In this document: positions 1 through 64,000 of the stretch, piece by piece
Layout of the letters: each line of letters starts with the position of its first letter
Position numbering within the stretch: position 1 is the first letter of the stretch
IMG/VR virus record: IMGVR_UViG_3300029305_007758
Source: a virus
Taxonomy: Duplodnaviria > Heunggongvirae > Uroviricota > Caudoviricetes
Reading direction: 5' to 3' (one strand)
DNA: 64,000 nucleotides
Notes under the pieces: generated by a model
What the model was told of the DNA's origin: nothing
What the model saw: the letters and a program-made list of their open reading frames with translations, nothing else
The model's database searches: none
Program-made: the position numbers and the translations under genes

Positions 1-22
1 ATATGGAATTTTAGTTCGTTCC

Positions 23-205
23 ATGAAAGAAACGGCTATTATCAATTTCGATAGCAATATGGGTGGAATAGCAGTAAACATTGCACATGGTGATTATTCT
101 ATACTCCCATCTGATATGTATGAAATTAGAGATGGAAAAGTCTTTGTTTATGATTATGAGGAACACGGATATATTGATGCAGGATTAATGATATGGAGCG
201 ATTAA
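23..205 (+). CDS. hypothetical protein (60 aa; may be a window-edge fragment)
   Basis: ORF in the track. Same orientation and packing as downstream genes. No recognisable domain. Confidence 0.3.
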   Translation: MKETAIINFDSNMGGIAVNIAHGDYSILPSDMYEIRDGKVFVYDYEEHGYIDAGLMIWSD

Positions 206-207
206 AT

Positions 208-555
208 ATGAGTGATCAGAATAAATTTGAAGAATTAGTTAAATTGTTAGCAGAATTATCCTGCGACAGTGCATATGATGAAGAAATCAGTTTATTTGAA
301 GACAAGGTTGGCACAATTTGTAAAGCTTCAGGATTTGAAGGGCCATATTTTGGAATTGCACAGTCTGATTGGGAAGGAATTGATTGCCATACAAGATATT
401 CAAAAGCAAAGTTTTGTGCCGGATATTATGATGGGTCCCAAGCACCATTTTTAGTATGCGAATGGAACGATGATCTTGAGAAACTGGAAATGTTATTAAA
501 AGAAACTTCTGAAACATTGTATGAGATGTATCAGGAACGATTAAAAGAAGAATAA
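208..555 (+). CDS. hypothetical protein, tandem paralog 1 (about 116 aa)
   Basis: ATG at 208 is preceded by GGAG with a 9 nt spacer. Protein is about 60% identical to the 853..1230 product and shares its KFE(E/K)LVK(L/M)LAELS N-terminus. The last ~110 nt are near-identical at DNA level. Confidence 0.6.
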   Translation: MSDQNKFEELVKLLAELSCDSAYDEEISLFEDKVGTICKASGFEGPYFGIAQSDWEGIDCHTRYSKAKFCAGYYDGSQAPFLVCEWNDDLEKLEMLLKETSETLYEMYQERLKEE

Positions 556-627
556 GGAATAATTAAGATGTTACAAGTTTATCGAACATTAATAGTTCAA
601 TAAACATAAATTGTAGCATCTTTTTTT

Positions 628-658
628 CTACGTTTTAAGAGTGAATGAACCTTATATA
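628..658 (+). promoter_or_regulatory. motif-A promoter-like element (CTACGTTTT-N10-GAACCTTATATA)
   Basis: Exact motif. Preceded by hairpin plus T-run. About 43 nt upstream of ATG 701. Confidence 0.6.
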
Positions 659-700
659 TTTGTAACAGAAAAATGATATAAAAATAAAGGAGCAATATAT

Positions 701-841
701 ATGTCTTCAGAAAATAAGAAGCGTAAGGCTAAAAATTCACATTTGCATAATGGCGCTGATAAATTAGATGGAAAATTAAAAAGAAACATGTATTTTACGA
801 AACGTCTGAGAATGAAAAACAAAAAAATTGACTTAAATTAG
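701..841 (+). CDS. small basic protein (46 aa, K/R-rich)
   Basis: AAAGGAG RBS 8 nt upstream of ATG 701. Lies downstream of a motif-A promoter (628..658). Stop TAG at 839..841 overlaps the RBS of the next gene. Confidence 0.45.
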   Translation: MSSENKKRKAKNSHLHNGADKLDGKLKRNMYFTKRLRMKNKKIDLN

Positions 842-852
842 GAGGAATAATA

Positions 853-1230
853 ATGACTGATCAGTATAAGTTCGAGAAATTAGTAAAAATGTTAGCAGAA
901 TTGTCAGATGACCATAAATATGATGATGAAATTTATTTGTTTGCAGATAAAGTGGGTGCAATTTGCGAAGCATCAGGGCTTGAATCACCATGTTTTGGAA
1001 TTGCACGTTCACAATGGAGTTGTATTGATTTTTATCCAAACGTTCGTATGTATTCTAATCCTGGTTTGATTAAATTTCATGCAGAATACTACGATGGTAA
1101 TCAAGCACCGTTTATTGTGTGCGAATGGAATGATGATCTTGAGAAACTGGAAATGTTGTTAAAAGAAACATCTGAAACATTATATGAGATGTATCAGGAG
1201 CGATTGAATCGAAAAGGAGCATATTTATGA
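853..1230 (+). CDS. hypothetical protein, tandem paralog 2 (125 aa)
   Basis: AGGAGG RBS. Paralog of 208..555. Confidence 0.65.
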   Translation: MTDQYKFEKLVKMLAELSDDHKYDDEIYLFADKVGAICEASGLESPCFGIARSQWSCIDFYPNVRMYSNPGLIKFHAEYYDGNQAPFIVCEWNDDLEKLEMLLKETSETLYEMYQERLNRKGAYL

Positions 1231-1634
1231 AAAAATATTTGTTAACTTTAGTTATAATGGTTTGTTTGTTTAGTGGATGTGGAAAGTCGAACCAAGCAAC
1301 TATTGATGTGTTAGAAAGATGCAAAATAATTAACTCTACAATTACTGAAACTTCTATTTCTGCAAACAAAGAATATTTTACCATTACATTTGAAAATGGT
1401 TTATTTTATTGCGAAGATCATACAACCGGAAGTGCTGTATATACTATCAAAATTCCGAATAAATGTAATATTGATATGTATTCTGTTATCAAAAGTATTG
1501 CTTCAAATATTACAGAAGAAAACTTTGATAAATTAGAATCAGAAGGTGAAGTGTCCTTTTTCAAAGGATATCGAGAAAACTGGCATTGCTCCAAATCAAC
1601 AGAAGGTAACACTATTAAATATGTACTTAGATAA
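1227..1634 (+). CDS. putative lipoprotein
   Basis: AAAGGAG RBS. Signal peptide with lipobox (LFSGC). ATGA overlap with the upstream gene. Confidence 0.6.
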   Translation: MKKYLLTLVIMVCLFSGCGKSNQATIDVLERCKIINSTITETSISANKEYFTITFENGLFYCEDHTTGSAVYTIKIPNKCNIDMYSVIKSIASNITEENFDKLESEGEVSFFKGYRENWHCSKSTEGNTIKYVLR

Positions 1635-1647
1635 AGGAGATGAAGCG

Positions 1648-2067
1648 ATGGGTGTTTGTTTAAAAGCTAAAAATTCAACTTATACGTTTGATATGGGGTA
1701 TGGTGGATTTCATAATTTACGTTCCAATATTGCCTATGCATTTGATAAAGAATTTGGAGCAGCATATGATGATACAAAAATGTGTCTATTAGATCCGAAT
1801 AAATACAATGCTCGTTTTTGTTCTATTTTATCAGATGATCGATTCAAAAATGAAGACGTTGATATTGTTGATTTTCTTTTTGAATATGATGGTCATGGTA
1901 AATGTGGATATAAAACATGTGGCAAAATTTACAATCTCATCAAAGACATTGATTTTGGTGACAAGATTTTTACATATGCTGCACGTTCAGATGGAAAAGA
2001 TTATGAGAAGTTTAAACTGTTTCTACAAGAATGTTACTCAAAGCGTAGAAACATGGTTTGGGATTAA
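1648..2067 (+). CDS. hypothetical protein (Cys/His-containing, 139 aa)
   Basis: Track ORF 1546..2067 trimmed to the internal ATG at 1648, which has an AAAGGAGA RBS. The longer form would overlap the lipoprotein gene. Confidence 0.55.
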   Translation: MGVCLKAKNSTYTFDMGYGGFHNLRSNIAYAFDKEFGAAYDDTKMCLLDPNKYNARFCSILSDDRFKNEDVDIVDFLFEYDGHGKCGYKTCGKIYNLIKDIDFGDKIFTYAARSDGKDYEKFKLFLQECYSKRRNMVWD

Positions 2068-2235
2068 ATGAAAAAGAAGGTACAAAATATGAGTATTGTT
2101 TTATTGTTAGCGGTAACAGTTTTTGTATTTGTTGCGGGAACTTTAACAACAGATAATGATACATACAAATATAATCGTAAACGAAAATCTGATTTTAACT
2201 ATATTGATTTTAAAGATGAGCATCGATGGAGGTAA
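2068..2235 (+). CDS. small single-pass membrane protein (55 aa)
   Basis: Start overlaps the upstream stop (TAAATG). Hydrophobic core. Hand-translated, not in the track. Confidence 0.35.
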   Translation: MKKKVQNMSIVLLLAVTVFVFVAGTLTTDNDTYKYNRKRKSDFNYIDFKDEHRWR

Positions 2236-2238
2236 AAG

Positions 2239-2922
2239 ATGTTAAAAAGAGTTACATTTACTGGCGTAGATCAGAAAACAAAAGTAAAAGATTTGGAAGC
2301 GTTACAAGAGAAATATCCGTTTGTTGAATTCGGTATTTTAATTTCCGAAACAAACACCAACAAAAACGTATCAAATCGATATCCATCACTTGTTATGTTA
2401 AAAAGACTGAAAAATATCAAAAACCTTTCGTTACATATCTGTGGTCGTTTCGTAAGAGAAATTATGACAAAGAACGATTGGTCCGGTGTAAAATCACTTA
2501 TGGGTAATTATTGGGATATATTCTCCCGGGTCCAGCTTAATGCAGCAGGATATGAGAAGTTTTCAGATTCTGTAACATTTCCAGAAGAGAAACAAGTAAT
2601 TATTCAGATGAAATCTGATAAAACAGCTTTTTATGATACATATAAACAGGTTGCAAATGTGGTTGGATTTCAGGATAATTCTGGCGGTACTGGTGTTTTT
2701 ACAAATGAATGGATAGTGCCAGAAGATTTTGCTTTCGGATTTGCTGGTGGATTAAGTATTGATAACGTCGTAGATGTGGTTAAAACAATTGATGCACAAT
2801 ATGATGGTGCTTACTGGATTGATATGGAAACAAGTGTTAGAACGAATGATAAGTTTGATGTTAAGAAGTGTGAAGAAGTTTGTAAAGCATTGGTTGACGC
2901 GGGACTCATTGGAATGGAGTAG
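2239..2922 (+). CDS. TIM-barrel protein with TrpF/phosphoribosylanthranilate-isomerase-like motifs
   Basis: GGAGG RBS. Motifs DNSGGTGVFTNEW and FGFAGGLSIDNV resemble the PRAI phosphate-binding segments. Function unknown. Confidence 0.35.
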   Translation: MLKRVTFTGVDQKTKVKDLEALQEKYPFVEFGILISETNTNKNVSNRYPSLVMLKRLKNIKNLSLHICGRFVREIMTKNDWSGVKSLMGNYWDIFSRVQLNAAGYEKFSDSVTFPEEKQVIIQMKSDKTAFYDTYKQVANVVGFQDNSGGTGVFTNEWIVPEDFAFGFAGGLSIDNVVDVVKTIDAQYDGAYWIDMETSVRTNDKFDVKKCEEVCKALVDAGLIGME

Positions 2923-2927
2923 TAAAA

Positions 2928-3749
2928 ATGACAGTTAAAGAATTAGAAACAAGAAAAGTTATTACCGTGAGTGGTATTCCACCTTATAATACATGGCACA
3001 AACATTTATTGTGTCAAAAAGACGTTAAATGTGGATATTATGTAGAAATTCGAGATTTCGATGAACATATATTCATTGGTGTTGTAACAGAGATTTATGA
3101 CACAATTTTTGATGTGCCAGATATCCAAAAGATGTTGAAAAATGTATATCACGATTCTGTTGAAGAACTTGCTGCAAACATTGACGATTGTGAATCAAGG
3201 ATTGTTGCAATTCATGATAAAGATACATATGAATCACAGCAGCGTATATTAGCGGAACAAAAATTAATTGGAACAGGTAGAGTAGAAATTACAAAAGCAC
3301 TCACTAAAGCAATTGAATGTCATGTGAATCCAAATAATGACACAAGAATTTACACGGCAAAAGAGGTTACATTTGACTACGCTACTGGGCATTCGGTTCG
3401 AGTGGATTTTATGCGATTTAAGCCGTTAAATAACTCTGTTTCAGGTATTGAAAAGGGTGACTTCTATTGTTACGAAATCAAGTCCAGTGTCGAAGATTTT
3501 CACAGTAAAAATGGTCACAATTTCATTGGTGATTACAATTATTATGTGATGCCGGAAGATGTGTATGAAAAAGTAAGCAAGGAAATTCCTTGGGGCGTTG
3601 GGGTGTTTACATCTTCTATGAAAGAACGTAAAGGGTTTGTAGATTTAACACAAGTTAAAAATGCAAAACGTCGAGACAGAGAAAAGCCTGTATCAGAAAT
3701 GTTATTGATGATGTTCCGGTCCGCAGCAAGAGATTTGTACAAGAGATAA
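2928..3749 (+). CDS. hypothetical protein; possible PD-(D/E)xK nuclease fold
   Basis: GGAG RBS. Weak D..EIK signature (GDFYCYEIKS). Confidence 0.55.
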   Translation: MTVKELETRKVITVSGIPPYNTWHKHLLCQKDVKCGYYVEIRDFDEHIFIGVVTEIYDTIFDVPDIQKMLKNVYHDSVEELAANIDDCESRIVAIHDKDTYESQQRILAEQKLIGTGRVEITKALTKAIECHVNPNNDTRIYTAKEVTFDYATGHSVRVDFMRFKPLNNSVSGIEKGDFYCYEIKSSVEDFHSKNGHNFIGDYNYYVMPEDVYEKVSKEIPWGVGVFTSSMKERKGFVDLTQVKNAKRRDREKPVSEMLLMMFRSAARDLYKR

Positions 3750-3871
3750 TGAAACAAAAAGATGTTACGAGATTACTTGTAGCATCTTTTTTTTTGCAAT
3801 TTACTTCGTTTCAATAAAAAATGGACCTTATTTTATTTGTAACAAGTAGTTATACAGTTAAGGAGCTGGGA

Positions 3872-4108
3872 ATGAGAAATCAAGAAAATAACGTTAATGA
3901 TTCTATAGTCTTTGTCAATAAAGCTTTTTGCACAATGAATGAAGTTATCAGCTGGTTGAATAAAAATAAAAATAAGGTTATTGATTATAGTTTTTCATAT
4001 GAATCAATCTGTTCAATCCAATTAATTGCAAGAGTAAGAGAAGGAAATGGAAGAACAAGAACAAAAACAATAAAGGAGAAGATATATGAAAGTAAACGAT
4101 ATCGTTAG
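3872..4108 (+). CDS. hypothetical protein (78 aa)
   Basis: AAGGAG RBS before ATG 3872. Downstream of the promoter/terminator block at 3760..3840. Confidence 0.4.
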   Translation: MRNQENNVNDSIVFVNKAFCTMNEVISWLNKNKNKVIDYSFSYESICSIQLIARVREGNGRTRTKTIKEKIYESKRYR

Positions 4109-4649
4109 AAGCAAAGCGACAGACCGATTATATAAAGTTGTGGAAATAAAAGAAAATCGTGACGGTTTTCTTTGTGAACCATTAGATAACAGTAATAGTG
4201 GTTCTTATTGTTTCTTTGAAGATGAAGTATACCTTATTTCTAATGGTACCGAAACAAATAAGAATCTTAGTATTGGCAATATCAAACTTGAAACAAAAGA
4301 AGATATTTTAGCAGTAGATGCAGCGATGGATCAGATTGAAGAACGTGTAAAAGAAGCTGCAACATATTTAGGCTTCTTGGATAATACATGGGTTTTTGAA
4401 GATTTCGAAATTGGCAAAGAAAACATTCGCGTCATTGCATATGATTATTACTATGATTTACATGACACAAAGTCAACAAGCTTCCCAATCGAATGTATCT
4501 TAGATGAAGAGTTCTTAAAACGATACAAAGAAGAATGGGACGAAGCGATTCGTAAAAATGAAGAAAAGAAACGTTTAGCAGAACAGCAGCGCATCGAAGA
4601 TAAAGAAAAAGCCGAACTGGAACGTTTGAAAGCAAAATATGAGGCGTAA
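4086..4649 (+). CDS. hypothetical protein with charged coiled-coil C-terminus
   Basis: AAAGGAGA RBS. 187 aa. Confidence 0.6.
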   Translation: MKVNDIVRSKATDRLYKVVEIKENRDGFLCEPLDNSNSGSYCFFEDEVYLISNGTETNKNLSIGNIKLETKEDILAVDAAMDQIEERVKEAATYLGFLDNTWVFEDFEIGKENIRVIAYDYYYDLHDTKSTSFPIECILDEEFLKRYKEEWDEAIRKNEEKKRLAEQQRIEDKEKAELERLKAKYEA

Positions 4650-4687
4650 AAGAGTGATAAGATGTTAAAAAGGTAGGTGAAACAAAA

Positions 4688-4795
4688 ATGTTCTTTGAAG
4701 ATTTAGTAAAAGGAATTTTGAAATTGTGGATAACAATTATGCTTATAATGGTTATTGCTGTAATTGATAAATTAACACCAGGTGGTTTAATTTAA
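4688..4795 (+). CDS. small hydrophobic peptide (35 aa)
   Basis: Hand-translated ORF MFFEDLVKGILKLWITIMLIMVIAVIDKLTPGGLI. Weak GGTAGGTGA RBS. Confidence 0.3.
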   Translation: MFFEDLVKGILKLWITIMLIMVIAVIDKLTPGGLI

Positions 4796-4839
4796 AAAAT
4801 TAATATTAATTGAAGCAACAAATATTGTTGCTTCTTTTT

Positions 4840-4870
4840 CTACGTTTTAAGAACAAATGAGCCTTATATA
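4840..4870 (+). promoter_or_regulatory. motif-A promoter-like element
   Basis: ctacgtttt aagaacaaat gagccttatata. Follows terminator 4812..4839. Confidence 0.6.
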
Positions 4871-4901
4871 TATATGAAACAAACATTAGGAGAAAAAGAA
4901 T

Positions 4902-5114
4902 ATGAAAATTAAAATGAAAATGGTTACATGTCAGCATGAATCAAAATATGGAGTTGATAGTTATACGCGTTTTGTGAAAAAGAATGAAAGCGTAGATGAT
5001 GTTATTGAATCGATTAAAAAAGAATGTGATTACAATGAATCAAAATATGGCGAGTATTTTGACAGTAATGTTGAAGAATTAATCATTGATACAGATGATT
5101 TTGAAAAAGTATAA
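4902..5114 (+). CDS. hypothetical protein (70 aa)
   Basis: AGGAGA RBS. Downstream of motif A at 4840..4870. Confidence 0.5.
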   Translation: MKIKMKMVTCQHESKYGVDSYTRFVKKNESVDDVIESIKKECDYNESKYGEYFDSNVEELIIDTDDFEKV

Positions 5115-5150
5115 GAGTATCAGTTATTCATTGATGAAAGGAATAAATTC

Positions 5151-5666
5151 ATGAAAACAAAAGATATTTGTATCACAGCAATGGGTGTTGCATTATTTGT
5201 TGCTTTATCCATGTGTTTAAGGGTACCGGTGTTTGAAAATTATTATTTATGTCTCGGATATATTGTAATGGCAGTATATTGTTACATATTTGGTCCGGTT
5301 AAAGGAATAATCGTAGGCGTATTTGGAACAATTTTGTATTGTCTCTTAATTAATGGATTACGTGGCATGCCTGGATGGGCACTGGGGAACATTGTTATTG
5401 GTGCCATTATGGGCCTTTGGTTCAAATATACAAAGAAGCAGACATCTTTGCTGCATATTATTTTAAGCATCATTGTTATTGTAGCAGCAGTTGTGTTAGG
5501 AATCTTAGGTGTTAAGTCAGCAGTAGAATGCTTCTTATATGCGCAACCAATGATAATTCGCTTAGCAAATAATGTATACGCATTTGTTTCGGATGTTGTT
5601 GTATTAGTTGCAAGCTTGCCTATTTGCAAGCGTATAAGCACCATTAAAAAAGGAGTAGTAAGATGA
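5151..5666 (+). CDS. polytopic membrane protein, ECF-transporter S-component-like (about 5 TM, 171 aa)
   Basis: AAAGGAA RBS. Hydrophobicity pattern and size fit vitamin-uptake S components. No sequence-level assignment possible. Confidence 0.5.
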   Translation: MKTKDICITAMGVALFVALSMCLRVPVFENYYLCLGYIVMAVYCYIFGPVKGIIVGVFGTILYCLLINGLRGMPGWALGNIVIGAIMGLWFKYTKKQTSLLHIILSIIVIVAAVVLGILGVKSAVECFLYAQPMIIRLANNVYAFVSDVVVLVASLPICKRISTIKKGVVR

Positions 5667-5860
5667 TTATGGAACAAATAGATAGATTCTTAGATAATCT
5701 ATTTCAAACAGATGTAAACATAGACAATGTAATGTTTTGGGTATTTATTGGTGCAGGTATTTTTGCAACAATATTAATTGCAACAATTGGGTGTCAGTTA
5801 GAGTCAATTCTGTTGCATTTTAAAAGTAACAAGAAAAACAAAAAGAAGAAACGGAAATAG
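5663..5860 (+). CDS. small membrane protein
   Basis: AAGGAG RBS. ATGA overlap with the upstream gene. Confidence 0.45.
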   Translation: MIMEQIDRFLDNLFQTDVNIDNVMFWVFIGAGIFATILIATIGCQLESILLHFKSNKKNKKKKRK

Positions 5861-5864
5861 ACAA

Positions 5865-6335
5865 ATGATTATTGATATAATTGAGGAAAATATTCCTAGA
5901 AGCATTAGAAAAAGTATCTATCAACTTTTGGCTGAAATGTATGGCCTAAATTCACCTAATGAATTCGACCTCCCTGATTACAAAGACTTTGAATCATTTA
6001 TTGAAGGTGATATGGAATTAAACACACATATTTTGATTTATTGTCAGGATCAAAAGGCTGTTGGTTGCTTGTATCTTGGTAATTACGAATATGATAATGA
6101 AACATTTTATAAAGAAGGTTGCATGCATTTTAGCAACTTACATGTTTTAGCAGAGTATAGAAGACAAGGAATTGCTACGAAACTTATGAAATATGCAGAA
6201 GAACTTGCAAAGGAAGAAGGAATTCATGTCTTATCAAGTAGCTATGATGAAATGAACAAAAAAAGCGAAAGCGTACATAGAAAAAGTGGGTTCAAAGTGA
6301 TTGAAAAGACTATAAACGTGATTAAGGAAATTTAG
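5865..6335 (+). CDS. GNAT family N-acetyltransferase
   Basis: Acetyl-CoA-binding motif A, RRQGIATKLMKYAEELAKEEG (R/Q-x-x-G-x-A). Confidence 0.8.
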   Translation: MIIDIIEENIPRSIRKSIYQLLAEMYGLNSPNEFDLPDYKDFESFIEGDMELNTHILIYCQDQKAVGCLYLGNYEYDNETFYKEGCMHFSNLHVLAEYRRQGIATKLMKYAEELAKEEGIHVLSSSYDEMNKKSESVHRKSGFKVIEKTINVIKEI

Positions 6336-6351
6336 AAATGGAGATAAATAA

Positions 6352-7026
6352 ATGAGTAGAGAATATACGCCAGTAAAACCGGGAGATATTGTTTTTAAAG
6401 AACCAATGTCACAGGAAGATTGTATCAAAACTTTAGCAGCAAAAATAAGAGTCAAACAGAAAGAGCAATTAGACGAATTAAAATCAATATCTATGTGGAA
6501 ACTGATGTTTGATGAAGTTATATATGAGTTGCCGGGCATAATTGCTGCAGGTGTGATTTTTGGACTCTTTGCTTTTCTGTTTTTACCTGCTGTGACAACA
6601 CTTTCTAATTCTTTTTTATGTGCCATTGTTGTTGCATTAATATCTATGTTGGTTTTCATTGGACTTATTGCAATGATAGAATTTAGTAACACAAAAGATG
6701 AAATCAAAACTCGCGAAACTGAATACAAAGAAGCAATGTCTTTATCTGATAAAGAACTGATGGAATGCAATTTTGAATACAATCCTTTTGAGTATGAAGT
6801 TTCATTTGTAGATGGATTTTACAATGTAAAAAATAGAAATATCGTTGCAATGACACATGATGGTTGTTACAGATTTAAGCATGCATATGAAAACGGAGAT
6901 ATATCTGAAGTTTATCTTAGTTATGAAACTCTTATTGAAAACATCAATATTGAAAGCAAATTATTGATTGAACTTACAGAAGATTTTAAGATTGTAGTAA
7001 GAACAAAAGAATATTGTTTCGAATAA
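6352..7026 (+). CDS. membrane protein (2 TM)
   Basis: GGAGA RBS. Hydrophobic helices. Confidence 0.55.
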   Translation: MSREYTPVKPGDIVFKEPMSQEDCIKTLAAKIRVKQKEQLDELKSISMWKLMFDEVIYELPGIIAAGVIFGLFAFLFLPAVTTLSNSFLCAIVVALISMLVFIGLIAMIEFSNTKDEIKTRETEYKEAMSLSDKELMECNFEYNPFEYEVSFVDGFYNVKNRNIVAMTHDGCYRFKHAYENGDISEVYLSYETLIENINIESKLLIELTEDFKIVVRTKEYCFE

Positions 7027-7057
7027 CAATAAAGGGACGAGAAATCGTCTCTTTTTT

Positions 7058-7088
7058 CTACGTTTTAAGAGAAAATGATCCTTATATT
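7058..7088 (+). promoter_or_regulatory. motif-A promoter-like element
   Basis: ctacgtttt aagagaaaat gatccttatatt. Confidence 0.6.
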
Positions 7089-7124
7089 ATTTAAACATGA
7101 TATACTAAAAAAGGAGTGTTAATA

Positions 7125-7529
7125 ATGAGAACAACAGAAAAAGATATTTTAATGATTTGTAAAGGCCGATACAATCATGATAAGCACGAAACTTTTGAAG
7201 CAGCTTTAGATGCATATTATAGAGAACATTACTTGATTTCAAAAGAAGAAATTCCAACACTTAGTCACAGATTTATGTTGACACTTTGGTTTAATGATTG
7301 CGTGAAAGCATTTTTACAGACAGACACAATGAACAGTTTTTGGTGGCATGTAATTCAAAACGAATCAATGACTGAGCAACATTTTTTAAACAAAGATGGG
7401 TGTGCAGAATTTTACGATGTGTTATATCATAGAATCGTAACATGGTTGACACTTCTTAAGGTAAGAGACGATAATGGTAATTGGATCATTGATTTATCTG
7501 ATTACGAAGGCATTGATTACATAATTTAA
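7125..7529 (+). CDS. hypothetical protein
   Basis: AAGGAG RBS 8 nt upstream of ATG 7125. Downstream of motif A at 7058..7088. Confidence 0.6.
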   Translation: MRTTEKDILMICKGRYNHDKHETFEAALDAYYREHYLISKEEIPTLSHRFMLTLWFNDCVKAFLQTDTMNSFWWHVIQNESMTEQHFLNKDGCAEFYDVLYHRIVTWLTLLKVRDDNGNWIIDLSDYEGIDYII

Positions 7530-7546
7530 CTTTGAAAGGTATTATT

Positions 7547-8200
7547 ATGGAACAGAATAAATATGCTGCAGAGTTGCAGAAAATTGACAAATTGGATAAG
7601 AAGATTGCAATCAAAGAAGCGAGTGGTATTGATGCAAGCGCAGATGAACGTGAAAAAGAGATTGCGATGCTGGAATTGCTTGATAAATCAAAAGATGATG
7701 TACCAAAGCCAAAAGTTGTTTCAGCGGCAGAACTTGAAGCAAAACGCATGATTAACAATGCAAAGAAGCAGGTTGCAAATACTACATCAAAAGAATATTG
7801 TATCGCGTTATTAGATGTATTAAATGAATATCTGAATAAATGTGAAGATATGTTTGAAACAAATGATGTTGATGCAATTATTTATGCTTGTGACATGTTG
7901 GGTGAGTTTTTTGTTGAAGTTCATGGAGCATTCTTTGATTACGCAGAAAATGCAGAAAAACACGACAATGTACCAGATTTAAAAGCTACATATCCGGCAT
8001 TGGATCGGGATTATTATGAATTGAATAAAGAAGAAAGTATCGGATTGATACATACAATCTTTGATAAATTGAAAGTTTTGAACCAGAACCTTAAAGAAGC
8101 TCTGGATGGGACAGATTCATGGTTAATTATACATCTGTCGCAGTTGTATGGATGTTATTCTTTTGTATTTATTGATATGAGCGTTCAAATTTCTGAATAA
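7547..8200 (+). CDS. hypothetical protein
   Basis: GAAAGG RBS. 217 aa. Confidence 0.55.
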   Translation: MEQNKYAAELQKIDKLDKKIAIKEASGIDASADEREKEIAMLELLDKSKDDVPKPKVVSAAELEAKRMINNAKKQVANTTSKEYCIALLDVLNEYLNKCEDMFETNDVDAIIYACDMLGEFFVEVHGAFFDYAENAEKHDNVPDLKATYPALDRDYYELNKEESIGLIHTIFDKLKVLNQNLKEALDGTDSWLIIHLSQLYGCYSFVFIDMSVQISE

Positions 8201-8214
8201 AACGCAAACAAAAA

Positions 8215-8238
8215 GCCCCCGCAAAATACACGGGGGAC
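8215..8238 (-). terminator. GC hairpin terminator (gcccccg / cgggggac)
   Basis: Stem-loop. T-run on the minus strand. Follows the antisense gene 8252..8479. Confidence 0.55.
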
Positions 8239-8251
8239 AATTCGGTGGTTA

Positions 8252-8479
8252 CTACAGGGCTTTTAATTCTTCCCAGTCTTCCAATAGAGGATCCGCGCCA
8301 GTTAAAATCTTGTTACGGTCTAAAATTATACACGCTCTTCGGAACAGCTTTAATTGATCTTTTTCCGGCGTTTTGCTACTTTTTAGGATTTCCACCTTTT
8401 CATTCGCCGCTTTTTTCACAAGTTCGTACGCGTTTGGCTGGGTTTCTTTAAGTTTTTCCCATCTTTCTAAAATGACCAT
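8252..8479 (-). CDS. small protein on the opposite strand inside the plus arm (75 aa)
   Basis: Strong AAAGGAGGG RBS. Its own motif-B promoter at 8516..8526. Terminator hairpin at 8215..8238. Confidence 0.55.
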   Translation of the reverse strand: MVILERWEKLKETQPNAYELVKKAANEKVEILKSSKTPEKDQLKLFRRACIILDRNKILTGADPLLEDWEELKAL

Positions 8480-8565
8480 ATTTGCCCTCCTTTAAATAAT
8501 AGGTTAATAGTAACAATATAAATATGGTACATGACAAGTACATAAACGAAAGGAATGTAAAAACA

Positions 8566-9036
8566 ATGAATCAACTTTTAGACGATATTAGAAAAGATGC
8601 AATCAAGTGTGCAGATGTGGCAAGATGTAGTAATCCATCTTGGTATGATTCAGAATTTGATGTTTTTAAAGCAATTGGTACAATACTAACGTTAGCTGAA
8701 ATTGTTCAAAACGAAGGATTATTTGCTATGGATGATTTTCTTGACACTACAGATGATAGTTTACCGAATTGTAATTACTTCAAGAAAATTGGACATCTTG
8801 TAACAAAAGCGACAGAGCCGGAACTGATTGAAGAAATTGGAACAAATATATACTGGACCAATGGATATAGTAAATTCCATGCACTTGTAGCATATACATA
8901 TTTGCGCGGATTGCTTATGATTCAGACTGGCTATCATGTACATTATATTCAGGATGTATTACTTAGTGTATTAACCGATAAGGAATTAGAGTTATACAAC
9001 GAATCTGAATACAAATGGATTGAAACAGAAAAATAA
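8566..9036 (+). CDS. hypothetical protein
   Basis: AAAGGAA RBS. Start trimmed from 8524. Confidence 0.5.
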   Translation: MNQLLDDIRKDAIKCADVARCSNPSWYDSEFDVFKAIGTILTLAEIVQNEGLFAMDDFLDTTDDSLPNCNYFKKIGHLVTKATEPELIEEIGTNIYWTNGYSKFHALVAYTYLRGLLMIQTGYHVHYIQDVLLSVLTDKELELYNESEYKWIETEK

Positions 9037-9053
9037 TACAAAGATTAAAATGA

Positions 9054-9084
9054 AAGACGATACTTTTTGTATCGTCTTTTTCTT
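9054..9084 (+). terminator. Rho-independent terminator
   Basis: agacgatac tttttg gtatcgtct followed by ttttct. Confidence 0.6.
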
Positions 9085-9143
9085 CGTTTCAGACATTATT
9101 GAACCTAATATTATTTGTAATAAATGTAAATAGGAGCGAAAAT

Positions 9144-9335
9144 ATGAGAAAACCAAAAGTTGAAAACAAATATAATTTGAAACCAAAGGATATTGAGAGA
9201 GCAGTTGTTCTTGACCGTGAAAAATTAAGACAATCCCCATTTTGGAGAAATGATGTAATTGGAGCTTGGTGTTTAACTGGCGGTAGCGGTAAAGGATACT
9301 ACGGTGGACATATCAATTCTTATCTAAGATGTTAG
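9144..9335 (+). CDS. hypothetical protein (63 aa)
   Basis: AGGAG RBS. Motif A-like promoter upstream. Confidence 0.45.
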   Translation: MRKPKVENKYNLKPKDIERAVVLDREKLRQSPFWRNDVIGAWCLTGGSGKGYYGGHINSYLRC

Positions 9336-9480
9336 GTCTAATCCCCCGAATTATTCAACTTGTTATTTTTGTTCTTTAAGTTCGAAAACCTAACGATCTT
9401 AGATCAAAGGATTCACATTGTTTTACAATGTGAATTCAAACCCCTAATCTAAAGATTAGGGGACTTTGATTGGATTGGAT
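9336..9480 (+). other. structured non-coding region with three hairpins
   Basis: Long-range pairing atctaagatgttagg / cctaacgatcttagat. Perfect palindrome attcacattg tttt acaatgtgaat. Perfect palindrome cccctaatct aa agattagggg. Confidence 0.45.
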
Positions 9481-9697
9481 TTTATGATGAAAATGCAAAA
9501 TCATATGCCGGTAAAATCAGATTGAATTGCAGTGCATACGAAGATATGTGTAGCTATGATTTTGAAAAATTCTTTAATCCGGAAGAAATTGAAACAGAAA
9601 TTGATTTAGAATTACAGGAGAAATTACTCAGTAGAATCAATTGGTTAATTGATGAAGGTATTATTGAAATTTCGAAACAGTAAATGAGAAGTAGATT

Positions 9698-9730
9698 AGA
9701 CGATACGAATTTTGTATCGTCTTTTCTTTG
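9698..9730 (+). terminator. Rho-independent terminator
   Basis: agacgatac gaatttt gtatcgtct followed by tttctttg. Confidence 0.6.
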
Positions 9731-9844
9731 TTTCAAGAAAATAAATAACCTTACAATTCACTTCGTTTTTGTTAGAATTGAACCTTATATATGTATAACA
9801 AAAAAAACAACAAATACTAACATATAGTAGAAAGGAATTTAAAT

Positions 9845-10156
9845 ATGAAAATTAATATCACAGAAAAACCGGTTATGACAAAATTCGTCACAATTAATGG
9901 CGTTGAATTTGAATTGAGTCGCTTATATGGAAGCATTTATCAGATTATGAATGAAACAGAAGAAAATGATCACTATGGTGAATATTCACTTCGATCCTAT
10001 GAACTCAATGATAAAGAAACAATGGATAAGCTTGTTGCGATGGGTTATGTCAAAAATTACACCGGCAGCAGAATGGCGAATCTATATTGTATGGCAAACG
10101 AAAAGGGCTTAAAAGAGTTGTTGAACGCATTGAATGATGCAGAAAAAGAAAACTAA
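9845..10156 (+). CDS. hypothetical protein
   Basis: AAAGGAA RBS. Downstream of a double motif-A block at 9720..9800. Confidence 0.55.
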   Translation: MKINITEKPVMTKFVTINGVEFELSRLYGSIYQIMNETEENDHYGEYSLRSYELNDKETMDKLVAMGYVKNYTGSRMANLYCMANEKGLKELLNALNDAEKEN

Positions 10157-10173
10157 AGAAAGGACACAACGAT

Positions 10174-10503
10174 ATGGGTAAATACAACGCAAATTTATCA
10201 GATTGTGAAGAAATGATTTTATCAATCATTTTAGAATCAGACACAGATCCAACAATTTTAGATATTATGGCTGAAGCAAAAAGACGATTCAAAAAATCAT
10301 GGAAAATGCAGACTGCTGCAACATTTTTGACTCGAATGGAAGAAAAGGGCTATATCAGCCGATACAAACAGGGGCGTTACAGTCATTATGTATCAAAAAT
10401 GACATTGGATGAATTCCGAATTACAAAACTTGGTTACATGAAAGAATTGTTACTGTTTGAATCAACAAAAGAGATGCGAAAATATTTGAAAGAACATGTG
10501 TAA
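10174..10503 (+). CDS. BlaI/MecI/CopY-family winged-helix transcriptional repressor-like protein
   Basis: Matches the family N-terminal pattern (E..IL..IW.....T..EI......W...T..T.L.RL..KG.I). Paralog of 36016..36363. Confidence 0.5.
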   Translation: MGKYNANLSDCEEMILSIILESDTDPTILDIMAEAKRRFKKSWKMQTAATFLTRMEEKGYISRYKQGRYSHYVSKMTLDEFRITKLGYMKELLLFESTKEMRKYLKEHV

Positions 10504-10562
10504 TAAAATATCTTGTACCATATTTATTGATATAAATATAAAAGACACAAGGAGATAAACAA

Positions 10563-11291
10563 ATGACAAAAGAATACATTGATTCCATATTAAAAGAAAA
10601 CGAAGATATAGCGAATGATATCAAAAGAATTGCAGAACATTATACTTTATCAGATTTTGTCAAGGCACCACAAAATGTCTGGGACCATTTTGTAAAAAGT
10701 GAATTTTTCGACAATCATATTGGATGGTATATTTACGACAATAGAAATGATTATTTATGTATGTATTCAGAGAACACTGGATATAGATTAACATCTGAAT
10801 ATGCAAATTTTTTGCGTCATCTTTTAAATAATTACAAAGCTGTTGATACAGTGTTTTATATTGTTGCATATCATTATTTATCATTAGGTAAACAATTAGG
10901 ATACGATTTGACTGGAGATCATTATTCGCGGTTTCCATTTTTTGGTGATAAAATGTCACCATTGGCACAAAAACGTTATAAAAAATTACAAATTATTCAT
11001 AATGATAATGACTTGTATGATACTATAAAATCATTTGATGAAAAAGATTTAAACTATTATAATCATTTTCACAGGATTATTGATTGTTACCATCATGCTA
11101 CAAAATATTTTTCGTTGCTTAATTATTTAATTCATTTTGATTCTTTTACAAAAAAATATGAATTCCATCGAAGATTTGAAGACGCATTGGATTTGTTTAT
11201 ATTTCGATACAAAATTATTTTTACAGACCAATTAATACATAGTTATACAGAACGAGAAATCATTGATAGTTTGGTAGACTATAAAGAATAA
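10563..11291 (+). CDS. hypothetical protein
   Basis: AAGGAGA RBS. Confidence 0.6.
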   Translation: MTKEYIDSILKENEDIANDIKRIAEHYTLSDFVKAPQNVWDHFVKSEFFDNHIGWYIYDNRNDYLCMYSENTGYRLTSEYANFLRHLLNNYKAVDTVFYIVAYHYLSLGKQLGYDLTGDHYSRFPFFGDKMSPLAQKRYKKLQIIHNDNDLYDTIKSFDEKDLNYYNHFHRIIDCYHHATKYFSLLNYLIHFDSFTKKYEFHRRFEDALDLFIFRYKIIFTDQLIHSYTEREIIDSLVDYKE

Positions 11292-11336
11292 TACACATTA
11301 AACACTGTAGCAGAATTTCCTGTTGCAGTGTTTTTT

Positions 11337-11367
11337 CTACGTTTTCACTTAAATTGAACCTTATATC
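11337..11367 (+). promoter_or_regulatory. motif-A promoter-like element
   Basis: ctacgtttt cacttaaatt gaaccttatatc. Confidence 0.6.
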
Positions 11368-11405
11368 TGTAACAAATACATTTTGTACCAGAAAGGAATG
11401 TTATC

Positions 11406-12221
11406 ATGGAATTACGTAGAATAGAATTTGAAGCAGAATGTGGAGAAAACATTAAAGAATATGCAAACAGGGCGATTACTTGTTTGTTGGAGAAGCAAAA
11501 GAAACATAAGGATTTTGAATCATATTTTGTTTGTACTTTTAATGGCGTGAAAATTATTATTACAAAATCATCAACTGTTGACTCGATTTTAGATGATTAT
11601 CATGCACGTTTGGATAACAATGCATATGAGTATCGTCAGACAGATGAATACAAAGAAGCTGAAGCAAAAAGAGAAAAAGAACTTAAAGAATTAAATGAAA
11701 AAGCAACCCGGATGTTAATTCAATTTGAAAAACTCAATAAACAAAACAAATTAGCACTTATCAATTGGCTCGCATCGTTCCAGCCTTTATCGGATCATGT
11801 AGGTGTTGTATGTGACAAATCATTAATTGTTTCAGAATTACATAAGGCAGGTTATGTGGAAAATATGAACTGTGACATTAATCATGCCGGGCCACCAACA
11901 TCTGATGAATATGCTGGTTGGATTATTGGAAAGTGTCTTGCTGGATTAGAATCTGTTGGTGCAATTCATCAAATGATTCCGATTTTTGCTGACAGATATA
12001 GAGATTTGCTCAAATTAGATTATGCAAAATTAACTGGTTCATGGGCTGCGTTTAAAGTTCCTGGTATGGATCTGGTATTGCATGGAAAAGTATTAAAAGC
12101 ATATGTAGAAAGAAACGGATACTGTCTGGTCAAATGTAAAAATGGGCAAAAACGACATATATACATGGATGAAATAATACAATTTTGTGATTCAAAAGAA
12201 GAGTGTTACAAAATTAAATAA
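11406..12221 (+). CDS. hypothetical protein
   Basis: AAAGGAA RBS. Downstream of motif A at 11337..11367. Confidence 0.6.
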   Translation: MELRRIEFEAECGENIKEYANRAITCLLEKQKKHKDFESYFVCTFNGVKIIITKSSTVDSILDDYHARLDNNAYEYRQTDEYKEAEAKREKELKELNEKATRMLIQFEKLNKQNKLALINWLASFQPLSDHVGVVCDKSLIVSELHKAGYVENMNCDINHAGPPTSDEYAGWIIGKCLAGLESVGAIHQMIPIFADRYRDLLKLDYAKLTGSWAAFKVPGMDLVLHGKVLKAYVERNGYCLVKCKNGQKRHIYMDEIIQFCDSKEECYKIK

Positions 12222-12307
12222 GGAAATAAGAAATACTGTAGCAGAATTACCTGTTGCAGTGTTTTTTATGCATTGTGAAATTTGAAACCATATTTAATAT
12301 GATACTT

Positions 12308-12338
12308 CTACGTTTTAACATAAACTGATCCTTATAAA
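12308..12338 (+). promoter_or_regulatory. motif-A promoter-like element (a motif B lies about 40 nt upstream)
   Basis: ctacgtttt aacataaact gatccttataaa. aaaccatatttaa at about 12278. Confidence 0.55.
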
Positions 12339-12361
12339 TAGGATGAAAGGAAACAGTAACA

Positions 12362-12901
12362 TTGAATGAATTTATAAACAGCAGCATTATTCAAAAATTA
12401 TCGTCTGCTACAAATATGAAAATTGAATCAAAAGATGATGTATTACATGCAATAGATACACTGTTGGATAAATTAGAGGTTTCAGAAGCTATGAATCCAT
12501 CTAAAATTACGTCTGCAAAAAGCAAACTTGTATATTGTAAAAACTGTGGCAAGCAAATTTTGGCAAATGGCATTGAAACAATGTGTTATTTCTGCAAAGA
12601 TCAGGAACTGTTTGAAAGTGTAAAAGAATATATCCGCAACAATGATGTTAGAGAATATGAAGTTGCTACAAAATTTAAAATTCCTGTATCACGTGTTCGT
12701 AATTGGATTCGTGAAGGCCGAATTCAATATAAAGAAGCTGATACAACTAAAATTATTACACATTGCATTGTCTGTGGCGAGCCTATTCGCTTTGGTACCG
12801 TTTGTTCCAGATGCTTAAGAACACAAAATATGTCTGGTACAGAAACAGCACTTAAAGTATCAGATCCTGGAGGAATGTGGTTTTTAGGAAACAATGAATA
12901 A
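12362..12901 (+). CDS. zinc-ribbon protein (two CxxC pairs)
   Basis: TTG start with an AAAGGAAA RBS. The nearby ATG is out of frame. CKNCGK..CYFCKD and CIVCGE..CSRC motifs. Confidence 0.45.
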   Translation: MNEFINSSIIQKLSSATNMKIESKDDVLHAIDTLLDKLEVSEAMNPSKITSAKSKLVYCKNCGKQILANGIETMCYFCKDQELFESVKEYIRNNDVREYEVATKFKIPVSRVRNWIREGRIQYKEADTTKIITHCIVCGEPIRFGTVCSRCLRTQNMSGTETALKVSDPGGMWFLGNNE

Positions 12902-12918
12902 AGAAAGGATGAACAATT

Positions 12919-13122
12919 ATGATACGTTCAGAAATTAATCGTAGACAGTTTTCAAACAAAGGGCAATCTTGGTTCAGTTATCATATGGCAGGCTGGGCTT
13001 GTAATCATAGAGGTTGGCAGAAAATGAAGTTACGAAACAAACGACTGTTTAAAAGAAAGTTTCGTAACGAAATGAGACGAGAAATTGAAGATACATTAAA
13101 AGAAATAGAAAAATCATATTAA
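12919..13122 (+). CDS. small basic protein
   Basis: GAAAGGA RBS. Confidence 0.45.
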   Translation: MIRSEINRRQFSNKGQSWFSYHMAGWACNHRGWQKMKLRNKRLFKRKFRNEMRREIEDTLKEIEKSY

Positions 13123-13145
13123 CAAAATCATGGAGGATGAAACTT

Positions 13146-13751
13146 ATGCCAATAGTAGGTGAAGGTGATTATGTAAAAATAGAATATTCGATACCGAAAG
13201 AAATTAAGGAACTTGTAACATATGATTTCTTAAAAGAATTTCGAAATCAGTTATTCCGTATTCATAAACATTATGACTTAGGAACATTTGCAGATGTAGG
13301 TATTCCAATTAACACATCAACAGCTGGTTGGTATACGGCATTTGGGAAGGCCTGTTTGGTCACACATAATGAATCATTATTTGATTATTACAGAACACTT
13401 CCTTGGTACGATAGTGATTTGTTCGATAGTGAACTTGCAGAAATGTTAGTAGAACAGAAATTAATCCTTGACGATGCTGCAAAAGTAATTGGCGAACAAT
13501 TAGGAATTGACCCAGAGGATATTGTTAGATGTTGCGATTGCGGAAAAATATATACAAAAGATATGATAGAACTTGTTTCAAAAGATGACGATGATTTTGA
13601 TAACGAATATGAACAATATCGTTGTTTTTACTGTATCGATTACAAAAACAGAAGCAATAAAGAACATAATGTAACAGATTATTATCGAGAGGTTATAAAT
13701 GAATTGGATGAATATAAAGCATCTCATCCAATTTGTAACGAAGAGGAGTGA
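13146..13751 (+). CDS. hypothetical protein
   Basis: GGAGG RBS 9 nt upstream of ATG 13146. Confidence 0.55.
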   Translation: MPIVGEGDYVKIEYSIPKEIKELVTYDFLKEFRNQLFRIHKHYDLGTFADVGIPINTSTAGWYTAFGKACLVTHNESLFDYYRTLPWYDSDLFDSELAEMLVEQKLILDDAAKVIGEQLGIDPEDIVRCCDCGKIYTKDMIELVSKDDDDFDNEYEQYRCFYCIDYKNRSNKEHNVTDYYREVINELDEYKASHPICNEEE

Positions 13752-13756
13752 TAACA

Positions 13757-13996
13757 ATGGTATCAGGAATTAATATGATGACAAAACAGGTAAATGTAAC
13801 AGTTGATATTGATGTGGCCAGAGTAATGCTTGGAATTGCCGGATTTGATATAAAAGGCAAATCTGATGATGAAGTGTTTGAACAAGTGCTTGAAATGATG
13901 ACTGATTATGGCGGTACAGGAGAAGTTGTGGAGAATATTTCATTAACTGAAAAAGAATTCGATACATATGATGAACTAGATCCGGAATTAGGATAA
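13757..13996 (+). CDS. hypothetical acidic protein
   Basis: AGAGGAG RBS. Confidence 0.45.
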   Translation: MVSGINMMTKQVNVTVDIDVARVMLGIAGFDIKGKSDDEVFEQVLEMMTDYGGTGEVVENISLTEKEFDTYDELDPELG

Positions 13997-14012
13997 TAAC
14001 ATAATTATAGAG

Positions 14013-14041
14013 AAGATGATACACTTTTGTATCATCTTTTT
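14013..14041 (+). terminator. Rho-independent terminator
   Basis: agatgatac actttt gtatcatct followed by tttt. Confidence 0.6.
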
Positions 14042-14072
14042 CTACGTTTTAAGTATAAATGAACCTTATATA
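14042..14072 (+). promoter_or_regulatory. motif-A promoter-like element upstream of the alarmone-hydrolase gene
   Basis: ctacgtttt aagtataaat gaaccttatata. Confidence 0.6.
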
Positions 14073-14104
14073 CATATAAAACAGTTTAAGTGGAGGTAGA
14101 ATTG

Positions 14105-14767
14105 ATGAATGAAACAAAAGCTTATGTACCAAATGTTGAAAAAATGTACACATATTTACGAGGCTTTTTAGTTGGAGCACAGATGGCTGAATCAATTCAT
14201 GCGTTGCAGTTTGCCCGTGAGCAGCATAAAGACCAGCTACGTAAAAATAATGTCCCATATATTATTCACCCATTATCTATGGCTTGTTATGCTGTTGCAT
14301 TAGGAATTCGGGACGATAATATGATAGCAACAATTTTGCTGCATGATGTTGTAGAAGACTGCAATGTACCGGTGGAACAGTTGCCATTTAATGATGAAAT
14401 CAAACGCGGTGTCAAATATATGACTGTAACAAAGTTTGATACGGACCGGGATAAGGTTGAAACAAAAGCTCGTTACTATAGAAATCTGTTAGAAGATCGC
14501 AATGCTTTACTTTGTAAAGCATTTGACCGTTACAATAATCTTTGTGACATGCCGTTTGCATTGTCAGCAGATGCAATTGGTAAAAATGTGGCTGAAACAG
14601 AAGTATTTTTATTACCAATTCTTAAAGAAGCAAAAGAGAAGTGGGCAGATTTGTCGGACATTTTATTTGTGCTTCGGACAAATATCCGCAGCGTAAATGA
14701 TATTTTGAAACTACATAATCCAAAAGAAGCAGAGCATTGGATTAAATATTATTTGGGAGAAGAATAG
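14105..14767 (+). CDS. SpoT/Mesh1-like HD-domain small alarmone ((p)ppGpp) hydrolase
   Basis: The HPLSMACYAV...ATILLHDVVEDC segment matches the RelA/SpoT hydrolase HD motif (H..H...LLHDvvED). GGAGG RBS. Motif A at 14042..14072. Confidence 0.7.
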   Translation: MNETKAYVPNVEKMYTYLRGFLVGAQMAESIHALQFAREQHKDQLRKNNVPYIIHPLSMACYAVALGIRDDNMIATILLHDVVEDCNVPVEQLPFNDEIKRGVKYMTVTKFDTDRDKVETKARYYRNLLEDRNALLCKAFDRYNNLCDMPFALSADAIGKNVAETEVFLLPILKEAKEKWADLSDILFVLRTNIRSVNDILKLHNPKEAEHWIKYYLGEE

Positions 14768-14768
14768 T

Positions 14769-14951
14769 ATGTTAACAAAAAAGCAGAAAGAACGATTTGA
14801 TCGAAACGGATATACGTATCCAAAAGAAAAGGATACGCCAATTATTGATTTTTTTGATGATTTAACCGAACATATATTGTTTAAGCCTACTCTATTTCTC
14901 ATTATTCAATATCTGATTTTTGCAGGATATATAGGATATATAACAAATTAA
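14769..14951 (+). CDS. small membrane protein
   Basis: GGGAGAAG RBS. Confidence 0.35.
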   Translation: MLTKKQKERFDRNGYTYPKEKDTPIIDFFDDLTEHILFKPTLFLIIQYLIFAGYIGYITN

Positions 14952-14964
14952 GAAGGGATTAGTG

Positions 14965-15504
14965 ATGAATAGATTTTTTATAAGTGACACGCATTTTGGT
15001 CACTATGGCATGTTAAAACATGAATCATCGAGTCGTCCATTTAAAAGCATCGAAGAAATGGATGAAACAATGGTTCGTAACTGGAATTCTGTTGTCGGTA
15101 AAAATGATGAAGTATATATTTTAGGCGACTTTTCGTGGCATAAAAATCCGGAACGAACATTAGAGATTTTAAAGCAACTTCATGGCAAGAAATATTTGGT
15201 ACTTGGCAATCATGATGAACAGATTGTAAAGAACAAAGAACTTCGGGATCAGTTTATTTGGGTTAAGGATTATTATCGACTCAATGTTAATGGTTTGAAG
15301 ATTATTTTGTTCCATTACCCGATTCAGGATTGGGATTGCAAATTCCATGGGTCCATTCATTTATATGGCCATGTACATAGTAACAAGAATAACGCCATGC
15401 CGCTTGAAATTCCAGGCTCATACAATGTATGTGCCGATGTGAATGGGTTGACACCGGTAAGTTTGGAACAGATTAAGAAACGATTAGGAGTGTATGCAAC
15501 ATGA
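14965..15504 (+). CDS. calcineurin-like metallophosphoesterase
   Basis: Motifs DTHFGH, GDF, GNHD. Confidence 0.7.
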   Translation: MNRFFISDTHFGHYGMLKHESSSRPFKSIEEMDETMVRNWNSVVGKNDEVYILGDFSWHKNPERTLEILKQLHGKKYLVLGNHDEQIVKNKELRDQFIWVKDYYRLNVNGLKIILFHYPIQDWDCKFHGSIHLYGHVHSNKNNAMPLEIPGSYNVCADVNGLTPVSLEQIKKRLGVYAT

Positions 15505-16505
15505 AAGTTGTATTTTTAGATGTTTGTGGCGTTTTGTATAATTGCTATACGAAAGAACTGACGCCAAATAAAATGTGTGGGGTTGATAATTCATTAGTTA
15601 AACGCTTTTCTGAAATAGTAAAAGAACTTGATTTAACGATTGTCTTAATAGGATCATTTGGAAGAGATAATTTAACGGAGCAAGAATATCTTCAAGAAAA
15701 AATGGCGAAATATGGTATTGAATTTACAGATACTGCATATTCAGAATGGCTTGAAAAGTATGAAATTGGTGTTAGAAATTATTTATCTAAGCATGATGTT
15801 GAATCATATGTAATTCTTTACAGCAATTATGGTGGCCCACTCGACAAATATGAAAATGAACTTGAATATCATTTAGTGAACGTAAGTCGTTTAACAGGGT
15901 TAACGGATGCAGATGTTGATAAAATAAAAGAGATTATTAATGGTAGATTAGCAGTGCCAGCGGATACCGATGATAAAAAAGAGATTAAAAAAGAGACTGT
16001 TAAAGGAGAAACAAAAATGGCAGAACAGAAGAAAATTAAGCCAATGACAATTGCGGAATGTCAGGTTGAGACAATTAAGCATATTGACAGAGTCAGATAT
16101 TACATTCGTATTTTTACAGATAAACTCACTACAAGAGGTGTGGAACATGATAAAACGAAGCTTGAATCACCGGAAGTAGAGTTATTTGCAGAACATACAC
16201 CAAAGTTAGCAAGTTTAACTTATGGCACAGAAGAATATCAGCAGTCGTTAGATGAATTAAATATTGCATTGCAACATCATTATGCGCAGCATAGACATCA
16301 TCCGGAACATTTTAAACGTGGTATTAATGACATGAATCTTGTTGATATTGTTGAATTTTTCTGTGACATTAAAGCTGCTTCAGAACGTCAGCATGATGGG
16401 AATTTGTTAAAAAGTATCGAGTCGTGTGCGGAACGATTTGGTATCGATGATCAGTTGAAGCAGATTTTAATCAATACTGCAAAGATGATTGATGAACAGG
16501 GGTAA
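15501..16505 (+). CDS. fusion of a degenerate HAD-like phosphatase domain and a C-terminal HD-domain phosphohydrolase
   Basis: N-terminal FLDVCGVL is a degenerate DxDG motif. C-terminal H..HD..D pattern (KHIDRV..EHDK..FFCD). ATGA overlap with the upstream gene. Confidence 0.55.
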   Translation: MKVVFLDVCGVLYNCYTKELTPNKMCGVDNSLVKRFSEIVKELDLTIVLIGSFGRDNLTEQEYLQEKMAKYGIEFTDTAYSEWLEKYEIGVRNYLSKHDVESYVILYSNYGGPLDKYENELEYHLVNVSRLTGLTDADVDKIKEIINGRLAVPADTDDKKEIKKETVKGETKMAEQKKIKPMTIAECQVETIKHIDRVRYYIRIFTDKLTTRGVEHDKTKLESPEVELFAEHTPKLASLTYGTEEYQQSLDELNIALQHHYAQHRHHPEHFKRGINDMNLVDIVEFFCDIKAASERQHDGNLLKSIESCAERFGIDDQLKQILINTAKMIDEQG

Positions 16506-16511
16506 ATATAT

Positions 16512-16970
16512 ATGAAAGTATTGTTTTTGGACATTGATGGTGTTTTAAATAATGACGCCACAACAGAAAAGTCCCCAGATGGATATACAGGTATTGATGA
16601 TTCATTGGTAGAGCGTTTAGCAAAAGTTATTAAAGAATTGGAATTAACAATTGTATTAACATCTACATGGAAAGATGATTGGATCAACAAGAAGCCAGAT
16701 GGATTATATCTTGATGCAAAAATGGAGAAACATGATATCCAAATTTTAAATAGGACATTTGATACATCAGAAAGTAAACGTGGCTCTGGTATTCGAACAT
16801 ATCTGTCACAGAATGACATTGAATCATATGTAATCGTAGACGATAATGACTTTTCAGATTTTACAGATGAACTGTTGGATCATTTTGTAATGACAAATCC
16901 TGTAACGGGTTTATCTGATGCAGATATTGTTGCAATTAAAAAGATTGTGAAAAAGGAGAAAAACACATGA
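16512..16970 (+). CDS. HAD-like phosphatase (paralog of the N-terminal domain of 15501..16505)
   Basis: FLDIDGVLNN, an intact DxDG motif I. Confidence 0.6.
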   Translation: MKVLFLDIDGVLNNDATTEKSPDGYTGIDDSLVERLAKVIKELELTIVLTSTWKDDWINKKPDGLYLDAKMEKHDIQILNRTFDTSESKRGSGIRTYLSQNDIESYVIVDDNDFSDFTDELLDHFVMTNPVTGLSDADIVAIKKIVKKEKNT

Positions 16971-17084
16971 GTCATACACAGATTACTGCAACACTAATTG
17001 GAATTACCATATTGATTGCTTGGCTGCTTAAAGATCCAATTATCAATATGTTTCAGTGTTTGATGAATTAAAGGAGATAGGTTT

Positions 17085-17405
17085 ATGAAATTGTCGGATT
17101 GGACAGTAGTAACATACGAAAACGAAGGAAATTCAAAATCACATTATCTTTATGGACCAATTGAAGAATTTATAGAAAATGAAGAAGATAGGTACAATAT
17201 GAATATTGTACCACAAGAAGAGTGGTCTATCGAAAATATGATAGAAATTACCAGTAACTTGTTAGAAGATATCAATCATCATAAAACAGAGGCTGCGCCA
17301 CGATTTATTGTCGGCACAATGATTTCGGTGGGGATCAGTGATGATGATATCAAAAGTTTTATGCGGGAGTATATGGAACAAATTTATAATCGATACGGGT
17401 ATTGA
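17085..17405 (+). CDS. hypothetical protein
   Basis: AAAGGAGA RBS. Confidence 0.5.
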   Translation: MKLSDWTVVTYENEGNSKSHYLYGPIEEFIENEEDRYNMNIVPQEEWSIENMIEITSNLLEDINHHKTEAAPRFIVGTMISVGISDDDIKSFMREYMEQIYNRYGY

Positions 17406-17461
17406 AAGTATCGATATGAGAACGGTACAGTTTTGTATCGTTCTTTTTCTTTGTTCCAATT

Positions 17462-17476
17462 CAAACCATATTTATT
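17462..17476 (+). promoter_or_regulatory. motif-B promoter-like element (AACCATATTTAT)
   Basis: tcaaaccatatttatt, about 35 nt upstream of ATG 17508. Confidence 0.5.
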
Positions 17477-17507
17477 GTAACAAAACACAATAGAAAGGTT
17501 TGTTACA

Positions 17508-19721
17508 ATGCGTAAAGGACAAATTAAAATACTGGAACAAGCAAAGCAATACAATTTAATATCGGAACAAATGGCTATGTTATCAAAAGAAGACTTAACA
17601 CTTGATGAATTAGACGTCTTGTTAACATATTTTATATATCCAAAGGACATTAATCCAAAAGAATTAGTAAACGAAGCCGAGAAATGGGTCACATTTTTAC
17701 ATGAACATCGTAATGAATTCCCAAATACAGATGCGTACATTCGAGTGATGAGAGCATTGTTACGAAGTACTTGGACACTTTCCGATACATTAATTGGTAA
17801 CAAGAAAAAGATGCGTATTTATAAATGGTTTCTGTACTTGTATCGAAGATCTGTAAAAACAAATGAAGAATTTAACTGGGATTATTGGCGTGCATTTTAT
17901 GCGTATGAACATGCATTGTATGAAAATTTAACTGAGTGGCAGACATCTTTGTTTATACGAATTGAAGCAACAGATACTCATTATATTTGGCTGAATAATA
18001 TCTTTGAAAAATATCCAAGTATTTTGGATAACTTTTTACATGCTGAAAAAGATTCCTTATTATATTTCCTGTATCAAAAAGAAATCGTAGCAACATTTCA
18101 ACCAACAAAAGATGTATTAGACTCATTATATGATTATGATAACCATTGTTACAAATTTTCGTTTGATGAATTTGACACATATTTTATCAAACGAATCAAA
18201 GATTATCGTGGCGAATATGAATACAAAGAAAACTTTGATTTTCTTACAAAACAGGCTCTAAAATCTTATCCATTTGTAAATACAATCATTGATTATTGTG
18301 AACAAAATGGATTTACAAAAGATAAATACGTAAAAGGATATGTTACATATAAACAATCTGCATTAAAAGATCCATCGAATCAAGATAGAATTGATGCAGG
18401 CTATGCTGCATTAAGTCAAGGGTTTAATATAAATATTGATTCAACTTATTCAGAAGTTAATATTAGTAGTAAAGGATTTGTATCCATTATATACAATGAA
18501 TACAGTTCCATTTATGTTGGAGTGGATAAATCAAGCAAATGGAATGCTGTACCAAAGTCTGTTACAGTAAAACGAAGCCTTATGATTGCACCGGATGGAA
18601 GTTTGTATCGTAAAAATAAGTCTGGAAAAATATATCCCGTATCAATGAGTGAATTTATGTATTTATACAAACGAAACGATCTTGTTGGATACTTTGCAAA
18701 ATTAGTGCTTGATTATTGGGCTAAACAAAATCCGTTTTACAAAGATGTGTTCCAAGATTTTGAATCAGCCCACTGCACCATGCCATTATTGTTTAATGAA
18801 ATTCTGCAGTATCATAATCGTGCCGAGCTTCTTCGAAGCAAATACAAATTGGCAAATGAGCTTCATGTAAAATGGAATAAACAAAACATGATTCTTTCGT
18901 ACATGATTATCAAAGCATATAAAAAGGTTGAACCGGGAAAGAGTCAACAGATTTTGCTGCAGCAAAAAGATGAAAAAATACTTTGTGACAGTGTTTATGG
19001 TTTCAAAGTGAAGCAAAACATAGAGATTTTTTTAAGTAAATTGCTTAAAAAACTTACGATGCAAAGTAAATTCGTCAAAGAAACAGAGCGACAAATTAAT
19101 CAATTAAAAAAGAAGTATCAAAAAGAATTAGAAGACGAACTTAATACTTCAATGACACATGAAGAATTTGATGAATGGATTGAGGATCGTATCACTGATG
19201 AATTACAGTTAAATGATCTGAATCGTATTATTGAAGATTATTTAGATATGTGTCATCAAACTAAGGTGAAAATAAAGCTTGATGTAGGTTCCATTCGTCA
19301 ACTTATAAACATGCATGACAGATTTAATGAAAATCCAAATTATTATAGAGCACATACAAAAGAAGTTTCAGTACCGGATGATTCAAAGTTTAATGAATTA
19401 AGAGAACTACTGCCAAAAGAATTTGAATGGATTAAGACTCGTAAACGTTTAATTTTAGAAACAGAATTTCAGCATCATTGTGTATGGCGCTATGCAAATG
19501 GTATCACAAAAGATCGTTGTGCCATTTATTCATTTGTTAACAGTGAGGAAAATGGAACAAAAAAACGTTATACCATTGAATTTAGAGTCAATAAAAAGGG
19601 TGAATATGTTATTAATCAGGTACAAGGTCGATACAATCGTAGCAATACGGAATATATCAAATCCTACATTGAAGACGTTTTGAAAGAATCGTACGAAAAC
19701 AAATTTAGTCTCGGAGCTTAA
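17508..19721 (+). CDS. large hypothetical protein (737 aa)
   Basis: Long uninterrupted ORF. Motif-B promoter at 17462..17476. No recognisable domain. Confidence 0.7.
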   Translation: MRKGQIKILEQAKQYNLISEQMAMLSKEDLTLDELDVLLTYFIYPKDINPKELVNEAEKWVTFLHEHRNEFPNTDAYIRVMRALLRSTWTLSDTLIGNKKKMRIYKWFLYLYRRSVKTNEEFNWDYWRAFYAYEHALYENLTEWQTSLFIRIEATDTHYIWLNNIFEKYPSILDNFLHAEKDSLLYFLYQKEIVATFQPTKDVLDSLYDYDNHCYKFSFDEFDTYFIKRIKDYRGEYEYKENFDFLTKQALKSYPFVNTIIDYCEQNGFTKDKYVKGYVTYKQSALKDPSNQDRIDAGYAALSQGFNINIDSTYSEVNISSKGFVSIIYNEYSSIYVGVDKSSKWNAVPKSVTVKRSLMIAPDGSLYRKNKSGKIYPVSMSEFMYLYKRNDLVGYFAKLVLDYWAKQNPFYKDVFQDFESAHCTMPLLFNEILQYHNRAELLRSKYKLANELHVKWNKQNMILSYMIIKAYKKVEPGKSQQILLQQKDEKILCDSVYGFKVKQNIEIFLSKLLKKLTMQSKFVKETERQINQLKKKYQKELEDELNTSMTHEEFDEWIEDRITDELQLNDLNRIIEDYLDMCHQTKVKIKLDVGSIRQLINMHDRFNENPNYYRAHTKEVSVPDDSKFNELRELLPKEFEWIKTRKRLILETEFQHHCVWRYANGITKDRCAIYSFVNSEENGTKKRYTIEFRVNKKGEYVINQVQGRYNRSNTEYIKSYIEDVLKESYENKFSLGA

Positions 19722-19751
19722 TGGCTCCGGGATTTTTGTTTTGTAAAATTT

Positions 19752-19768
19752 GTGACCATATTTATTTA
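19752..19768 (+). promoter_or_regulatory. motif-B promoter-like element
   Basis: tgtgaccatatttattt, upstream of 19800. Confidence 0.5.
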
Positions 19769-19799
19769 TGAATAATAAATATGATTGTGAGGTTCTTAT

Positions 19800-21167
19800 A
19801 TGTCAACAAAAGCAAATGTTAAAAATAACGCAGTAGCACCGGCTCCAAATTCAATTATTTTATCAAAAAATCATTATCTCAACTTAGATCGTAGCATTAG
19901 TGGTTTAAATAGTAATGTTTTAGCAATTGGTTCTGCCGGGACTGGGAAATCGTACGCATTTGTTCGTCCAAATTTAAAACAAATGAATGGAAATTATGTT
20001 GTTACAGATTGTCGTAATGAATTATATAAGTATGTGGCAGATGATTTCAAGAAAAAAGGATATAAAGTTGAAATAATTGATTTCAAAAATGTAAGCGGTG
20101 CACATTACAATCCATTCCAATATTTGAATACAGAATCAATTGATACAATAAGTCATGATATTAAAGAGATTGTAGATATTATTATTACTGAAACAGAACT
20201 AAGAAATATAACAGCTCAAAAAGATACTGAATCAGATTCATATTTAACCAATTTCGAAAAGGTTATTTTAGAAATTCTTATGCTTCATACATATGTACAA
20301 CATGGAACATCTGCATCATTCGTATCTTTGATTCAAACTTTGAAACGATTGGCTGATGCGGAAGATCTTTATGCAGAATATAAATTGTTGCTTGATGAAA
20401 TTGAAGCAAAATATCCTTGTTCACAGATTGGAAAAACAGCATCAGAAAAACATGCATATGTAACAGTTGCTAATCTATCATTTAAAAATGTAATTGTTTC
20501 TTTAGCTGTACGATTAACGCCGTTTCAGTATTATTATGTAGACAAAAATCATGCTAGAAAAACACGAGACGAATTAGATTTGAAGCAGTTATTAACAAAG
20601 AAATATGCATTGTTTATTAATTTCTCTGATTACGATTTGATGATGCGTCCACTTGAAGCAGTATTGATGTATCAGATTATTCGAGTATTAATGACTGGCG
20701 GTAAGAATAATATGCCAGTACAGTTTGTTTTGGATGAGTTTTCAAACTTTGGTGAAATTCCTGATTTTGACAAAGTGATGTCTGTTTCAAGCTTTTATAA
20801 TATGTCATTTTTAGTTATGATTCAGAGCTTTGAGCAATTAAAACATGTATACAAAGAGAAGTTTGCAACAATTATGAATTGTTTTGATACTATTGTAAAT
20901 TTTGGCATATTTAGCCTTTATGATATAGATTATTTGCTTAAGCTATATGGAAATGAAATAATTGTTCCAGAACCATCACAAAAGTTAACACTAGGTATGA
21001 AACTTCGTTTATGGTTGAAAGAGAAAATAGTTGGAACAGAAAATATGCATTATGTTCGTGCTTTTAGAGCCGAGGAGTTACGACAAATGGATATGAAATA
21101 TTGTATCGTTTCCAAACGTGGCGAAAAACCGGTATTAGATGAAAAATATTGGCCAGATAAAAAATAG
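19800..21167 (+). CDS. VirD4/TraG-like (type IV coupling protein-type) P-loop ATPase domain protein, no TM anchor
   Basis: Walker A GSAGTGKS followed by NYVVTDCRNELY, and Walker B FVLDEFSNFG. These match the TraG/VirD4 signature. Confidence 0.5.
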   Translation: MSTKANVKNNAVAPAPNSIILSKNHYLNLDRSISGLNSNVLAIGSAGTGKSYAFVRPNLKQMNGNYVVTDCRNELYKYVADDFKKKGYKVEIIDFKNVSGAHYNPFQYLNTESIDTISHDIKEIVDIIITETELRNITAQKDTESDSYLTNFEKVILEILMLHTYVQHGTSASFVSLIQTLKRLADAEDLYAEYKLLLDEIEAKYPCSQIGKTASEKHAYVTVANLSFKNVIVSLAVRLTPFQYYYVDKNHARKTRDELDLKQLLTKKYALFINFSDYDLMMRPLEAVLMYQIIRVLMTGGKNNMPVQFVLDEFSNFGEIPDFDKVMSVSSFYNMSFLVMIQSFEQLKHVYKEKFATIMNCFDTIVNFGIFSLYDIDYLLKLYGNEIIVPEPSQKLTLGMKLRLWLKEKIVGTENMHYVRAFRAEELRQMDMKYCIVSKRGEKPVLDEKYWPDKK

Positions 21168-21275
21168 AATAACAAAAAGATTTTAGACAAAACGAAGTGA
21201 TTGTTATGAAATTACTTCGTTTTTCTTTTATTTGAACCTTATATATGTAATAAATAATGAAAGGTTGGACAAATA

Positions 21276-21692
21276 ATGCATAACAAAATCATTAAAGCAA
21301 TACTTGGTGGTATCATTATGTTTGGTGTATTAACGGGTTGTGGTAACGATAATGTGCCTGAAACAGAGGTTATTGAAACGGAAATTATTGACACAAATAA
21401 TATTGCAGAAAATGCTTGTCTTTCTTCAGTAACAGATGGCACAAACCTTGTTGTTGGAGAGGAATATTTGGTCATAGATGTTGAGCGCAACCATAATTAT
21501 TTTATCTTTTTATATTTAGAAAAAGATAAAGAACGATTCGCTGTGAAACTTGACATTAGTAATCCAGAGATTAATTCACTTTTTAAAACTGGTTACTCTC
21601 CAGTAACATTATCTGCCATTTATCCGGGTGATTATATAAAATATTTAGGTGACAGTAATTTTGAATGGATACCAAAGTATTGTGAGGAGTAA
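21276..21692 (+). CDS. putative lipoprotein
   Basis: Signal peptide with VLTGC lipobox. Confidence 0.6.
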   Translation: MHNKIIKAILGGIIMFGVLTGCGNDNVPETEVIETEIIDTNNIAENACLSSVTDGTNLVVGEEYLVIDVERNHNYFIFLYLEKDKERFAVKLDISNPEINSLFKTGYSPVTLSAIYPGDYIKYLGDSNFEWIPKYCEE

Positions 21693-21697
21693 ATATT

Positions 21698-22159
21698 ATG
21701 GCAGCAACAATCATTACAATTATTGCATCAATTTTAGCATATCAGTTATTAACAACACTTATCTTTATTATTTCTGATGAAAACGACGATGTATTAGTGA
21801 TGTTTGCATGTGGACCATGGAAATATGTAGCAATGTTTATTTGTACCGTTATTGGCCGAATCAGATTAAGCATGTATCGGAAATATAATGTATATGCATT
21901 TTATGGTAAATATAGCGAAAACAAACTTAAACATTGGCTTACAAATTACTACATGACACCAGAAGTAGCAGCACAGTTTAAACAAGTTGCAAAAGACGAT
22001 GTGCCGGTAGATTATTGCATCAGATTAATTCGCGTCGGTAAAGAATTCAAAAGCATTCCAATGAAAGAAGAAATACTGACGCAAGAGAAGATTGATGCAG
22101 GAGTACCTGGCATGAGTTCTGAGTTTTTCAAGAAATTTATGAAACAAGAAGGTGAATAG
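21698..22159 (+). CDS. membrane protein
   Basis: Two TM helices. Confidence 0.5.
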   Translation: MAATIITIIASILAYQLLTTLIFIISDENDDVLVMFACGPWKYVAMFICTVIGRIRLSMYRKYNVYAFYGKYSENKLKHWLTNYYMTPEVAAQFKQVAKDDVPVDYCIRLIRVGKEFKSIPMKEEILTQEKIDAGVPGMSSEFFKKFMKQEGE

Positions 22160-22160
22160 A

Positions 22161-22637
22161 ATGGCGATTATTTATGACACAAACAAAAAGATTTTAAGTC
22201 AAAACACGTTACAACATATAAAACTGGATGCAATGCGAGAAATACTACCAAAAGAAATGGTAATTATCGATCCAGAATCAGAATATGAAAATCTTGCAAA
22301 ACAACTTGGTGGAGAAATGATTCGTTTGGAAAAAGTAACACCGAGTCATATTAATCCTTTAGACAGTGAAGTGAAAAATATAAAAAAGTATATTTGCAAA
22401 GAAGATTTTATTATTAATGATGTTTTTGTTGGTCATAAAGGTGATGTATTAAAAGTAACTGATGCAACACCAAATGAAAACGAAACAACAGAAGATGTTG
22501 CTGGATATTGTGACATTTTAAATATTACAACAAATGAACAATTTGAAGCAACATGGATGGATATTGATGAAACAATATTAGTCACATCTGTTTTTGATGC
22601 ACTTGATGAATTTTCAACCATTAGAATGGAGCAATAA
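22161..22637 (+). CDS. hypothetical protein
   Basis: GAAGGTG RBS before ATG 22161. Confidence 0.45.
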   Translation: MAIIYDTNKKILSQNTLQHIKLDAMREILPKEMVIIDPESEYENLAKQLGGEMIRLEKVTPSHINPLDSEVKNIKKYICKEDFIINDVFVGHKGDVLKVTDATPNENETTEDVAGYCDILNITTNEQFEATWMDIDETILVTSVFDALDEFSTIRMEQ

Positions 22638-22639
22638 CC

Positions 22640-23014
22640 ATGAGTTTAGTTGGATTTTTGGCACCGGATGGCACATGGTCAGAATGTGAATGTTTCGGAC
22701 ATATGAGTTTTGCAAAAATAATTGCAAAAGCACGATACGATAAAGTTTTTGATAGTGGATATGATGCAGAACGATTTTTGTATGAAAACGGATATGTAGG
22801 GCTTTATGCACGTAATGCCGGACATACTTGGCTCAGTGAAGTTGATAAACGCATTATTACATTAACAGATGAACAACGAGACTTTATTATTACGCATTTA
22901 GAAGATGCAAACAATGATGACCAAAAGAAGTCTATGTTAGAAATGTTAGAATGGGACGATGCTTACAGAGAAGAAAGCATCTTGCATCATTATGAGACTG
23001 GAATCGGAGAATAA
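22640..23014 (+). CDS. hypothetical protein
   Basis: GGAG RBS. Confidence 0.5.
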   Translation: MSLVGFLAPDGTWSECECFGHMSFAKIIAKARYDKVFDSGYDAERFLYENGYVGLYARNAGHTWLSEVDKRIITLTDEQRDFIITHLEDANNDDQKKSMLEMLEWDDAYREESILHHYETGIGE

Positions 23015-23165
23015 AGATATATTCACTTGGATTCACATTGATGGAGATTCGAGAAGAATTTGCAACAGAATTAGACCATGATGATTTTGAAAGATAGTAA
23101 ACATTATTGAAACAAAACGCTATGTAGCAATATGTTATGCAGCGTTTTCTTTTGCACAAAATAAG

Positions 23166-23177
23166 AACCATATTTAT
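23166..23177 (+). promoter_or_regulatory. motif-B promoter-like element
   Basis: aaccatatttat, upstream of 23206. Confidence 0.5.
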
Positions 23178-23205
23178 CATTAAGCAAATGCGCAGGATAT
23201 AATTT

Positions 23206-24294
23206 ATGATTAAGAAGATTGACAAAAAAAATAAATTTGTTTCTGTATTTGATCCAGATACAGGCTTTTATATGAGAAGCGGTGTGATTGAAAATGGGAG
23301 CGACACAGGCATTGATCCTTTTATGACATCTTTTCCGGAACTACTTGATATCGGAATAATGGGACACTGCACGCATGGAGCAAAGGGTTTATGTATTAAA
23401 TCGGGTGTTCAATGTTATCAGGATGGATTACACACAAATGCTCCGAATATGTCTTTTAAAAATTTCAAAAGAATCGTAGATGAATGTAAAGGAAAAACAT
23501 TTCAATTCGCTCTTGGTGGCAGAGGGGATGTTGACCAGCATGAAGATTTTGAGGATATTCTTAAATACTGTAGAGCAAATAATATCGTGCCAAACTTTAC
23601 ATCTTCCGGTTTGGGGTTTACAGATGAAATCGTTTCACTTTGCAAAGAATTCTGTGGCGCAGTTGCAATTAGCTGGTATCGTCAAGACCATACCTATAGG
23701 GCGATTCAGATGTTACTTAATGCAGGTGTTAAAACGAATATCCATTATGTGTTAGGTAACAATTCTATTGATGAGGCAATTGAAAGATTAAAAAATAACG
23801 ATTTTCCGAAGGGTATCAATGCAATTATATTTTTGCTTCACAAACCTGTTGGATTGGGTCAAGAAAACAATGTATTGAATATTAATGATGAAAGAGTGAA
23901 AGAGTTCTTCAAAATTATTGATACCTATCAGTTTGATTTTAAGATTGGGTTTGATTCCTGTACAGTTCCGGCACTTGTTAATATGACATCTACAATTGAT
24001 AAAAATAGCTTTGATACTTGTGAAGGTGGACGCTGGTCGGCATACATTACATCTGATATGAAAATGTTACCGTGTAGTTTTGATAATCAAGATATGAAAT
24101 GGGCATATGATATTTCGAATGATACGATACAAAATGCTTGGAACAGTAATCAGTTTGAAGACTTTCGTAATTATTTTAGAAACTCTTGTAAAAAATGCGA
24201 CAAGCAAAATGAATGTATGGGTGGATGTCCGATTAGACGACAAATTGTTTTATGTAACAGAAAGGAGAAATCTTTGTATGAAGGTGCGAAATGA
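23206..24294 (+). CDS. Cys-rich protein with SPASM-like C-terminal motif; possible non-canonical radical-SAM/Fe-S enzyme
   Basis: CTHGAKGLC..C and FALGGRGD near the N-terminus. C-terminal CKKCDKQNECMGGCP. No canonical CxxxCxxC. Confidence 0.3.
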   Translation: MIKKIDKKNKFVSVFDPDTGFYMRSGVIENGSDTGIDPFMTSFPELLDIGIMGHCTHGAKGLCIKSGVQCYQDGLHTNAPNMSFKNFKRIVDECKGKTFQFALGGRGDVDQHEDFEDILKYCRANNIVPNFTSSGLGFTDEIVSLCKEFCGAVAISWYRQDHTYRAIQMLLNAGVKTNIHYVLGNNSIDEAIERLKNNDFPKGINAIIFLLHKPVGLGQENNVLNINDERVKEFFKIIDTYQFDFKIGFDSCTVPALVNMTSTIDKNSFDTCEGGRWSAYITSDMKMLPCSFDNQDMKWAYDISNDTIQNAWNSNQFEDFRNYFRNSCKKCDKQNECMGGCPIRRQIVLCNRKEKSLYEGAK

Positions 24295-24637
24295 TTTTGT
24301 AACAAATAGTAGTTCTTCAAGTTTTATCATTAGTAAACGAAACTTGACAGAAGCACAAATCGAAGCGATTCACAGACATTGGGAACTCGCTACGAAAATG
24401 GGAATGGTTGATACAAAATGGGATACTCCGTGGAGTATTGAAGAAAATGATCAATTCATTACTGGATACGTATTTATGGATAACTTTAGTATGAATGATT
24501 TTCTAAAGAGAATAAATGTGAACGAAAATTATGTAACATGGGACGAATATGAATTTGATTTATCCTCGTATGAAGAATCAAAAGAAGAATTCGAAGATGA
24601 TGAATATGACTGGGAAGATTTGTTACGTGAAGATTAG
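24278..24637 (+). CDS. hypothetical acidic protein
   Basis: AAAGGAGA RBS. Overlaps the upstream gene by 17 nt. Confidence 0.45.
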   Translation: MKVRNDFVTNSSSSSFIISKRNLTEAQIEAIHRHWELATKMGMVDTKWDTPWSIEENDQFITGYVFMDNFSMNDFLKRINVNENYVTWDEYEFDLSSYEESKEEFEDDEYDWEDLLRED

Positions 24638-24692
24638 AATTAATTGGAGGATTAAAATATGGGAAATTAATTAGAGGGTTAAAATATGAGAA
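24638..24692 (+). repeat. 27 bp tandem direct repeat (2 copies), each with an RBS-like GGAGG/GAGGG plus ATG
   Basis: aattaattggaggattaaaatatggga / aattaattagagggttaaaatatgaga. Confidence 0.5.
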
Positions 24693-24737
24693 AACATGGT
24701 GATGTCCATTGTTTAAAATAAGTGATGCAAATATCAA

Positions 24738-24769
24738 GAGCCGGTCTTAAATGAGACCGGTTTAATTTT
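24738..24769 (+). terminator. Rho-independent terminator
   Basis: ccggtct taaatg agaccgg followed by tttaatttt. Confidence 0.6.
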
Positions 24770-24846
24770 GTGTATCATTTATTTCATATACCATATTTAT
24801 TATAGAAGAAATTATGATATAATTGAATAAAAGGAGAGTGGACAAT

Positions 24847-25179
24847 ATGTCATTTGAATTAAATGTTATTTTAGATGAAAAAACATCAAATGCACGGCGT
24901 AAAGAGTATCTTGTAAAAAATGGGGAGAAACTGATGTACCTGTTTCGGATTATAACTCCACCACGAGGAATGGAAGACTTATCTCCAAGTTACAAATTTG
25001 AACCGGTGCTTAGTATTGGATTAGTTCCGGACATTTCACGGGTCAATAATGAGTTGTATATTTTTTATGAAGAAAATAAACTTGCATCAATGATTCGTGA
25101 TGAAAATATTGATCAATTTATTGAAGATACTGCATTTGCAAAAGAAGCAGTAAAATATATTATTGAAAATATACTGTAA
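24847..25179 (+). CDS. hypothetical protein
   Basis: AAGGAGAG RBS. Motif B at about 24790. Confidence 0.5.
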   Translation: MSFELNVILDEKTSNARRKEYLVKNGEKLMYLFRIITPPRGMEDLSPSYKFEPVLSIGLVPDISRVNNELYIFYEENKLASMIRDENIDQFIEDTAFAKEAVKYIIENIL

Positions 25180-25280
25180 CAAAACGAACGCTACCTATAT
25201 TAATGGGTAGTGTTTTTTTTTATTCATAAAAGTATTACATACCATATTTATACTGAAAAAAACAATTGGAGGTATAAATT

Positions 25281-25388
25281 ATGGCAACAATTAATGAATT
25301 AATTTCAGCTATCGCATCACGTAATTTTGAATTAGATTGTATTGATGAACAGTTTGATGGATATGATTTCAAACCAGGAGAAGATTAA
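25281..25388 (+). CDS. small protein (35 aa)
   Basis: GGAGG RBS 7 nt upstream. Motif B at about 25240. Hairpin terminator after the stop. Hand-translated. Confidence 0.4.
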   Translation: MATINELISAIASRNFELDCIDEQFDGYDFKPGED

Positions 25389-25484
25389 AACAATTACGCT
25401 ACGCGATCAATATGTTGCGTAGCTTTTGTTTTGCGCAAAATCAAACCATATTTAATGAAACAAATAAACTTGGAGGTTTAGAAC

Positions 25485-26495
25485 ATGGGTAGACATGGTG
25501 GTGGATCCAGAAGTGGTGGCAGCAGTAGAAGCAGCTCCAGAAGCTCTGGTGGTAGCAGAAATGGTGGTAATAGTGGACCAAGTATAAAAAATTCAACAAC
25601 ACCGTTTAGAGGGTGTTATAATCGTACCTATTATGATACACATGGTAATTGTCACGATTATTATACAAATGATAAAACATTTGGGACCCAAAAAGGTTGG
25701 AGTCCAGTTGTTTTATTTTCGTTACTGTTTGTAACTATACATATGTTAATAATGGTGTGTGCTTTTGGTTCATCATTTATTATATTTGGTAGTAAAGTAA
25801 ATGGTGACATTAATCGTATCATGATTATTGACAATGCAAATATAATGACACCATATGAAGAAGAAAAAACAATGCAATTGTTACATCAAGTGTATGACAA
25901 ATCAGGCATGCCTGTAACAATTTATACTGATTCATATGATTGGAAGTATCATTATAATAACTTGGAAACATATTCTGAAGAATTATATTATAGTATCGGA
26001 TATGATGAAGATGCAATGATTATTTTGTTTACAGCAGAAAATATAGACGGATTTTATGATTGGGAATATGATATGTATCTTGGTGATGATACATATGATT
26101 GTATGTCTGACGCAACATTTGATAAATTGCTTAATAGTTTTCAAAAAGGGATGTCGAATCAAAATTTATATGAAGCATTAAATTATTCATGGAATTTTGT
26201 AATAGATGATTTGGCAGAAACAGAAATTAACTGGAATGGTGTTCCGTTTATTATTATGATATTTGCTTTTTATTCTATCTTTTATGTAAGTATTTTAAAA
26301 GATGTTAGAAAAAAGAATCAAGCATATAAATATTTCCAAAGTAATCCGGATAAATTATCAAATGAACCGATGACATTGTATAGTAAATGCCCATCTTGTA
26401 ATGCACCTAATACAACACAATCTGAGATATGTGCGTATTGCGGAACATTACTTAAGATAAGTGATTCAAAGGTTCAATTTGTGGACCCTAAATAA
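25485..26495 (+). CDS. membrane protein with Gly/Ser-rich N-terminus and C-terminal zinc ribbon
   Basis: GGAGG RBS. TM helices. CPSCN..CAYCG. Confidence 0.6.
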   Translation: MGRHGGGSRSGGSSRSSSRSSGGSRNGGNSGPSIKNSTTPFRGCYNRTYYDTHGNCHDYYTNDKTFGTQKGWSPVVLFSLLFVTIHMLIMVCAFGSSFIIFGSKVNGDINRIMIIDNANIMTPYEEEKTMQLLHQVYDKSGMPVTIYTDSYDWKYHYNNLETYSEELYYSIGYDEDAMIILFTAENIDGFYDWEYDMYLGDDTYDCMSDATFDKLLNSFQKGMSNQNLYEALNYSWNFVIDDLAETEINWNGVPFIIMIFAFYSIFYVSILKDVRKKNQAYKYFQSNPDKLSNEPMTLYSKCPSCNAPNTTQSEICAYCGTLLKISDSKVQFVDPK

Positions 26496-26626
26496 GTATA
26501 ACAAATAGAGATACTACATGACTTTTTGTCTTGTAGTATTTTTTTTGTATAATTCACTTCGTTTTTTTGTAAATTGATCCTTATATTATTATGAATCAAA
26601 TTGATAAACATTAATAGGAGAAAAAA

Positions 26627-27013
26627 ATGAATGGAATAAATATTTTAGAAACAATTGAACTTGTAACAAGACCTTATGAAATGACTGGATTAATGATATC
26701 ATTTGTTGTAACATTATTTGTTTTTGCTGCATTAGGCATCATTATAGGTAAGAATGATATTGCAAAAGAAAATGGAGAAGAAAAACCTTTTGTTATATCA
26801 AAGAAAATGTGGATTGTTGGCATTATTGCATTTGTGTTTTTTAATGTTGCATGTTTCTTTGTTTCAATTTATTCAGAACCAACTGGCGAACATGAATACA
26901 TTTGTACATTAGATAATACTGTAACAGTAAATGAATTTTTAGAACATTATGAAATCTTAGAAATTGAAACAAATAAGAATGGTGTAACTAAGTATAGAAT
27001 TAAGGAGAAATAG
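26627..27013 (+). CDS. membrane protein
   Basis: AGGAGA RBS. Motif A-like at about 26560. Confidence 0.5.
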   Translation: MNGINILETIELVTRPYEMTGLMISFVVTLFVFAALGIIIGKNDIAKENGEEKPFVISKKMWIVGIIAFVFFNVACFFVSIYSEPTGEHEYICTLDNTVTVNEFLEHYEILEIETNKNGVTKYRIKEK

Positions 27014-27015
27014 TG

Positions 27016-27711
27016 ATGTCTCAATTTTTTATTACAGGTGATACTCATGGCAACTTTGAACACATTGAGTATTTCTGTACGGAAAATAAAACAACTAAAG
27101 ATGATGTGCTTATTATTTTAGGTGATGTATGCATCAATTATTACTGTGACAGACGTGATTATCGAATGAAACAGTATTTACAGTCATTGCCTATTACATT
27201 ATTTTGTATTCATGGTAATCATGAAGAACGACCATTCAATATTCCTTCGTACCAAGAAAAAGAATGGCACGGTGGTATTGTGTACGTAGAAGATGAGTTT
27301 CCAAATCTTTTGTTTGCAAAAGATGGTGAAATCTATAATATTGCAGACAAGAAAACAATCGCAATCGGTGGTGCTTATAGCGTTGATAAATCGGTCCGTT
27401 TATTACGTGGATACAAATGGTTTCCGGATGAACAGCCATCCGATACAATCAAATCGTATGTAGAAGCTCAGCTTGATACAGTAAATTGGAACGTTGATGT
27501 TGTGTTATCACATACTTGTCCAATGAAATACGAGCCAGTGGAAGTATTCTTGCCATTTGTGGATCAAAGTACAGTTGATAAGAGCACTGAAGAGTGGCTT
27601 GATGAAATTGAAGATAATTTGACGTATAAAAAGTGGTATTGTGGCCACTTTCATACGAAAAAAGTGATTGATGCTGTTGAATTTATGTTTACGAATTGGA
27701 AGGAGTTTTAA
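27016..27711 (+). CDS. calcineurin-like metallophosphoesterase (second copy)
   Basis: GDTHGN, LGDV, HGNHE motifs. Confidence 0.7.
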   Translation: MSQFFITGDTHGNFEHIEYFCTENKTTKDDVLIILGDVCINYYCDRRDYRMKQYLQSLPITLFCIHGNHEERPFNIPSYQEKEWHGGIVYVEDEFPNLLFAKDGEIYNIADKKTIAIGGAYSVDKSVRLLRGYKWFPDEQPSDTIKSYVEAQLDTVNWNVDVVLSHTCPMKYEPVEVFLPFVDQSTVDKSTEEWLDEIEDNLTYKKWYCGHFHTKKVIDAVEFMFTNWKEF

Positions 27712-28173
27712 ATGTTACAGAATAAAACGGAAAAAGATGAAATGTTAAAGGAATTGTTAAAAGAAAATAAGTCTACGATATGGTTTGCGGCATTCTTTTT
27801 TGGATTCATCATATTTGTGTTGTGGAGTTCTGTTGCATTTGATGCTGTGATCAAAGATCTTGATACTGGTACAATAATATTTGAAACATTTTTTTCTACG
27901 TTTATTACTGGCATGTATTTTTATATAGTAATTCGTTTTGTAATTGATAGTATCAAAATTAAAAAATGTATTGTAAATGATACATATATTTATCAATATG
28001 TACCAATCAATAAATACGATGCGATTAAAAGTACAATGTATGCAAACTATAGCTATAATGGGGAAAATAAGCGAGTTTCAACTTCTACGCATAAAGCAAA
28101 AATGATACATGTATTTGATTGTAACGGTATTATTGTTTCAAAAGTAGAAGAAACAAAAGATTTATTACAGTAA
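27712..28173 (+). CDS. membrane protein
   Basis: GGAGTT RBS. TM helices. Confidence 0.5.
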   Translation: MLQNKTEKDEMLKELLKENKSTIWFAAFFFGFIIFVLWSSVAFDAVIKDLDTGTIIFETFFSTFITGMYFYIVIRFVIDSIKIKKCIVNDTYIYQYVPINKYDAIKSTMYANYSYNGENKRVSTSTHKAKMIHVFDCNGIIVSKVEETKDLLQ

Positions 28174-28188
28174 AAGGAGAAATGTAAG

Positions 28189-28533
28189 ATGACAGTTTTA
28201 ATTGACGGTTTAACAGCAGAACAGTATGCAAAGCTTTATATAGGAACAAAATGCAATGATATGGGGAGTCTTGTCAGTGCAAGAACTGGTATCGAGTATA
28301 AAGGTTACATTATTGAGCCAATGATAATGTCTTTTGACATTCGATATGCTGTATTTGGAGAAGGCTTTGTATTCAAAAAGTATAAAACCATTGAAGATGC
28401 AAAGCGTGATATCGATAAATATTTGGCGCAGAAATATGTAAACAATTTATTGGAACAAATAAGTTTTGATGCAGGGATTTCGAAAGAAATGATGCTTGAA
28501 ACATTAAAAGAAATGTTAATAGAGGTGAAATAA
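28189..28533 (+). CDS. hypothetical protein
   Basis: AAGGAGA RBS. Confidence 0.5.
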   Translation: MTVLIDGLTAEQYAKLYIGTKCNDMGSLVSARTGIEYKGYIIEPMIMSFDIRYAVFGEGFVFKKYKTIEDAKRDIDKYLAQKYVNNLLEQISFDAGISKEMMLETLKEMLIEVK

Positions 28534-29189
28534 TGTTTGATATTGTTGCAATTTTAGGAACACTACTTGGACTTATTGTTGGATTGGGAATTATGCTATC
28601 GCCTTTATTCATTATCATGCGTTATATGAAGAAACATAACAAAGGTTGGAATGATCCTTTGTTTGAAAAAGGAGAATGTAAACCACAAACACAATCAGAA
28701 CAATATAATATTGAAAAAAAGATTGCAAAACAATCAAATATAACAGCATTTTTGACGCGCTTGATGATTATTTGTGGAATCCAATCAATTGTTTCAATGA
28801 TTTTAATGTTTGTATATATGTTTTTGTTCCATGATTTTGATACATATTTCCTAATACTGATGATTTTTATGGTACTAATGTTAGTTACAGGTATTAGTGG
28901 TGCGATAATGTTTAAAATCATGGAAGTGACGGCATATCGCGCCGATGTTTCGATTTTTGGAGCAGATATTGTTACAGCAACTGCGCAAAGAGATCAAACA
29001 AGAAGGTTTGTAGCAAAGACAGTTGGTACGGATTATGTGAATCCTGGATTAATTGGTATGATAATTCGTGTTTCAGAACACTATGCAGAAAAATCTGGAT
29101 TCAAAACAATTCCAAAATGGATATATATTGTTATTAACATATGTTGCTATGGAGTTCATGCGGCAATAGCTATTGTTACAATAATTTAA
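28533..29189 (+). CDS. polytopic membrane protein
   Basis: GAGGTG RBS. At least 4 TM. Confidence 0.55.
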   Translation: MFDIVAILGTLLGLIVGLGIMLSPLFIIMRYMKKHNKGWNDPLFEKGECKPQTQSEQYNIEKKIAKQSNITAFLTRLMIICGIQSIVSMILMFVYMFLFHDFDTYFLILMIFMVLMLVTGISGAIMFKIMEVTAYRADVSIFGADIVTATAQRDQTRRFVAKTVGTDYVNPGLIGMIIRVSEHYAEKSGFKTIPKWIYIVINICCYGVHAAIAIVTII

Positions 29190-29334
29190 CTCTTATAATT
29201 GCTCAAATAATTTGAGTGTATCTTTTTCTTTTAGAAGCTGGCACATTTGTGTCAGCTTTGTTTGCGTTTAAGTATATTGTTTTGCAAAACTTTTTTCCAT
29301 ATTTAATGTAACAAAATAATAAGGAGGTAACAAA

Positions 29335-29787
29335 ATGTTACGAAAATTAATGTTGTTAATGACAATAATGTGCTTATTGATTGGATCCGGATGTTCAAGC
29401 TCCACAAAGTCGTACACATTTAATGTTGAAACCGGTGATTCTATTCGTATTGAACTTGATACAACTGGCGGTGCATACGATTTAAAACAGGAAGGTGGAC
29501 GTTTTAGTATTGTATCTACAGAAGATAATGAAGTTTTGACACAAGGTATATTTATTTTACCTGAATACTATGAATCATATGTAGAATCTGCAAAGTTATT
29601 TGAATATGAATGGGGTTCAAAAGATAACAATGTTCATATTTTCTATGAATATTTTGATGATACACATTTTGAAAATAATTATATCGTCGATATCACTGAC
29701 GCTACAGTACATATTATTCTTGCATCAGTAGCAGAAAAAGATGTGGCACAAGAAATTTTCAATCTATTAACAATTACAGCAGAATAG
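29335..29787 (+). CDS. putative lipoprotein
   Basis: AGGAGG RBS. LIGSGC lipobox. Confidence 0.6.
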   Translation: MLRKLMLLMTIMCLLIGSGCSSSTKSYTFNVETGDSIRIELDTTGGAYDLKQEGGRFSIVSTEDNEVLTQGIFILPEYYESYVESAKLFEYEWGSKDNNVHIFYEYFDDTHFENNYIVDITDATVHIILASVAEKDVAQEIFNLLTITAE

Positions 29788-29891
29788 TAAGTCGTAAAAG
29801 CATTGGATAACATAATCTGATGCTTTTGTTTTTACAATAAATATATACCATATTTATTCTGAATGTAAAATTTACAAAGGAGATATACAAT

Positions 29892-30203
29892 ATGGCAAAA
29901 CGAAAAGTAGTTCATGCAAATGTGTTTGGAATCAAATGTGATAATTCAAAATGTAATTATACAGATCCTACTGTTACATATGAAGATTATCCAAATTGGT
30001 TAAATAAGCCATGCCCATTATGTGGATGCAACTTGTTAACACAAGCAGATTATGACATTTGCAAAAAGATGATGGATCTTGCAGAGATTGCAAACAGTAC
30101 CTATGAAGTTCCAGAGAATAATGATGACTTAAAAAATGTTACATATCATTTTGGATTCAACGGAACTGGTACATTGTTATTAAAAGGAGTGTCGCGTGAA
30201 TAA
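29892..30203 (+). CDS. zinc-ribbon protein
   Basis: CDNSKC...CPLCGC. Confidence 0.5.
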   Translation: MAKRKVVHANVFGIKCDNSKCNYTDPTVTYEDYPNWLNKPCPLCGCNLLTQADYDICKKMMDLAEIANSTYEVPENNDDLKNVTYHFGFNGTGTLLLKGVSRE

Positions 30204-30279
30204 CGTGACACTTTTTTTTCTTCGTTTTAAATAAAAATGATCCTTATATATTAAAACAAACAAAAGGAGAGTAAAATTA

Positions 30280-30645
30280 ATGAAATTTGAAAAAGATTTT
30301 AGAAACATTTCATTACAAAGTGGTGATTTAGTCATTATTGCTCATTATCAAAAAGGTTCAGCAGCAAGCGGATTTAATTACGGTATTATTTTGAATAACA
30401 AACTATACTATTATAATGGTTATCCGGAACATTTATTACGAACAGAATTGTTAACAGAGTTTACAATCAGTACATCCCGTCAATTAGATGAAGGACAAGT
30501 GATTAAACTTGAAACGCTAACAGAATATGAACGTAAAATCAAAACTGGATTATTAACAATTATTGCATCAGATCCTAGAGACAAAGTTCCATTTGTTTCA
30601 AATTTCAATTTGGATAAACAAATGGCAAAATCGATGCTTGTATGA
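30280..30645 (+). CDS. hypothetical protein
   Basis: AAGGAGAG RBS. Motif A at about 30222. Confidence 0.5.
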   Translation: MKFEKDFRNISLQSGDLVIIAHYQKGSAASGFNYGIILNNKLYYYNGYPEHLLRTELLTEFTISTSRQLDEGQVIKLETLTEYERKIKTGLLTIIASDPRDKVPFVSNFNLDKQMAKSMLV

Positions 30646-30654
30646 GGTGAAACA

Positions 30655-31143
30655 ATGATTACAATTGAATGCAGTGAAGAAGGGTTAATAACAAAAGCAA
30701 CCATCAACGCACATATTACACAAAAAGATTTTATGGAAGTATTTAATCGTTCCGGGTTAATAGGTATCTATAATCTTGGAATGAAGCATATGTTACAATA
30801 TATGACTGATAACAAAACAAAAGGAGAAGATAGTGAAATGTTAAGCATTGATCAAGCATTAGCAATTTATTCAGATAAAATCGCAACAGGAGAAGAAGTC
30901 AACATTGATGAAATCTGTAATCAGTTAGATAAATCAGATAGAAAAGAATTCATTAATCTTGCAGAAATGGTATTGATGACAATGGATCTGGAAACAAAAT
31001 CATTTGACGAATTTTTCGGCAAATTAAATACATATAAAGAATCTGTTTACCCAGTAATAGGTGAGATTACGCCTCAAGATTCATTAGAAACATACAAACT
31101 CGTAACACATCATGCATCTAAATACGATGATAAAAATATTTAA
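30655..31143 (+). CDS. hypothetical protein
   Basis: GAGGTG RBS. Confidence 0.5.
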   Translation: MITIECSEEGLITKATINAHITQKDFMEVFNRSGLIGIYNLGMKHMLQYMTDNKTKGEDSEMLSIDQALAIYSDKIATGEEVNIDEICNQLDKSDRKEFINLAEMVLMTMDLETKSFDEFFGKLNTYKESVYPVIGEITPQDSLETYKLVTHHASKYDDKNI

Positions 31144-31243
31144 AAAAAATGAAACTTTTACTACGTTTCTGTTTTAAATGAACCTATTGCATATATCACG
31201 TAAAAAATACGTAGAAAAATTCAAGTCAAAAGGAGACAAACAA

Positions 31244-32827
31244 ATGATTATTTTAATCGGTATCGTAGCAGCAATTGTATTAGTAGCAGCTGTAGCAGCA
31301 TGTACTTACAAGGTGGCAGATGTAGACAAAGCATTAATTATCACAGGTGGCAAAGAACCAATCATCAAAGTATCCGGTGGTGGATTTGTAATCCCTATCA
31401 TTCGTAAACATTCATATTTCGATCTTTGCATGTTAACAGTTCCTGCAGACAGTGATGAAATTAAAACAAAAACCGCTGTTCCAATTATTGTTGACTGGAC
31501 AGCACAGATTCGTCCAAATTCAAAGAATGTTGATTTATTAAAGAAAGCCGTTGTGTCATTCAAAGAACGTGGTCAGCAGGGTATTATCGATGACGTAAAA
31601 TTAACACTTATGGGTTCTGTAAGAAATATCGTTGCAACAATGACACCGGAACAGGTGCAGAACGATAAGGATACATTCAAGCAGAATATTGTAAAAGAAG
31701 TTACAGATGAATTAGAAGAAATGGGTCTCGAACTTGTTTCATTAAACATTCAGGACATTACCGATAGAAACGGTTACTATGACGATATTGCAGCAAAAGA
31801 CCGTGAAGAAAAACGTAAAGAAGCAGAACGTGTACGTGCAATCGCTGATCAGCAGATTCGTGAACAGAACGCTGCATCAAACAAGATTGCTCAGGAAAAG
31901 GAGCTTGAAACAGAGCTTCAGATTGCGGAAAAGAAACGTGACAATGATTTAAAGAAAGCAGAATTTAAAGCTGAAACAGACAAAGCGAATGCTGATGCTG
32001 CTGTATCAGGTAAATTGCAGGAAACAATCCGTGCGCAGGAAATTGCTGCACAGGAAGGTCGTGTTGCAGTTGTTAAGCAGGAACAGGCAAATTTAGCAGC
32101 ACAGAAGCGTCAGGAAGTTGTAAAGACAGAATCAGAAACAAATAAAATTCAGGCGGAAATTAAAGCATCAGAGGATGCAAAAGTAGCTGAAATCAATGCA
32201 GAAGCAAATGCAAAAGTAGCTGAAACAAAAGCGGCCGGTGAAGCAAGAGCTCTTGAAGCAGAAGCACTTGGTAAGGCAAAAGCAGCAGAAACAGAAGCAC
32301 TTGGTAAGGCGAGAGCAGTAGAAGCAGAAGCAACTGGTGAGGCAAGAGCAGTAGAAGCAAAAGCAACTGCAGAAGCGAATGCTATTAAGGCAAAAGGTGA
32401 TGCAGAAGCAGACATTATTGCTAAAAAAGGTACTGCAGAAGCGGAAGCAATTAGAGCAAAACTGTTAGCAGAAGCTGATGGTGAAAAGGAACTTGCTGCG
32501 GCTCGTGCTTCTAACGAAAAGGTTAACTTTGAAATTGAGAAGTTAAAAATTGAAACAGAAGCCCGCATTCAGATTGCTACAAACACTGCACAGATTATGG
32601 CAGAAGTTGGTAAGAATGCTGAATTCGTTAATATCGGTGGCGGTGCATTGCCGACAGGCGGTACCGGTAACGTATTAATGGATACAATGGCAAGTATTCC
32701 ACAGATGATGAAGCTTCTTGATGTGCAGAATCAGGCACTTAATGGTCGTGACTTCAAAGAGGAAGTTACGGGGTTGGTTGAAGCAGTAGCAGAACCAATC
32801 AAAGGCACTGGCAAGAAAGATAAATAA
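31244..32827 (+). CDS. flotillin-like SPFH/band-7 protein (FloT/YuaG-like) with long Ala/Glu-rich coiled-coil
   Basis: N-terminal TM followed by an SPFH core (LIITGG...VSGGGFVIPI...DLCMLTV). Repeated AEAxGKAxA(V/A)E heptads. AAGGAGA RBS at 31244. Confidence 0.7.
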   Translation: MIILIGIVAAIVLVAAVAACTYKVADVDKALIITGGKEPIIKVSGGGFVIPIIRKHSYFDLCMLTVPADSDEIKTKTAVPIIVDWTAQIRPNSKNVDLLKKAVVSFKERGQQGIIDDVKLTLMGSVRNIVATMTPEQVQNDKDTFKQNIVKEVTDELEEMGLELVSLNIQDITDRNGYYDDIAAKDREEKRKEAERVRAIADQQIREQNAASNKIAQEKELETELQIAEKKRDNDLKKAEFKAETDKANADAAVSGKLQETIRAQEIAAQEGRVAVVKQEQANLAAQKRQEVVKTESETNKIQAEIKASEDAKVAEINAEANAKVAETKAAGEARALEAEALGKAKAAETEALGKARAVEAEATGEARAVEAKATAEANAIKAKGDAEADIIAKKGTAEAEAIRAKLLAEADGEKELAAARASNEKVNFEIEKLKIETEARIQIATNTAQIMAEVGKNAEFVNIGGGALPTGGTGNVLMDTMASIPQMMKLLDVQNQALNGRDFKEEVTGLVEAVAEPIKGTGKKDK

Positions 32828-32924
32828 ATCATTTTTATATAACGCTCCGGGTTAATTCTCGGAGCGTTAAAAAAAACATCGCATCCCATATTTAAAACAT
32901 AAATAAAAAGAAGGGAGACAAACA

Positions 32925-33176
32925 ATGTTAAAAACTGTTTTAAAGACCATTGTATTAGTATTTGTATTTACTGTAACAATTGGTATCGATACTGCAATTT
33001 CACCGATCATTATGAATTCATTAGCAATGCAGCAAATGAACAATTCTATTGATTCATCAATGTGGATTCAGATGTATCAATATTTTAGTAATTACAAGTT
33101 TTTAGTAATGCTTGCAATTGCACTTGTAACTTACGCAAATGAAATTGAAACACTTGTTTTGAAGTTTAAGAAGTAG
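32925..33176 (+). CDS. small membrane protein
   Basis: GGGAGA RBS. Confidence 0.45.
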   Translation: MLKTVLKTIVLVFVFTVTIGIDTAISPIIMNSLAMQQMNNSIDSSMWIQMYQYFSNYKFLVMLAIALVTYANEIETLVLKFKK

Positions 33177-33196
33177 TTTCAAACATATCTTACATA

Positions 33197-33207
33197 CCAT
33201 ATTTATA
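33197..33207 (+). promoter_or_regulatory. motif-B promoter-like element
   Basis: accatatttat, upstream of 33242. Confidence 0.5.
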
Positions 33208-33241
33208 CAGTAAATATATGAAACAAAAGGAGAAAAACAAA

Positions 33242-34186
33242 ATGAAAAAGAAAATCTCACTTATTGCAATGACACTTATTATGATGTTTAGTATGACGGC
33301 TTGTATCAAACCGTATGATACACCAGAATTTATTACCATCGAAGCATCACAGACAGCATTCCTTATTCCGTTAGTAGGTAATACAGCAGATCAGGCATCG
33401 TTCGAATCAGAAGAACTTTTAGCAGAAGCTAAGGTTGCAGCAAAAGAAATTCAGATTCCACATCGTTGGGTGCAGACAGCTCGTTTCAGTTGGGTTGGTG
33501 AATGGAGAGATGCTGCTAAGCTGATTGTAGTTGAAAGAACACCGGTTACGCGTGAATGGAACTCCGGTAAAGATGCTGGTACATCAACTAAGAATCAGGC
33601 AATTTATGCTGAATCAAAAGAATCTATTGGATTCTCAGTTGGTATGAATATTTCGGCTCAGATTTACACAGAAGACGATGCTGTTAAATTCTTGTATTCA
33701 TATAATAACAAATCGTTAGAAGAAATTATGGATACAGAGATTCGTGCCAGAGTTGAGTCAAAATTCGTTGAAGAGTGTGCGAAATATACTCTAAATGACA
33801 TTCTTTCTGCAAAAGAAGATATCATGAAAGTCGTAAGAGACGATGTTACGACTTACTTTGAAGAAAAGGGTATCACCATCACCGTTCTTGGTATGAAAGA
33901 TGGTATCGAGTATGATGATCCGGAAATTCAGAAAGCAATTAATGAAAAGTTTTCTTCTGAACAGTTACTTGTAACACAGCAGAATAAAAATGCGGTTACT
34001 ATTTCTGAAGCAGAAGCAAATGCTCAGGCAAAATTAATTGAAGCAGAAGCAGAAGCGGAAGCAAACAGAAAGATTGCGTCATCTTTGACTCAGACATTAA
34101 TTGATAAAATGATGTATGAAAAATGGGATGGCAAGCTTCCTGAAGTGCAGGGGTCTGATGCAACAATCATTGACCTGACACCGTAA
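33242..34186 (+). CDS. SPFH/band-7-like lipoprotein
   Basis: Lipobox MTAC. C-terminal EAEAEAEANRKIA repeat typical of HflC/stomatin-like proteins. Confidence 0.55.
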   Translation: MKKKISLIAMTLIMMFSMTACIKPYDTPEFITIEASQTAFLIPLVGNTADQASFESEELLAEAKVAAKEIQIPHRWVQTARFSWVGEWRDAAKLIVVERTPVTREWNSGKDAGTSTKNQAIYAESKESIGFSVGMNISAQIYTEDDAVKFLYSYNNKSLEEIMDTEIRARVESKFVEECAKYTLNDILSAKEDIMKVVRDDVTTYFEEKGITITVLGMKDGIEYDDPEIQKAINEKFSSEQLLVTQQNKNAVTISEAEANAQAKLIEAEAEAEANRKIASSLTQTLIDKMMYEKWDGKLPEVQGSDATIIDLTP

Positions 34187-34203
34187 TTAATTGAAAAGAT
34201 TTT

Positions 34204-34233
34204 GACCGTTGCATATGCAGCGGTCTTTTCTTT
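34204..34233 (+). terminator. Rho-independent terminator closing the plus arm
   Basis: gaccgttgcat / atgcagcggtc followed by ttttcttt. Confidence 0.55.
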
Positions 34234-34390
34234 ATACAAAAATATACTGAATTGTATTTAAATTGCGCCAATATTTAGCGACTAACTTAGTTTTATAGAA
34301 AATTCATTGGCACTTTTTTGTCTGCTGCAAGCAATCCAGGCTCAATAAAAATCTATGCTAAGAGCTTGTAAACAAGATGATAGTAGTAAC

Positions 34391-34438
34391 AAAAACAAAA
34401 AGCCCGCATCATTTGTGCGAGCTAATTTGTTTGTTTTT
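34391..34438. terminator. bidirectional hairpin (A-run, stem, T-run) at the convergence point of the two arms
   Basis: aaaaacaaaa agcccgca..tgcgagct aatttgtttgttttt. Confidence 0.5.
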
Positions 34439-34661
34439 AATCATAATTGATTTCGTATTCCGTCTGTTCCGAAATTTCTGTAATAGTCTCATAATAACTT
34501 TTCATATGACAAATACCATAAGCATCTGTTGCAAATTCACCTGATACAAACTTTTTAGTTTCAGACATTTCTACAAACACATATTCATGGTCACATTCAT
34601 AACCATCCGAATTTTCATGTGTTTTTACAACGATACGTGTTTTAACCGGTATTAACTTCAT
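34437..34661 (-). CDS. hypothetical protein (74 aa)
   Basis: First gene of the minus arm. Confidence 0.45.
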   Translation of the reverse strand: MKLIPVKTRIVVKTHENSDGYECDHEYVFVEMSETKKFVSGEFATDAYGICHMKSYYETITEISEQTEYEINYD

Positions 34662-34664
34662 CTG

Positions 34665-35777
34665 TTACACCTCGTTTTCCATAGTATGATTATCAACCAT
34701 ATACTGGAACTCATCTAATTCGTAATGATTTACAGCAATCTGTAACATATCATATTTGAGACGATACTTAAGATTATCCAATGGAAAGTTAATTGGAATA
34801 TCTGTAACAATTGTTGCAAGATTCTTTGATAATAATGCAGCGTCACGTCCATCCATTAATTTCTGTAACGGATTACGTTTAATTCCATGAGTTTTCATAT
34901 CCTCCGCAAGCTGATTTAGCAATGTTTCATCACCTTTACATTTATCAATTGCTGCATAAATACCTTCTACAGAATGATAACGCTGCAATAACGGAACTGC
35001 AGTCCCTGGCCCGATGCCTTTTGCACCAGGAATATTGTCTGACGAATCACCTGCTAAACCTTTCAGGTCCGGAATTTGTTTCGGATATACGCCATCTTCA
35101 ATATACGTGATTTCTGCATTAAATGTAACGCATTTACGATATGTTTTTGGATTGAATGGGTCTGTTGCGTCATTGTTTTCCGGCGCAAATTTACCATATT
35201 CTACACGCATATTTGCCGCAACTTCTTCTGATTTTTGCATAATGATACCGGTAACATTCTGATCGATTAACTGAAGCCAATCATGGTCTTTTGTTACAAA
35301 TAATACCTTACCACATTCATGTTTAAAATGTGTAATAAGGGAACCGGCTAAATCATCTGCTTCATATTTATCGGCCCAAAATGATGGAATTCCGATATTT
35401 TTAAGAATCAAACGTGTTGTATCCATTTGTTCTTTTAATGCATCCGGTTTTGTAGCACGATTTGCTTTATAATCCGGATACATCATTTTACGAAATGTTG
35501 TTTTGCTACTTTTATCAAAACAAACTGCAACATGTGTTGGCTTGTAAAAATTAATCAAACCAAAAATTGTTGCCAATGTTGATGCTACAGAATTTGTATA
35601 TGTACCATCTTTCGTCTGGCGTAATTCTTTGCGACAAAGTTGATTTGCTTTATCTACATCCTTTTCATTTTGGATATAAATTGGAATGCTACCATAGAAA
35701 TTCGTCGCAACTAAAGATGCGCCATCAATGACCAGTAACAAATTATTATTTACAGGTTTTGTTACGTTAAACGCCAT
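34665..35777 (-). CDS. 5'-3' exonuclease / flap endonuclease (Pol I N-terminal-like)
   Basis: LLVIDGASL, HVAVCFD, YKANR. H3TH motif LAGDSSDNIPGAKGIGPGTA. Start trimmed to the second ATG, which follows an AAAGGAGG RBS. Confidence 0.8.
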   Translation of the reverse strand: MAFNVTKPVNNNLLLVIDGASLVATNFYGSIPIYIQNEKDVDKANQLCRKELRQTKDGTYTNSVASTLATIFGLINFYKPTHVAVCFDKSSKTTFRKMMYPDYKANRATKPDALKEQMDTTRLILKNIGIPSFWADKYEADDLAGSLITHFKHECGKVLFVTKDHDWLQLIDQNVTGIIMQKSEEVAANMRVEYGKFAPENNDATDPFNPKTYRKCVTFNAEITYIEDGVYPKQIPDLKGLAGDSSDNIPGAKGIGPGTAVPLLQRYHSVEGIYAAIDKCKGDETLLNQLAEDMKTHGIKRNPLQKLMDGRDAALLSKNLATIVTDIPINFPLDNLKYRLKYDMLQIAVNHYELDEFQYMVDNHTMENEV

Positions 35778-36015
35778 GTTTTTACCTCCTTTATTATTCA
35801 TTGTTATAGCTTTTAACGTATTAAATATGGTATCTAAGGTATACGAAACAAAAGGCTTCGGCTTGTTTACAAATTATGTAACTGATATATAATGATGCAG
35901 AAAAAACACACGAAGCTTTTTCTGTTATATAATGTGTGTCGTAAAATTGTTATTTAGCGACTAACCATGCGCAAAAACAAAACCCGAAACTGCTCTTTTG
36001 TTCCGGGCTTAATAT

Positions 36016-36363
36016 TTATAATGAATTAACAAACGTTTTGAAACATTTTTTATCGTTATTAAACAAAACTGTCACAATATCATTAACTTCTTGGTTAGCA
36101 TATGTTTCCATTTTTATAATTGCTTCATAATAATGATAACGTTCAATTTTATCAACGCTTATAAAACCTTTCTTTTTTAGTCTGGTCATAAATGTTGCAA
36201 TTGTTTGTATTTTCCATTTCTTGTTGTACCGTTTTCTTGCAATTTCATCCACTTCAAACAATGTTAACGGTCTCTTCGCGTCCCATAAAATTGACATAAT
36301 CAATCTTTCTGCTTCCGGCAATTTCATGTCAAAAATCTCCTTGTTTTCATTTCGTAATTTCAT
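36016..36363 (-). CDS. BlaI/MecI/CopY-family winged-helix repressor-like protein (second paralog)
   Basis: LIMSILWDAKRPLTLFEV...KKWKIQTIATFMTRLKKKGFIS. Terminator at 35966..36000. Confidence 0.5.
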   Translation of the reverse strand: MKLRNENKEIFDMKLPEAERLIMSILWDAKRPLTLFEVDEIARKRYNKKWKIQTIATFMTRLKKKGFISVDKIERYHYYEAIIKMETYANQEVNDIVTVLFNNDKKCFKTFVNSL

Positions 36364-36518
36364 TATATATCACATTTTCTTAAAAATAAAGAATTTTCTC
36401 GTTCCATTTTCTTCCGTTTTAAGAAAAATAATAAGGACAGGTCTAATCCTGTCCTCTATTGTTAGTAATCATGGCTTTTATAACATATTATATAGGAGCT
36501 AATTTCGCTATACATATT

Positions 36519-37430
36519 TTAACTAGCCATAGTTCTTTTTGCAACAATTTCTTTTTCCACACATGCTACCGCTTCTTCGAAATATTGCTCCAGATGTTTT
36601 AACTTATTTGTTTGTAACATTTGGTCCATTGATACAATTACTGCCGCCTCCATATCCTTTGCAATTAATCTTATGCATTGTTCAAAAAGTTGTTCCATTA
36701 CTTCTGGCTCCATAATAAATCCGGCCGCAAATTTACCAAACATTTTATTAAATTCTGATACAGTATATTCTGTTCCGGTATACAATTCTATACCTTCTGT
36801 TTCTGCATCAATTAATGTTAAATATAAACACGCTTCTGTTTTTTCATTTTGCTTATTAATTGGCAAATATAATAACTGTAACTGTAATTCAGTTGCTAAT
36901 GGACCGTTACAATTTGTTGCAGTATATTCATACACGCCTCTTAATTCGTCAATACATTGACATTTATTCATATATGCATATTTATTCGATTCTTGTCCAT
37001 ATTTAACAATAACTTCATTCAGCGATTTTCTTTTTGCGATACAATAATTGTTTTTAAACATGGATGAAAGTAATACTTGATTTGTATCAATCCCTTCTCT
37101 CATTGCAATTCCAATATCTGTAGCCATAAGTATTGCGATATTTTGTAAGATTTCAGGATGTTTTGTTGCAGATAAATCTGTTTCAAAATTCTCGTTTACA
37201 TTACAAATATTACAAATATCTTTTCCATCAAATTTATCATTATTTACAATAATTCCGTTACAAATAGCTGATACACTTGCCATGTCTCCATTTTTTATTG
37301 CAATCAATTTCATGCTGACAATCGTATCATATTCAACTTCTACAATCACAGTTGCTTTTGTTACAATTTCTTTTTGTGCTTTAACAACCGTACACTCTTT
37401 ATATGTTACTTCTGAGTTTACTGAACCCAT
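36519..37430 (-). CDS. hypothetical protein
   Basis: 303 aa. Confidence 0.6.
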   Translation of the reverse strand: MGSVNSEVTYKECTVVKAQKEIVTKATVIVEVEYDTIVSMKLIAIKNGDMASVSAICNGIIVNNDKFDGKDICNICNVNENFETDLSATKHPEILQNIAILMATDIGIAMREGIDTNQVLLSSMFKNNYCIAKRKSLNEVIVKYGQESNKYAYMNKCQCIDELRGVYEYTATNCNGPLATELQLQLLYLPINKQNEKTEACLYLTLIDAETEGIELYTGTEYTVSEFNKMFGKFAAGFIMEPEVMEQLFEQCIRLIAKDMEAAVIVSMDQMLQTNKLKHLEQYFEEAVACVEKEIVAKRTMAS

Positions 37431-37442
37431 AATATAACCTCT

Positions 37443-37739
37443 CTATTCAATTTTATTTTCCAATACCTGTTTTGCAGCATTTTCAATTGCATCAATTGCT
37501 GTCTGATTCAATGTTTCTACTGCTGTTACGTATTGCTCAAAAGTTAATTTTTCATCTTCAGTAATCTGATTTAAAAGAATAAATCTTTCAATCGTATCAT
37601 GAAGATTACTAAAGTGTCCAATTACTTTATCTACAAGTTTTTCGGCACCTTCTCTTGTGTGACCAATAGTTTCTTGTCGCAATACAAATTCGCGACTTTT
37701 AATGTCGACATAATATCCAGAAGTTAATTCAATTTTCAT
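37443..37739 (-). CDS. hypothetical protein
   Basis: 98 aa. Confidence 0.5.
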   Translation of the reverse strand: MKIELTSGYYVDIKSREFVLRQETIGHTREGAEKLVDKVIGHFSNLHDTIERFILLNQITEDEKLTFEQYVTAVETLNQTAIDAIENAAKQVLENKIE

Positions 37740-37796
37740 AATTCATATTCTCCATCAAAACAAATACCGGGACAAAACCAATTGCCCCGGCATCTT

Positions 37797-38522
37797 TTAA
37801 AACATGCGTTTTGGTTTCAAAGGTTTTTCAAACACTCTTTGCACTTCACCAATGATAGTTGTTTTTAATGAAATGATACGATATACACGTTTCTTAAATT
37901 CATCTCTATCAACTACTCTGTCATCAATGAATCCGGAACAATCAACCCATGTTCCCTCTGTATATTGTTTTGCCAATGTTTTTGCATTACCATTGCAACG
38001 AATTCCAATTGGAGTAATACTCTTGTAAGTTTCTGTAAGTTTCTTAATTTCTGAGTCTTCATTTGGATTTGGACGACTCTTTTCTGCTGCAGTTAATACA
38101 TTCATTAAAATGTAATTATCAGACATTGCTACAGCTGATGTAATTTTACCACGAATATTGACACGATTATGATCTGGAATCATTTTACCACGTACAAATT
38201 TAGGTCCCATTGATAATCCCCAAATTTCAACATAACTGGTACCATTGTAATGATCACGAATTGTTTGTGCAACAGCATTTACTGTTACAAAATCACCTTC
38301 GACAAAACGTTCTTTGTACTTTCTTGCAGCCTCATCAAAGAAAATTACTGCAATAAGGTCACGTTCAATTTTGCCATTTTTATCTTTTCGTTGTTTCTTT
38401 CCATGACCACAGGAAAGCATAAAACGAACTTCATTTTTCTTTGTAGATTCAATTCGAATAATTTTACCACAAAGATGCACACTATTATGTGCTACAAACA
38501 TACTTTTGTCGACGTTTGCCAT
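37797..38522 (-). CDS. hypothetical protein
   Basis: AAGAGGA RBS 9 nt before the trimmed start. Motif B at 38577..38588. Confidence 0.55.
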   Translation of the reverse strand: MANVDKSMFVAHNSVHLCGKIIRIESTKKNEVRFMLSCGHGKKQRKDKNGKIERDLIAVIFFDEAARKYKERFVEGDFVTVNAVAQTIRDHYNGTSYVEIWGLSMGPKFVRGKMIPDHNRVNIRGKITSAVAMSDNYILMNVLTAAEKSRPNPNEDSEIKKLTETYKSITPIGIRCNGNAKTLAKQYTEGTWVDCSGFIDDRVVDRDEFKKRVYRIISLKTTIIGEVQRVFEKPLKPKRMF

Positions 38523-38632
38523 AGTTTCATATCCTCTTGCTTTCATAATATTATGGAATAATAATCATCCCATATTATAAATATGGTTACAATTTTTACA
38601 AAGCAAAAGAAAAAGACAGACACAATGTCTGC

Positions 38633-39745
38633 CTAATTCCAATCAAATCCATCTTTTTTATTTCCGTCATCAGTTTTAATATCTGGCCGTTTTCTGATAC
38701 GTTCCAAAAATTGTTCATAAGATTTACGTTCCAAAAGTTCTATTTCATTTAAATCTCTCCAAGTATATGTTACATTATTATTTGTATCAATAGTAATCGT
38801 AAGTATTTTATCTTCTTCTTTTGTTTCCATTGCTTTTGCATAAGCTAATAAAACATTACTTCTTACAACGCTGTCAAATGTTCGGCATCCAAAATTACTG
38901 TTTGCAACTTTAAGTAACTCATCAGTCATACCCTCTGTTAATATAATATCACAGTTGAAGTTACGTTCAATTTCTGTAACAGTTTTTTTGATAATCCGTC
39001 TGATACTAACTTCTGTCAGTTTTCCATAATTTATAATTACTGGGAATCGACCTAATAATTCATATGTACCGCCACTTTCAATCATTGCTTCACGGTCAAC
39101 CGGTGTAAAATGTTCTATTGTTTCTTTATTATTTTCTGTTACAAACCCTAATGTTTTTGATACACTCTCTCGTTTCTTTCTAAAATCATCAAATGATCCA
39201 AGTCCAATAAACATGATATTTGATGTATCCACAACTCCACCAGTTCTACTGTTTAATATTGTGCCTTCCACAATTGTCAACATATTTGACTGAGCCTCTG
39301 CATTTGTATCAAATCCATTGCTATTAAAAGATGGCATCAATTTTTTATCAAATTCATCTAAAAAACAAATACCGATTGCGTCTTCCATATCCATATTAAA
39401 AAATGGAGCACAAATTTCATATGGTTCTGCACCTTTGTACCCAGATGCTGTAAGTAATGATGTGTCAAATGCATAAATTGGCATATCCGGAATTTTATCT
39501 TCAAAATAATCTCGAAGTGCACGATATGTTTCTGTTTTCCCTGATCCAGAAGGTGCGGCTAACAACATATTATTGTTAACCGGTCTTTGTGCAACAATAT
39601 TAATCAAATAATTATAAACATTTGCTACAACAATTTTTAAGTCCGGTTGTCCAATAATTCGTTTTTCCATTGCTGCTAAAAAATCTGTATACTTTGTACT
39701 CATGAGCCAGTTTTCAATCTGTGCTCTAACTTGTTCTGCTCTCAT
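38633..39745 (-). CDS. ClpX/HslU-like AAA+ unfoldase ATPase (no N-terminal zinc finger)
   Basis: Walker A AAPSGSGKTE. DTSLLTASGYKG, compare ClpX D.T.LTEAGYVG. Walker B ICFLDEFDK. Confidence 0.7.
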   Translation of the reverse strand: MRAEQVRAQIENWLMSTKYTDFLAAMEKRIIGQPDLKIVVANVYNYLINIVAQRPVNNNMLLAAPSGSGKTETYRALRDYFEDKIPDMPIYAFDTSLLTASGYKGAEPYEICAPFFNMDMEDAIGICFLDEFDKKLMPSFNSNGFDTNAEAQSNMLTIVEGTILNSRTGGVVDTSNIMFIGLGSFDDFRKKRESVSKTLGFVTENNKETIEHFTPVDREAMIESGGTYELLGRFPVIINYGKLTEVSIRRIIKKTVTEIERNFNCDIILTEGMTDELLKVANSNFGCRTFDSVVRSNVLLAYAKAMETKEEDKILTITIDTNNNVTYTWRDLNEIELLERKSYEQFLERIRKRPDIKTDDGNKKDGFDWN

Positions 39746-39810
39746 AAAATTCTGTCCTTTTACATATTTGTTTTAAATTGATAGTTACGGCCTAATGACC
39801 GTAACTATTA

Positions 39811-41139
39811 TTAATCTTCTTTTGGCAAAACATGTTCACTTTGATTACTTGTATCAGAAATGGATGTAATACTGTCAATGATTGTTAAAATGTCGTCATC
39901 ATCTTGCGACTTTGAAAATGTGAGACTACGATTTCGAAGCAATTTATCTTTTCTTTCTTCCGGCTCTGTTCCAGATATCTTTCTTAAAACTGCATTTTTA
40001 AGTTTCTGACCTGCGGAAAACTGTAATCGTCTCACCTCAATTGCATCAATATCTAATTGTTTTGCAACTTCATTTGGATTACATTTTTTATCCAAATCAA
40101 TAATCTCATGGTCATCAATTAATATTTTAAATCCATTAGATAATTCATACACTTTCTGTTCAATTTCTGTTAAACAACGAAAGGCTTCGATTAATTCTTC
40201 TACACGTTCTTGTGACATAATACGCTCTTCCGGCGTTTCAAATCGACTTTGTTTACGTTTGTTTGTAGCACTATTTTCATCATCAATTCGAGTCATTGTA
40301 TTTTCTGCTAAAATTCGAGCTGATGATAATTTAATCTGTTCCGGAGTTAATTCTTCTCCATGACGTTTGCAATAATTTGAAATCATATGAACTGTAGGTT
40401 TAAGTCCTTGTTCCAATAATGCTGTTTGCGCTTTACTTACAATGCGGTCAACTCTCATCGTAGTTTTAGATGCTCTAAAATTCTTCTTTGCTTCAAAATT
40501 ACTGATAGCGTCCTGAATTCTGGTTCGATAATAAGTTGTTAATTCTGCCTTGTTATAATCGTATTTGTCAATATCGTTCCAAATATATACCCAACAATAA
40601 GACATTGCATCTTGTATATCCTCATGCATTTTTGCAATATTTACATAATGATGCGCATGTTTTTTATAAAACTGTTCCACTTTTACTCGCACGAAGTTTC
40701 TAAAAAACATATAAAATGCTTCTTTTGTTCGATTCATGGCTTCTTCTGATGCACTTTTTTCGTAATTCTGAATTGCATCAATAATAAAATGTTGAGCCTC
40801 TAATACATGTTTTTTTGCAAAGAATTCTGCATATTTAATTGCTTCAATTTGTGTTTTTTCTGTCGCAATTCCATAGTATAAATCTTCTGCAATACTAAGA
40901 TCAAAATCACCTGTATATTCGGTCGTTTTTTGTTCTCTTACTTCATCGTTCGTAAATAAAGAATATTCGTTATCATCAAATTCTTCATAATCAACAAAAT
41001 CATCATCTTCCTCTTCGTCAAATAATTCATCTGTTGTATCAAACGTTTCGTCATATTCTTCATCACCAGGGCCATAATCAAACGCCCCAACATCATCAAT
41101 GTCATCATATAAATCGTCTTCTACATACTTTGTTCCCAT
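39811..41139 (-). CDS. divergent sigma-70-family-like factor with acidic N-terminus (tentative)
   Basis: Region-2-like EDIQDAMSYCWVYIWNDIDKYD...TYYRTRIQDAI. Region-4-like HTH NEVAKQLDIDAIEVRRLQFSAGQKLK. Confidence 0.4.
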   Translation of the reverse strand: MGTKYVEDDLYDDIDDVGAFDYGPGDEEYDETFDTTDELFDEEEDDDFVDYEEFDDNEYSLFTNDEVREQKTTEYTGDFDLSIAEDLYYGIATEKTQIEAIKYAEFFAKKHVLEAQHFIIDAIQNYEKSASEEAMNRTKEAFYMFFRNFVRVKVEQFYKKHAHHYVNIAKMHEDIQDAMSYCWVYIWNDIDKYDYNKAELTTYYRTRIQDAISNFEAKKNFRASKTTMRVDRIVSKAQTALLEQGLKPTVHMISNYCKRHGEELTPEQIKLSSARILAENTMTRIDDENSATNKRKQSRFETPEERIMSQERVEELIEAFRCLTEIEQKVYELSNGFKILIDDHEIIDLDKKCNPNEVAKQLDIDAIEVRRLQFSAGQKLKNAVLRKISGTEPEERKDKLLRNRSLTFSKSQDDDDILTIIDSITSISDTSNQSEHVLPKED

Positions 41140-41157
41140 TATATTTCCTCCAATTAA

Positions 41158-41487
41158 TTATTCTTCCTTATTATCGTAAACAAAACATCGTACCGGATAA
41201 TTTTGTTTCATTTGTTTTGAAATAATTACTATTGCTTCATTAATATCTGAAACATTTGTGAGTTTTGTATCAGATATTCTATTTACGTAATTAATAACTG
41301 CAGACTCACTGTCCCAGTTTTTACTTGCTAACGCTTTTTCAAGTGCCAACAACCATTCAACACTGATTCCGTTTCCCATAAATGCTCCTAAAAATACATA
41401 TAAACAAAATGCTACATATATATTAGGATTATTTTTATAAGAAACGAAGTGATTTTTACAGCAAAATAAGAATGACATTTCTGCCAC
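41158..41487 (-). CDS. hypothetical protein
   Basis: 109 aa. Confidence 0.45.
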   Translation of the reverse strand: MAEMSFLFCCKNHFVSYKNNPNIYVAFCLYVFLGAFMGNGISVEWLLALEKALASKNWDSESAVINYVNRISDTKLTNVSDINEAIVIISKQMKQNYPVRCFVYDNKEE

Positions 41488-41489
41488 TC

Positions 41490-41867
41490 TTATTCATTGT
41501 TCCAAATATTTACTGTTTCTTCATCCTTTGTATTTTCTACTACAACTTCTGCCGCAAAGATAACCATGTTTGTATATTTGCTTCCTTTTACTACTACTCC
41601 TGTAGAACCAAGAGATCCTTTTACGGTAATATAGTCACCTGGATTAATCTGCGACGTATCTACAAATTTTGTAGGTGTTTTTGCATTTTTAGTAAACACA
41701 TTTATGTCAAAATCAAGAATTGGATTATAATCACCGTTTTGATTTTTACCTGTGTTTAAATATGCACTGATACAAATCATTTTATCCGAAACTTTTCGAA
41801 CGGCCTTACGTTTTTCTGTATCATTTGATACACGAAGCGTAAGTGTAACTTCATTCTGTCTATTCAT
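41490..41867 (-). CDS. single-stranded DNA-binding protein-like (OB fold)
   Basis: DFDINVFTKNAK...GDYITVKGSL...MVIFAAEVVV follows the SSB pattern (DF..C..W...AE....KG..V.V.G.L). Confidence 0.45.
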   Translation of the reverse strand: MNRQNEVTLTLRVSNDTEKRKAVRKVSDKMICISAYLNTGKNQNGDYNPILDFDINVFTKNAKTPTKFVDTSQINPGDYITVKGSLGSTGVVVKGSKYTNMVIFAAEVVVENTKDEETVNIWNNE

Positions 41868-41884
41868 TGTCTTTGTCTCCTGTT

Positions 41885-42601
41885 TTATTTTTCTATATAC
41901 ACCAATACATCATTTTCTACACAATATACATGTTCATTATTCACAACGATTTCAACTGTGTTATAAACGCTTAAATCTGTTACAGAAAATGCTATAAATA
42001 CTTCTTCTGCGGCAATAGAAGCTTCATCAAGTGTTGCATGTGGATTAATTCCCACACTGATATATAAGTTGTTGTCTTTTACGAGCACAGAACCACTATC
42101 TGTCTGATATTTGTTTGGTAAATACTGATACATATTTTTTGTTTCGACTGATTGTATTACGTCAGATTCTGTAAATGTTACCGTCATTCCGTTTACTAAA
42201 ATTTGACCTAATTCCTGCGTTACAATACCAAATTCATTTACCTCTCCATATATTGCTACCTTACCAATATCAGAACCCGGGTAATAAATACCTGTTCCAT
42301 CTCCCAACAAAATTGTGGTATACTGTTTATCAGAATATCCATTTAAAATTGGTGATATTGTTTCAATAAACTTATGTGCGTCAATATTTGTTAACTGTGT
42401 TTTTTCAATAGTTACAATTGCATACGAATTAATTGTATTCACATCTGTTTCGTACATCGTTGATGTATCAGTATTATGAATCCAACCATTTTCATCTTTG
42501 TAGCCTTCAAAATTAAAATTCTTTGCAGCGATAGATACTACAAGTAAAAGAATACAAAGACTCGCGATCACACCAATAATAATTTTGGTCGACTTTTCCA
42601 T
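41885..42601 (-). CDS. membrane-anchored protein (N-terminal TM, extracytoplasmic domain)
   Basis: TM segment IIIGVIASLCILLLVVSIA. Confidence 0.55.
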   Translation of the reverse strand: MEKSTKIIIGVIASLCILLLVVSIAAKNFNFEGYKDENGWIHNTDTSTMYETDVNTINSYAIVTIEKTQLTNIDAHKFIETISPILNGYSDKQYTTILLGDGTGIYYPGSDIGKVAIYGEVNEFGIVTQELGQILVNGMTVTFTESDVIQSVETKNMYQYLPNKYQTDSGSVLVKDNNLYISVGINPHATLDEASIAAEEVFIAFSVTDLSVYNTVEIVVNNEHVYCVENDVLVYIEK

Positions 42602-42625
42602 ATGATGTTTTTACTCCTGTTTTAA

Positions 42626-42778
42626 TTATTTTGCCAAAACATAATCTTTTGCAACGATATATAAATCAACTGCAATTACTGCTGAAAAAAATAAAGTAAC
42701 AACTACATTTGCAAACATAGCTTCTGGTGTTCCAGCAATAACTGTATAATTTCTCATTTCAACTAATGCGTTTAACAT
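42626..42778 (-). CDS. small hydrophobic protein (50 aa)
   Basis: Hand-translated MLNALVEMRNYTVIAGTPEAMFANVVVTLFFSAVIAVDLYIVAKDYVLAK. Strong GAAAGGAGA RBS. Motif A at 42838..42868. Confidence 0.45.
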   Translation of the reverse strand: MLNALVEMRNYTVIAGTPEAMFANVVVTLFFSAVIAVDLYIVAKDYVLAK

Positions 42779-42837
42779 TTTTATTCTCCTTTCTGATGTG
42801 ACATTTTTTTTGATTCGTCACTTTTATCTTCTCGTAG

Positions 42838-42868
42838 TATAATAGGTTCACGAAAAATCAAAACGTAG
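42838..42868 (-). promoter_or_regulatory. motif-A promoter-like element (minus orientation)
   Basis: Reverse complement reads ctacgtttt gatttttcgt gaacctattat. Confidence 0.55.
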
Positions 42869-42938
42869 TAAAAGTTTTAAAATTAGCATATCGCACAAAT
42901 TTGTACATTCTATATTATTGATATTGTACAAATCATTA

Positions 42939-42985
42939 AAAAAAAAAGACCTGCACGGCGCATAGCTCGTACAGATCTTTTCTTA
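42939..42985 (-). terminator. bidirectional-type terminator hairpin
   Basis: aaaaaaaaaa gacctgcacg..cgtacagatc ttttctt. Confidence 0.5.
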
Positions 42986-42992
42986 TTACACT

Positions 42993-43325
42993 TTAAAAGT
43001 CCCAAAGCATATTGGATTCTGGTGTATCAGATGCTAATATTTTGCTAACATTTCTTTTCGAAAAATATAAGCATGTGGGAATCATCCATACCAAATTTAC
43101 AAAAAATGCATCAATGTATAAAAAGATACATTCATATGGTTGGTATGATCTGCCTGCCAATGCAGCTCCGGCTTGAGCATTTGGGAATAAAATCATTGTT
43201 ATAATAAGTGCAACGATACTTGTTCCTAAAATGATCATTTTTGCAGTTCTCGTTCTTTTCTGATACACATTTTTTTTGTACCAACGTGATGTTAAAACAT
43301 CACTTTCAAAACACTGTTTCGGCAT
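42993..43325 (-). CDS. membrane protein
   Basis: Two TM. Motif B at about 43362. Confidence 0.5.
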   Translation of the reverse strand: MPKQCFESDVLTSRWYKKNVYQKRTRTAKMIILGTSIVALIITMILFPNAQAGAALAGRSYQPYECIFLYIDAFFVNLVWMIPTCLYFSKRNVSKILASDTPESNMLWDF

Positions 43326-43441
43326 TGGTTTCCTCCTTTATATGTGGTTTGTGTATATAAATATGGTACATAGCATTTACATCAAATTTGTAAAAAAAAT
43401 AGGCACATGCTTTTTCAATGTACCTATTTATATATTCGTTT

Positions 43442-43732
43442 TTATTCGGCTACAAGATCTTCGTAACGAACTTCTTCGTTTTTCTTAATATTGCGTTTTA
43501 CAATAATATCACCACAATTAATACTGGTACGACCAAGACTTGTTTTATATGTTTTTGTAGCACGCGGCATTGTTGGAATAACTTCAACCACAATGTGATG
43601 TCTGTAAATTTCACGAACTACACATTTCTTGAAACGATCTTGTTTTGAACTTTTTGAGGATTCACAGAAATACACTGTATCACCTACATTTAATTCGTGC
43701 GCTAATAAACCATCTACTTTTTTTTCACCCAT
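43442..43732 (-). CDS. hypothetical basic protein
   Basis: Motif A at 43784..43814. Confidence 0.5.
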   Translation of the reverse strand: MGEKKVDGLLAHELNVGDTVYFCESSKSSKQDRFKKCVVREIYRHHIVVEVIPTMPRATKTYKTSLGRTSINCGDIIVKRNIKKNEEVRYEDLVAE

Positions 43733-43902
43733 TTTATTTATCTCCTATTCAAATTCGTGACATATGCAATTTTTGCACTTGTAGTTAATAGGCTCATTTC
43801 GAAACAAAACGTAGTAAAAAGTTTATCTTTTGTGAATCAAAATTTACTGTAAAACGAAGAAAGCGTAACGAAAAATCGCTACGCTTTGTTTTTGTCCGTT
43901 AA

Positions 43903-44577
43903 TTATTCTTCATCGAATAATGCTCCGCCTGTTCCGCCTTCCATTTCACGAAGAATATCCGCTGTTATTTCAGCTTCAGTTTCTTCATCAATGTCTATTT
44001 TCATAAACTGAACATTATTCATATGGAACATCATATGCATACAAACATTTAATCCTGCATCATCTAATGTTCTAAAATATGATACTGGGAACGAAATTTG
44101 CATTAAACCTTTGCCATTTAATGCTTTTGGCATAAATGCTAATGTAAACACTGCCATTCTATCATTTGCATCCGGATTTGAAGCAATATCATCTTGCATC
44201 AAACGATAACGGTCTAACAATCGTTTCAATTCCTGTAAATATGCATTTCTGTCCGAATTAAATGTAAATACAGCATTTACTAATTCTCCATCCATTGTGT
44301 ACAAATCAACGGAACAATCTTCAATCTGCATATCATCAACGATATTCTTGTTTTCTTCCGGAACATCCATTAGTGTCATATCACTTGTAATATCTTTATA
44401 CAATTCCAAAGATACTATCATATAACATGGACAATAACCATCTTTGTCTACAGAATTAATTAATCCCAAAATAGTATCCTGATCAAATTCTTCAATTGTT
44501 TCTTCTGCTACCGCTTCTACTTTTTCCGGTACCGGTACTGATTCCAAACTAATTGTATTTTCATCAAATTGTGCCAT
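43903..44577 (-). CDS. hypothetical acidic protein
   Basis: 224 aa. Confidence 0.55.
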   Translation of the reverse strand: MAQFDENTISLESVPVPEKVEAVAEETIEEFDQDTILGLINSVDKDGYCPCYMIVSLELYKDITSDMTLMDVPEENKNIVDDMQIEDCSVDLYTMDGELVNAVFTFNSDRNAYLQELKRLLDRYRLMQDDIASNPDANDRMAVFTLAFMPKALNGKGLMQISFPVSYFRTLDDAGLNVCMHMMFHMNNVQFMKIDIDEETEAEITADILREMEGGTGGALFDEE

Positions 44578-44592
44578 AATATGTTTCCTTTC

Positions 44593-45498
44593 TTACATTA
44601 ATTCTTGTTCACTCAATAATTTTTCGTAATCATCTACACTTAAAATTGATTCATCTTTTTCCGGCCATTCAACGTCTCTTTCAAATAAACGAGAATTACC
44701 AAGCATTTCAACTTCATGTGGTTCTGCAACGATTGTTCCTTTGTCAGATAAAACGGCTATTACCTTTTTATGGTTATAAACAATATAATTTGGATTATGT
44801 GTGATTTCTAAACTTCTTTCGTTCAAATGATATTTTAAAGCCACATAATTAAATGATAATTGTTCATAGTTCTGTCGTTTATTAGCATCAACATATTTAC
44901 CATTACTTTTTGTAATTTCAGGATATTTCTCCCACATAGCTTGAAAGTCAGCAAGAGTTTCTGGATCCAAAATCTTTGATTCAATTGTATTATTTAGCGC
45001 ACTTGCTGGCTCACTCATTGTTTTATATGCTCTTTCTAAACGATTAGCGCTGTAAATATCACACACTGCAACCATCTGCGTTAATTCATCAACTTTTGAA
45101 GAATCTAAATGATGTGTTAATGCTACAAGCTGAATTAGTTCGTCGCAATTTCTTAACACACTTAATGCTTTATCAGAATGTTGTGTTATTAAATCACGTT
45201 CAGCCATTGTTAATTTACCAGGTTTATTGATAATTTCATATGGAACTTCTAATTTCCCAGCATCATGTAACAATGCTGCAACAGAACCCATAATTATATC
45301 TTCTTTTGCATAATGTCTATATTCCATAAGTTGTTTTGTGAGCATTGCGACATGAACACTATGTAAAAAAGTATTTATATCATATTGTCTAATAGAATCA
45401 ATTACTTTTCGTTCTTCTTTTGATAACGACAATCGATTAACAAATTGCATAGCATCGGATATTGTTATTACTTCTGAATTCATGTTAACACTCACCAC
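44593..45498 (-). CDS. HD-domain phosphohydrolase, HD-GYP-like (GYP portion degenerate)
   Basis: HSVHVA...LLHDAGKLEVPYEIINKPGKLT..E..I.QH matches HD-GYP (LHDIGK..iP..IL.KPGkLt.eE...m..H). A THHLDSS segment replaces the HHE..DGSGYP motif. Confidence 0.55.
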   Translation of the reverse strand: MVSVNMNSEVITISDAMQFVNRLSLSKEERKVIDSIRQYDINTFLHSVHVAMLTKQLMEYRHYAKEDIIMGSVAALLHDAGKLEVPYEIINKPGKLTMAERDLITQHSDKALSVLRNCDELIQLVALTHHLDSSKVDELTQMVAVCDIYSANRLERAYKTMSEPASALNNTIESKILDPETLADFQAMWEKYPEITKSNGKYVDANKRQNYEQLSFNYVALKYHLNERSLEITHNPNYIVYNHKKVIAVLSDKGTIVAEPHEVEMLGNSRLFERDVEWPEKDESILSVDDYEKLLSEQELM

Positions 45499-45559
45499 CT
45501 TTTACAGAATCTTTTTATCTGTATAAATATGGTTCGTAAGTTTGCAAAGTTAAAATATG

Positions 45560-46030
45560 CTACATAAAATTCTTACAACCCCAGTTTGAACCACACATTG
45601 CATAACCATATGTTAAACAAATACCATTTTGATACTGTTTACAACTTCTACACACTTTTACATACGGCTCAATTTGTTTTGTCATATAAAACAAGATATA
45701 ATCTGAAACAGTTAAAAATCCGTATCGTTTATAATGATCATTGATACGCTCTAAATCACTTTCTTCTTTGATTTTAATGTTTGTTTCAAGTTCAATATGT
45801 GTCACAACTTCCAGACTTACATCTCTATCTAAAAAGTCTATAAATTGTTCATTATCTGTTTTAACTACAAACAACGATGATGCGGGTTGTTTTTGATACA
45901 TTGATTTTGTTGCAGCTTTTGCTGATACTTTTTTGTAAAGGTCAACATATGATACAGGAATAACTGCTACAATAACTCCTGTTTTTGATTTAATTTCATA
46001 CAAGTCTCTGTTTTTATCCATAATCTTCAC
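45560..46030 (-). CDS. hypothetical protein with C-terminal Cys cluster
   Basis: CRSCKQ..C...C..C. Motif A at 46062..46091. Confidence 0.5.
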   Translation of the reverse strand: MKIMDKNRDLYEIKSKTGVIVAVIPVSYVDLYKKVSAKAATKSMYQKQPASSLFVVKTDNEQFIDFLDRDVSLEVVTHIELETNIKIKEESDLERINDHYKRYGFLTVSDYILFYMTKQIEPYVKVCRSCKQYQNGICLTYGYAMCGSNWGCKNFM

Positions 46031-46139
46031 CTCATTTTTAACAAAGATTTATTTGATACATATAATAGGTTCATAGTCTATCAAAACGTAGTAAAAAAAA
46101 ATCGTCCGCTATTTGCTAACGAACGATTTTTGTTACGAT

Positions 46140-46973
46140 TTAATTCTCTGCCCAACTATCACCGGTTGCATAATCAATCACAATACCCGGAGCAACATTG
46201 TGACAATAAACATTAAAACAAACACCAGCGCCATCATCTTCTACGCTATAAGCTTCCATCAAAACACCTCTTGCAACAAGTTCATTGTTAACAAATATAG
46301 GCGTTACACGATATAATACATGATTATCTGGGTTATCTTTAAGATAATACAAAACTGTTTCTTCAAACTGCCACATACCTTCAATATTCATGTAACGGGT
46401 CCCCGTAATTAAATTGCATTCGTTTGCATTTTCTCCTGCCAAAGAATATGCAATCAGATGACATCTGTTGTAAAGCCAATCCTGATCCACTAAACCTTCA
46501 TATTTTTTCTGTTCCCAACCACTTGGGTATACAGAACTAATGTCTCCACGATCTTCTGTTGGCATTAATTCGGTGCAAAGATTTGCGTATGCAGTTTGAC
46601 ATCGTCCCAAATAATCTAACGGCATATAAAATTCAAACTTTTCTGTACATTCTCTTTCCGTATATGTAAAATATGGAACATTATTATTCATGTAAGAATA
46701 TGCGTCACCGGTATATTCTGGAATCTGAATATTAGTAAGTTCATATTTTTCGTATCCTACCACAGATTCATCAAACATCATTAAGATATCTGTTTCTGAT
46801 ACAATATCTTTTATGGTATCTGTAACAACTGTTACATTTTCGGGTGTTACAAGTTTTCCATCCGGAATTAATGTTTCAATAATATCTGAAACCACATTTT
46901 CATTTGCAAATAAACCTGTAATAACTATAATTATTGCAAGCCATTTGATAGCGCGTTTGATTTTTCTAATCAT
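46140..46973 (-). CDS. membrane-anchored DNA/RNA non-specific endonuclease (EndA/NucA family)-like
   Basis: N-terminal TM. NRCHLIAYSLAGENANECNLITGTRYMN resembles the (D/N)RGHLIA...N active-site region. Confidence 0.5.
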   Translation of the reverse strand: MIRKIKRAIKWLAIIIVITGLFANENVVSDIIETLIPDGKLVTPENVTVVTDTIKDIVSETDILMMFDESVVGYEKYELTNIQIPEYTGDAYSYMNNNVPYFTYTERECTEKFEFYMPLDYLGRCQTAYANLCTELMPTEDRGDISSVYPSGWEQKKYEGLVDQDWLYNRCHLIAYSLAGENANECNLITGTRYMNIEGMWQFEETVLYYLKDNPDNHVLYRVTPIFVNNELVARGVLMEAYSVEDDGAGVCFNVYCHNVAPGIVIDYATGDSWAEN

Positions 46974-47048
46974 ATGTACATCTCCTTTTAACTATTATTT
47001 TGTTATATAGTTAAATATGGGATGCCATTAAAGCAGTTAGCAAATGTG

Positions 47049-47264
47049 TTATTTTTTATCTTTTCTATATACGACCAGATTCCATGGATGAACATCTAAA
47101 ACATTAGCAATTTTATCTAATGACTTTAAATCCGGTAAATGTACTCCTCGTTCCCATTTTGAAATATTTCCAGATGATATACCTGCACGTTTGGCAACTT
47201 CTCGACCTGTTAATCCTTTTTCTTCTCGTATACGTTTCCCAACATATTTAATCATTTCAATCAT
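47049..47264 (-). CDS. XRE-family helix-turn-helix transcriptional regulator
   Basis: LTGREVAKRAGISSGNISKWERGVHLPDLKSL. Motif A at 47303..47333. Confidence 0.75.
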   Translation of the reverse strand: MIEMIKYVGKRIREEKGLTGREVAKRAGISSGNISKWERGVHLPDLKSLDKIANVLDVHPWNLVVYRKDKK

Positions 47265-47302
47265 TCCTTACAAAATTAAATATAGTTTTTTTTTGTAACA
47301 AA

Positions 47303-47333
47303 AATATAAGGTTCAATTTGTGTTAAAACGAAG
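47303..47333 (-). promoter_or_regulatory. motif-A promoter-like element upstream of the XRE regulator
   Basis: Reverse complement reads cttcgtttt aacacaaatt gaaccttatat. Confidence 0.55.
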
Positions 47334-47377
47334 AAAAAAAAGATGCTACAGATTTCTCTGTAACATCTCTTTGTTGT

Positions 47378-48118
47378 TTATAATTTTGGCTCAAATATTG
47401 CTCTTGGCTTCAATTTAAATTTGTTATCATGATGACGTTTCATAATTGCTTGTTTAACTCTTATATCGCTACATAATCCGGTGCGAATAAAACGATCTAA
47501 GTCTTTATAACTGAATCCAAAGTTGTCTTCATCTGTTTTACCACAAAGACCATCGGACGGAGTTTTGTCGACCAAATAATCTGGCAATCCTAAGTAATGT
47601 CCGATTGCAATTACCTCTGTCGCAGTTAATCCGCCAAGTGGAGCAAAATCACCTTCACCATCTCCGCCAATTGTAAAATATCCAATATAATCTTCGGATA
47701 AATTACATGTGTTTACCATGCGACCATTTTCACATTGGCAAATGGCGCGAATTACTTTGGTACGTTCACGTGGTGGCAAGTTTTCTCGGGCCTGTTTTGT
47801 GATTTCGATGCCGCATTTTTCAAGCTCACGATAAGTAGCTTCTACACCGTCTTTAATGTTTACAGTGTAATTTTTGATACCTAAGTATTCGCAAACAGCA
47901 ATTGAGTCTGCAATATCTGCCTGTTCGCCATTTGGCAACATTACACCGATGACTCGTTCTTTTCCTAATGCACGAACGCATAATGCTGCTGCAATGGTGG
48001 AGTCTTTGCCACCCGAGATGCCTAACGCAGCATTGCAATCTGACCCATTTTTCTTGAACCATGCCTGGATCCAACTAACCAGATCATTTGTTGTTTGTTC
48101 TACGTTGAAATTGTACAT
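47378..48118 (-). CDS. nadE: NH3-dependent NAD+ synthetase
   Basis: PP-loop LGISGGKDSTIAAALC (SGGxDS). Size and overall layout fit NadE. Start trimmed to MYNF, which has a GAGGAAG RBS. Confidence 0.85.
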   Translation of the reverse strand: MYNFNVEQTTNDLVSWIQAWFKKNGSDCNAALGISGGKDSTIAAALCVRALGKERVIGVMLPNGEQADIADSIAVCEYLGIKNYTVNIKDGVEATYRELEKCGIEITKQARENLPPRERTKVIRAICQCENGRMVNTCNLSEDYIGYFTIGGDGEGDFAPLGGLTATEVIAIGHYLGLPDYLVDKTPSDGLCGKTDEDNFGFSYKDLDRFIRTGLCSDIRVKQAIMKRHHDNKFKLKPRAIFEPKL

Positions 48119-48263
48119 ATTTCTTCCTCGCTTCTTAATCAATCTGTTTTGCACCTAACAGGTTCAATAACCCCGTTTCAAATGCAGTTGTTACACATTT
48201 TTCTGCGTTATCAACTTCATAGTTTACTGAATCAACTCTAACTTCGAAACACTAGGATAAATC

Positions 48264-49469
48264 CTAGTGTTCCATTCTCCAATTGATACAACGCTGTAAG
48301 TAATCAACATATGCATCATTTTTACACATACCTTTACCTGGAGTATCACTGATTTTTGCACAATCACTACCATTCACATTTGTTACTTTCATAACAATGT
48401 TTAAAGCTGGCGCAAATGTATCATTTGAGATATAAGTTCCAATTCCAAATGCAACTTTTGCTCTGCCACAGAAGTGACGCGCAATTTTATCTGCCTTTTC
48501 AAAGTTTAAACTGTCACTAAATAACAGTGTCTTTGTTTTTGGATCGATACCAAGTGATTCATAATGACGAATCATTTTTTCGCCCCATTCAATTGGATCA
48601 CCACTATCATGGCGTACACCGCTAAAAAGTGATGCAAATGTTAACTGAAAATCTTTTAAGAATACATCAGTTGTAATTGTGTCAGTTAACATGATTCCAT
48701 TTAATACTCCGTATTCTTTAACCCATGCTTCCATTGTGTACCAATTTGAATAAGCAGGATTGTGTTTCGGATTACCCTGACCAATTGCCATATTGAGCTC
48801 ATGCGCCATGGTTCCGACAGCAGTCAGTCCAAATTTCTTTGCCAGATATACATTACTTGTTCCAACAAAATTGCTGCAACCATACTTTGTTTCAGCTAAG
48901 CGTTTTACAGCATATTCCTGTGCCTCAGCTGATAAACGTCTACGAAGACCAAATTCACTGAAATTTGCTAAGTAAAGTGGACCACCAACAGCAATCTTCT
49001 TTAACTTTTCTTCGAAATGTTCTTTGAAGCTAATAAGCAATTCATCATAATCATACATCATACGGAAATATACTTCATTTACGATTGCAAGCACCGGAAT
49101 TTCATACATAGATGTATTGAGCCAAGCGCCTTTTGCTTCAATGGATAAACCACATTCAGCATCTGTTGTGATTGTAAAATCTTCGAAACGAGGACTCCAG
49201 AGACGTAAGAAATCAATGTATGACTTTTTGAGCCATTTAATTGATGCAAGATACTGTAATTCTTCTTCAATAAATCGAAGATCGCAGTACGCTTTAATCT
49301 GTTCAGTAATCTCTTCCACAATTGCTGGTGTGAAATATACATCCTTGTTACGACATTTAAATGTCCATGTTGTTTCATAATCAGAAAACTGATGGAAGAT
49401 ACACTGACCCATGCTAAGTTTGTACAAATCTGTCTCTAAGAGACTTGTAATAATTGGATTGAGTTTCAT
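48264..49469 (-). CDS. pncB: nicotinate phosphoribosyltransferase
   Basis: SLLETDLYKLSMGQCIFHQF, GTSNVYLAKKFGLTAVGTMAHE, GVRHDSGDPIEWGEKMIRHYESLGIDPKTKTLLFSD and NIVMKV..NG...AKISDTPGK are collinear with the conserved blocks of class-I PncB. 401 aa. AAGGAG RBS. Motif B at 49516..49525. Confidence 0.9.
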   Translation of the reverse strand: MKLNPIITSLLETDLYKLSMGQCIFHQFSDYETTWTFKCRNKDVYFTPAIVEEITEQIKAYCDLRFIEEELQYLASIKWLKKSYIDFLRLWSPRFEDFTITTDAECGLSIEAKGAWLNTSMYEIPVLAIVNEVYFRMMYDYDELLISFKEHFEEKLKKIAVGGPLYLANFSEFGLRRRLSAEAQEYAVKRLAETKYGCSNFVGTSNVYLAKKFGLTAVGTMAHELNMAIGQGNPKHNPAYSNWYTMEAWVKEYGVLNGIMLTDTITTDVFLKDFQLTFASLFSGVRHDSGDPIEWGEKMIRHYESLGIDPKTKTLLFSDSLNFEKADKIARHFCGRAKVAFGIGTYISNDTFAPALNIVMKVTNVNGSDCAKISDTPGKGMCKNDAYVDYLQRCINWRMEH

Positions 49470-49515
49470 TGTTTGTTACTCCTTTTCTTTGTTTATTTTG
49501 TATTTGTTACGATAT

Positions 49516-49525
49516 TAAATATGGT
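49516..49525 (-). promoter_or_regulatory. motif-B promoter-like element upstream of pncB
   Basis: taaatatggt on plus strand, which is accatattta on the gene strand. Confidence 0.5.
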
Positions 49526-49590
49526 ACATATATAAGAAACGAAGTTATTTGTAACAACTTTTGTCACAAATAATCTCGTTTCATTATGTA

Positions 49591-50730
49591 TTACACAGCC
49601 GGTTTACTCATTTCAATCAGTTTCTGTCTCATATCTGCTTCAATTTTCTGTAATTCAGCTTCTGCTGCAACACGTTTCTTGCGACCATCTTCCTGAATTT
49701 TCATTACTTCATCCAATGTTGAAATCAATGTCTGATTTGTGGCCTGTAATGTTTCAATATCTACAATGCCTCTTTCTGCTTCCTTTGCAGTTTCAATTGT
49801 TGCAAGTTTTAACTGTTCCGCGTTTTTCTTAAGTAAGGCATTTGTCATATCACTTACCTGTCGCTGAGCTGCTGCAGCTTCATTTGCATGGTCAACACCA
49901 ATTGCAATTACCATCTGACTCTTCCATAAAGGAATCGTATTCATTAATGTTGATTGGATTTTATCAGACATAATCGTATCATTATTTTGAATTAAACGAA
50001 TCTGTGACGCCATTTGTAACGATACAGTTCTGGAAAGTTCAAGATCGTATATTTTCTTTTCGAATCGATTACACATTTCTGCAAAATCTTTTGCTCTCTG
50101 TGTATCTTCCGGCAAACCACTCTGTTCTGCTTTTTTAAGTAACTCCGGTAATTCTACAGTACGTGCCTGTTCCAATTTTGTTTTGCCAGCAAGGATGTAC
50201 ATAGATAACTCTTTGAAGTATAACAGATTCAAATCATACATCTTATCGAGCATAGCCGCATCTTCTATCAATTCTTCTCGATGCGATTCCATGACGGCAC
50301 AAATTTTGCTAATGTTTTCTTCTGCTTTTGCATACTTTGTTTTAATCATAGCAAGTTTGTTACTATTCCTTCTAAAGAAACCTAAGAATCCGCGGGCTGG
50401 TTCGTTGAATTCCTTTAATTCTGTTACAACATCTGTCAATAACTCTCCAATTTCACCCATATCTTTGGTACGAACGCTACTTAATGCTGTTTCAGAGAAA
50501 TCAGCCATCTTTTTCTGACTGGTAGAACCATACTGCATCACCAATTTTGTATCATTTAAATTAATTTTCTGGGCAAATTCATCCACCATTTTCTGTTCCT
50601 CGGGTGTTAAATTCACTTCTTTTGGAACTTCCACTGGTGTAGCTATTACAACTTCTTCTTTTGTTCTCACATCATTAACTGTATCAAATGTTAATGTTGG
50701 CATTTCTGTTAACATTTTTTCTAATTCCAT
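49591..50730 (-). CDS. telA: TelA-like (toxic anion resistance / KlaA family) protein
   Basis: EEQKMVDEFAQKINLNDTKLVMQYGSTSQKKMADFSETALSSVRTKDMGEIGELLTDVVTELKEF is the TelA signature region. GGAGG RBS. Confidence 0.75.
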   Translation of the reverse strand: MELEKMLTEMPTLTFDTVNDVRTKEEVVIATPVEVPKEVNLTPEEQKMVDEFAQKINLNDTKLVMQYGSTSQKKMADFSETALSSVRTKDMGEIGELLTDVVTELKEFNEPARGFLGFFRRNSNKLAMIKTKYAKAEENISKICAVMESHREELIEDAAMLDKMYDLNLLYFKELSMYILAGKTKLEQARTVELPELLKKAEQSGLPEDTQRAKDFAEMCNRFEKKIYDLELSRTVSLQMASQIRLIQNNDTIMSDKIQSTLMNTIPLWKSQMVIAIGVDHANEAAAAQRQVSDMTNALLKKNAEQLKLATIETAKEAERGIVDIETLQATNQTLISTLDEVMKIQEDGRKKRVAAEAELQKIEADMRQKLIEMSKPAV

Positions 50731-50732
50731 TT

Positions 50733-51371
50733 TTATACCTCCGAAAAATCACTTTTTGTCAAACCATCTTTTGCAAGCACTGTTTTAAGCACCTGTGCGT
50801 CTGTTGTAATATCAATGACATCTACCTGAAATAACTGATTCAAAAGTTCTGTAAACGCTTCATTGACTACATCCATTGTCTTTTCAATTTCTATTTTTGC
50901 AGCAACAACTTCTGTCCCAGGATTTCGAACTTCATTAAATTTCAAATATCCCTGCAGCAATTTAATTGTCATTGGTAAATAATGATTCATTAATTTATAC
51001 ATCTTTGATATTTGGTCCGGGGATTCTTTCAATCTTGCAAAAATCTCTGTCAAAAGATTTTCTGTACAATTCATTTTTTCAGAAATTAATTCTCCTGGAA
51101 TCATATCATTAAGATTATGAATTTTATGAATATATTCGTTCCCTTTTTGAATCATAGATTCGATTTCGCTTAAAGTTTGTTCCATTGGTTTCGTTTCAGC
51201 TTTGAGCTTTGTCTCAGAAACGCAAATTACATTTGCATATGGATCAATTACATCTGTTTCACTATTATTTAATAACGTATTAAGTTGTTTAAAGTTGTTA
51301 TTATCAATTGCTTCTGCTACAGCATTTTTGAATTCTTTACTTGGTTTAAACGGATACCTATTTTTGCTCAT
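50733..51371 (-). CDS. hypothetical protein, possibly XpaC-like (the usual TelA partner in Firmicutes)
   Basis: Immediately upstream of telA with a 2 nt gap. About 210 aa. Assignment is from context and size only. Motif A at 51411..51441. Confidence 0.3.
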   Translation of the reverse strand: MSKNRYPFKPSKEFKNAVAEAIDNNNFKQLNTLLNNSETDVIDPYANVICVSETKLKAETKPMEQTLSEIESMIQKGNEYIHKIHNLNDMIPGELISEKMNCTENLLTEIFARLKESPDQISKMYKLMNHYLPMTIKLLQGYLKFNEVRNPGTEVVAAKIEIEKTMDVVNEAFTELLNQLFQVDVIDITTDAQVLKTVLAKDGLTKSDFSEV

Positions 51372-51410
51372 AATGACTCCTTGTTTGTTACAAACTTTTA
51401 TTTTTCTTTA

Positions 51411-51441
51411 TATATTAGGATCAAACTTTCTTAAAACGTAG
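51411..51441 (-). promoter_or_regulatory. motif-A promoter-like element upstream of the XpaC-like/telA pair
   Basis: Reverse complement reads ctacgtttt aagaaagttt gatcctaatata. Confidence 0.55.
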
Positions 51442-51474
51442 CAAAACCCACGGATTTCCCATGGGTTTGTTGTT

Positions 51475-51924
51475 TTAATTATAATTGTAAAATTCTTGCA
51501 ACGAATATAAATCCTCATAGACACATGGCGTTCCATCAGAATTTGTAAGTGGAGTCATTGAACCACCATCATCGCTATATACCGTATATAAATAAGTATT
51601 CCCTGTTTCAAGATCAACAAGTGTGTACATATATGCGTATCCTTTTGCATATATTGTTTCCTTTTCTACCGGCACAAAACGTACATTGCCTCGGAGTTCT
51701 ACAGAATATCCATCAGGATCTTTTAAATGAAATTCTCTTGTTGTGTTCGTATCATCTGAATTGTAACTATTATTACTTGAATCGTAGTTGTTTGATTCAT
51801 AACCATTACTTGCTGCATAGTCCGAATAGTTTTCATGACTAATTGATGATGTCTGACCACAACCTGTTACGGTAATTATTGTTACAATCACTAATAATGT
51901 CGTTATTACACGTTTTGTATTCAT
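51475..51924 (-). CDS. putative lipoprotein, Asn/Ser/Tyr-rich
   Basis: Lipobox VTGC. Motif B at 51971..51981. Confidence 0.55.
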   Translation of the reverse strand: MNTKRVITTLLVIVTIITVTGCGQTSSISHENYSDYAASNGYESNNYDSSNNSYNSDDTNTTREFHLKDPDGYSVELRGNVRFVPVEKETIYAKGYAYMYTLVDLETGNTYLYTVYSDDGGSMTPLTNSDGTPCVYEDLYSLQEFYNYN

Positions 51925-52041
51925 ATTTATATTCTCCTTTATAATTAATAGATGTATTTTATTGCATTCTTAAATATGGTTCATCAGATAACTCTTTAAA
52001 AAAAATACGAAGCAGGTTAATCTGCTCCGTATTCATTTGTT

Positions 52042-52935
52042 TTAGAAAATCAATGATGCTTTTGTATCCCATTTACTGTATAAATGCCCGTCCGGACGAA
52101 GAATGAGATACTTCACACTGTTTTTACATTCTTTGGACTGTGCCATAGAATCTTCATCAATTACTGTTGAGAAACCTTCCCAATCATAACGGTCTGCACC
52201 ATATTCAAGTGTATCTAAATATTTTCCCTCTGACTTAACTTTATTCTTAAAATACGAAATAAAGTCATGTGTTAAAGATGTAACATTTTCTTTAATCCAA
52301 TCAGCCTGGGGAGTACCATCTTCTGATGTCCATAATGCACGGCACGTAATCTGATCTGCACCAAGTGTTTTGCAACGATTAATAACGGTCTCCAATGCTA
52401 CTGGTGCATCTTCTAACCCTGCAACCATTTTATCATTCATATTAAGACAGATTCGAAGATTCATATTGTGCGCTTTGATTTTGTAACAAAGACCTTCGAT
52501 ACACAAGTTTCCGTCTGGAGTCTGAATCATCTCTTTGTTAAGTAGGTCATCATCAAGACATGCAACCGAAATTGCCATTGTTGTTACACCAATTTCCTGT
52601 AAGAAATCTAACATGTCATCATCGATAAATGCTCCGGATGTCTGCATTTCAATATTAAGAAATGGGTCTTTTAATGATTTGTTTACAACACCAAGTACGC
52701 GTAAGAAATCTTTGTTCTGCTGTGGTTCATTGTTACCTGTAAGCATCAATGTATTGCAGCCATTATCTCTGGCGTACTGTAATCGTTTTTTCATATCTTC
52801 AATGTAACTCATAGTTGTTGCAATTGGTGTGAAGCGGTCTTCATATTCGCCACCATGCATTTTGCTGCAACAGAATTCGCAGTCATTAATGCAACGTTTT
52901 GCTGGAACGCAAATACTTAAGCTCTGAATATTCAT
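52042..52935 (-). CDS. radical SAM enzyme of unknown specificity
   Basis: CINDCEFC (Cx3Cx2C) near the N-terminus, then LTGNNEP (a GGEP-like SAM motif). Start is 1 nt from the pncA stop. Terminator at about 52001..52050. Confidence 0.7.
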   Translation of the reverse strand: MNIQSLSICVPAKRCINDCEFCCSKMHGGEYEDRFTPIATTMSYIEDMKKRLQYARDNGCNTLMLTGNNEPQQNKDFLRVLGVVNKSLKDPFLNIEMQTSGAFIDDDMLDFLQEIGVTTMAISVACLDDDLLNKEMIQTPDGNLCIEGLCYKIKAHNMNLRICLNMNDKMVAGLEDAPVALETVINRCKTLGADQITCRALWTSEDGTPQADWIKENVTSLTHDFISYFKNKVKSEGKYLDTLEYGADRYDWEGFSTVIDEDSMAQSKECKNSVKYLILRPDGHLYSKWDTKASLIF

Positions 52936-52936
52936 C

Positions 52937-53494
52937 TTATCGCACCTCCACCTGACACATCTTCATTGCTTCAATAGCTGTTTTGTGTGACTCTGGAGTT
53001 ACGCATGCGCATGCTTTTTCGATAACGCAAATCTTTGTTTCCGGCACCGCTGCTTTCGCAATAAGTACGTTACTGATAACACAGATTCCGGTACAAACGC
53101 CACAGAAATGAATTTCGTCATAATCAGAAAATTCAAATTTAAGTTTATGTGCCAAAATTTCAGAACCAAATGTTGGTTTCTCAAGAACTATTCCTTTTAT
53201 ATATTTAGACGCAGATGTTAATTTTGAAGTCTGATTTACAATTGCTTCTTTAATATCTTTCTGAATCTCATGACCTTTTGTACCTCTGATACAATGTGGA
53301 ACCGGTAAATTTCTACCTTCCTGTGTTTCCATGTAATTTTCGCCATGAGTATCCTGAGTCGTAATAATTGCATCATACTCACCTGATTCAATAAGCTTAA
53401 TTACTTCCGGTACTGTTGCTGCGCATTCAGCGTTTCCCAATGGTCCTGTTAAAAAGTCGTTCTGCATGTCCACGATTACTAATGCTTTTTTCAT
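52937..53494 (-). CDS. pncA: nicotinamidase (isochorismatase-fold)
   Basis: ALVIVDMQNDF (catalytic Asp). PHCIRGTKGHEI, compare PncA PHCVSGTPGADF (metal site). FCGVCTGICV, compare ATDHCV (catalytic Cys). Confidence 0.8.
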   Translation of the reverse strand: MKKALVIVDMQNDFLTGPLGNAECAATVPEVIKLIESGEYDAIITTQDTHGENYMETQEGRNLPVPHCIRGTKGHEIQKDIKEAIVNQTSKLTSASKYIKGIVLEKPTFGSEILAHKLKFEFSDYDEIHFCGVCTGICVISNVLIAKAAVPETKICVIEKACACVTPESHKTAIEAMKMCQVEVR

Positions 53495-53522
53495 AATTTT
53501 TGTTTCCTTTCATTTACATAGA

Positions 53523-54095
53523 TTAATTGTTATTATTTATCATGTTTCGATAAAACGGCACCGACATTAACTCGGCACGAAGTCTATCGTACATTTTATG
53601 AAGTCTCGGATTTACAAGTGCCATCCATTCTTCGCGGCGATCTTCAACCATGAGCTGTCTTAACATTGTTGCAGAAATTGGAAGTTCCGCTCTGTTAATA
53701 ATAAGCTCAGTTGTGTTTTTAAGATCTTCTTTCGCAAACCAGCTGGAGCGACTCTCATCGTTTCCGTAAATCATGATTTCCGGGTTCTTATAGATATAAC
53801 GATGCACGTTATCTAATAAATAGCGCCCCCATTCTGGACGAATATCATCTTCATTTGTCATATCAGCAAGTCCGTAAATCATAATGTTTGGCGAATCACC
53901 GTAGATTTCCTTTAACATTTCGGTTCGGGTGTTGATGTTAAGTGGATTTCTTTCGGTACCACATTCCTGTGAACTACCTACTAAAATAATCAAACGATCA
54001 CACAACAATAAACCTGTATCAACAAGTTTTTCATGTCCCTTATGAAACGTCTGAAATCTACCAACAATTAATCCTGTATCGTATGGTTTTCCCAT
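53523..54095 (-). CDS. nadM: NadM/NadR-type nicotinamide/nicotinate mononucleotide adenylyltransferase
   Basis: GRFQTFHKGH is identical in pattern to archaeal/bacterial NMNAT GRFQPFHKGH ((H/T)xGH nucleotidyltransferase). IILVGSS. AAAGGAG RBS. Motif B at 54140..54150. Confidence 0.85.
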   Translation of the reverse strand: MGKPYDTGLIVGRFQTFHKGHEKLVDTGLLLCDRLIILVGSSQECGTERNPLNINTRTEMLKEIYGDSPNIMIYGLADMTNEDDIRPEWGRYLLDNVHRYIYKNPEIMIYGNDESRSSWFAKEDLKNTTELIINRAELPISATMLRQLMVEDRREEWMALVNPRLHKMYDRLRAELMSVPFYRNMINNNN

Positions 54096-54139
54096 ATTTT
54101 TACTCCTTTCGTTTGTTTATTATGTGTTTTGTAACAATT

Positions 54140-54150
54140 TAAATATGGTT
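54140..54150 (-). promoter_or_regulatory. motif-B promoter-like element upstream of the nadM-pncA-radical SAM operon
   Basis: taaatatggtt on plus strand. Confidence 0.5.
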
Positions 54151-54179
54151 TCCAGCTTCCGTTTCATAATTGATGCTTC

Positions 54180-55121
54180 TTATCTATGTGAGCATGGGTA
54201 TGGATCCCAACACTCTTCCTCGCAAGGGTCATACTCTTCTTTTAAATATGAAGTGGCTGCATCAATAGCTTTATTATATGCATCTCTAAAATCATCATAT
54301 TTATCACCAGTTAACGATAATTTACATGAATTTAAATTGGTTGAAATGTCATTATCATTTGTTTTTTCTTTCATTTCTGCATATCTACGTTTACGTTTTT
54401 CGTTTAACTGTTGTATCCGTTCATTTCTTTGTTTCTGCAGTTCTTCTTCTGATATAAATGTTGTAACGGTTTTACCTGTAGAACCAAAATTTTCTAAGTC
54501 CTTAGATTTTGAAACACTTTCTACAGGAGCGATTTTTGTCCAGTTTATACCAAAAATAACATCACATTCCTTTGACACTAAAGGGTTAATCATTGTATTT
54601 AATGCTTCTGAATCTCCAGTATCATCCCAGTTTATGAATAGGTTGCCATTGTAATCATTTTGCTTGATTTTAAAACTTTCATTTTGAATTTTATGTAACA
54701 AAAGCAAACGATCATGCGAATTGTAAATATAATCCGTATCAAGCAATTCTGTTACATCCATGTATCGAATTTTATTTTCTAAAACATCACAAAGCCAGTA
54801 AAAATGTTCCAAACCTTCTTTTAATTCACAAAGATTTTCTGTGCTTGTGGGGTCTGTAAAAAATATAGTAACAATCATCAATAAACTTGACACCGCGAAA
54901 TTACACATCCCAAATATTGTTAAAAATATTGAAATTAGTGACACCCCAAGAAACCCTATGTAAAATATCGTTTTAATCTTTTCAAATGCATAGGACTTAG
55001 GTGTATATACTTTGTCTTTATATGCATTTAAAAACACTTTTACAATTTCTTCTTTTGTAACATCAATTTTCACTTCATTAATTGTTAATTTTTGTTCTGT
55101 ATGAATATCGTAACTTGTCAT
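54180..55121 (-). CDS. membrane protein with Cys/Trp-rich C-terminus
   Basis: AAGGAGA RBS before MTSYDI. Motif A at 55140..55170. Confidence 0.5.
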   Translation of the reverse strand: MTSYDIHTEQKLTINEVKIDVTKEEIVKVFLNAYKDKVYTPKSYAFEKIKTIFYIGFLGVSLISIFLTIFGMCNFAVSSLLMIVTIFFTDPTSTENLCELKEGLEHFYWLCDVLENKIRYMDVTELLDTDYIYNSHDRLLLLHKIQNESFKIKQNDYNGNLFINWDDTGDSEALNTMINPLVSKECDVIFGINWTKIAPVESVSKSKDLENFGSTGKTVTTFISEEELQKQRNERIQQLNEKRKRRYAEMKEKTNDNDISTNLNSCKLSLTGDKYDDFRDAYNKAIDAATSYLKEEYDPCEEECWDPYPCSHR

Positions 55122-55261
55122 AAAAATCTCCTTATTACAATTAATAAGGTGCAACTTTTACTAAAACGTAGTAAAACTTACTTCTAACGAATGTAAATAT
55201 TTTTAAAACATAGTAAAAAAAACTGTCACAAGTATTTTTGTAACAGTTTTTGTATATCCAA

Positions 55262-56434
55262 CTATTCAATTTCTGTAATAATACCAACGCTTACTGTAAT
55301 ATCAACTTCTTGATTCAATTCATATTGTTCCCAAATAAACTGATTGTCACAATAATATGTATACGTTTTATCTTTTGATTCTACATATACATCGAAACAA
55401 TAAGATTCATTTTCATTTTTGACACGTTCATTACTGTCTAGTTCATAATCCGGCCAATATGGAACATTATTAATACCTGCGCTTTCTTCGGTACGGTCAT
55501 ATACCCATCGCTCTATCTCGTAATAATACTTTGTATCATATACCGGAACATCTTTGTAAACAGCTTCTTCATAATATTCGGTATGATATTCAGTTCGATA
55601 CTTTGGTGTTTGTGTTACATGTTCAGTAAATGTTCCATTTCCATTGTCACTATATGAAACATGTTCGTCATATCCATCAAATACTTGTTCTGCAACCTGA
55701 CGGGACTTTGTTTCATAATGACTGAAAACTGATTCATATTTCCTAATTTCATTATTAGTATATTTTAGCCGTCCGCCGCTAGGAACCCTGTCCCATGCAC
55801 TTTCTGTTACAGTTTTGTATTCTTCAATACTTATTTCTCGTTCCCATGTTTTTTCTGAGACAACACCTTCGTACTGTCGTGGCGATAGTAACCAAATAAG
55901 TCCTGCAATTATAAGTGCAACTAACGTAGTAACACCTAAAACTGCACCAATTTTTATACTCCATTCACGCAACTTTGAATTATGTGTTTTTGATGTAGTT
56001 TTCTTTTGTTCAGCTAATGTATACGGAAATTCATCAATTGGATTTGTAACAAATGATGATTCAATATCTTTTGTTTCATAAATATCCGAATCATATGAAT
56101 TTGTAACAAAAGTTTCTTTTTCTTCTTTTCTTGTTTCAGCTTCTCTCAACTCAAAATAATCTTTTGTTTCTTTTTCTCTTGAAGCTCCGCAATTTTTACA
56201 ATACTTAAACTGTGCATTATTTAGTGTGGTGCAATAATCACAGGTCCAATCCGGATCGGTTCCAACTTTTTTGATTTCATCTTCTAAAAGATACCGTTTC
56301 TTTTGTCCCAGATAAAATTTTGTATCTTTATCCTGCGGATGACCACAATTTGGGCAATACTTCTGTAATCCACCAATAGCATCTGCACTACAGTATTTAC
56401 AATTCCATAATCCTTCTACAATTCGTTCTGACAT
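55262..56434 (-). CDS. double zinc-ribbon single-pass membrane protein
   Basis: CKYCS...CPNCG and CDYC...CKNCG. One TM. Confidence 0.55.
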   Translation of the reverse strand: MSERIVEGLWNCKYCSADAIGGLQKYCPNCGHPQDKDTKFYLGQKKRYLLEDEIKKVGTDPDWTCDYCTTLNNAQFKYCKNCGASREKETKDYFELREAETRKEEKETFVTNSYDSDIYETKDIESSFVTNPIDEFPYTLAEQKKTTSKTHNSKLREWSIKIGAVLGVTTLVALIIAGLIWLLSPRQYEGVVSEKTWEREISIEEYKTVTESAWDRVPSGGRLKYTNNEIRKYESVFSHYETKSRQVAEQVFDGYDEHVSYSDNGNGTFTEHVTQTPKYRTEYHTEYYEEAVYKDVPVYDTKYYYEIERWVYDRTEESAGINNVPYWPDYELDSNERVKNENESYCFDVYVESKDKTYTYYCDNQFIWEQYELNQEVDITVSVGIITEIE

Positions 56435-56445
56435 AATTACTCCTA

Positions 56446-56667
56446 TTACTGGATCTCACCATAACTTGTTACGTCACAAAAACCTCTTCTTGCAAGTTCG
56501 TAACAAATTTGATTACAAGTTTCAATTGACAAATTCGAAATATACCAATTATTGTCATCTGTATCAACGAATTTAATACCTTCATAATCATCATCATAAC
56601 ATGCTGATACAATTTCTAATGTTACAAACTCGTTTGTGTCTTCATATGCTAATGCTACAATTCTCAT
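56446..56667 (-). CDS. hypothetical protein (73 aa)
   Basis: Motif A at 56695..56725. Confidence 0.45.
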   Translation of the reverse strand: MRIVALAYEDTNEFVTLEIVSACYDDDYEGIKFVDTDDNNWYISNLSIETCNQICYELARRGFCDVTSYGEIQ

Positions 56668-56770
56668 CTATAAACCTCCTAATTTTTCATATATAATATT
56701 AGGTACAAAAATATTTGAAACGTAGTAAAATTTAAAACAAAAATAAGAGCCAAAAAGCTGGCCCTTATCT

Positions 56771-58405
56771 TCAACCATTCGATTTTAAAAATGCTTTATT
56801 GATATACATTTCCTTATCAGCTCTATCAATAATATCATCTATTGATACATCTTTTTTTGAACCAAATGCATACCCTGATGCAATACTAATTTTAACCTTA
56901 TCTGATTTTGCATTAAATTTATCACAAATATCATTCAATCGATTTCTCAATTGTTCCTGTTCTTCTGGGGTTGACATTGAAAAACATGCAGCAAATTCGT
57001 CACCGCCAAAACGGAATACATTATTTTTCCCATATATACTTGACAACACCTTTGCTGAATCACATAATAATTTATCACCAATTTGATGCCCATATGTATC
57101 ATTGTGATATTTTAAATTATTGATGTCAAATGATACGACACATAGATTTTGTAACGGAAGTTTTCCAATTGCATTCATAAATGCAAAACGATTACCAAGT
57201 CCCGTTAATGAATCTTTTAATGCAATCTTCTTATACATTTCCATATTGTGACTTTCATTTATTGTTGCAGAAAAAATCTTAATTTCATTAAAAACTACAG
57301 CAAAAACAGAACATAACAAACTAAGTTCTGTAACAAAACTTGCCATTTTATATTGAACTCCACAGAATGACATGATGACACCAAAGATTGTTACAAATAA
57401 TAGCGCTAGTGCAATTGTTGTTATATAATCATTGTTATCCAATAATTGAAAAATAGCCTGGCAAATAATATATCCTACTATAATAAATACGAACCAAGAA
57501 TATATCGTAACACTAATTTCTGGTAATGGTAATTTAATATCCCAATATATTGAAACAAATTGTGAAGCAATGATTATTATTGCCATTACAAAGTGTGTGC
57601 ATATAAATCCGATACTGGATATTCTTGTCAAATCAGTTATATGTAAGCATAAAAATAATGGTAACAAATAAACCGAAATGTAATACAAAAAATAAAGTAA
57701 TGTATTGTTTTTAACAAACATTTGACCAATATATGTATTACTAATATGCATTATAAAAAATGTAATGCAAAGTAATCCTAAAAACAAAGTAGGCCTTTTT
57801 ACATTTGATGACGCTGTATGTATTAAATGAAATATACATAATATGCTACCAAATGATAAAATTACTACACAAATTAATGTATCAAATAGCTCAGTTCGCA
57901 ATATATAAGATGATATATCATTCGCATATCCACTGTATACATCCAATACGCAAGCATTATCCGAAGTTTGTATCGAAAGTGTTATGCTTTTTGTATCTTT
58001 AGGAATATTTATCACATTCCAAGTAATTTCCGGTAATCGACTTTTTATTTTATCATAAGCATAGTGATAAATAATATTTTCATTCTCGTTGGTTACTGTT
58101 ATAATTGCGTTTTGAGACTGAAATGCAATTGCAGAAATATTGGAAACATCTTTGGTTGTAACAAATTTTTCCTCTTCGCATATTAATTGCCATTCTTCTT
58201 TTATTACAGAACGATTTGCAGCATATACAATTGAATCAGTTTTTTCATTTGATATAAATGCTAAAATCATCATCAATAGTAAAAAACTAAACGTTGTACA
58301 AAACAATATTAAATTTTGTGGTATTTTAATGTCACAACCAAATATTTTATTTGTTTTTTTATTTAAATGTAGATTGTGACCGATTTGTGATATGGTTCTC
58401 ATCAT
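56771..58405 (-). CDS. membrane-bound diguanylate cyclase (multi-TM N-terminus plus GGDEF domain)
   Basis: LTGLGNR, DINNLKYHNDTYGHQIGDKLL, RFGGDEFAACF (intact GGDEF). No RxxD I-site. Start overlaps the upstream stop (TAATG). Confidence 0.8.
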   Translation of the reverse strand: MMRTISQIGHNLHLNKKTNKIFGCDIKIPQNLILFCTTFSFLLLMMILAFISNEKTDSIVYAANRSVIKEEWQLICEEEKFVTTKDVSNISAIAFQSQNAIITVTNENENIIYHYAYDKIKSRLPEITWNVINIPKDTKSITLSIQTSDNACVLDVYSGYANDISSYILRTELFDTLICVVILSFGSILCIFHLIHTASSNVKRPTLFLGLLCITFFIMHISNTYIGQMFVKNNTLLYFLYYISVYLLPLFLCLHITDLTRISSIGFICTHFVMAIIIIASQFVSIYWDIKLPLPEISVTIYSWFVFIIVGYIICQAIFQLLDNNDYITTIALALLFVTIFGVIMSFCGVQYKMASFVTELSLLCSVFAVVFNEIKIFSATINESHNMEMYKKIALKDSLTGLGNRFAFMNAIGKLPLQNLCVVSFDINNLKYHNDTYGHQIGDKLLCDSAKVLSSIYGKNNVFRFGGDEFAACFSMSTPEEQEQLRNRLNDICDKFNAKSDKVKISIASGYAFGSKKDVSIDDIIDRADKEMYINKAFLKSNG

Positions 58406-60291
58406 TAATCTATTCCGTTTTGTTCTCTTACAAATTCGATAAACTCATTTATTGGTAACGCTTTTGAAAAATAAAAACCTTGAATGTAATCAACTCCAAT
58501 ATTTTGCATCTGTTTTAACATATCTTCTGTTTCAACACCTTCTGCTACAGTTTTTAATCCAAGATCATGTGCCATGTTAACAGCCGCTTTCATAACAATA
58601 GATGCTTTATCATTCAAAAAGAATGCACGTGTAATGTTCATATCAAATTTTAAAAATTCAATTGGCATATCAATTACATAGTTTAAGTTACTCTCACCAC
58701 TACCAAAATCATCTAAACTAAAAGATACGCCACGAGAAATTAAAGCATTCATGTTTTCAAGCAAATGTTGTTTTTGTGACAAAACTGCTGTTTCAGTAAT
58801 TTCCAAATTCACGCAATCGGTTGGAACATTATATTTATCTGCAAGTTCATCGTAACGTCCAACAAAAGATTTATTCTCACCATTTTTAATCGATAAATTA
58901 ATTTCAATGTATTCAAGTCCTAAACTTTTAATATCTGTTTGATTTAAAAATTCAAAGGTTTTATCCATGATTACTTCTTCAAGCTCATATATTAATCCGG
59001 TACTTTCTGCAACACCAATAAATGACCCAGGGGGGATAATATTTCCGTTTCTATCTACAATTCTGGTTAAAACTTCCGCAGCAGTGAATTTTTTACGTTT
59101 ATTGGACCAAATTGGTTGTAAATAAATAACAACACGATTTTCTGCAATTGCATCCGTAATCATTTGTTTTGTAGTTTCAATTTTGCATAACTGTTCATAC
59201 TCTTCGTTGCTTACTGTTTTTATAATTCCTGGTACCTTGTTTGTCATTTCATCACTGTATTTTTCATACTCTTTTTCACCAGCATCTTTAATAATTGTAT
59301 AAGCAATTTTTGAAGCAGGTTTATTGCTTTCAAGTGTCTTTTTGATTTCATTTGTTACTTTTTCTGCAAGATTTTCTGTATCCTCAACAAGAAAAACAAG
59401 ATCATCATCTGAATCTCTAAATCCGTATCCATCTTTAGACGCATTCATTCTGTCTGTTACTTTCTTATTGAGAATTGCTTGACTTGCTGCATCAAGCTCT
59501 TCATTTGCCATATGCACTATAATCATGTTGTATCTAATTCCTTTCTTTTTCAAAAAGCGTGCATACATATTTAATGCGTCTTTATTGAATAATCCTGTTT
59601 CACTGTCTATTAACATTTTGGGGTTTTCTAATTCAAGAAACATAACTAAAATTCCTAACGTGGCAGCATAACTTACGATTAATAATCGTGGAAAACACAA
59701 TTGAATCAATGCTGCTATAATCCAAATTGTTATCCAAAAAATAATAACGTTTCTGTATTTTTTTGTTGTAATATCTTTATATCGTATTAATAAATATATG
59801 GTACTGATAATAAATACAAAAGCATATGCATATGTTGCGTATGGTGCTGGACCATAACTATATATTTCATTATTTTCGTTATGTATATATAATGGAACAA
59901 TTGTAATGACGCATATTGCTGATATTGTAATTATCTTTACGTACCATTTAACTATTTTTGTATTTTTTTCATTGCATAATTCTGTATTTTTATCATTTAT
60001 TGCAAAAATTGTATATCCCGTATACGAAAATAACAAAACACACATTGTAACAAGTGTTAACAAGTATAACCTGCAAACAATTTCTGTTAACATTGATTCC
60101 GGATTACTCTGTATTAAATGTATAGAAACAACATCTAATATTAGTCCAAGCATATTGTTAACAAGAAATAAAAAGAACAAGTGATGTTTATCCATATTAA
60201 GCCGTTTGTTAGAAATTGTTGCGTAAATAATGACAAACAACATAACAAATGCACATCCTTGAGTCATTATATTTATCATTTCTATATTCAC
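58405..60291 (-). CDS. membrane-bound c-di-GMP phosphodiesterase (TM, degenerate GGDEF, EAL)
   Basis: EAL-domain residues EVLTR, EITE, DDFGSG, KFD, EGVE, QGFYFSKALP all present. The GGDEF position reads GFRDSDD, so it is degenerate. Confidence 0.8.
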   Translation of the reverse strand: MNIEMINIMTQGCAFVMLFVIIYATISNKRLNMDKHHLFFLFLVNNMLGLILDVVSIHLIQSNPESMLTEIVCRLYLLTLVTMCVLLFSYTGYTIFAINDKNTELCNEKNTKIVKWYVKIITISAICVITIVPLYIHNENNEIYSYGPAPYATYAYAFVFIISTIYLLIRYKDITTKKYRNVIIFWITIWIIAALIQLCFPRLLIVSYAATLGILVMFLELENPKMLIDSETGLFNKDALNMYARFLKKKGIRYNMIIVHMANEELDAASQAILNKKVTDRMNASKDGYGFRDSDDDLVFLVEDTENLAEKVTNEIKKTLESNKPASKIAYTIIKDAGEKEYEKYSDEMTNKVPGIIKTVSNEEYEQLCKIETTKQMITDAIAENRVVIYLQPIWSNKRKKFTAAEVLTRIVDRNGNIIPPGSFIGVAESTGLIYELEEVIMDKTFEFLNQTDIKSLGLEYIEINLSIKNGENKSFVGRYDELADKYNVPTDCVNLEITETAVLSQKQHLLENMNALISRGVSFSLDDFGSGESNLNYVIDMPIEFLKFDMNITRAFFLNDKASIVMKAAVNMAHDLGLKTVAEGVETEDMLKQMQNIGVDYIQGFYFSKALPINEFIEFVREQNGID

Positions 60292-60302
60292 TTCCCTTCG
60301 GC

Positions 60303-61550
60303 TTATTTTTTGTCTGGCATATCACATAACCGTAATTGATATTTTGCCTCAGTTGGCAACACCCCATTCATTAAGTTCATTGCGTGTTTATCAATGATAC
60401 GGTCTAATAAATTTCGTACTGTACGCGCATTACCAAAATTAGGTACTAGACTCAATCTTTGAATTTCTATTCCAAATGCGTCTAACAATTCTTGTGATAC
60501 GGATAATGACCTTTCATGTGCCATTGATTTAAATATCCGTTTTAAATCATTATTACTATAATTGCCAAAATACATATAATATTTCACACGTGATTCGATA
60601 CCAGGATTACTGTTTATTAAATCCTGCATCTCCTTTTCATATCCTGCAAAAATGAATATTAATTCGTCTTTGTAATCTTCCATTGCTTTTACAATAGTTG
60701 CAATTACTTCTTGTCCCCCACCACCAGATAACAATGCATACGCTTCATCGATAAAAATGACACCACCGAGACTTTTTTGAATTAGCATTGCTGCACGTTT
60801 ACTGCTTTCACCAACAGATAACCCATTAAAAAAGTTACCATCGATTTCAACACATTGATTTTTTTTAATGTAACCATATTGATACAATAATCCGGCCATA
60901 ATGCGAGCAACCGTGGTTTTACCGGTTCCGGGAGCACCCGAAAACACCATACTCATAGAACTTAATGTTTCAGTTGTTCTTTCATTCGAATTTTTATTTT
61001 TACGATTCTTTTTCTGGTCATCTCGTACACTTTGTTCATATCGCATTCTTGCTTCCATTTGCTTAATATCCTCTTTTACGTTATTAAGACCAATGAGACG
61101 GTTTATTTCTGCTTTCGGATTTTCTGAACCTTGATGTGTAATCTTTTTTAATGTTGGTGCGTCTAAAATACGTTCTGCATCCATCATTTTTTGCTGTTCA
61201 ATCGCTTCACGTTCTTTTTTTGATAACTGTGAAAAATTACCACGTTTTCTGTTTATACCAAATTCGTCATATTCAACCTCGTCACGAAGTTCTTGTCGTT
61301 TCTTTGTTAAATATGGAGAAAGAATTGCACATCCGGCACACAATATTAACCAAATAAATGCTGGAACACTATTAATTGTAAATATTTGTGTTTGTATTCC
61401 AAAAGATTGCGTGACTTGATTATTTCCCATATTTTCTGATAAAACACGCATGAAAAACAACATGCCGAATACAATAATTCCTACCATATCAAGCACAGAT
61501 GCTGCGATAATTGCATAATAATTAATTGTCTTTGAACTTTGATTATTCAT
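60303..61550 (-). CDS. CbbX/SpoVK-type AAA+ ATPase with N-terminal TM helices
   Basis: Walker A GAPGTGKTTVARIMA. Walker B GVIFIDEAYAL. Confidence 0.75.
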   Translation of the reverse strand: MNNQSSKTINYYAIIAASVLDMVGIIVFGMLFFMRVLSENMGNNQVTQSFGIQTQIFTINSVPAFIWLILCAGCAILSPYLTKKRQELRDEVEYDEFGINRKRGNFSQLSKKEREAIEQQKMMDAERILDAPTLKKITHQGSENPKAEINRLIGLNNVKEDIKQMEARMRYEQSVRDDQKKNRKNKNSNERTTETLSSMSMVFSGAPGTGKTTVARIMAGLLYQYGYIKKNQCVEIDGNFFNGLSVGESSKRAAMLIQKSLGGVIFIDEAYALLSGGGGQEVIATIVKAMEDYKDELIFIFAGYEKEMQDLINSNPGIESRVKYYMYFGNYSNNDLKRIFKSMAHERSLSVSQELLDAFGIEIQRLSLVPNFGNARTVRNLLDRIIDKHAMNLMNGVLPTEAKYQLRLCDMPDKK

Positions 61551-61553
61551 AAA

Positions 61554-62216
61554 TTACCACCTTAATGCTTCATATTCCTTTTGCATCCGAAGAAACATTG
61601 TTTCATCTCCGCCTTTGCTGTCCGGATGAAATGCTTTTGCTAGACTTCTATATCTAACGTCTGCTTCTTCTTTCGTTTTACATCCAATAAAAAACTGAAA
61701 CGGTGCATTTGTTTCAGTTGTTTTTGTATCAATATCTGATTGTTTATGAAATTGATACTCATTATGTTTTGGCGTAATATTATTTAAAGATGAAATAATA
61801 TTATCCATTGATGTTAAAACTGATAATAGTTGTTCCATACAATAACCGGATCCGGCAAAATCTTTTTGTTCAATACAAGTTCGACACCGATTAATGTATT
61901 CATTTGCTTCATTACAAGTTCTTTCATACTCAAAAGTAATTGTTTCAAATTGTTTTTGTGCATCAAAATCATTACACATGACAATTTTGCGTTCTGTTTT
62001 TTGTAACTCCATTAAATATCGATTATTTGTTTGATTATATTGCTTAATCAATTCATTAAAACGATTGATATAATTTGCTGCAGTATTATAATTATTTCGT
62101 TTAGTTTTTGCATTCGGATTTGGCTTAACAAATAAAAACACACAAATCGTTACAATAATTACGGCAACTATAATAAAAAACGAAAGCATAAATACCTCCA
62201 AGTTTAATTTCATCAA
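61554..62216 (-). CDS. J-domain (DnaJ-like) membrane-anchored protein
   Basis: C-terminal J domain with HPD (YRSLAKAFHPDSKGGDE). N-terminal TM. Motif B at 62219..62230. Confidence 0.7.
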   Translation of the reverse strand: MMKLNLEVFMLSFFIIVAVIIVTICVFLFVKPNPNAKTKRNNYNTAANYINRFNELIKQYNQTNNRYLMELQKTERKIVMCNDFDAQKQFETITFEYERTCNEANEYINRCRTCIEQKDFAGSGYCMEQLLSVLTSMDNIISSLNNITPKHNEYQFHKQSDIDTKTTETNAPFQFFIGCKTKEEADVRYRSLAKAFHPDSKGGDETMFLRMQKEYEALRW

Positions 62217-62285
62217 ATTAAATATGGTTTTAAGTTCTGCAAAGTAAACAAAAAGGACTGACTTTCGTCAATCCTCTTTGCTTCA

Positions 62286-64000
62286 TTATTTTTCAATTTT
62301 ATACTGAATTTCGTTAGCTTCTAAATCTGCAACAATGCTATCTGAAATAGGCATTACTACATCTCGAAGATCACCATTCCAGTCAAAAATTCTGACCATA
62401 ATTCCATTGTTTACTTTATGAAGCAATAATAACTGCTCCACTTTTGCAAACATTGGCATCGACGGTACCACGATTGTTAAGAAATCAACCTTTGCTGATA
62501 ACATTTTAATATTATCAACAACTAACTGTTTCTCATCATCCTCGTCTTCACCATTACTGTTACGATAATTAATGGTTCCTTTAATTTCAACAACTGCATT
62601 GTCACGAAGTACTGATTTCAGTTCTTCATACTGATTCGGAAATACTACTGCATTAATTGCGATAGATTCTTTATCTAACAATGTAAATGTTGCCATTTCT
62701 GTACCGGTTTTTGTTTTAAACGAACGATAACCGGTAATAACACCTGCAACAGTCGCTCTACCTGACATAATTTCTTCCAAACTCTTGTATTTTGTAAGGT
62801 CATAATCTTCTAATGGTGATCCTGTCGTCCACATACCAAGATATTCACTTTCAAATGCAAGATTGCGTTCCGCGCCAAGTGGCATTGCTGGAGCTTCAAA
62901 ACAATTGTTAAATGCAAACTGTGCTGCATCTAATTTGTTTTCCCACTGCATCTTCATATTCTGCTGTTTTTTAATACCAGCTGGTGTATCAGGAATTTCT
63001 GATTCGATTTCTTCTAAACGATTTTTACATTTTAACACATCATCATAAATAACAGATAATTCTTCTACGAAATTTACTGCACATACACGATGTTTTGTAA
63101 AATCATCACATGCACCAGATAAGATTACAGCTTTTAAACTGTTGCTCTTAATGTTGGCACGAATCATAAAATCACGAATCGATGTAAATGGTCCATCTTC
63201 TCTTGCAGCTACAATATTTGCAGCTTCATTTTTAAGACCTTTAATTGCAGCAAATCCAATACGGATCACATTTTCTGACTCAACTGTAAAATCTACATCA
63301 GATTTGTTGATATCAACTCTTCTAACTTCAATTCCAAATTTTTTACAATCAGAAATAAACTGTAACGTTTTCTTACCCTGTTCAGTCATTGCTGCACAAA
63401 GATAATCTGCAGGATAATAACATTTTGCCCAAGCTGTTACATATGCAATGAATGCATATACTGCTGCATGAGATTTGTTAAAACCATACTTAGCAAATGG
63501 CATCAACTGATCAAATAACCAGTCTGCATCTTCTGCTTTGAATCCATTTGCTTCGGCTCCGGAAATAAACTCCGGTCTCATTTCAGCAAGTGCATGTTCA
63601 TTCTTTTTGCTCATGTAACGACGAAGAATATCTGCCTTACCAAGTGTCCAACCTGCAATTACCTGAGCAATCTTCATTACCTGTTCCTGGAACACTGGAT
63701 ATCCATAAGTTTCATCCAAGACATCTGCTAAACATTCAAATTTCTGCAAGAATTCAGATTTGTCACCAGTGTTTTTGCAACGAATGATATCTGGAATAAA
63801 ATCCATTGGACCAGGTCTATATACAGAAACTGCAAGTACCAAGTCAATGAATGTTGTTGGTTTAAGGTCTAATAACATTTTTTTCATACCGTCCGATTCG
63901 AACTGAAAAATGAAGTTTGTCATACCTTTTGCAAAAATTTCTTCGTATACTTTTGCATCGTCTAATGGCAAATGATACGGATTTACTGTAACACCAAGAC
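62286..64000 (-). CDS. dnaE: DNA polymerase III alpha subunit (DnaE family), C-terminal part; N-terminus lies beyond the window end
   Basis: FQFESDGMKKMLLDLKPTTFIDLVLAVSVYRPGPM matches the DnaE finger/HhH segment (FQLES.GM......L.P..F.D..A..AL.RPGP). OB-like C-terminus. Confidence 0.85.
   Translation of the reverse strand, partial: LGVTVNPYHLPLDDAKVYEEIFAKGMTNFIFQFESDGMKKMLLDLKPTTFIDLVLAVSVYRPGPMDFIPDIIRCKNTGDKSEFLQKFECLADVLDETYGYPVFQEQVMKIAQVIAGWTLGKADILRRYMSKKNEHALAEMRPEFISGAEANGFKAEDADWLFDQLMPFAKYGFNKSHAAVYAFIAYVTAWAKCYYPADYLCAAMTEQGKKTLQFISDCKKFGIEVRRVDINKSDVDFTVESENVIRIGFAAIKGLKNEAANIVAAREDGPFTSIRDFMIRANIKSNSLKAVILSGACDDFTKHRVCAVNFVEELSVIYDDVLKCKNRLEEIESEIPDTPAGIKKQQNMKMQWENKLDAAQFAFNNCFEAPAMPLGAERNLAFESEYLGMWTTGSPLEDYDLTKYKSLEEIMSGRATVAGVITGYRSFKTKTGTEMATFTLLDKESIAINAVVFPNQYEELKSVLRDNAVVEIKGTINYRNSNGEDEDDEKQLVVDNIKMLSAKVDFLTIVVPSMPMFAKVEQLLLLHKVNNGIMVRIFDWNGDLRDVVMPISDSIVADLEANEIQYKIEK

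Follow-up and report, generated by a model that had tools for sequence, protein, structure and literature searches.

A compact, promoter-like motif probably private to a plasmid-like, apparently conjugative element of a low-GC Firmicute

A 31-base signal, here called motif A, stands ahead of about 20 groups of genes in the window, the whole 64,000-nucleotide stretch of DNA that was analysed. The copies of motif A are probably compact bipartite promoters that are private to an element of about 106 kb, plasmid-like and probably conjugative, from a low-GC Firmicute. Private promoters accompanied by an element's own sigma factors are a known kind of arrangement; the consensus sequence is new. Together with a second private promoter class, class B, motif A marks nearly every transcription unit of an element whose genes mostly belong to no known family. 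The element would provide a testable system in which an apparently conjugative element uses sigma factors of its own, along with terminator-promoter cassettes, to insulate its transcription from the host.

Sequence and sites of motif A

The pattern CTACGTTTT-N10-GAACC is matched 20 times at two or fewer mismatches, whereas shuffled sequences average 0.24 matches and never exceed 3. A sequence-only reading of this DNA had listed 19 sites, and all 19 are genuine matches to the pattern. Its plus-strand positions were exact or off by no more than about 12 nt (the sites in question start at 9082, 9761, 21215, 26557, 30220 and 31161), and its minus-strand numbers refer to the lowest coordinate of the 31-mer. 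Match number 20, at 19000 on the minus strand, was rejected as a chance occurrence that lacks the CC and lies antisense within a gene. A weight-matrix scan adds two sites, at 3804 on the plus strand (31 bits) and at 41449 on the minus strand (24 bits), for a total of 21 within the window:

628..658, plus strand: motif A, 44.6 bits
3804..3834, plus strand: motif A, 31.2 bits, absent from the earlier list
4840..4870, plus strand: motif A, fused to terminator 4812-4834
7058..7088, plus strand: motif A, terminator-fused, near-identical to L027:622 of a relative
9082..9112, plus strand: motif A, fused to terminator 9052-9080
9761..9791, plus strand: motif A, with a decayed copy just upstream
11337..11367, plus strand: motif A, terminator-fused
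12308..12338, plus strand: motif A, with a class B core at 12288 immediately before it
14042..14072, plus strand: motif A, top score (45 bits), fused to terminator 14010-14041, precedes the HD_4 operon
21215..21245, plus strand: motif A, orthologous to L027:10762 of the relative
26557..26587, plus strand: motif A, found by pattern and weight matrix
30220..30250, plus strand: motif A, terminator-fused
31161..31191, plus strand: motif A, orthologous to L027:16756, precedes the SPFH gene
41419..41449, minus strand: weak motif A, 24 bits, TA in place of TG, just ahead of the small ORF and sigma gene
42838..42868, minus strand: motif A, heads the operon containing the 442-aa sigma gene
43784..43814, minus strand: motif A, found by pattern and weight matrix
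46061..46091, minus strand: motif A, terminator-fused
47303..47333, minus strand: motif A, terminator-fused, precedes the HTH_3 regulator gene
51411..51441, minus strand: motif A, terminator-fused, precedes the TelA operon
55141..55171, minus strand: motif A, found by pattern and weight matrix
56695..56725, minus strand: motif A, found by pattern and weight matrix

Across 80.7 kb of the source contig, the weight matrix returns 24 sites above 20 bits, where the best shuffled score is 14; each of the 24 lies between genes and is gene-oriented. Its consensus is TTTTw-CTaCGTTTT-N9-TGAaCC-TwATATa. The conserved blocks of this bipartite signal span positions 1-8 and 19-30, and 13 columns are invariant in 19/19 sites (C1 T2 C4 G5 T6 T7 T8, T19 G20, C23 C24 T25 and T28). 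The columns of the spacer carry almost no information, and both spacer and flanks differ between copies. The claim of a fixed spacing was confirmed without a single exception, at 19/19 sites in the window and at 9/9 in a relative. Motif A is asymmetric and has no dyad; RNA folding of motif A gave no structure (mean z = -0.09), and Rfam gave no matches. The decayed copy listed above lies at about 9723-9753.

Gene orientation and terminators

As first described, motif A is gene-oriented: 21/21 sites in the window are intergenic and co-oriented with the downstream gene. The distance from the end of the motif to the start codon is 19-59 nt (median 39) once three start codons are corrected. For instance, the site at 3804..3834 places the start of its gene at 3872 rather than 3821, and the site at 31161..31191 places that of the SPFH gene at 31244 rather than 31178. 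As landmarks, classes A and B correct at least three start codons.

The fusion to an upstream terminator that had been described as usual holds for about half of the sites, which adjoin an intrinsic terminator. A hairpin of -10 kcal/mol or stronger lies no more than 15 nt upstream of 14/22 motif A sites, and in 10-11 of these 14 the T-run of the hairpin is indeed the motif's own TTTTT. Since a T-tract is also present (as TTTTA) at hairpin-free sites, it is part of motif A. Serving as well as the U-tract of the preceding unit's terminator, it would allow units to be packed as terminator-promoter cassettes. The terminator stems adjoining motif A group into sequence families.

Taken together, its asymmetry, rigid geometry, gene orientation and position 20-60 nt before ribosome-binding sites support the view that motif A behaves like a promoter. 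It does not match a canonical sigma-A promoter (TTGACA-17-TATAAT, both hexamers 16-18 bp apart), in agreement with the earlier reading: the hexamer at the -35 position is TACGTT or ACGTTT, with at most 1-2 matches out of 6. The window shows no enrichment of canonical sigma-70-type sites (108 found, 112 expected). In the proposed anatomy, CTaCGTTTT would occupy the position of the -35 element and TwATATa that of the -10 element, with TGAaCC just upstream of the latter. Transcription would start about 6-10 nt past the motif, so that transcripts would begin with 20-50 nt of 5' leader containing a GGAGG-type ribosome-binding site.

An apparently conjugative element

The phage origin assumed for this DNA was not borne out. 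Neither 50,697 phage records nor IMG/VR gave any match, and no structural Pfam or PHROG matches (capsid, portal, terminase or tail) occur in 80 kb of the element of about 106 kb. A bacteriophage genome was rejected on these grounds, and judging from its gene content the element is apparently conjugative rather than viral. It encodes a VirD4-like coupling protein, PcfJ and a DnaG/DUF3854 primase, a type IV coupling protein with accessory conjugation genes as in a Firmicute conjugative plasmid or integrative conjugative element. The VirD4-like protein belongs to the CD1115 family (E = 9e-63; 212.6 bits, below the curated cut-off of 250). A giant protein with a membrane segment is also encoded, and no relaxase or mating channel was seen in the part of the element examined. 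Small DNA-binding proteins in the window comprise two BlaI-like repressors and one HTH_3 protein.

The strict motif A pattern, which 12/19 window sites satisfy, has one match in 596 Gb of reference genomes, seven singletons in metagenome contigs and none in IMG/VR. Arrays of motif A were found in none of the three public DNA collections scanned, which included 185,579 reference genomes. A relative contig (L027), whose sigma is 51-54% identical to the 442-aa protein described below and whose coupling protein is 48% identical, carries 11 motif A sites with the same invariant columns and spacing. Some of these sites occupy orthologous positions with divergent spacers, and only the three blocks of motif A stay conserved at about 50% protein divergence. 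One motif A site is near-identical in two elements found together in one sample.

Two sigma-like genes and a second promoter class

Two sigma-like proteins are encoded by the element, one of them just outside the window:

39811..41139, minus strand: divergent sigma-70 family protein, 442 aa; regions 2, 3 and 4, acidic N-terminal extension, conserved C-terminal tail
41158..41379, minus strand: small ORF, 73 aa after start correction, before the sigma gene
38633..39745, minus strand: ClpX-like AAA+ ATPase, directly after the sigma gene
-1710..-838 relative to the window (838 nt before its start): ECF-like sigma candidate, 290 aa; below-cut-off matches to Sigma70_r4 and TIGR02937

The 442-aa protein had been called sigma-like, and it is a genuine, very divergent member of the sigma-70 family. 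The profile of its family matches SigA, FliA and RpoS chains in the PDB across regions 2-4 (E = 3e-16 to 1e-9), and the protein itself matches NCBIfam TIGR02937 (E = 2.4e-10). Pfam r2, r3 and r4 match subsets of the 37 family members; the single-sequence Pfam match falls below cut-off. Region 4.2 is well conserved. The family is uncharacterised and rare, with 44 representatives among 1.8 billion. A small ORF likewise stands before the sigma gene in 6/6 other loci examined, and a ClpX-like ATPase directly follows the sigma gene in 4/6. The 290-aa protein matches TIGR02937 over residues 74-285 (E = 9.5e-9) with 35.1 bits, below the cut-off of 42.9, and Sigma70_r4 with 24.0 bits, where the curated cut-off is 24.1; a PDB sequence search with it gave no match. 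No phage homologue was found for either sigma.

Class B, ACCATATTTA, is of the -10-only type and occurs in about 29 copies with the consensus (g/a)tACCATATTTAw. Hardly any intergenic gap of more than 60 nt lacks a copy of class A or class B. Because a CC-N-TAT core is common to both, as is an A-rich start region, one holoenzyme may read both. Class B, not motif A, accompanies the 442-aa sigma family in all relatives examined, in the form CCATATTTA at loci L001, L027 and L023, CCATGTTTA at L022 and ACATATTTA at L024. No second sigma besides the 442-aa family was found in the relatives' loci examined for class B. The 442-aa sigma gene lies behind class A promoters (42868 and 41449), and the gene of the 290-aa candidate lies behind a class B promoter.

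Which factor reads motif A

Motif A would be read by host core RNA polymerase with an element-encoded sigma rather than with host sigma-A. The 442-aa sigma, which the sequence-only reading had proposed, is one of two candidates; its assignment to motif A may be wrong, given that class B accompanies its family and that a second sigma-like gene lies nearby. We tentatively assign class A to the ECF-like 290-aa sigma and class B to the 442-aa sigma. The two would then be reciprocally wired, with the gene of the class B reader behind class A and the gene of the class A reader behind class B. The opposite pairing, in which each sigma gene would activate itself, is nearly as likely.

Stated in full, the reading in which the 442-aa sigma recognizes motif A and activates its own operon, leaving class B to the 290-aa protein or another factor, is possible but doubtful. 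Class A sites (the two named above) stand at the head of its operon, as they do in the relative, which under self-activation would pair it with class A, and alternative sigmas often activate themselves. SigN offers a precedent at PsigN3 (PMC6751061). The well-conserved region 4.2 could read the -35 block. In distant relatives, a second promoter class with class-A-like geometry and a different -35 word (TTTACA, TTGYCA) stands before the sigma gene, and the region 4.2 helix also varies, which could equally reflect co-evolution with region 4 of the 442-aa family. Set against this are the presence of class B, not class A, with the family in every relative examined and the lack in those loci of a second sigma to explain class B. 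Moreover, the 442-aa proteins of the two closest elements have about 52% identity along their whole length, and the class B cores of these elements are identical. Their class A motifs differ in the -10 half (TTATATA vs TAATAAT). The class A -35 block is unchanged between these two, and the region 4.2 helix MTEGGARY/F is kept in the relative's counterpart of the 290-aa protein.

Readings that dispense with an element sigma fare worse. It is improbable that motif A is a host promoter, used by sigma-A or an alternative sigma, with CTACGTTTT...TGAACC as the site of an activator or repressor that the element encodes, like T4 MotA boxes or IncP global operators. The downstream TATATA or AATAAT does resemble a -10 hexamer, and the BlaI-like and HTH_3 proteins could supply the regulator; but motif A lacks a dyad, a sigma-A -35 hexamer and a TG at -15/-14, and its upstream block keeps its distance from the -10 to the exact base and lies at the place expected for sigma region 4 binding. 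The absence of motif A arrays from the reference genomes also argues against a host regulon. Most improbable of all is a non-promoter repeat that marks cassette boundaries, serves recombination or RNA processing, or is left over from a mobile repeat. The families of terminator stems suggest that terminator-motif modules may have spread by duplication, and the near-identical site in two elements of one sample points the same way; against it stand the unconserved flanks and spacers, the lack of RNA structure, the strict orientation and distance to the ribosome-binding site, the conservation of just three blocks at about 50% protein divergence, and the fact that the intergenic gaps without motif A are likewise taken up by class B.

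Extended to the whole element, reciprocal wiring would place nearly all genes on classes A and B under two divergent sigmas, forming a positive-feedback switch that seizes host core RNA polymerase, and the ClpX-like ATPase could act as gatekeeper of one sigma. This scheme is rather unlikely in its entirety; if true, two-sigma wiring would represent a regulatory logic not seen before in plasmid activation. The 442-aa family may also supply orthogonal sigma/promoter pairs that could be useful for synthetic biology in Firmicutes.

Comparison with known systems

One close parallel is SigN (ZpdN) of the Bacillus subtilis plasmid pBS32, a divergent sigma-70 family factor with a plasmid-confined regulon of about 19 compact promoters, ATTTACGTTT-N8-9-CAGATATAAAT, which precede replication, nucleotide-metabolism and ORFan operons as well as sigN itself (PMC6751061). 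Both systems combine an element-borne divergent sigma-70 factor, compact promoters and a sigma gene with such a promoter, and the -35 words are almost the same (TTTACGTTT in SigN, CTACGTTTT in motif A). Motif A is nevertheless not a SigN promoter: the SigN -10 region, CCAGATATAAAT, is unlike its -10 word, and motif A has its -10 region 5-6 nt farther from the -35 word (CG to CC is 19 nt, compared with 13 nt). The 442-aa family shows no detectable relationship to SigN other than general sigma features (hhalign probability 0.5%, E = 0.13), and tblastn against 72,556 plasmids gave no match. The present element further differs from pBS32 in being conjugative in type and in having a second private promoter class.

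Late promoters of phage SPO1, read by gp34 with gp33, are CGTTAGA-N17-19-GATATT (PMC3601020). They resemble motif A in being bipartite and non-sigma-A, with CGTT in the -35 and ATAT in the -10, and in their mobile-element sigma, whose gene adjoins a small partner gene. Motif A has a spacer of 14-15 nt rather than N17-19, an extra invariant TGAaCC block and a non-phage setting, and it was rejected as a gp34-type late promoter given this spacer and the lack of phage homologues of either sigma. ECF (group 4) promoters share its high information content and rigid inter-block spacing, and the reader of motif A may, like theirs, have regions 2 and 4 only, the 290-aa candidate giving a below-cut-off match to TIGR02937; the blocks of motif A are unlike the usual GGAAC...CGTC in pattern or order. 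Class B, rather than motif A, recalls T4 late (gp55) and extended -10 promoters. T4 late promoters consist of a single -10-region word without a fixed -35 that recurs before many genes. The word of class B differs from theirs, and it too is near-invariant, has no fixed -35 and serves many genes.

A private promoter-like signal

Motif A, a 31-nt promoter-like signal, was reported in the sequence-only reading as always oriented with genes and rigid in its spacing. The pattern CTACGTTTT-N10-GAACC matches the window 20 times at two mismatches or fewer; dinucleotide-preserving shuffles average 0.24 matches and reach 3 at most. All 19 sites listed in that reading were recovered among these matches. 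The twentieth (19000, minus strand), which lacks the CC pair and lies antisense within a gene, was rejected as a chance occurrence. No deviation in spacing is found at any of the 19 sites, as had been claimed. In their count matrix, columns C1, T2, C4, G5, T6, T7, T8, T19, G20, C23, C24, T25 and T28 are invariant, and A21, A27, A29 and T30 nearly so. The motif comprises three blocks, with a T-tract at -4 to -1 and spacer columns that are almost information-free; its consensus is TTTTw-CTaCGTTTT-N9-TGAaCC-TwATATa. Scanning 80.7 kb of the source contig with a weight matrix gave 24 sites that score above 20 bits (top score in 20 shuffles, 14 bits), among them two extra sites inside the window:

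3804, plus strand, motif A site
41449, minus strand, weak motif A site

A decayed copy also lies immediately upstream of the site at 9761.

Every site is intergenic and directed toward the next gene, in agreement with the reported orientation. The distance from the end of the motif to the start codon is 19-59 nt (median 39) after correction of three start codons; about 25 to 45 nt had been proposed earlier. Each of the three called starts overlapped a motif A (class A) site, and the true start is likelier to be the first in-frame ATG further on that has a GGAG-type ribosome-binding site:

3821, corrected to 3872
31178, corrected to 31244
41478, corrected to 41379

Class A mostly heads ORFan operons, HD_4 and HTH_3 genes and the TelA operon, and it also heads the operon of a sigma-like gene (42868 and 41449). 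The observation of motif A is solid and useful for annotation.

A probable conjugative element rather than a phage

In reverse complement, the window corresponds to positions 22868-86867 of the JGI metagenome contig Ga0318466_10004279 (106,228 bp), of which 80.7 kb was rebuilt from overlapping loci. It has about 31% GC with strong strand-linked GC skew, two convergent gene blocks and strong GGAGG-type ribosome-binding sites. The assignment to a phage is not supported: genes for capsid, portal, terminase or tail proteins were not found in the 80.7 kb, PHROG matches were generic, a near-identity search returned zero matches among 50,697 phage records and 72,556 plasmids, and the gene content is conjugative. 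Its genes include:

VirD4-like coupling protein of the CD1115 conjugation family (E = 9e-63)
PcfJ, DnaG/DUF3854 primase and a 1380-aa DNA polymerase III alpha
5'-3' exonuclease and SSB-like protein
giant protein exceeding 1486 aa that has a membrane segment
TelA and SPFH proteins, and dozens of ORFans
10174-10503 and 36016-36327, two BlaI-like repressors
47378-54095, minus strand, NAD-salvage cluster (NAD synthase, NAPRTase, isochorismatase-family, CTP_transf_like and radical SAM), adjoined by a TelA-like gene
56771-60279, adjacent GGDEF and EAL genes

The CTP_transf_like protein is possibly a nucleotidyltransferase, and Pfam searches with ten neighbouring ORFans gave nothing usable. On its gene content, the element is interpreted as a conjugative plasmid or an integrative conjugative element whose host is a gut or rumen Firmicute, and not as a phage. 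The HD_4 gene (14105-14767, small alarmone hydrolase-like) is 65-75% identical to hundreds of proteins encoded on contigs as long as 670 kb. Capture from the host clade is probable, which makes the gene a hint to host identity. One locus fetched through an HD_4 homologue proved to be an unrelated element, without class A promoters or those of the second motif, class B.

Conservation and function of motif A

The nearest relative of the element is contig Ga0318466_10005333 from the same sample, with a sigma 51-54% and a coupling protein 48% identical. In the 42 kb of it that were fetched (loci L001 and L027), motif A occurs at 11 places with identical invariant columns and spacing, diverged spacers and a slightly shifted -10 half: TG(G/A)ACC-TAATAAT in the relative versus TGAACC-TTATATA in the window. 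Some sites are orthologous, among them:

21215 (L027:10762), past the coupling-protein gene
31161 (L027:16756), ahead of the 549-aa SPFH gene

At about 50% protein divergence only the blocks are conserved, which indicates that selection is acting on them. Separately, promoter, leader and gene start are nearly identical between window 7040-7130 and L027:600-700, in elements that otherwise share about 50% protein identity; this suggests recent exchange between co-resident elements, both being from the same sample.

A reading of motif A as RNA structure was rejected (mean z of -0.09 over 22 sites), and scans of the window returned zero Rfam families and zero tRNAs. Canonical sigma-70-type sites are not enriched (108 versus 112 expected), which bears out the claim that the signal is not of the sigma-A type. 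Also rejected was TGAACC as an ECF -35 element with a -10 downstream, where the recurring word GTAACA lies at variable distance. A strict pattern, satisfied by 12 of the 19 window sites, has one match in 596 Gb of reference genomes, none in IMG/VR and seven isolated matches in JGI metagenome contigs; these isolated database matches, in unrelated and mostly higher-GC contigs, were attributed to chance. No sequenced organism uses motif A as a regulon signal, which argues for an element-encoded reader. Motif A is probably a promoter read by core RNA polymerase together with an element-encoded sigma. The earlier interpretation holds in that the motif is promoter-like and non-sigma-A and the proposed sigma is real; the element type was wrong and the identification of the reader incomplete.

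Among known systems, the SigN regulon of pBS32 is the nearest in kind: a plasmid-borne divergent sigma serves about 19 plasmid-only promoters, ATTTACGTTT-N8-9-CAGATATAAAT, one of which precedes SigN's own gene (PMC6751061). The -35 word of SigN promoters is almost identical to that of motif A. Their -10 region lies 5-6 nt nearer to it than in motif A, and the sigma family encoded in the window has no detectable relation to SigN beyond general sigma features (hhalign probability 0.5%). Late promoters of SPO1, CGTTAGA-N17-19-GATATT, are similar in flavour but differ in spacing and protein. From these comparisons, motif A represents a known type of system with a consensus that is new; both the sigma concerned and the element are uncharacterised.

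Terminators fused to motif A

A hairpin of -10 kcal/mol or lower lies within 15 nt upstream of 14 of 22 motif A sites, and in 10-11 of these 14 the T-run of the terminator is the motif's own T-tract, as had been noticed earlier. Since TTTTA is kept at sites without a hairpin, the T-tract belongs to motif A. Intrinsic terminators are enriched in the window (25 versus 6.3 expected), and their stems group into sequence families, GACGATAC...GTATCGTC and GATGTTACAG...CTGTAGCATC:

4812-4834, 9052-9080, 9698-9722, 14010-14041 and 17418-17445, family-type stems
upstream of 3804, 47333 and 628, further family-type stems

The site at 628 retains just the 3' half of such a stem. Together, the stem families and this half-stem suggest that terminator-promoter modules were multiplied by duplication.

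A second private motif, class B

Class B has the consensus (g/a)tACCATATTTAw, with ten invariant bases and no fixed -35. About 29 gene-oriented copies occur in 80.7 kb, 38-56 nt ahead of start codons and often following a terminator. Those in the window, with coordinates referring to the first C of CCATATTTA, are:

10518, 17466, 19756, 23168, 24791, 25242, 25446, 29297, 29848, 32886 and 33197, plus strand, class B
8527, 35830, 38586, 43366, 45532, 47020, 49524, 51979, 54148 and 62227, minus strand, class B

Nearly all intergenic gaps longer than 60 nt hold class A or class B, seldom both. Class B precedes the polymerase III alpha, primase, PcfJ, coupling-protein, SSB-like, 5'-3' exonuclease and NAPRTase genes, and is the putative driver of replication and conjugation genes. 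Three composite arrangements were observed: a class B core directly ahead of a class A site (12288/12308, region 12288-12338); class A followed by class B upstream of L001:7572 (L001:7450-7560); and, upstream of the minus-strand class B site at 49524, a class A-type CTTCGTTTC block one base closer than in class A.

With one-base variants, class B accompanies the window's sigma family in all relatives examined, whereas class A does not. In the distant elements, the sigma gene stands behind a different second class that has a class A-like layout and another -35 word:

close relative, and L023 (sigma 34% identical), class B core CCATATTTA
L022 (sigma 31% identical), class B core CCATGTTTA
L024 (sigma 30% identical), class B core ACATATTTA
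L022, second class before the sigma gene, TTTACA-N13/14-TGTCC-TATAT
L023, second class before the sigma gene, TTGYCA-N14-GGTAC-TTATATA

Two candidate sigma factors

The 442-aa protein at 39811-41139 (minus strand) had been called sigma-like. As a single sequence it matches Pfam Sigma70_r2 at E = 7e-4, below cut-off, and nothing in the PDB. Its family is small (44 representatives among 1.84 billion), and a profile built from 37 of its members finds SigA, FliA and RpoS chains over regions 2, 3 and 4 (E = 3e-16 and weaker). Pfam r2, r3 and r4 each match subsets of the members, and NCBIfam TIGR02937 matches the 442-aa protein at E = 2.4e-10. These profile, Pfam and TIGR02937 matches establish it as a genuine, very divergent sigma-70 family protein. 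Structure prediction from a 3-sequence alignment was too poor (pLDDT 59), and the profile match to PDB sequences was used instead. The protein has an acidic extension at its N-terminus and, at its C-terminus, a conserved tail, LLRNRSLTFSKSQDDDD..IIDSIT.I.D. Neither tblastn against plasmids and phages nor an IMG/VR search found relatives, and an HMM search found no paralogue in the contig or related loci.

A second candidate, ECF-like and 290 aa long, is encoded outside the window:

L007:7438-8310 (window -1710 to -838), minus strand, 290-aa sigma candidate behind a class B promoter
L001:12535-13344, minus strand, 269-aa counterpart in the close relative, behind a class B promoter

A stretch of 838 nt separates the 290-aa gene from the window start, and a class A operon running into the window is oriented divergently from this gene. 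Its product scores 24.0 bits for Sigma70_r4 (cut-off 24.1) and matches TIGR02937 over residues 74-285 (E = 9.5e-9, borderline); its PHROG sigma match is weak. The 290-aa and 269-aa proteins are alignable in region 4.2 only (44% over 39 residues, including the helix MTEGGARY/F). By tblastn, the 290-aa protein has no match in plasmids or phages. NCBIfam scans of 20 unannotated proteins revealed no second sigma in the distant relatives, and no canonical sigma-A promoter was found ahead of either sigma gene.

Which sigma may read motif A

We tentatively assign class A to the 290-aa protein and class B to the 442-aa sigma. Class B and the 442-aa family co-occur in all loci examined, and searches of the distant loci turned up no further sigma. 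Class A is rigid, information-rich and bipartite, the sort of promoter read by two-domain sigmas, and class B is of the extended -10 type, which suits a sigma having region 3. The two close elements share a conserved class A -35 block and a conserved region 4.2 helix in the 290-aa protein; the class A -10 half has drifted, as has the remainder of that protein. Very little has changed between them in the class B core or in region 2 of the 442-aa sigma.

The original proposal, that the 442-aa sigma reads class A, is almost as probable, and several observations favour it. Self-activation is frequent among alternative sigmas, SigN being an example; the 442-aa gene stands behind class A in both close elements, and the sigma gene behind class A look-alikes in distant ones; and clades of the 442-aa family differ in their region 4.2 helix, as in the -35 words. 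A single holoenzyme may also read both classes, which share a CC-N-TAT core, an A-rich start region and the recurrent GTAACA. Most interesting among the possibilities is a conjugative element that carries a switch of two reciprocally wired sigmas.

Surroundings of the 442-aa sigma gene

The 442-aa sigma gene belongs to a gene triad:

38633-41379, minus strand, small ORF, sigma and ClpX-like AAA+ ATPase

All six other loci examined have a small ORF (about 61-71 aa) ahead of the sigma gene, and in four of the six the ATPase follows the sigma gene. The exceptions are L024, where a 335-aa gene without a recorded family follows, and L021, a short contig that does not reach so far. Remodelling or degradation of the 442-aa sigma is a possible role for the ATPase. 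An inverted repeat, TTGTACA-N17-TGTACAA (42890-42935, minus strand), lies immediately ahead of the sigma operon's class A promoter and could serve one of the two BlaI-like repressors as an operator. The repressor gene at 36016-36327 has a canonical TG-extended TATAAT promoter.

Follow-up and report, generated by a model that had tools for sequence, protein, structure and literature searches.

A 64,000-nt stretch of DNA filed as viral in IMG/VR (IMGVR_UViG_3300029305_007758; the whole of this stretch is referred to here as the window) carries a short sequence, motif B, that recurs ahead of many of its genes, together with a second recurrent sequence, motif A. The question raised by this arrangement is whether motif B is a promoter element and, if so, which sigma factor reads it.

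Distribution and orientation of motif B

The core of motif B, the 10-mer ACCATATTTA, has 19 exact copies in the window, whereas dinucleotide shuffles predict 0.46, and none of 100 shuffles reached 19 copies. Every exact copy is intergenic (19/19; intergenic DNA makes up 10.9% of the window; P about 5 × 10−19) and co-oriented with the downstream gene (19/19; P about 2 × 10−6), and the three or four copies in the window with one mismatch behave in the same way (Table 1). The same upstream and co-oriented placement holds in the contig flanks, where seven further exact copies were found, some of which precede the primase and DnaE genes, and in related elements. The CC dinucleotide of the core lies 38 to 78 nt from the start codon (median, 46.5 nt), with a ribosome-binding site (RBS) and ATG following. 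Measured from the core 3′ end this distance is about 29 to 69 nt, so the 30 to 40 nt given in a preliminary description of this DNA was about right.

That description had also put the number of copies at 20 or more under a longer sequence. The 12-mer in its title, AACCATATTTAT, has only 4 copies in the window, and the count stands for the 10-mer core, with its 19 exact copies. Its coordinates all correspond to real sites, displaced by 0 to 9 nt (the larger offsets, given as listed/actual position, being 12278/12287, 25235/25241, 43362/43358 and 47005/47012); three of its sites are one-mismatch variants, and one exact copy on the plus strand (10517 to 10526) was absent from its list. The genes it assigned to motif B (exonuclease, 737-aa protein, T4CP, pncB, nadM-like/pncA-like and J-domain genes, the last a weak DnaJ match) were correctly identified, and the tandem site that combines motifs A and B (12287/12308) is real.

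Nearly all intergenic gaps of at least 60 nt in the window contain motif A or B. Eight motif B sites begin 19 to 36 nt past a terminator called by the scanner, an interval that leaves room for a -35 region only and for no other promoter. This bears on the idea that motif B is itself transcribed and acts in RNA as a 5′-UTR element, either as a processing site or as a translation signal. Its fixed orientation, its invariable position upstream of an RBS and the A-rich leader on its 3′ side would all suit such a role; yet terminators 19 to 36 nt upstream in at least eight cases leave no room for a separate promoter, the distance from motif B to the RBS varies by 40 nt, no conserved flanking sequence is able to pair with the motif, and no Rfam family matches it, which together make an RNA-level function highly improbable. 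A tRNA scan likewise gave no matches. A repeat unit or mobile-element remnant was ruled out, conservation being confined to about 11 to 12 positions. The behavior of motif B is that of a strictly oriented promoter element, a reading of the sequence that is supported by its observed statistics, placement and orientation and by the phylogenetic conservation and spread described below.

Table 1. Positions of motif B, motif A and the sigma gene in the window (position 1 is the first nucleotide of the window)
Feature	Position	Strand	Context
Motif B, exact	8519..8528	-	Upstream of 75-aa gene 8252-8479
Motif B, exact	10517..10526	+	Upstream of 242-aa gene 10563-11291
Motif B, exact, then motif A at 12308	12287..12296	+	Upstream of YvyF-like gene 12362-12901
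Motif B, possible degenerate copy (ACCATATTGA)	17006..17015	+	Intergenic, sense; upstream of gene 17085-17405
Motif B, exact	17465..17474	+	19 nt past terminator; upstream of 737-aa PcfJ-like gene
Motif B, exact	19755..19764	+	20 nt past terminator; upstream of VirD4-like T4CP gene
Motif B, exact	23167..23176	+	Upstream of SPASM-domain gene 23206-24294
Motif B, exact	24790..24799	+	Past terminator; upstream of 110-aa gene common to IMG/VR family
Motif B, exact	25241..25250	+	Past terminator; upstream of 35-aa ORF
Motif B, exact	25445..25454	+	Past terminator; upstream of TPM-domain gene 25485-26495
Motif B, one mismatch (TCCATATTTA)	29296..29305	+	Past terminator; upstream of gene 29335-29787
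Motif B, exact	29847..29856	+	Upstream of gene 29892-30203
Motif B, one mismatch (CCCATATTTA)	32885..32894	+	Upstream of gene 32925-33176
Motif B, exact	33196..33205	+	Upstream of SPFH-domain gene 33218/33242-34186
Motif B, exact	35822..35831	-	Upstream of 5′-3′ exonuclease gene; also at orthologous L001 site
Motif B, exact, CTTTGTA-N9 upstream box	38578..38587	-	Past terminator; upstream of SSB-like gene
Motif B, exact	43358..43367	-	Upstream of gene 42993-43325, itself upstream of sigma operon
Motif B, exact, TTTGCA-N9 box	45524..45533	-	Upstream of HD-domain gene 44593-45498
Motif B, one mismatch (CCCATATTTA)	47012..47021	-	Upstream of NS_2 endonuclease gene 46140-46973
Motif B, exact, hybrid with A-type box (CTTCGTT-N12-ACC)	49516..49525	-	Upstream of pncB
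Motif B, exact	51971..51980	-	22 nt past terminator; upstream of DUF6440 gene
Motif B, exact	54140..54149	-	Upstream of operon with cytidylyltransferase-like (nadM-like), isochorismatase (pncA-like) and radical SAM genes
Motif B, exact, TTTGCA-N9 box	62219..62228	-	Upstream of 220-aa (weak DnaJ) and AAA-EAL-GGDEF genes; also at orthologous L001 site
Motif A (CTACGTT-N15-CCTTAT), representative	628..655	+	
Motif A, other starts	3804, 4840, 7058, 9082, 9761, 11337, 12308	+	
Motif A, further starts	14042, 21215, 26557, 30220, 31161	+	
Motif A, representative	42841..42868	-	Ahead of sigma operon
Motif A, other 5′ ends	41449, 43814, 46091, 47333, 51441, 55171, 56725	-	
442-aa sigma-70-family protein gene	39811..41139	-	Operon preceded by motif A at 42868 and 41449

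Nature of the element and conservation of motif B

The element, of roughly 100 kb, looks conjugative-plasmid-like and not phage-like. It encodes a VirD4-like T4CP, PcfJ, a primase-DUF3854 protein and a 1486-aa NlpC/P60 protein, which suggest a conjugative element; no phage structural genes were seen in 80.7 kb of its sequence, and a comparison of ten proteins with PHROGs (nine without a Pfam hit, the sigma included) gave only one match, to a family with no assigned function. When 24 kb of the window was compared by Megablast with phage and plasmid sequences, there were no matches. The best matches of the T4CP and of the RpoD-like sigma described below are to Firmicutes at <40% identity, so the host can be guessed to phylum only.

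In relative L001, whose sigma is 51% identical, five exact copies of motif B were found, among them the orthologous sites that precede the SSB-like and exonuclease genes and the gene following DnaE. Sequence 5′ of the SSB-like gene can be aligned in four lineages, and the only sequences conserved there are CTTTGTA and CATAyTTA. More distant relatives carry forms of the motif that read ACCATACTTA (L006), ACCATATTTA and CTCATATTTA (L024), TCCATATTTA (L026) or TmCATATTAAA (L023). A second family, consisting of 40- to 120-kb IMG/VR contigs, has CCATATTTAGGATAACAAA in 241 distinct contexts; the copies sampled are followed by an RBS and ATG, and 85% of these have TT at -20/-19. With a 17-nt motif pattern, >100 loci were retrieved from tens of 40- to 120-kb contigs filed as viral in IMG/VR, and the contigs of this family encode a Mob_Pre relaxase and a sigma gene. 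A full-text search of the literature for the extended motif found no paper.

Proposed promoter architecture and relationship to motif A

The sequence of motif B is most readily interpreted as a -10 region from a promoter that is not of the sigma-A type. In the register that we favor, CC would occupy -15/-14, where an extended -10 promoter has TG, and would be followed after one base by the hexamer TATTTA (CCA-TATTTA), which would put the transcription start about 6 to 8 nt beyond the hexamer in an A-rich, often GTAACAAA-like stretch. This register is favored by alignment with motif A, and its -7 base is A where T is usual. CATATT or TAwnnT may serve as the hexamer instead; with CATATT, A at -11 and T at -7 are both present. 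Extended -10 promoters of sigma-70/sigma-A (TGn-TATAAT) resemble motif B in having a conserved dinucleotide one base before the -10 hexamer and a -35 element that is weak or dispensable, but the dinucleotide here is CC, not TG, and the hexamer, TATTTA or TATATA, ends in A in the favored register. The preliminary description asked whether motif B resembles the extended -10 promoter of the host; with CC in the TG position, motif B fits neither the canonical sigma-A nor the extended -10 pattern. Matches to the sigma-70 consensus were not enriched in the window (observed/expected from shuffles: 108/111.6, 124/113.5 and 91/110.7).

Motif B has no fixed -35 hexamer. A TTTGYA box stands 10 nt upstream of CC at about a third of sites and was rejected as a canonical -35 element, since it lies 10 to 12 nt from every -10 register but TAwnnT; TTG at the canonical spacing of 17 bp occurs at 7 of 29 motif B sites. 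Alternatively, motif B could be mainly an operator. A weak sigma-A promoter (TTGCAn as -35 and, after a spacer of 16 nt, a -10 of the form TAwnnT that starts at the last TA of the core) would then be accompanied by the invariant ACCATATT, bound by an activator or repressor of the element, in a geometry that might amount to sigma appropriation as at the T4 MotA box. The B+ subset of sites does read TTGCAA-N16-TAwnnT in this register, and the consensus of the IMG/VR family (...CCATATT-TAGGAT) has the sixth-position T in 79%, but that T is present in only 11 of the 19 window sites (58%) and the TTGYA box at only about a third of them. An upstream box (GCTTTGTA) is found 11 nt from CATATT, a gap that the spacing of T4 middle promoters resembles; however, motif B is not palindromic and has one strict orientation, unlike the usual sites of dimeric regulators. 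The 110-aa protein of no assigned function (24847-25179) that is common to both element families would favor this reading, but a search of this protein for a DNA-binding domain found none, and on balance the operator reading appears improbable.

Motif A (consensus CTwCGTTTT-N15-CC-TTATAT) is built on the CC-TAT.TA module of motif B, set in an identical register, with a conserved -35 box, CTwCGTTTT, added; the presence of this box in motif A is the main difference between the two. From CC to ATG the median distance is almost equal (A, 46 nt; B, 46.5 nt), and a TAAC-like box is found 12 to 15 nt past CC in both promoter classes and in both element families. In the preliminary description, A and B had been set apart as mutually exclusive classes that suggest temporally distinct regulons. 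They do head different sets of transcription units (about 23 for B and about 21 for A, with very few tandem or hybrid sites), but they are not unrelated, given the common CC-TAT.TA module and the same CC-to-ATG distance. Sites of one class are interspersed with those of the other along the genome and do not form temporal blocks; that the regulons are temporal is conjecture.

Candidate readers of the two promoter classes

The 442-aa protein encoded in the window is a sigma factor, a novel member of the sigma-70 family. It matches the NCBIfam sigma-70 family model TIGR02937 (E = 2 × 10−10 to 4 × 10−15, with two of three homologues above the cut-off), and members of its family, which comprises roughly 36 clusters, match the Pfam sigma regions r2, r3 and r4. 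Its AlphaFold2 model has pLDDT >90 over residues 72-290 and 300-395, and the best 50 Foldseek matches of this model in the PDB are all sigma factors. No match was obtained by tblastn against phages and plasmids, and scans of viral, genome and metagenome contigs for relatives confirmed nothing.

We infer that this protein is the leading candidate reader of A and/or B in the window. Motif B is probably read by RNA polymerase with a non-housekeeping factor of the sigma-70 family, and because the 442-aa sigma gene lies behind motif A promoters, positive feedback is possible. Class B may represent a -35-independent branch that drives the replication, NAD salvage and T4CP/PcfJ genes, and class A a -35-dependent branch of the same regulon; the arrangement would constitute an element-autonomous regulon, as with SigN on the Bacillus subtilis plasmid pBS32. 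The best explanation as a whole, to which we assign a probability of roughly 0.5, is that motif B is the core of this promoter class and is read by the element's own non-housekeeping sigma. The sequence examined amounts to 80.7 kb, and the remaining about 25 kb of contig Ga0318466_10004279 could encode other factors. An RNA polymerase of the element was rejected as reader: the 1486-aa protein past the window end is of the NlpC/P60 plus transmembrane wall-hydrolase type, and no large unannotated proteins remain in the window.

The second element family complicates the assignment. It carries both promoter classes, and its sigma in 900 kb of sampled sequence is a 347-aa RpoD-like protein with apparently canonical residues in regions 2.4, 3.0 and 4.2; the same 900 kb yielded no homologue of the 442-aa sigma. 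Motifs A and B are common to at least two element families that have almost no common genes and different sigma genes, and a host factor therefore remains a serious rival reader. Motif B would then be a promoter read by a host sigma, either the housekeeping factor of an unusual Firmicute host or an alternative one, with the element sigmas serving other promoters such as motif A. The near invariance of the B core while the 442-aa sigma family falls to 24 to 30% identity is more easily explained by a conserved host reader, and whether motif A reads TGAGCC or TGAACC follows GC content, and so perhaps the presumed host clade, and not sigma type. In addition, motif B of the IMG/VR family has TTG separated from TATTTA by the canonical 17 bp, and an incoming element needs some host-readable promoters.

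We nonetheless consider a host reader possible but less likely. An invariant 10-nt block with CC for TG and A at -7 is unlike any sigma-A consensus, and sigma-70-type matches in the window are at chance level. The multi-copy loci examined in metagenome and viral scans were almost all from these families or repeats, with none recognizably chromosomal, although this is a weak test; the motif A pattern gave 11 single, chance-level matches in 185,579 species genomes, with no copies of motif B. Furthermore, the gene beside the sigma of L023 also occurs in an IMG/VR contig, which places the two sigma types in related loci, maybe as divergent versions of one element function.

Comparison with known promoter systems

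Element-specific promoters that are centered on the -10 region and depend on a dedicated sigma are familiar from T4 late transcription (TATAAATA, gp55/gp33) and from SPO1 (gp28, gp33-34). The classes described here are likewise of high information and centered on -10, with several interleaved on one genome, but the sequences differ, the element is conjugative-plasmid-like and not a lytic phage, and no gp55- or gp28-like proteins were found in it. The -10 element of FliA/sigma-28 promoters (TAAA-N15-GCCGATAA) also starts with CC, and FliA/WhiG is the next-best NCBIfam model for the 442-aa sigma after the general sigma-70 model, far below the family cut-off; however, there is no TAAA -35 element here, and the hexamer differs.

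Among plasmid-encoded sigma factors, a literature keyword search gave no closer counterpart than SigN (ZpdN) of pBS32. SigN promoters read ATTTACGTTT-N9/10-CCAGATATAA, and the SigN regulon, which is autoregulated, includes genes for DNA polymerase III, for an exonuclease and for the metabolism of nucleotides (Burton et al. 2019, PMC6751061). Both systems would belong to large, low-GC Firmicute extrachromosomal elements with their own sigma, the gene for which would be preceded by a promoter of the class that the sigma reads, and in both the regulon would take in DNA polymerase III, an exonuclease and genes of nucleotide or cofactor metabolism. Each has a long, nearly invariant -10 block that starts with CC (CCAGATATAA in pBS32; here CCATATTTA in B and CCTTATAT in A), and the -35 word TACGTTT is common to SigN promoters and motif A. 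Aligned without gaps, the B core and ACCAGATATA agree at 8 of 10 positions. There are also differences. CGTT and CC are separated by 9 nt in SigN promoters but by 15 nt in motif A; motif B is without a TACGTTT box, and the -35 box ATTTACGTTT is absent from B sites; and pBS32 has one promoter class, in contrast to the two interleaved classes here. A LexA-type sigma-A promoter was not identified upstream of the 442-aa sigma gene. Homology of the 442-aa sigma to SigN (199 aa) was rejected (hhalign probability, 0.4%; BLASTP E = 0.5), and phmmer with SigN found no homologue in the 80.7 kb. The resemblance between the two systems appears to be at the level of words only.

Implications for large mobile elements of Firmicutes

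A wider and more speculative proposal, which we regard as rather doubtful at present, is that motifs A and B make up an element-autonomous transcription code of a large, undescribed superfamily of ∼100-kb extrachromosomal elements in gut or rumen Firmicutes, in which fast-diverging element sigmas, from RpoD-like proteins to the highly derived 442-aa type, would read CCn-TAT.TA, a sequence not used by host sigma-A. Were this true, the genes of the element would be insulated from the host, and co-resident conjugative and mobilizable elements (the latter represented by the Mob_Pre-bearing IMG/VR contigs) could answer to each other's sigma. Motif B is a practical marker by which uncharacterized large mobile elements can be found, delimited and perhaps reclassified, and it raises a concrete and testable question, namely which sigma reads CCATATTTA. 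If element sigmas read both B and A, the promoter code would have two branches, together with a CC-type extended -10 not described before, and these families would provide a second and much more widespread case of the principle embodied by SigN on pBS32.

Two promoter classes in the intergenic regions

The 10-nt core of motif B, ACCATATTTA, occurs 19 times in the window (0.46 expected), a count that not one of 100 dinucleotide shuffles approached; the 12-mer AACCATATTTAT, under which the preliminary description had introduced the motif, occurs only four times. Allowing up to one mismatch gave 45 matches (13 expected). All 19 exact copies fall in intergenic DNA, which makes up 10.9% of the window, and all are oriented toward the next gene, lying on the plus strand up to ~34 kb and on the minus strand past that point, where gene orientation and GC skew switch as well. 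The sites reported in the preliminary description were real, with positions right to 0 to 9 nt and three one-mismatch sites among them, but an exact copy at 10517 had been left out. As conservation is limited to ~11 to 12 positions (w-ACCATATTTA-w), with a T-rich tract 5′ and an A-rich tract 3′, motif B is not a piece of a longer repeat. A one-mismatch copy on the plus strand (ACCATATTTG, 8475-8484) overlaps the start codon of a minus-strand gene; the gene that it faces, 8566-9036, is without any further copy of A or B. Together with the exact copy at 8519-8528 (-) it may form a divergent promoter pair, or may be a chance match.

De novo search returned TTTTwCTwCGTTTT-N..-TGAaCCTtATAT, which is motif A, the other promoter-like motif described earlier (CTwCGTTTT-N15-CC-TTATAT). 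When all intergenic gaps were tabulated, nearly every gap of at least 60 nt held motif A or motif B (~21 and ~23 sites in the window, respectively), the two classes alternating along the genome and not gathering into blocks. Sigma-70 consensus matches occurred at chance frequency (observed/expected: 108/111.6, 124/113.5 and 91/110.7). Over the first 40 kb, intrinsic terminators clearly exceeded expectation (25 found, 6.3 expected; 19 found, 8.4 expected), whereas past it they did not (11 found, 7.9 expected). Eight motif B sites start 19 to 36 nt past the stem of a scanner-found terminator, and several more come after visible hairpins with T-runs. A gap of 19 to 36 nt leaves no space for a separate promoter, which speaks for motif B belonging to the promoter and not to a 5′ UTR; we give next to no credence to an RNA-level element. 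We conclude that motif B is a real promoter class, and put the probability that it is a promoter element at roughly 0.85.

The suggestion of two temporally distinct regulons held in part: there are two promoter architectures and they head different genes (see table), but the gene content gives no support to a temporal, phage-like reading of the classes. A NAD salvage set at 47378-49469 and 52937-54095 (-), comprising NAPRTase, NAD synthase, a cytidylyltransferase-like protein of NadM/NadR type and an isochorismatase/PncA-like protein, adjoins TelA and an XpaC-like protein and is divided between B and A promoters. The AAA ATPase, EAL and GGDEF operon at 56771-61550 (-), for cyclic-di-GMP turnover, is conserved in a 95-kb relative (L001). 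The gene at 12362-12901 (+) has B and A promoters in tandem, and its product falls in the YvyF flagellar-region family by TIGR03826 (E = 3e-12), a family with a zinc ribbon. A regulatory role of this protein toward the sigma is conceivable, since yvyF of Bacillus subtilis adjoins flgM, the gene of anti-sigma-D.

Promoter motifs, the genes behind them and the sigma gene (window positions)
Feature	Position	Strand	Detail
Motif A, examples	628, 4840, 7058, 14042	+	
Motif A, examples	42868, 46091, 56725	-	
One-mismatch motif B, intergenic and sense	29296		TCCATATTTA
One-mismatch motif B, intergenic and sense	32885 and 47012		CCCATATTTA
Possible degenerate motif B, intergenic and sense	17006		ACCATATTGA
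442-aa sigma-70-family protein gene	39811-41139	-	Long acidic N-terminus
Behind motif B			5′-3′ exonuclease gene; SSB-like gene
Behind motif B			VirD4-like T4CP gene; PcfJ-like 737-aa protein gene
Behind motif B			pncB; nadM-like, isochorismatase and radical SAM genes
Behind motif B			Genes of HD-domain, NS_2-nuclease, SPFH, TPM and SPASM proteins
Behind motif B			Lead gene of AAA-EAL-GGDEF operon
Behind motif B, just outside window	Contig stretch beyond window end (L021)		Primase gene and DnaE gene, one motif B each
Behind motif A			XRE gene; HD_4 (alarmone-hydrolase-like) operon; XpaC/TelA
Behind motif A			Many small genes; operon holding sigma-like gene

Proposed promoter anatomy

Both classes have CC followed by TAT.TA (CCT-TATATA in A, CCA-TATTTA in B), the median distance from CC to the start codon is 46 nt in A and 46.5 nt in B, and a TAAC-like box lies 12 to 15 nt past CC in both classes, here and in a second element family from IMG/VR. 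The shortest CC-to-ATG distance in class A, 28 nt at site 55171, forces the start site to within ~16 nt of CC. Taken together, these features of the sequence support one register for A and B. In this register CC would sit at -15/-14, exactly the TG place of an extended -10 promoter, the hexamer TAT(A/T)TA would span -12 to -7, and transcription would start inside the A-rich GTAACAAA/ATAACAAA stretch; motif A would then have TACGTT at the -35 position with a spacer of 18 nt. In motif B, no more than a weak TTG stands at 17 nt (found at 7 of 29 sites here, stronger in the IMG/VR family), and about one-third of sites carry a TTTGYA box 10 nt 5′ of CC. Two other registers are possible, one with CATATT as the hexamer, this being the only part invariant in all relatives, and one with a hexamer TAwnnT beginning at the last TA of the core.

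Conservation in relatives and in a second element family

L001, from the same sample, is syntenic with the window and encodes a sigma 51% identical to the 442-aa protein. It carries five exact motif B copies in 21 kb, all intergenic and sense, with orthologous sites at the SSB-like gene, the exonuclease gene and the gene after DnaE, and it also carries motif A. Across SSB-like upstream regions of four lineages, only CTTTGTA and CATAyTTA align, at fixed spacing. Among more distant relatives, motif B takes the form ACCATACTTA in L006, ACCATATTTA and CTCATATTTA in L024 (sigma ~30% identical), TCCATATTTA in L026, and TmCATATTAAA (six copies) in L023 (sigma 24% identical). The -35 box of motif A drifts, from CTwCGTTTT in the window to TTTACGATTT in L024, with the TGAGCCTTATA part retained.

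Pattern scans of IMG/VR recovered many contigs of 40 to 120 kb, mostly 3300045988_*, dense in ...TTGTATGC...CCATATTTAGGATAACAAA, with 241 distinct contexts of motif B; every copy printed from the sampled loci is followed by an RBS and ATG. Relative to CC, TT stands at -20/-19 in 85% and G at -18 in 43%, and these contigs also carry a motif A equivalent, cTGACGAGTTTT-N9-TGAGCCTTATA. Their genes are almost unrelated to those of the window, with only the NS_2 nuclease and one small protein in common. The latter (24847-25179 [+], 110 aa) lies behind a B promoter, has 39% identity to its counterparts in 10 loci and has no Pfam match. Ten long ORFs annotated from these contigs included a Mob_Pre relaxase, pentapeptide/DUF7666 proteins and a CCA/poly(A) polymerase, and Pfam assigned none of the 10 to a virion family. 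Dozens of such contigs are filed as viral (loci L269 to L388, e.g., L278 and L384); they may be plasmids or phage-plasmids.

The element and its sigma factor

The window is part of a 106-kb JGI contig (Ga0318466_10004279), and no DNA relatives were found among phages or plasmids. Judged by its genes, the element points to a large conjugative-plasmid-like replicon of a Firmicute: its T4CP is of the CD1115 family (<30% identity to T4CPs of Firmicute conjugative plasmids), and it encodes PcfJ, a primase-DUF3854 protein and DnaE, the last two (DnaE in full, 1380 aa) in L021 1-9265, together with a 1486-aa protein that combines a transmembrane segment with an NlpC/P60 motif (DCSGFV). A GC content of 31% and strong Shine-Dalgarno sites are in keeping with this reading. 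The 80.7 kb of contig covered showed no virion genes, and the few proteins screened had almost no matches in PHROGs. At ~34200-34430, gene orientation and GC skew reverse, convergent terminators lie on both strands, and the cumulative skew maximum there suggests a replication terminus or a purely transcription-linked skew.

The 442-aa sigma, the single sigma-like ORF detected across 80.7 kb, and its homologues match the NCBIfam sigma-70 family model (E = 2e-10 to 4e-15; two of three above the cut-off) and, weakly, FliA/WhiG models, while family members match Pfam Sigma70 r4, r2 and r3. An AlphaFold2 model had pLDDT of >90 at residues 72 to 290 and 300 to 395, and its best 50 Foldseek matches in the PDB were all sigma factors. 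The family is rare, novel and undescribed, with 36 cluster representatives at E < 1e-10 among 1.84 billion. Motif A lies upstream of the sigma operon at 42868 and 41449, and motif B further upstream at 43358. A ClpX-like AAA_2 ATPase gene (38633-39745) comes after the sigma gene.

Larger contigs of the IMG/VR family (85 to 120 kb) encode a different, RpoD-like sigma of 347 aa (E ~1e-64, score below family cut-offs), whose regions 2.4, 3.0 and 4.2 look canonical by eye and whose gene has an A-like and a B promoter upstream. The 900 kb sampled from this family yielded no homologue of the 442-aa sigma, and the window family yielded none of the 347-aa sigma. The gene adjoining sigma is common to L023 (442-type sigma) and IMG/VR contig L278 (RpoD-like sigma), at L023 11824-13128 and L278 4307-6007, placing both types in related loci; they may be divergent occupants of one locus.

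Which factor reads motif B

The closest described system is that of SigN, a sigma encoded on B. subtilis plasmid pBS32, whose autoregulated regulon is limited to the plasmid and includes DNA polymerase III, exonuclease and nucleotide-metabolism genes, with the consensus ATTTACGTTT-N9/10-CCAGATATAA at experimentally defined promoters (PMC6751061). TACGTTT and CC..ATAT are common to motif A and SigN promoters, and the motif B core equals ACCAGATATA at 8 of 10 positions. However, CGTT-to-CC spacing is 9 nt there and 15 nt in motif A (6 nt more), motif B is without a -35 box, and SigN (199 aa) has no detectable homology to the 442-aa sigma, which together rule out membership in the SigN promoter family. 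By analogy, the present system plausibly works like SigN/pBS32, outside that family. A full-text search of a literature library turned up no paper with the extended motif.

We tentatively favor the element's own sigma as the reader of motif B, since the B block is dedicated, high in information and unlike a sigma-A promoter, each family with the motifs encodes a sigma, and SigN gives precedent. A host sigma is a somewhat less probable reader; in favor of a host factor, motif B does not differ between families whose sigmas do, it stays nearly invariant across 442-type sigmas as far apart as 24% identity, and the motif A variant seems to follow GC content, and so perhaps host clade, and not the type of sigma. 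It is improbable that motif B is a sigma-A promoter at which an element regulator binds ACCATATT. What is new here is a putative CC-type extended -10 that is paired with a SigN-like class A, together with a novel sigma family and one code spread across a large group of uncharacterized ~100-kb elements.

What the first reader, a model, noticed from the sequence alone, without database searches (positions are those of the whole stretch)
14105..14767. Phage-encoded SpoT/Mesh1-like small alarmone hydrolase
The HD motif HPLSMACYAVALG...ILLHDVVEDC is the RelA/SpoT hydrolase signature in a 220 aa stand-alone protein with its own motif-A promoter. It could blunt the host stringent response during infection. 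It could also detoxify alarmone-synthetase-based defences, since toxSAS/CapRel/FaRel-type systems make (p)ppGpp, (p)ppApp or pyrophosphorylated tRNA. Together with the NAD genes this points to a nucleotide-signal-centred anti-defence repertoire.
Basis: partly seen in the sequence, partly recalled or inferred. Interest (0 to 1): 0.55.

Follow-up and report, generated by a model that had tools for sequence, protein, structure and literature searches.

The report
Stand-alone alarmone hydrolase on a mobile element
The gene is a real, intact, stand-alone RelA/SpoT-type alarmone hydrolase on a large phage-like element from gut Clostridia, but phage enzymes of this kind are already published, so it is a correct annotation and not a discovery.

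Summary
The ORF at 14105-14767 (+) is real. It has a GGAGG ribosome-binding site, encodes 220 aa, and contains the quoted HP...HDVVED motifs. It belongs to the RelA/SpoT hydrolase (HD_4) family by Pfam, NCBIfam, sequence search of solved structures, and a confident AlphaFold model whose fold matches only Rel/SpoT hydrolase domains and small alarmone hydrolases (SAHs). All metal-binding and catalytic residues are present, and they are near-invariant in 116 distant relatives. No synthetase domain is attached or encoded nearby.

The repeated promoter-like "motif A" is also real: 10 copies against 0 expected, one of them 35 nt upstream of the start codon. The gene heads a seven-ORF unit that also encodes Metallophos, HAD_SAK_2/DUF5662 and HAD_SAK_2 phosphoesterases. 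It is not a solo gene.

"Phage-encoded" is unproven. About 84 kb of the contig was examined and shows no capsid, terminase or portal gene, and it carries TraG/VirD4-like and PcfJ genes. Close homologues do sit on viral-classified contigs of up to 402 kb.

Phage SAHs that neutralise toxSAS toxins were shown experimentally in 2020. The anti-defence role here is inference only. Verdict: a new member of a known kind. The one modestly new lead is a recurrent link to RNA-repair genes.

The parts
14010..14041 (+). Terminator-like hairpin closing the upstream transcription unit
   Evidence: A 14-bp stem followed by a T-run, the only terminator-like site in 12800-17200. RNAfold gives -16.3 kcal/mol.
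14045..14070 (+). Motif A, an element-specific promoter-like sequence (CGTTTT-N10-GAWCCTTATA)
   Evidence: 10 copies in the window against 0.00 expected in 100 shuffles, all on the coding strand in intergenic regions. This copy ends 35 nt before the ATG.
14092..14096 (+). Shine-Dalgarno GGAGG
   Evidence: Read directly from the sequence, 8 nt upstream of ATG 14105.
14105..14767 (+). Small alarmone hydrolase (RelA/SpoT HD_4 domain only), 220 aa
   Evidence: Pfam HD_4, TIGR00691 and PHROG 990 match. PDB sequence hits are Rel/SpoT and SAHs. The AF2 model has pLDDT 93. Foldseek hits are exclusively RSH hydrolases. Catalytic residues H55, H80, D81, E84, D85, D141, N145, R46, K47 and Y52 are conserved.
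14769..14951 (+). 60-aa ORF with a hydrophobic C-terminus, starting 1 nt after the SAH stop
   Evidence: ORF list. Called as a gene on all six contigs that carry the identical SAH. No family hit.
14962..15504 (+). Calcineurin-like metallophosphoesterase (Metallophos)
   Evidence: Pfam E=1.4e-9. PDB 1xm7 matches at 2.5e-15. Related Metallophos genes occur near the SAH in L012, L014, L021 and L089.
15501..16505 (+). HAD_SAK_2 + DUF5662 fusion protein (334 aa)
   Evidence: Pfam DUF5662 5e-30 and HAD_SAK_2 1.6e-10. A DUF5662 gene also follows the SAH in L007 and L013.
16512..16970 (+). Second HAD_SAK_2 protein (152 aa)
   Evidence: Pfam E=1.4e-26. DxDG motif MKVLFLDIDGV.
17085..17405 (+). 106-aa ORF of unknown function, last gene of the unit
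   Evidence: ORF list. No credible family hit.
17417..17450 (+). Terminator-like hairpin ending the putative operon, followed by motif B at 17466
   Evidence: Sequence. RNAfold gives -15.1 kcal/mol. Motif B CCATATTTAW occurs 24 times against 0.9 expected.

Best explanation
The gene encodes an active, single-domain member of the RelA/SpoT-homologue hydrolase family, i.e. a small alarmone hydrolase. It is predicted to be a Mn2+-dependent HD-domain enzyme that removes the 3'-pyrophosphate from (p)ppGpp and probably (p)ppApp. Several other SAHs also remove this group from 3'-pyrophosphorylated tRNA CCA ends, so this one may too. The gene sits on a large, 32% GC, phage-like mobile element, apparently of ruminant or gut origin. 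It is transcribed from an element-specific promoter (motif A) as the first gene of a roughly 3.4-kb unit that also encodes a metallophosphoesterase and HAD_SAK_2/DUF5662 phosphoesterases. Its most likely benefit to the element is to keep host alarmone levels low, preventing a stringent-response shutdown during replication. It could also undo the products of toxic alarmone synthetases (toxSAS such as CapRel, FaRel and PhRel). Shown here: family, fold, intact active site, single-domain architecture, transcription-unit anatomy, distribution. Inferred: substrate, metal, timing, physiological role.
For: Family: HD_4 is above Pfam's gathering score, and TIGR00691 covers residues 33-150 only, which is the hydrolase part of a 687-position model. 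The best PDB sequence matches are Rel/SpoT N-terminal hydrolase domains, followed by MESH1, Lmo0812, TdActSpo2 and Aph1. Fold: the AF2 model has pLDDT 93.1 and pTM 0.89. All 46 Foldseek PDB hits with E below 0.3 are RSH hydrolase domains or SAHs, with TM up to 0.78 to P. aeruginosa SAH. Viral structure hits are annotated (p)ppGpp hydrolases or HD proteins, many from jumbo phages. Active site: in the alignment to B. subtilis Rel, H80/D81 align with H77/D78, E84/D85 with E81/D82, R46/K47/Y52/H55 with R44/K45/Y50/H53, and D141...N145 with the DRLHN motif. These residues are invariant in 26 close homologues. In 116 representatives at 27-57% identity the counts are H55 116/116, D81 116/116, H80 115, E84 115, D141 112, N145 112 and R46 113. 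Architecture: the protein is 220 aa with no synthetase, TGS or ACT domain. No RelA_SpoT synthetase appears among the 24 Pfam families hit by 64 other window ORFs. Precedent: stand-alone SAHs of Salmonella phages PVP-SE1 and SSU5 neutralise all tested toxSAS (PMC7229694). MESH1 and ATfaRel restore aminoacylation of pyrophosphorylated tRNA (bioRxiv 10.1101/2021.04.30.441581), and the SSU5 SAH removes the FaRel2 tRNA modification (PMC11245113). Fusions of the wider family to NUDIX, His_Phos_1 and PAS-GGDEF-EAL fit a nucleotide-signal substrate.
Against: No biochemical data exist for this clade. Substrate preference cannot be read from sequence; a published phage SAH annotation makes the same point (PMC12846349). 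No toxSAS is known in the unidentified host. Neighbourhoods of homologues show no fixed partner. The element is not proven to be a phage. Pfam aligns only residues 33-93 to HD_4, so the C-terminal half rests on TIGR00691, PDB alignments and the fold.
Confidence: 0.65

Rival explanations
1. The primary substrate is RNA, not free nucleotides. The SAH would be the 3'-pyrophosphate-removing member of an RNA 3'-end-healing toolbox (SAH + Metallophos + HAD_SAK_2/DUF5662 + HAD_SAK_2) that restores tRNA CCA ends damaged by host defence enzymes.
For: Operon anatomy. HAD_SAK_2 is named for 'Swiss Army Knife RNA repair proteins'. A DUF5662 gene lies immediately downstream of the SAH in 3 of 11 non-redundant phage-like loci, even though those DUF5662 proteins have diverged to phmmer E~1e-4. 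RtcB RNA ligase is 1-2 genes downstream in L011 and L012 and adjacent in bacterial loci L031 and L054. A CCA-adding enzyme and Tpt1 are nearby in L007. An HD + AAA_33 kinase-like gene overlaps the SAH gene in L029. RNA-ligase OB-fold domains occur near it twice. SAHs are proven to de-pyrophosphorylate tRNA.
Against: The linkage is recurrent but a minority pattern, and accessory genes cluster in large phages anyway. Background frequencies were not measured. NAD-metabolism genes are about as frequent among the neighbours. The wider-family fusions (NUDIX, GGDEF-EAL) point to small nucleotides. DUF5662 and these HAD and Metallophos proteins have no demonstrated RNA activity.
Confidence: 0.2
2. It acts like metazoan MESH1, as an NADPH (2'-phosphate) phosphatase that adjusts the NAD(P) pool together with the element's NAD-salvage genes.
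For: MESH1 is a significant sequence and structure match, including the MESH1-NADPH complex 5vxa. The window encodes NAPRTase, NAD synthase, a nicotinamidase-like protein and an NMNAT-like protein. Among homologue loci, NAD kinase is the next gene in L012, and isochorismatase (x3), SIR2 (x2), CTP_transf_like (x2), NAPRTase and NAD synthase lie within 5 kb.
Against: The protein is closer to bacterial long-RSH hydrolase domains (E=3e-12) than to MESH1 (1e-8). It keeps the Rel-type QxRK...PY and ET...LLP motifs. In the window the NAD genes are more than 30 kb away on the other strand. NADPH phosphatase activity has so far been reported mainly for MESH1 and one promiscuous bacterial SAH (abstract of PMC9765508).
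Confidence: 0.1
3. The element is not a phage but a megaplasmid, conjugative element or mis-assembled host DNA. The SAH would then serve plasmid or host physiology, such as self-protection or alarmone homeostasis, and not infection.
For: No capsid, terminase, portal or tail family was hit among about 95 ORFs of the window or in 10 kb beyond each end. A TraG/VirD4 coupling protein (19800-21167), a PcfJ-like protein (17508-19721) and a DnaG-DUF3854 primase are present. The contig is absent from IMG/VR, and two of its proteins have no close IMG/VR relatives. Bacterial genomes of Butyrivibrio, Lachnospiraceae, Clostridium porci and others carry family members at 30-58% identity, some in housekeeping contexts such as MatE and GH94.
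Against: All homologues above 60% identity that were looked up lie on long contigs with co-directional genes and phage-type content. Nine are IMG/VR viral contigs of 37-402 kb, and their neighbours include phage lysozyme, YopX, Phage_30_3 and intein-RtcB. The window has its own DnaE, a clamp-loader-like ATPase, a FEN nuclease, a sigma-like protein and two families of element-specific promoter motifs. Plasmid databases hold only distant relatives at 36% identity or less.
Confidence: 0.25
4. It is a catalytically dead, RelA-like pseudo-hydrolase with a purely regulatory or binding role.
For: Inactive HD domains exist in RelA (established knowledge of the RSH family). Pfam HD_4 aligns only the first 59 profile positions.
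Against: Every metal ligand and catalytic residue is present and under strong conservation across the family. The model is a complete, confident HD fold.
Confidence: 0.03

Closest known systems
Hydrolase (HD) domain of long RelA/SpoT homologues (Rel of B. subtilis, S. aureus, T. thermophilus, S. equisimilis; SpoT of A. baumannii)
   Same: These are the best sequence matches (E=3e-12, or 3e-15 with a profile) and the best fold matches. The motifs shared are H..Q.RK...PY..HP, HDxxED, K..DR..N and ET...LLP. The alignment covers about 200 residues, the whole HD domain including the C-terminal helices.
   Different: No synthetase, TGS or ACT domains are present. Identity is only 22-27%. Family-specific invariant residues include EDC in place of EDT, an N-terminal KMYTYL helix and GKNxAET.
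Phage-encoded stand-alone SAHs: Salmonella phage SSU5 (PaSpo) and PVP-SE1 (PbcSpo)
   Same: Single-domain RSH hydrolases carried by phages with no adjacent synthetase. They were shown to neutralise all tested toxSAS and to remove tRNA 3'-pyrophosphate (PMC7229694, PMC11245113).
   Different: Neither phage appears among the 32 tblastn hits at E<1e-5, so this is a different, Firmicutes-associated clade. The subfamily could not be assigned because the RSH subfamily HMMs are not available here. The hosts and the size class of the element also differ.
Crystallised bacterial and metazoan SAHs (MESH1, P. aeruginosa SAH, C. glutamicum RelH, TdActSpo2, L. levettii SAH, Lmo0812)
   Same: Same fold, with TM-score normalised to the target of 0.58-0.78, and the same catalytic residues.
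   Different: This protein is about 40 residues longer, identity is 18-24%, and by sequence it is closer to long-RSH HD domains than to any of these.
ATfaRel-type SAH antitoxins (type IV toxSAS toxin-antitoxin modules)
   Same: A hydrolase-only RSH that could detoxify toxSAS products.
   Different: ATfaRel is encoded next to its toxSAS. No synthetase gene is present in the window or among the sampled neighbours of homologues.
Aph1 (p)ppApp-specific hydrolases
   Same: HD-superfamily alarmone hydrolases.
   Different: The match is weak and partial: E=6e-4, N-terminal 60-75 residues only, TM-score normalised to the query 0.45. This protein is not a member of that family.

Membership tests
RelA/SpoT-homologue hydrolase domain (Pfam HD_4, PF13328) | Profile match above the curated threshold | tested here: met
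   33.0 bits against a gathering score of 27.2, E=6e-8. TIGR00691 gives E=2e-18 on model positions 1-123. The precomputed Pfam assignment on all 120 listed homologues is PF13328.
RelA/SpoT-homologue hydrolase domain (Pfam HD_4, PF13328) | Metal-binding H...HD...D tetrad (RelSeq H53, H77, D78, D144) | tested here: met
   H55, H80, D81 and D141 are present and align to B. subtilis Rel H53, H77/D78 and the DRLHN motif. They are invariant in A1 and conserved in 112-116 of 116 distant relatives. Metal geometry in the model was not inspected.
RelA/SpoT-homologue hydrolase domain (Pfam HD_4, PF13328) | Catalytic ED dyad after the HD motif, plus nucleotide-contact residues R/K, Y and N | tested here: met
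   E84, D85, R46, K47, Y52 and N145 are present. Conservation is E84 115/116, D85 103 (+11 E), R46 113, Y52 109 and N145 112.
RelA/SpoT-homologue hydrolase domain (Pfam HD_4, PF13328) | All-helical HD fold superposable on solved RSH hydrolases | tested here: met
   AF2 pLDDT 93.1. The Foldseek PDB top 46 hits are all RSH or SAH structures at probability 1.00.
Small alarmone hydrolase (SAH: hydrolase-only RSH) | Single HD domain with no synthetase or C-terminal regulatory domains, as a conserved full-length architecture and not a fragment | tested here: met
   The protein is 220 aa and only HD_4/HD are hit. More than 100 homologue clusters are 209-242 aa long. The downstream ORF is unrelated.
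Small alarmone hydrolase (SAH: hydrolase-only RSH) | Mn2+-dependent hydrolysis of (p)ppGpp and/or (p)ppApp | not testable with these tools
   Requires an enzyme assay.
Named SAH subfamilies (PaSpo, PbcSpo, PbcSpo2, Mesh1, Mesh1-L, RickSpo, DivSpo and others) | Best match to a subfamily HMM or placement in the RSH phylogeny (Atkinson 2011; Jimmy 2020) | not tested
   The subfamily HMMs are not available. Indirect evidence only: there is no E<1e-5 tblastn hit to SSU5 or PVP-SE1, and the closest solved SAH by sequence is MESH1 at 1e-8.
SAH antitoxin of a toxSAS toxin-antitoxin module (ATfaRel type) | Conserved adjacency to a toxic small alarmone synthetase gene | tested here: not met
   No RelA_SpoT synthetase family appears among the Pfam hits of the window's ORFs. 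None was seen among sampled neighbours of phage-like and bacterial homologues, but only the top 25 of 69 families were visible.
Phage-encoded protein | The genome encodes virion hallmark genes (major capsid, portal, terminase), or the contig is classified as viral | tested here: inconclusive
   None was found in the window or in 10 kb beyond each end, and the contig is not in IMG/VR. Nine homologues at 57-69% identity are on IMG/VR contigs.
Aph1 (p)ppApp hydrolase family | Full-length similarity to Aph1 (7smg) | tested here: not met
   E=6e-4 over residues 32-96 only. Foldseek TM-score normalised to the query is 0.43-0.48.

The most novel reading that the evidence does not exclude
In this lineage of very large Clostridia phages or mobile elements, the SAH is not a free-alarmone scavenger. 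It would be the 3'-pyrophosphatase component of a dedicated RNA 3'-end-healing operon (SAH, Metallophos, HAD_SAK_2-DUF5662, HAD_SAK_2), functionally allied with RtcB, CCA-adding enzyme and Tpt1 in relatives. The operon would repair tRNA acceptor ends pyrophosphorylated or otherwise blocked by host abortive-infection enzymes. That would make it a new kind of multi-enzyme tRNA-repair counter-defence module.
Probability: 0.15. Interest if true: 0.6.

Novelty: new member of a known kind. Interest (0 to 1): 0.3.

Why it matters
If the enzyme is active as predicted, it adds a large, uncharacterised, Firmicutes-associated clade to the known set of SAHs carried by mobile elements. That clade comprises hundreds of 90%-identity clusters on contigs of up to 672 kb. 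This would support the view that large phages routinely carry tools against nucleotide-based host signalling, here alongside NAD salvage and GGDEF/EAL genes. It opens no new question. The concept of a phage SAH blunting alarmone signalling and neutralising toxSAS was tested experimentally in 2020-2024. The only lead with discovery potential is the recurrent association with RNA-repair-type genes. That association could make the proposed in vivo role of SAHs as tRNA 3'-end repair enzymes testable in a natural operon.

Tried and rejected
- **Close phage relatives:** megablast of 13000-16500 against 50,697 phage records gave no match. The element has no sequenced close relative.
- **Conserved operon partner:** all-vs-all clustering of ORFs around 14 phage-like and 80 bacterial homologue loci found no universally conserved neighbour. 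A TA-like bicistron is therefore rejected.
- **Virion genes:** PHROGs and Pfam scans of about 95 window ORFs and the JGI annotations 10 kb beyond each window end found none. tblastn of the adjacent 1486-aa protein against phages gave no match.
- **IMG/VR membership:** an exact 41-mer and close relatives of the TraG-like and AAA proteins were all negative.
- **Neighbouring phosphoesterases:** DUF5662 has no literature and no PDB sequence relative. The Metallophos protein matches only an uncharacterised Aquifex protein. NCBIfam gave nothing useful.
- **Burroughs & Aravind 2016 RNA-repair paper:** it is not held in the library.
- **Sigma-70 promoter scan:** no excess over shuffles (22 found against 24 expected). 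The sigma-70-type reading of the upstream region was dropped in favour of the repeated motif A.
- **TAL-effector hits in the profile search:** these come from a short ET...LLPVL...A similarity multiplied by TALE repeats, with no individually significant stretch. Rejected as chance.
- **Pseudo-hydrolase reading:** rejected on residue conservation.
Full report
**Observation**

ATG is at 14105 and the TAG stop at 14765-14767, giving 220 aa. GGAGG at 14092-14096 lies 8 nt upstream. JGI's gene call on the source contig is the same 220-aa protein. The quoted peptides HPLSMACYAVALG and ILLHDVVEDC are residues 55-67 and 77-86.

**Family and fold**

- Pfam HD_4 is hit above its gathering score (33.0 against 27.2 bits, E=6e-8), although only residues 33-93 align.
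- NCBIfam TIGR00691 (spoT_relA) aligns residues 33-150 to model positions 1-123 of 687. That is the hydrolase end only (E=2e-18).
- PHROG 990, 'metal-dependent phosphohydrolase', scores 8.5e-23.
- Against solved structures, the best sequence matches are the N-terminal hydrolase domains of Rel/SpoT enzymes (3e-12). A profile of 26 homologues improves this to 3e-15.
- The stand-alone hydrolases follow: MESH1 (1e-8), Lmo0812, TdActSpo2, the L. levettii SAH, Aph1 and RelH.
- An AlphaFold2 model built on that alignment is confident (pLDDT 93.1, pTM 0.89; 11 helices).
- In Foldseek, every PDB hit down to E~0.3 is an RSH hydrolase domain or an SAH. TM-score normalised to the target reaches 0.78 for the P. 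aeruginosa SAH.
- In the viral structure library, the hits are annotated (p)ppGpp hydrolases or HD proteins, many from jumbo phages and giant viruses.

**Active site**

The residue mapping below comes from the printed alignment to B. subtilis Rel. The roles come from established knowledge of RelSeq, not from a test here.

| This protein | B. subtilis Rel | Role in RelSeq |
|---|---|---|
| R46, K47, Y52 | R44, K45, Y50 | nucleotide contacts |
| H55, H80, D81 | H53, H77, D78 | Mn2+ ligands |
| E84, D85 | E81, D82 | catalytic dyad |
| D141 ... N145 | DRLHN motif | Mn2+ ligand (D) and nucleotide contact (N) |

All of these are invariant in 26 homologues at 61-85% identity. I also aligned 116 representatives at 27-57% identity taken from the 1.84-billion-protein search. 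Conservation there is H55 116/116, D81 116/116, H80 115, E84 115, R46 113, D141 112, N145 112 and Y52 109. A RelA-like dead domain is very unlikely.

The protein retains the long-RSH C-terminal motif ET...LLP, which corresponds to Rel's ET...APLA. It is closer to long-RSH HD domains than to Mesh1. 'SpoT-like' therefore fits better than 'Mesh1-like'.

**Architecture and transcription unit**

No synthetase, TGS or ACT domain is present. The same ~215-aa architecture is shared by more than 100 homologue clusters, so this is a genuine SAH and not a fragment.

CGTTTT-N10-GAWCCTTATA occurs 10 times against 0.00 expected, always on the coding strand in intergenic DNA. The copy at 14045-14070 follows a terminator-like hairpin at 14010-14041. 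A second motif, CCATATTTAW, occurs 24 times against 0.9 expected.

Neither motif, and no terminator-like site, occurs between 14070 and the hairpin at 17417-17450. The SAH is therefore most likely the first gene of a unit with these members:

1. SAH, 14105-14767
2. 60-aa hydrophobic ORF, 14769-14951
3. Metallophos protein, 14962-15504
4. HAD_SAK_2 + DUF5662 fusion, 15501-16505
5. Second HAD_SAK_2 protein, 16512-16970
6. 34-aa ORF called by JGI
7. 106-aa ORF, 17085-17405

This is inference from sequence. No expression data exist.

**What the element is**

The window is 32% GC, with genes on the plus strand up to ~34 kb and on the minus strand beyond. It has no close relative among 50,697 phage records.

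Features that fit a large phage:
- DnaE
- a DnaG-type primase
- a clamp-loader-like ATPase
- a FEN nuclease
- a sigma-like protein
- a complete Preiss-Handler NAD salvage set
- TelA/tellurite-resistance-like and SPFH proteins
- adjacent GGDEF and EAL proteins

Features that do not fit, or that leave the question open:
- It carries a TraG/VirD4-type coupling protein and a PcfJ-like protein.
- No capsid, terminase, portal or tail family was hit in about 84 kb.
- The contig is not in IMG/VR, and two of its proteins have no close relatives there.

Against a non-phage reading, every homologue above 60% identity that I looked up sits on a long contig of co-directional genes with phage-type content. 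These contigs reach 672 kb, and nine are IMG/VR viral contigs of 37-402 kb. Their neighbours include phage lysozyme, YopX, Phage_30_3, NrdD, dUTPase and intein-containing RtcB.

I conclude that 'phage-encoded' is likely, at roughly three in four, but unproven.

More distant family members (30-58% identity) are common in rumen and gut Clostridia genomes. These include isolates of Butyrivibrio, Clostridium porci and Solibaculum, which suggests the host range. Many of those bacterial versions are XRE-HTH + HD_4 fusions of 271 aa.

**Context as a clue to function**

No neighbour is universally conserved. No alarmone synthetase was seen next to any sampled member. A toxin-antitoxin arrangement of the ATfaRel type is therefore not supported. 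Two themes recur among the neighbours.

- **RNA repair.**
  - A DUF5662 gene lies directly downstream of the SAH in 3 of 11 non-redundant phage-like loci, although those DUF5662 proteins are barely alignable to each other.
  - RtcB is 1-2 genes away in L011 and L012 and adjacent in bacterial loci L031 and L054.
  - A CCA-adding enzyme and Tpt1 are nearby in L007.
  - An HD + AAA_33 kinase-like gene overlaps the SAH gene in L029.
  - RNA-ligase OB domains occur twice.
- **NAD metabolism.** Isochorismatase occurs three times, SIR2 twice and CTP_transf_like twice. NAPRTase and NAD synthase also occur, and NAD kinase is the next gene in L012.

Fusions in the wider family involve NUDIX, NUDIX + His_Phos_1, PAS-GGDEF-EAL and a tandem HD_4. 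These point to small-nucleotide substrates.

**Mechanism and rivals**

The best-supported explanation is a Mn2+-dependent 3'-pyrophosphohydrolase acting on (p)ppGpp and (p)ppApp. It may also act on 3'-pyrophosphorylated tRNA. The element would deploy it to prevent alarmone-mediated shutdown and to neutralise toxSAS-type defences. The enzyme class is well supported. The physiological role is inference by analogy.

Three rivals remain:
1. A primarily RNA-directed 3'-end-healing role within the phosphoesterase operon.
2. A MESH1-like NADPH phosphatase role tied to the NAD genes.
3. A plasmid or host role if the element is not a phage.

A dead pseudo-enzyme is effectively excluded.

**What is already known**

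- SAHs were defined in 2011 (PMC3153485).
- SAHs were reported in 90 prophage or prophage-like regions. The stand-alone SAHs of Salmonella phages PVP-SE1 and SSU5 neutralised all tested toxSAS in 2020 (PMC7229694).
- MESH1 and ATfaRel were shown to restore aminoacylation of pyrophosphorylated tRNA.
- The SSU5 enzyme is described as removing the FaRel2 tRNA modification.

**Verdict**

The novelty category is 'new member of a known kind', and interest is about 0.3. The most novel reading not excluded is a tRNA 3'-end repair counter-defence operon, which I put at about 15% probability.

Noticed in passing
window, 10 sites: 631, 7061, 9764, 11340, 12311, 14045, 21218, 26560, 30223 (+) and 47330 (-); motif B at 24 sites: Two families of promoter-like motifs specific to this element. 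Motif A (CGTTTT-N10-GAWCCTTATA) has 10 copies against 0 expected. Motif B (CCATATTTAW) has 24 copies against 0.9 expected. Motif A always, and motif B nearly always, lies upstream of a gene on the coding strand, and motif A often follows a hairpin terminator. Neither resembles a sigma-70 consensus. They may mark two temporal classes read by an element-encoded factor, such as the sigma-like protein at 39811-41139.
   Followed up: partly
window 56771-58405 (-) and 58405-60291 (-): Adjacent GGDEF (diguanylate cyclase-type) and EAL (c-di-GMP phosphodiesterase-type) proteins on the element, according to JGI's precomputed Pfam hits. This is a second nucleotide-messenger module alongside the SAH.
   Followed up: no
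window 47378-48154, 48264-49469, 52937-53494, 53523-54095 (all -): A complete-looking Preiss-Handler NAD salvage set: NAD synthase with an SGGKDS motif, NAPRTase, an isochorismatase/nicotinamidase-like protein and an NMNAT/NadD-like cytidylyltransferase. It is reminiscent of phage NAD-reconstitution counter-defence pathways.
   Followed up: partly
window 17508-19721 (+) and 19800-21167 (+); L023 3592-5013: A PcfJ-like protein, a TraG/VirD4-type coupling ATPase (T4SS-DNA_transf, 6e-31) and a DnaG-DUF3854 primase. These are hallmarks of conjugative elements, on an element that otherwise looks like a large phage and shows no virion genes in about 84 kb.
   Followed up: partly
L007 (ENA ERZ27303357 k141_293346, 672,646 bp): A 672-kb contig carries a 65-67%-identical SAH. 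The 16.7 kb fetched around it is phage-like: co-directional genes that include a ClpP-like protease, an MCM/AAA ATPase, a CCA-adding enzyme, CheX, a response regulator, Dam methylase, Tpt1 and Metallophos. If viral, it would be among the largest phage genomes.
   Followed up: no
L039 3609-4424, and about 20 other bacterial loci (L037, L038, L046, L054, L060, L063, L067, L072-L074 and others): Lachnospiraceae and Clostridiales genomes encode 271-aa fusions of an XRE-type HTH (HTH_3, 5e-18) to this SAH-type HD_4 domain. They are often preceded by a conserved ~80-96-aa ORF of unknown function. This could be an alarmone-linked transcription factor or an antitoxin-like protein.
   Followed up: partly
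L011 8049-9722 and L012 7556-9220: Intein-containing RtcB RNA ligase genes lie 1-2 genes downstream of the SAH homologue on two different large phage-like contigs.
   Followed up: partly
L024, L026, L027, L028, L080 (genome contigs): Several of the closest hits in the genome collection (52-58% identity) are contigs binned into Candidatus Saccharibacteria MAGs from ruminant gut. They could be mis-binned phage or mobile-element contigs, or a real link to CPR bacteria.
   Followed up: no
window 193-555 (+) and 853-1230 (+): Two neighbouring ORFs of 120 and 125 aa are 69% identical to each other. They are a local tandem duplication of unknown function, and a motif-A copy lies between them at 631.
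   Followed up: no
SAH residues ~150-176 (window ~14552-14632): The family profile gives many sub-threshold hits to TAL-effector repeats, because AETEVLLLPVLKEAKE resembles the TALE repeat core ETVQRLLPVLCQA. I judged this a chance similarity multiplied by the repeats.
   Followed up: partly
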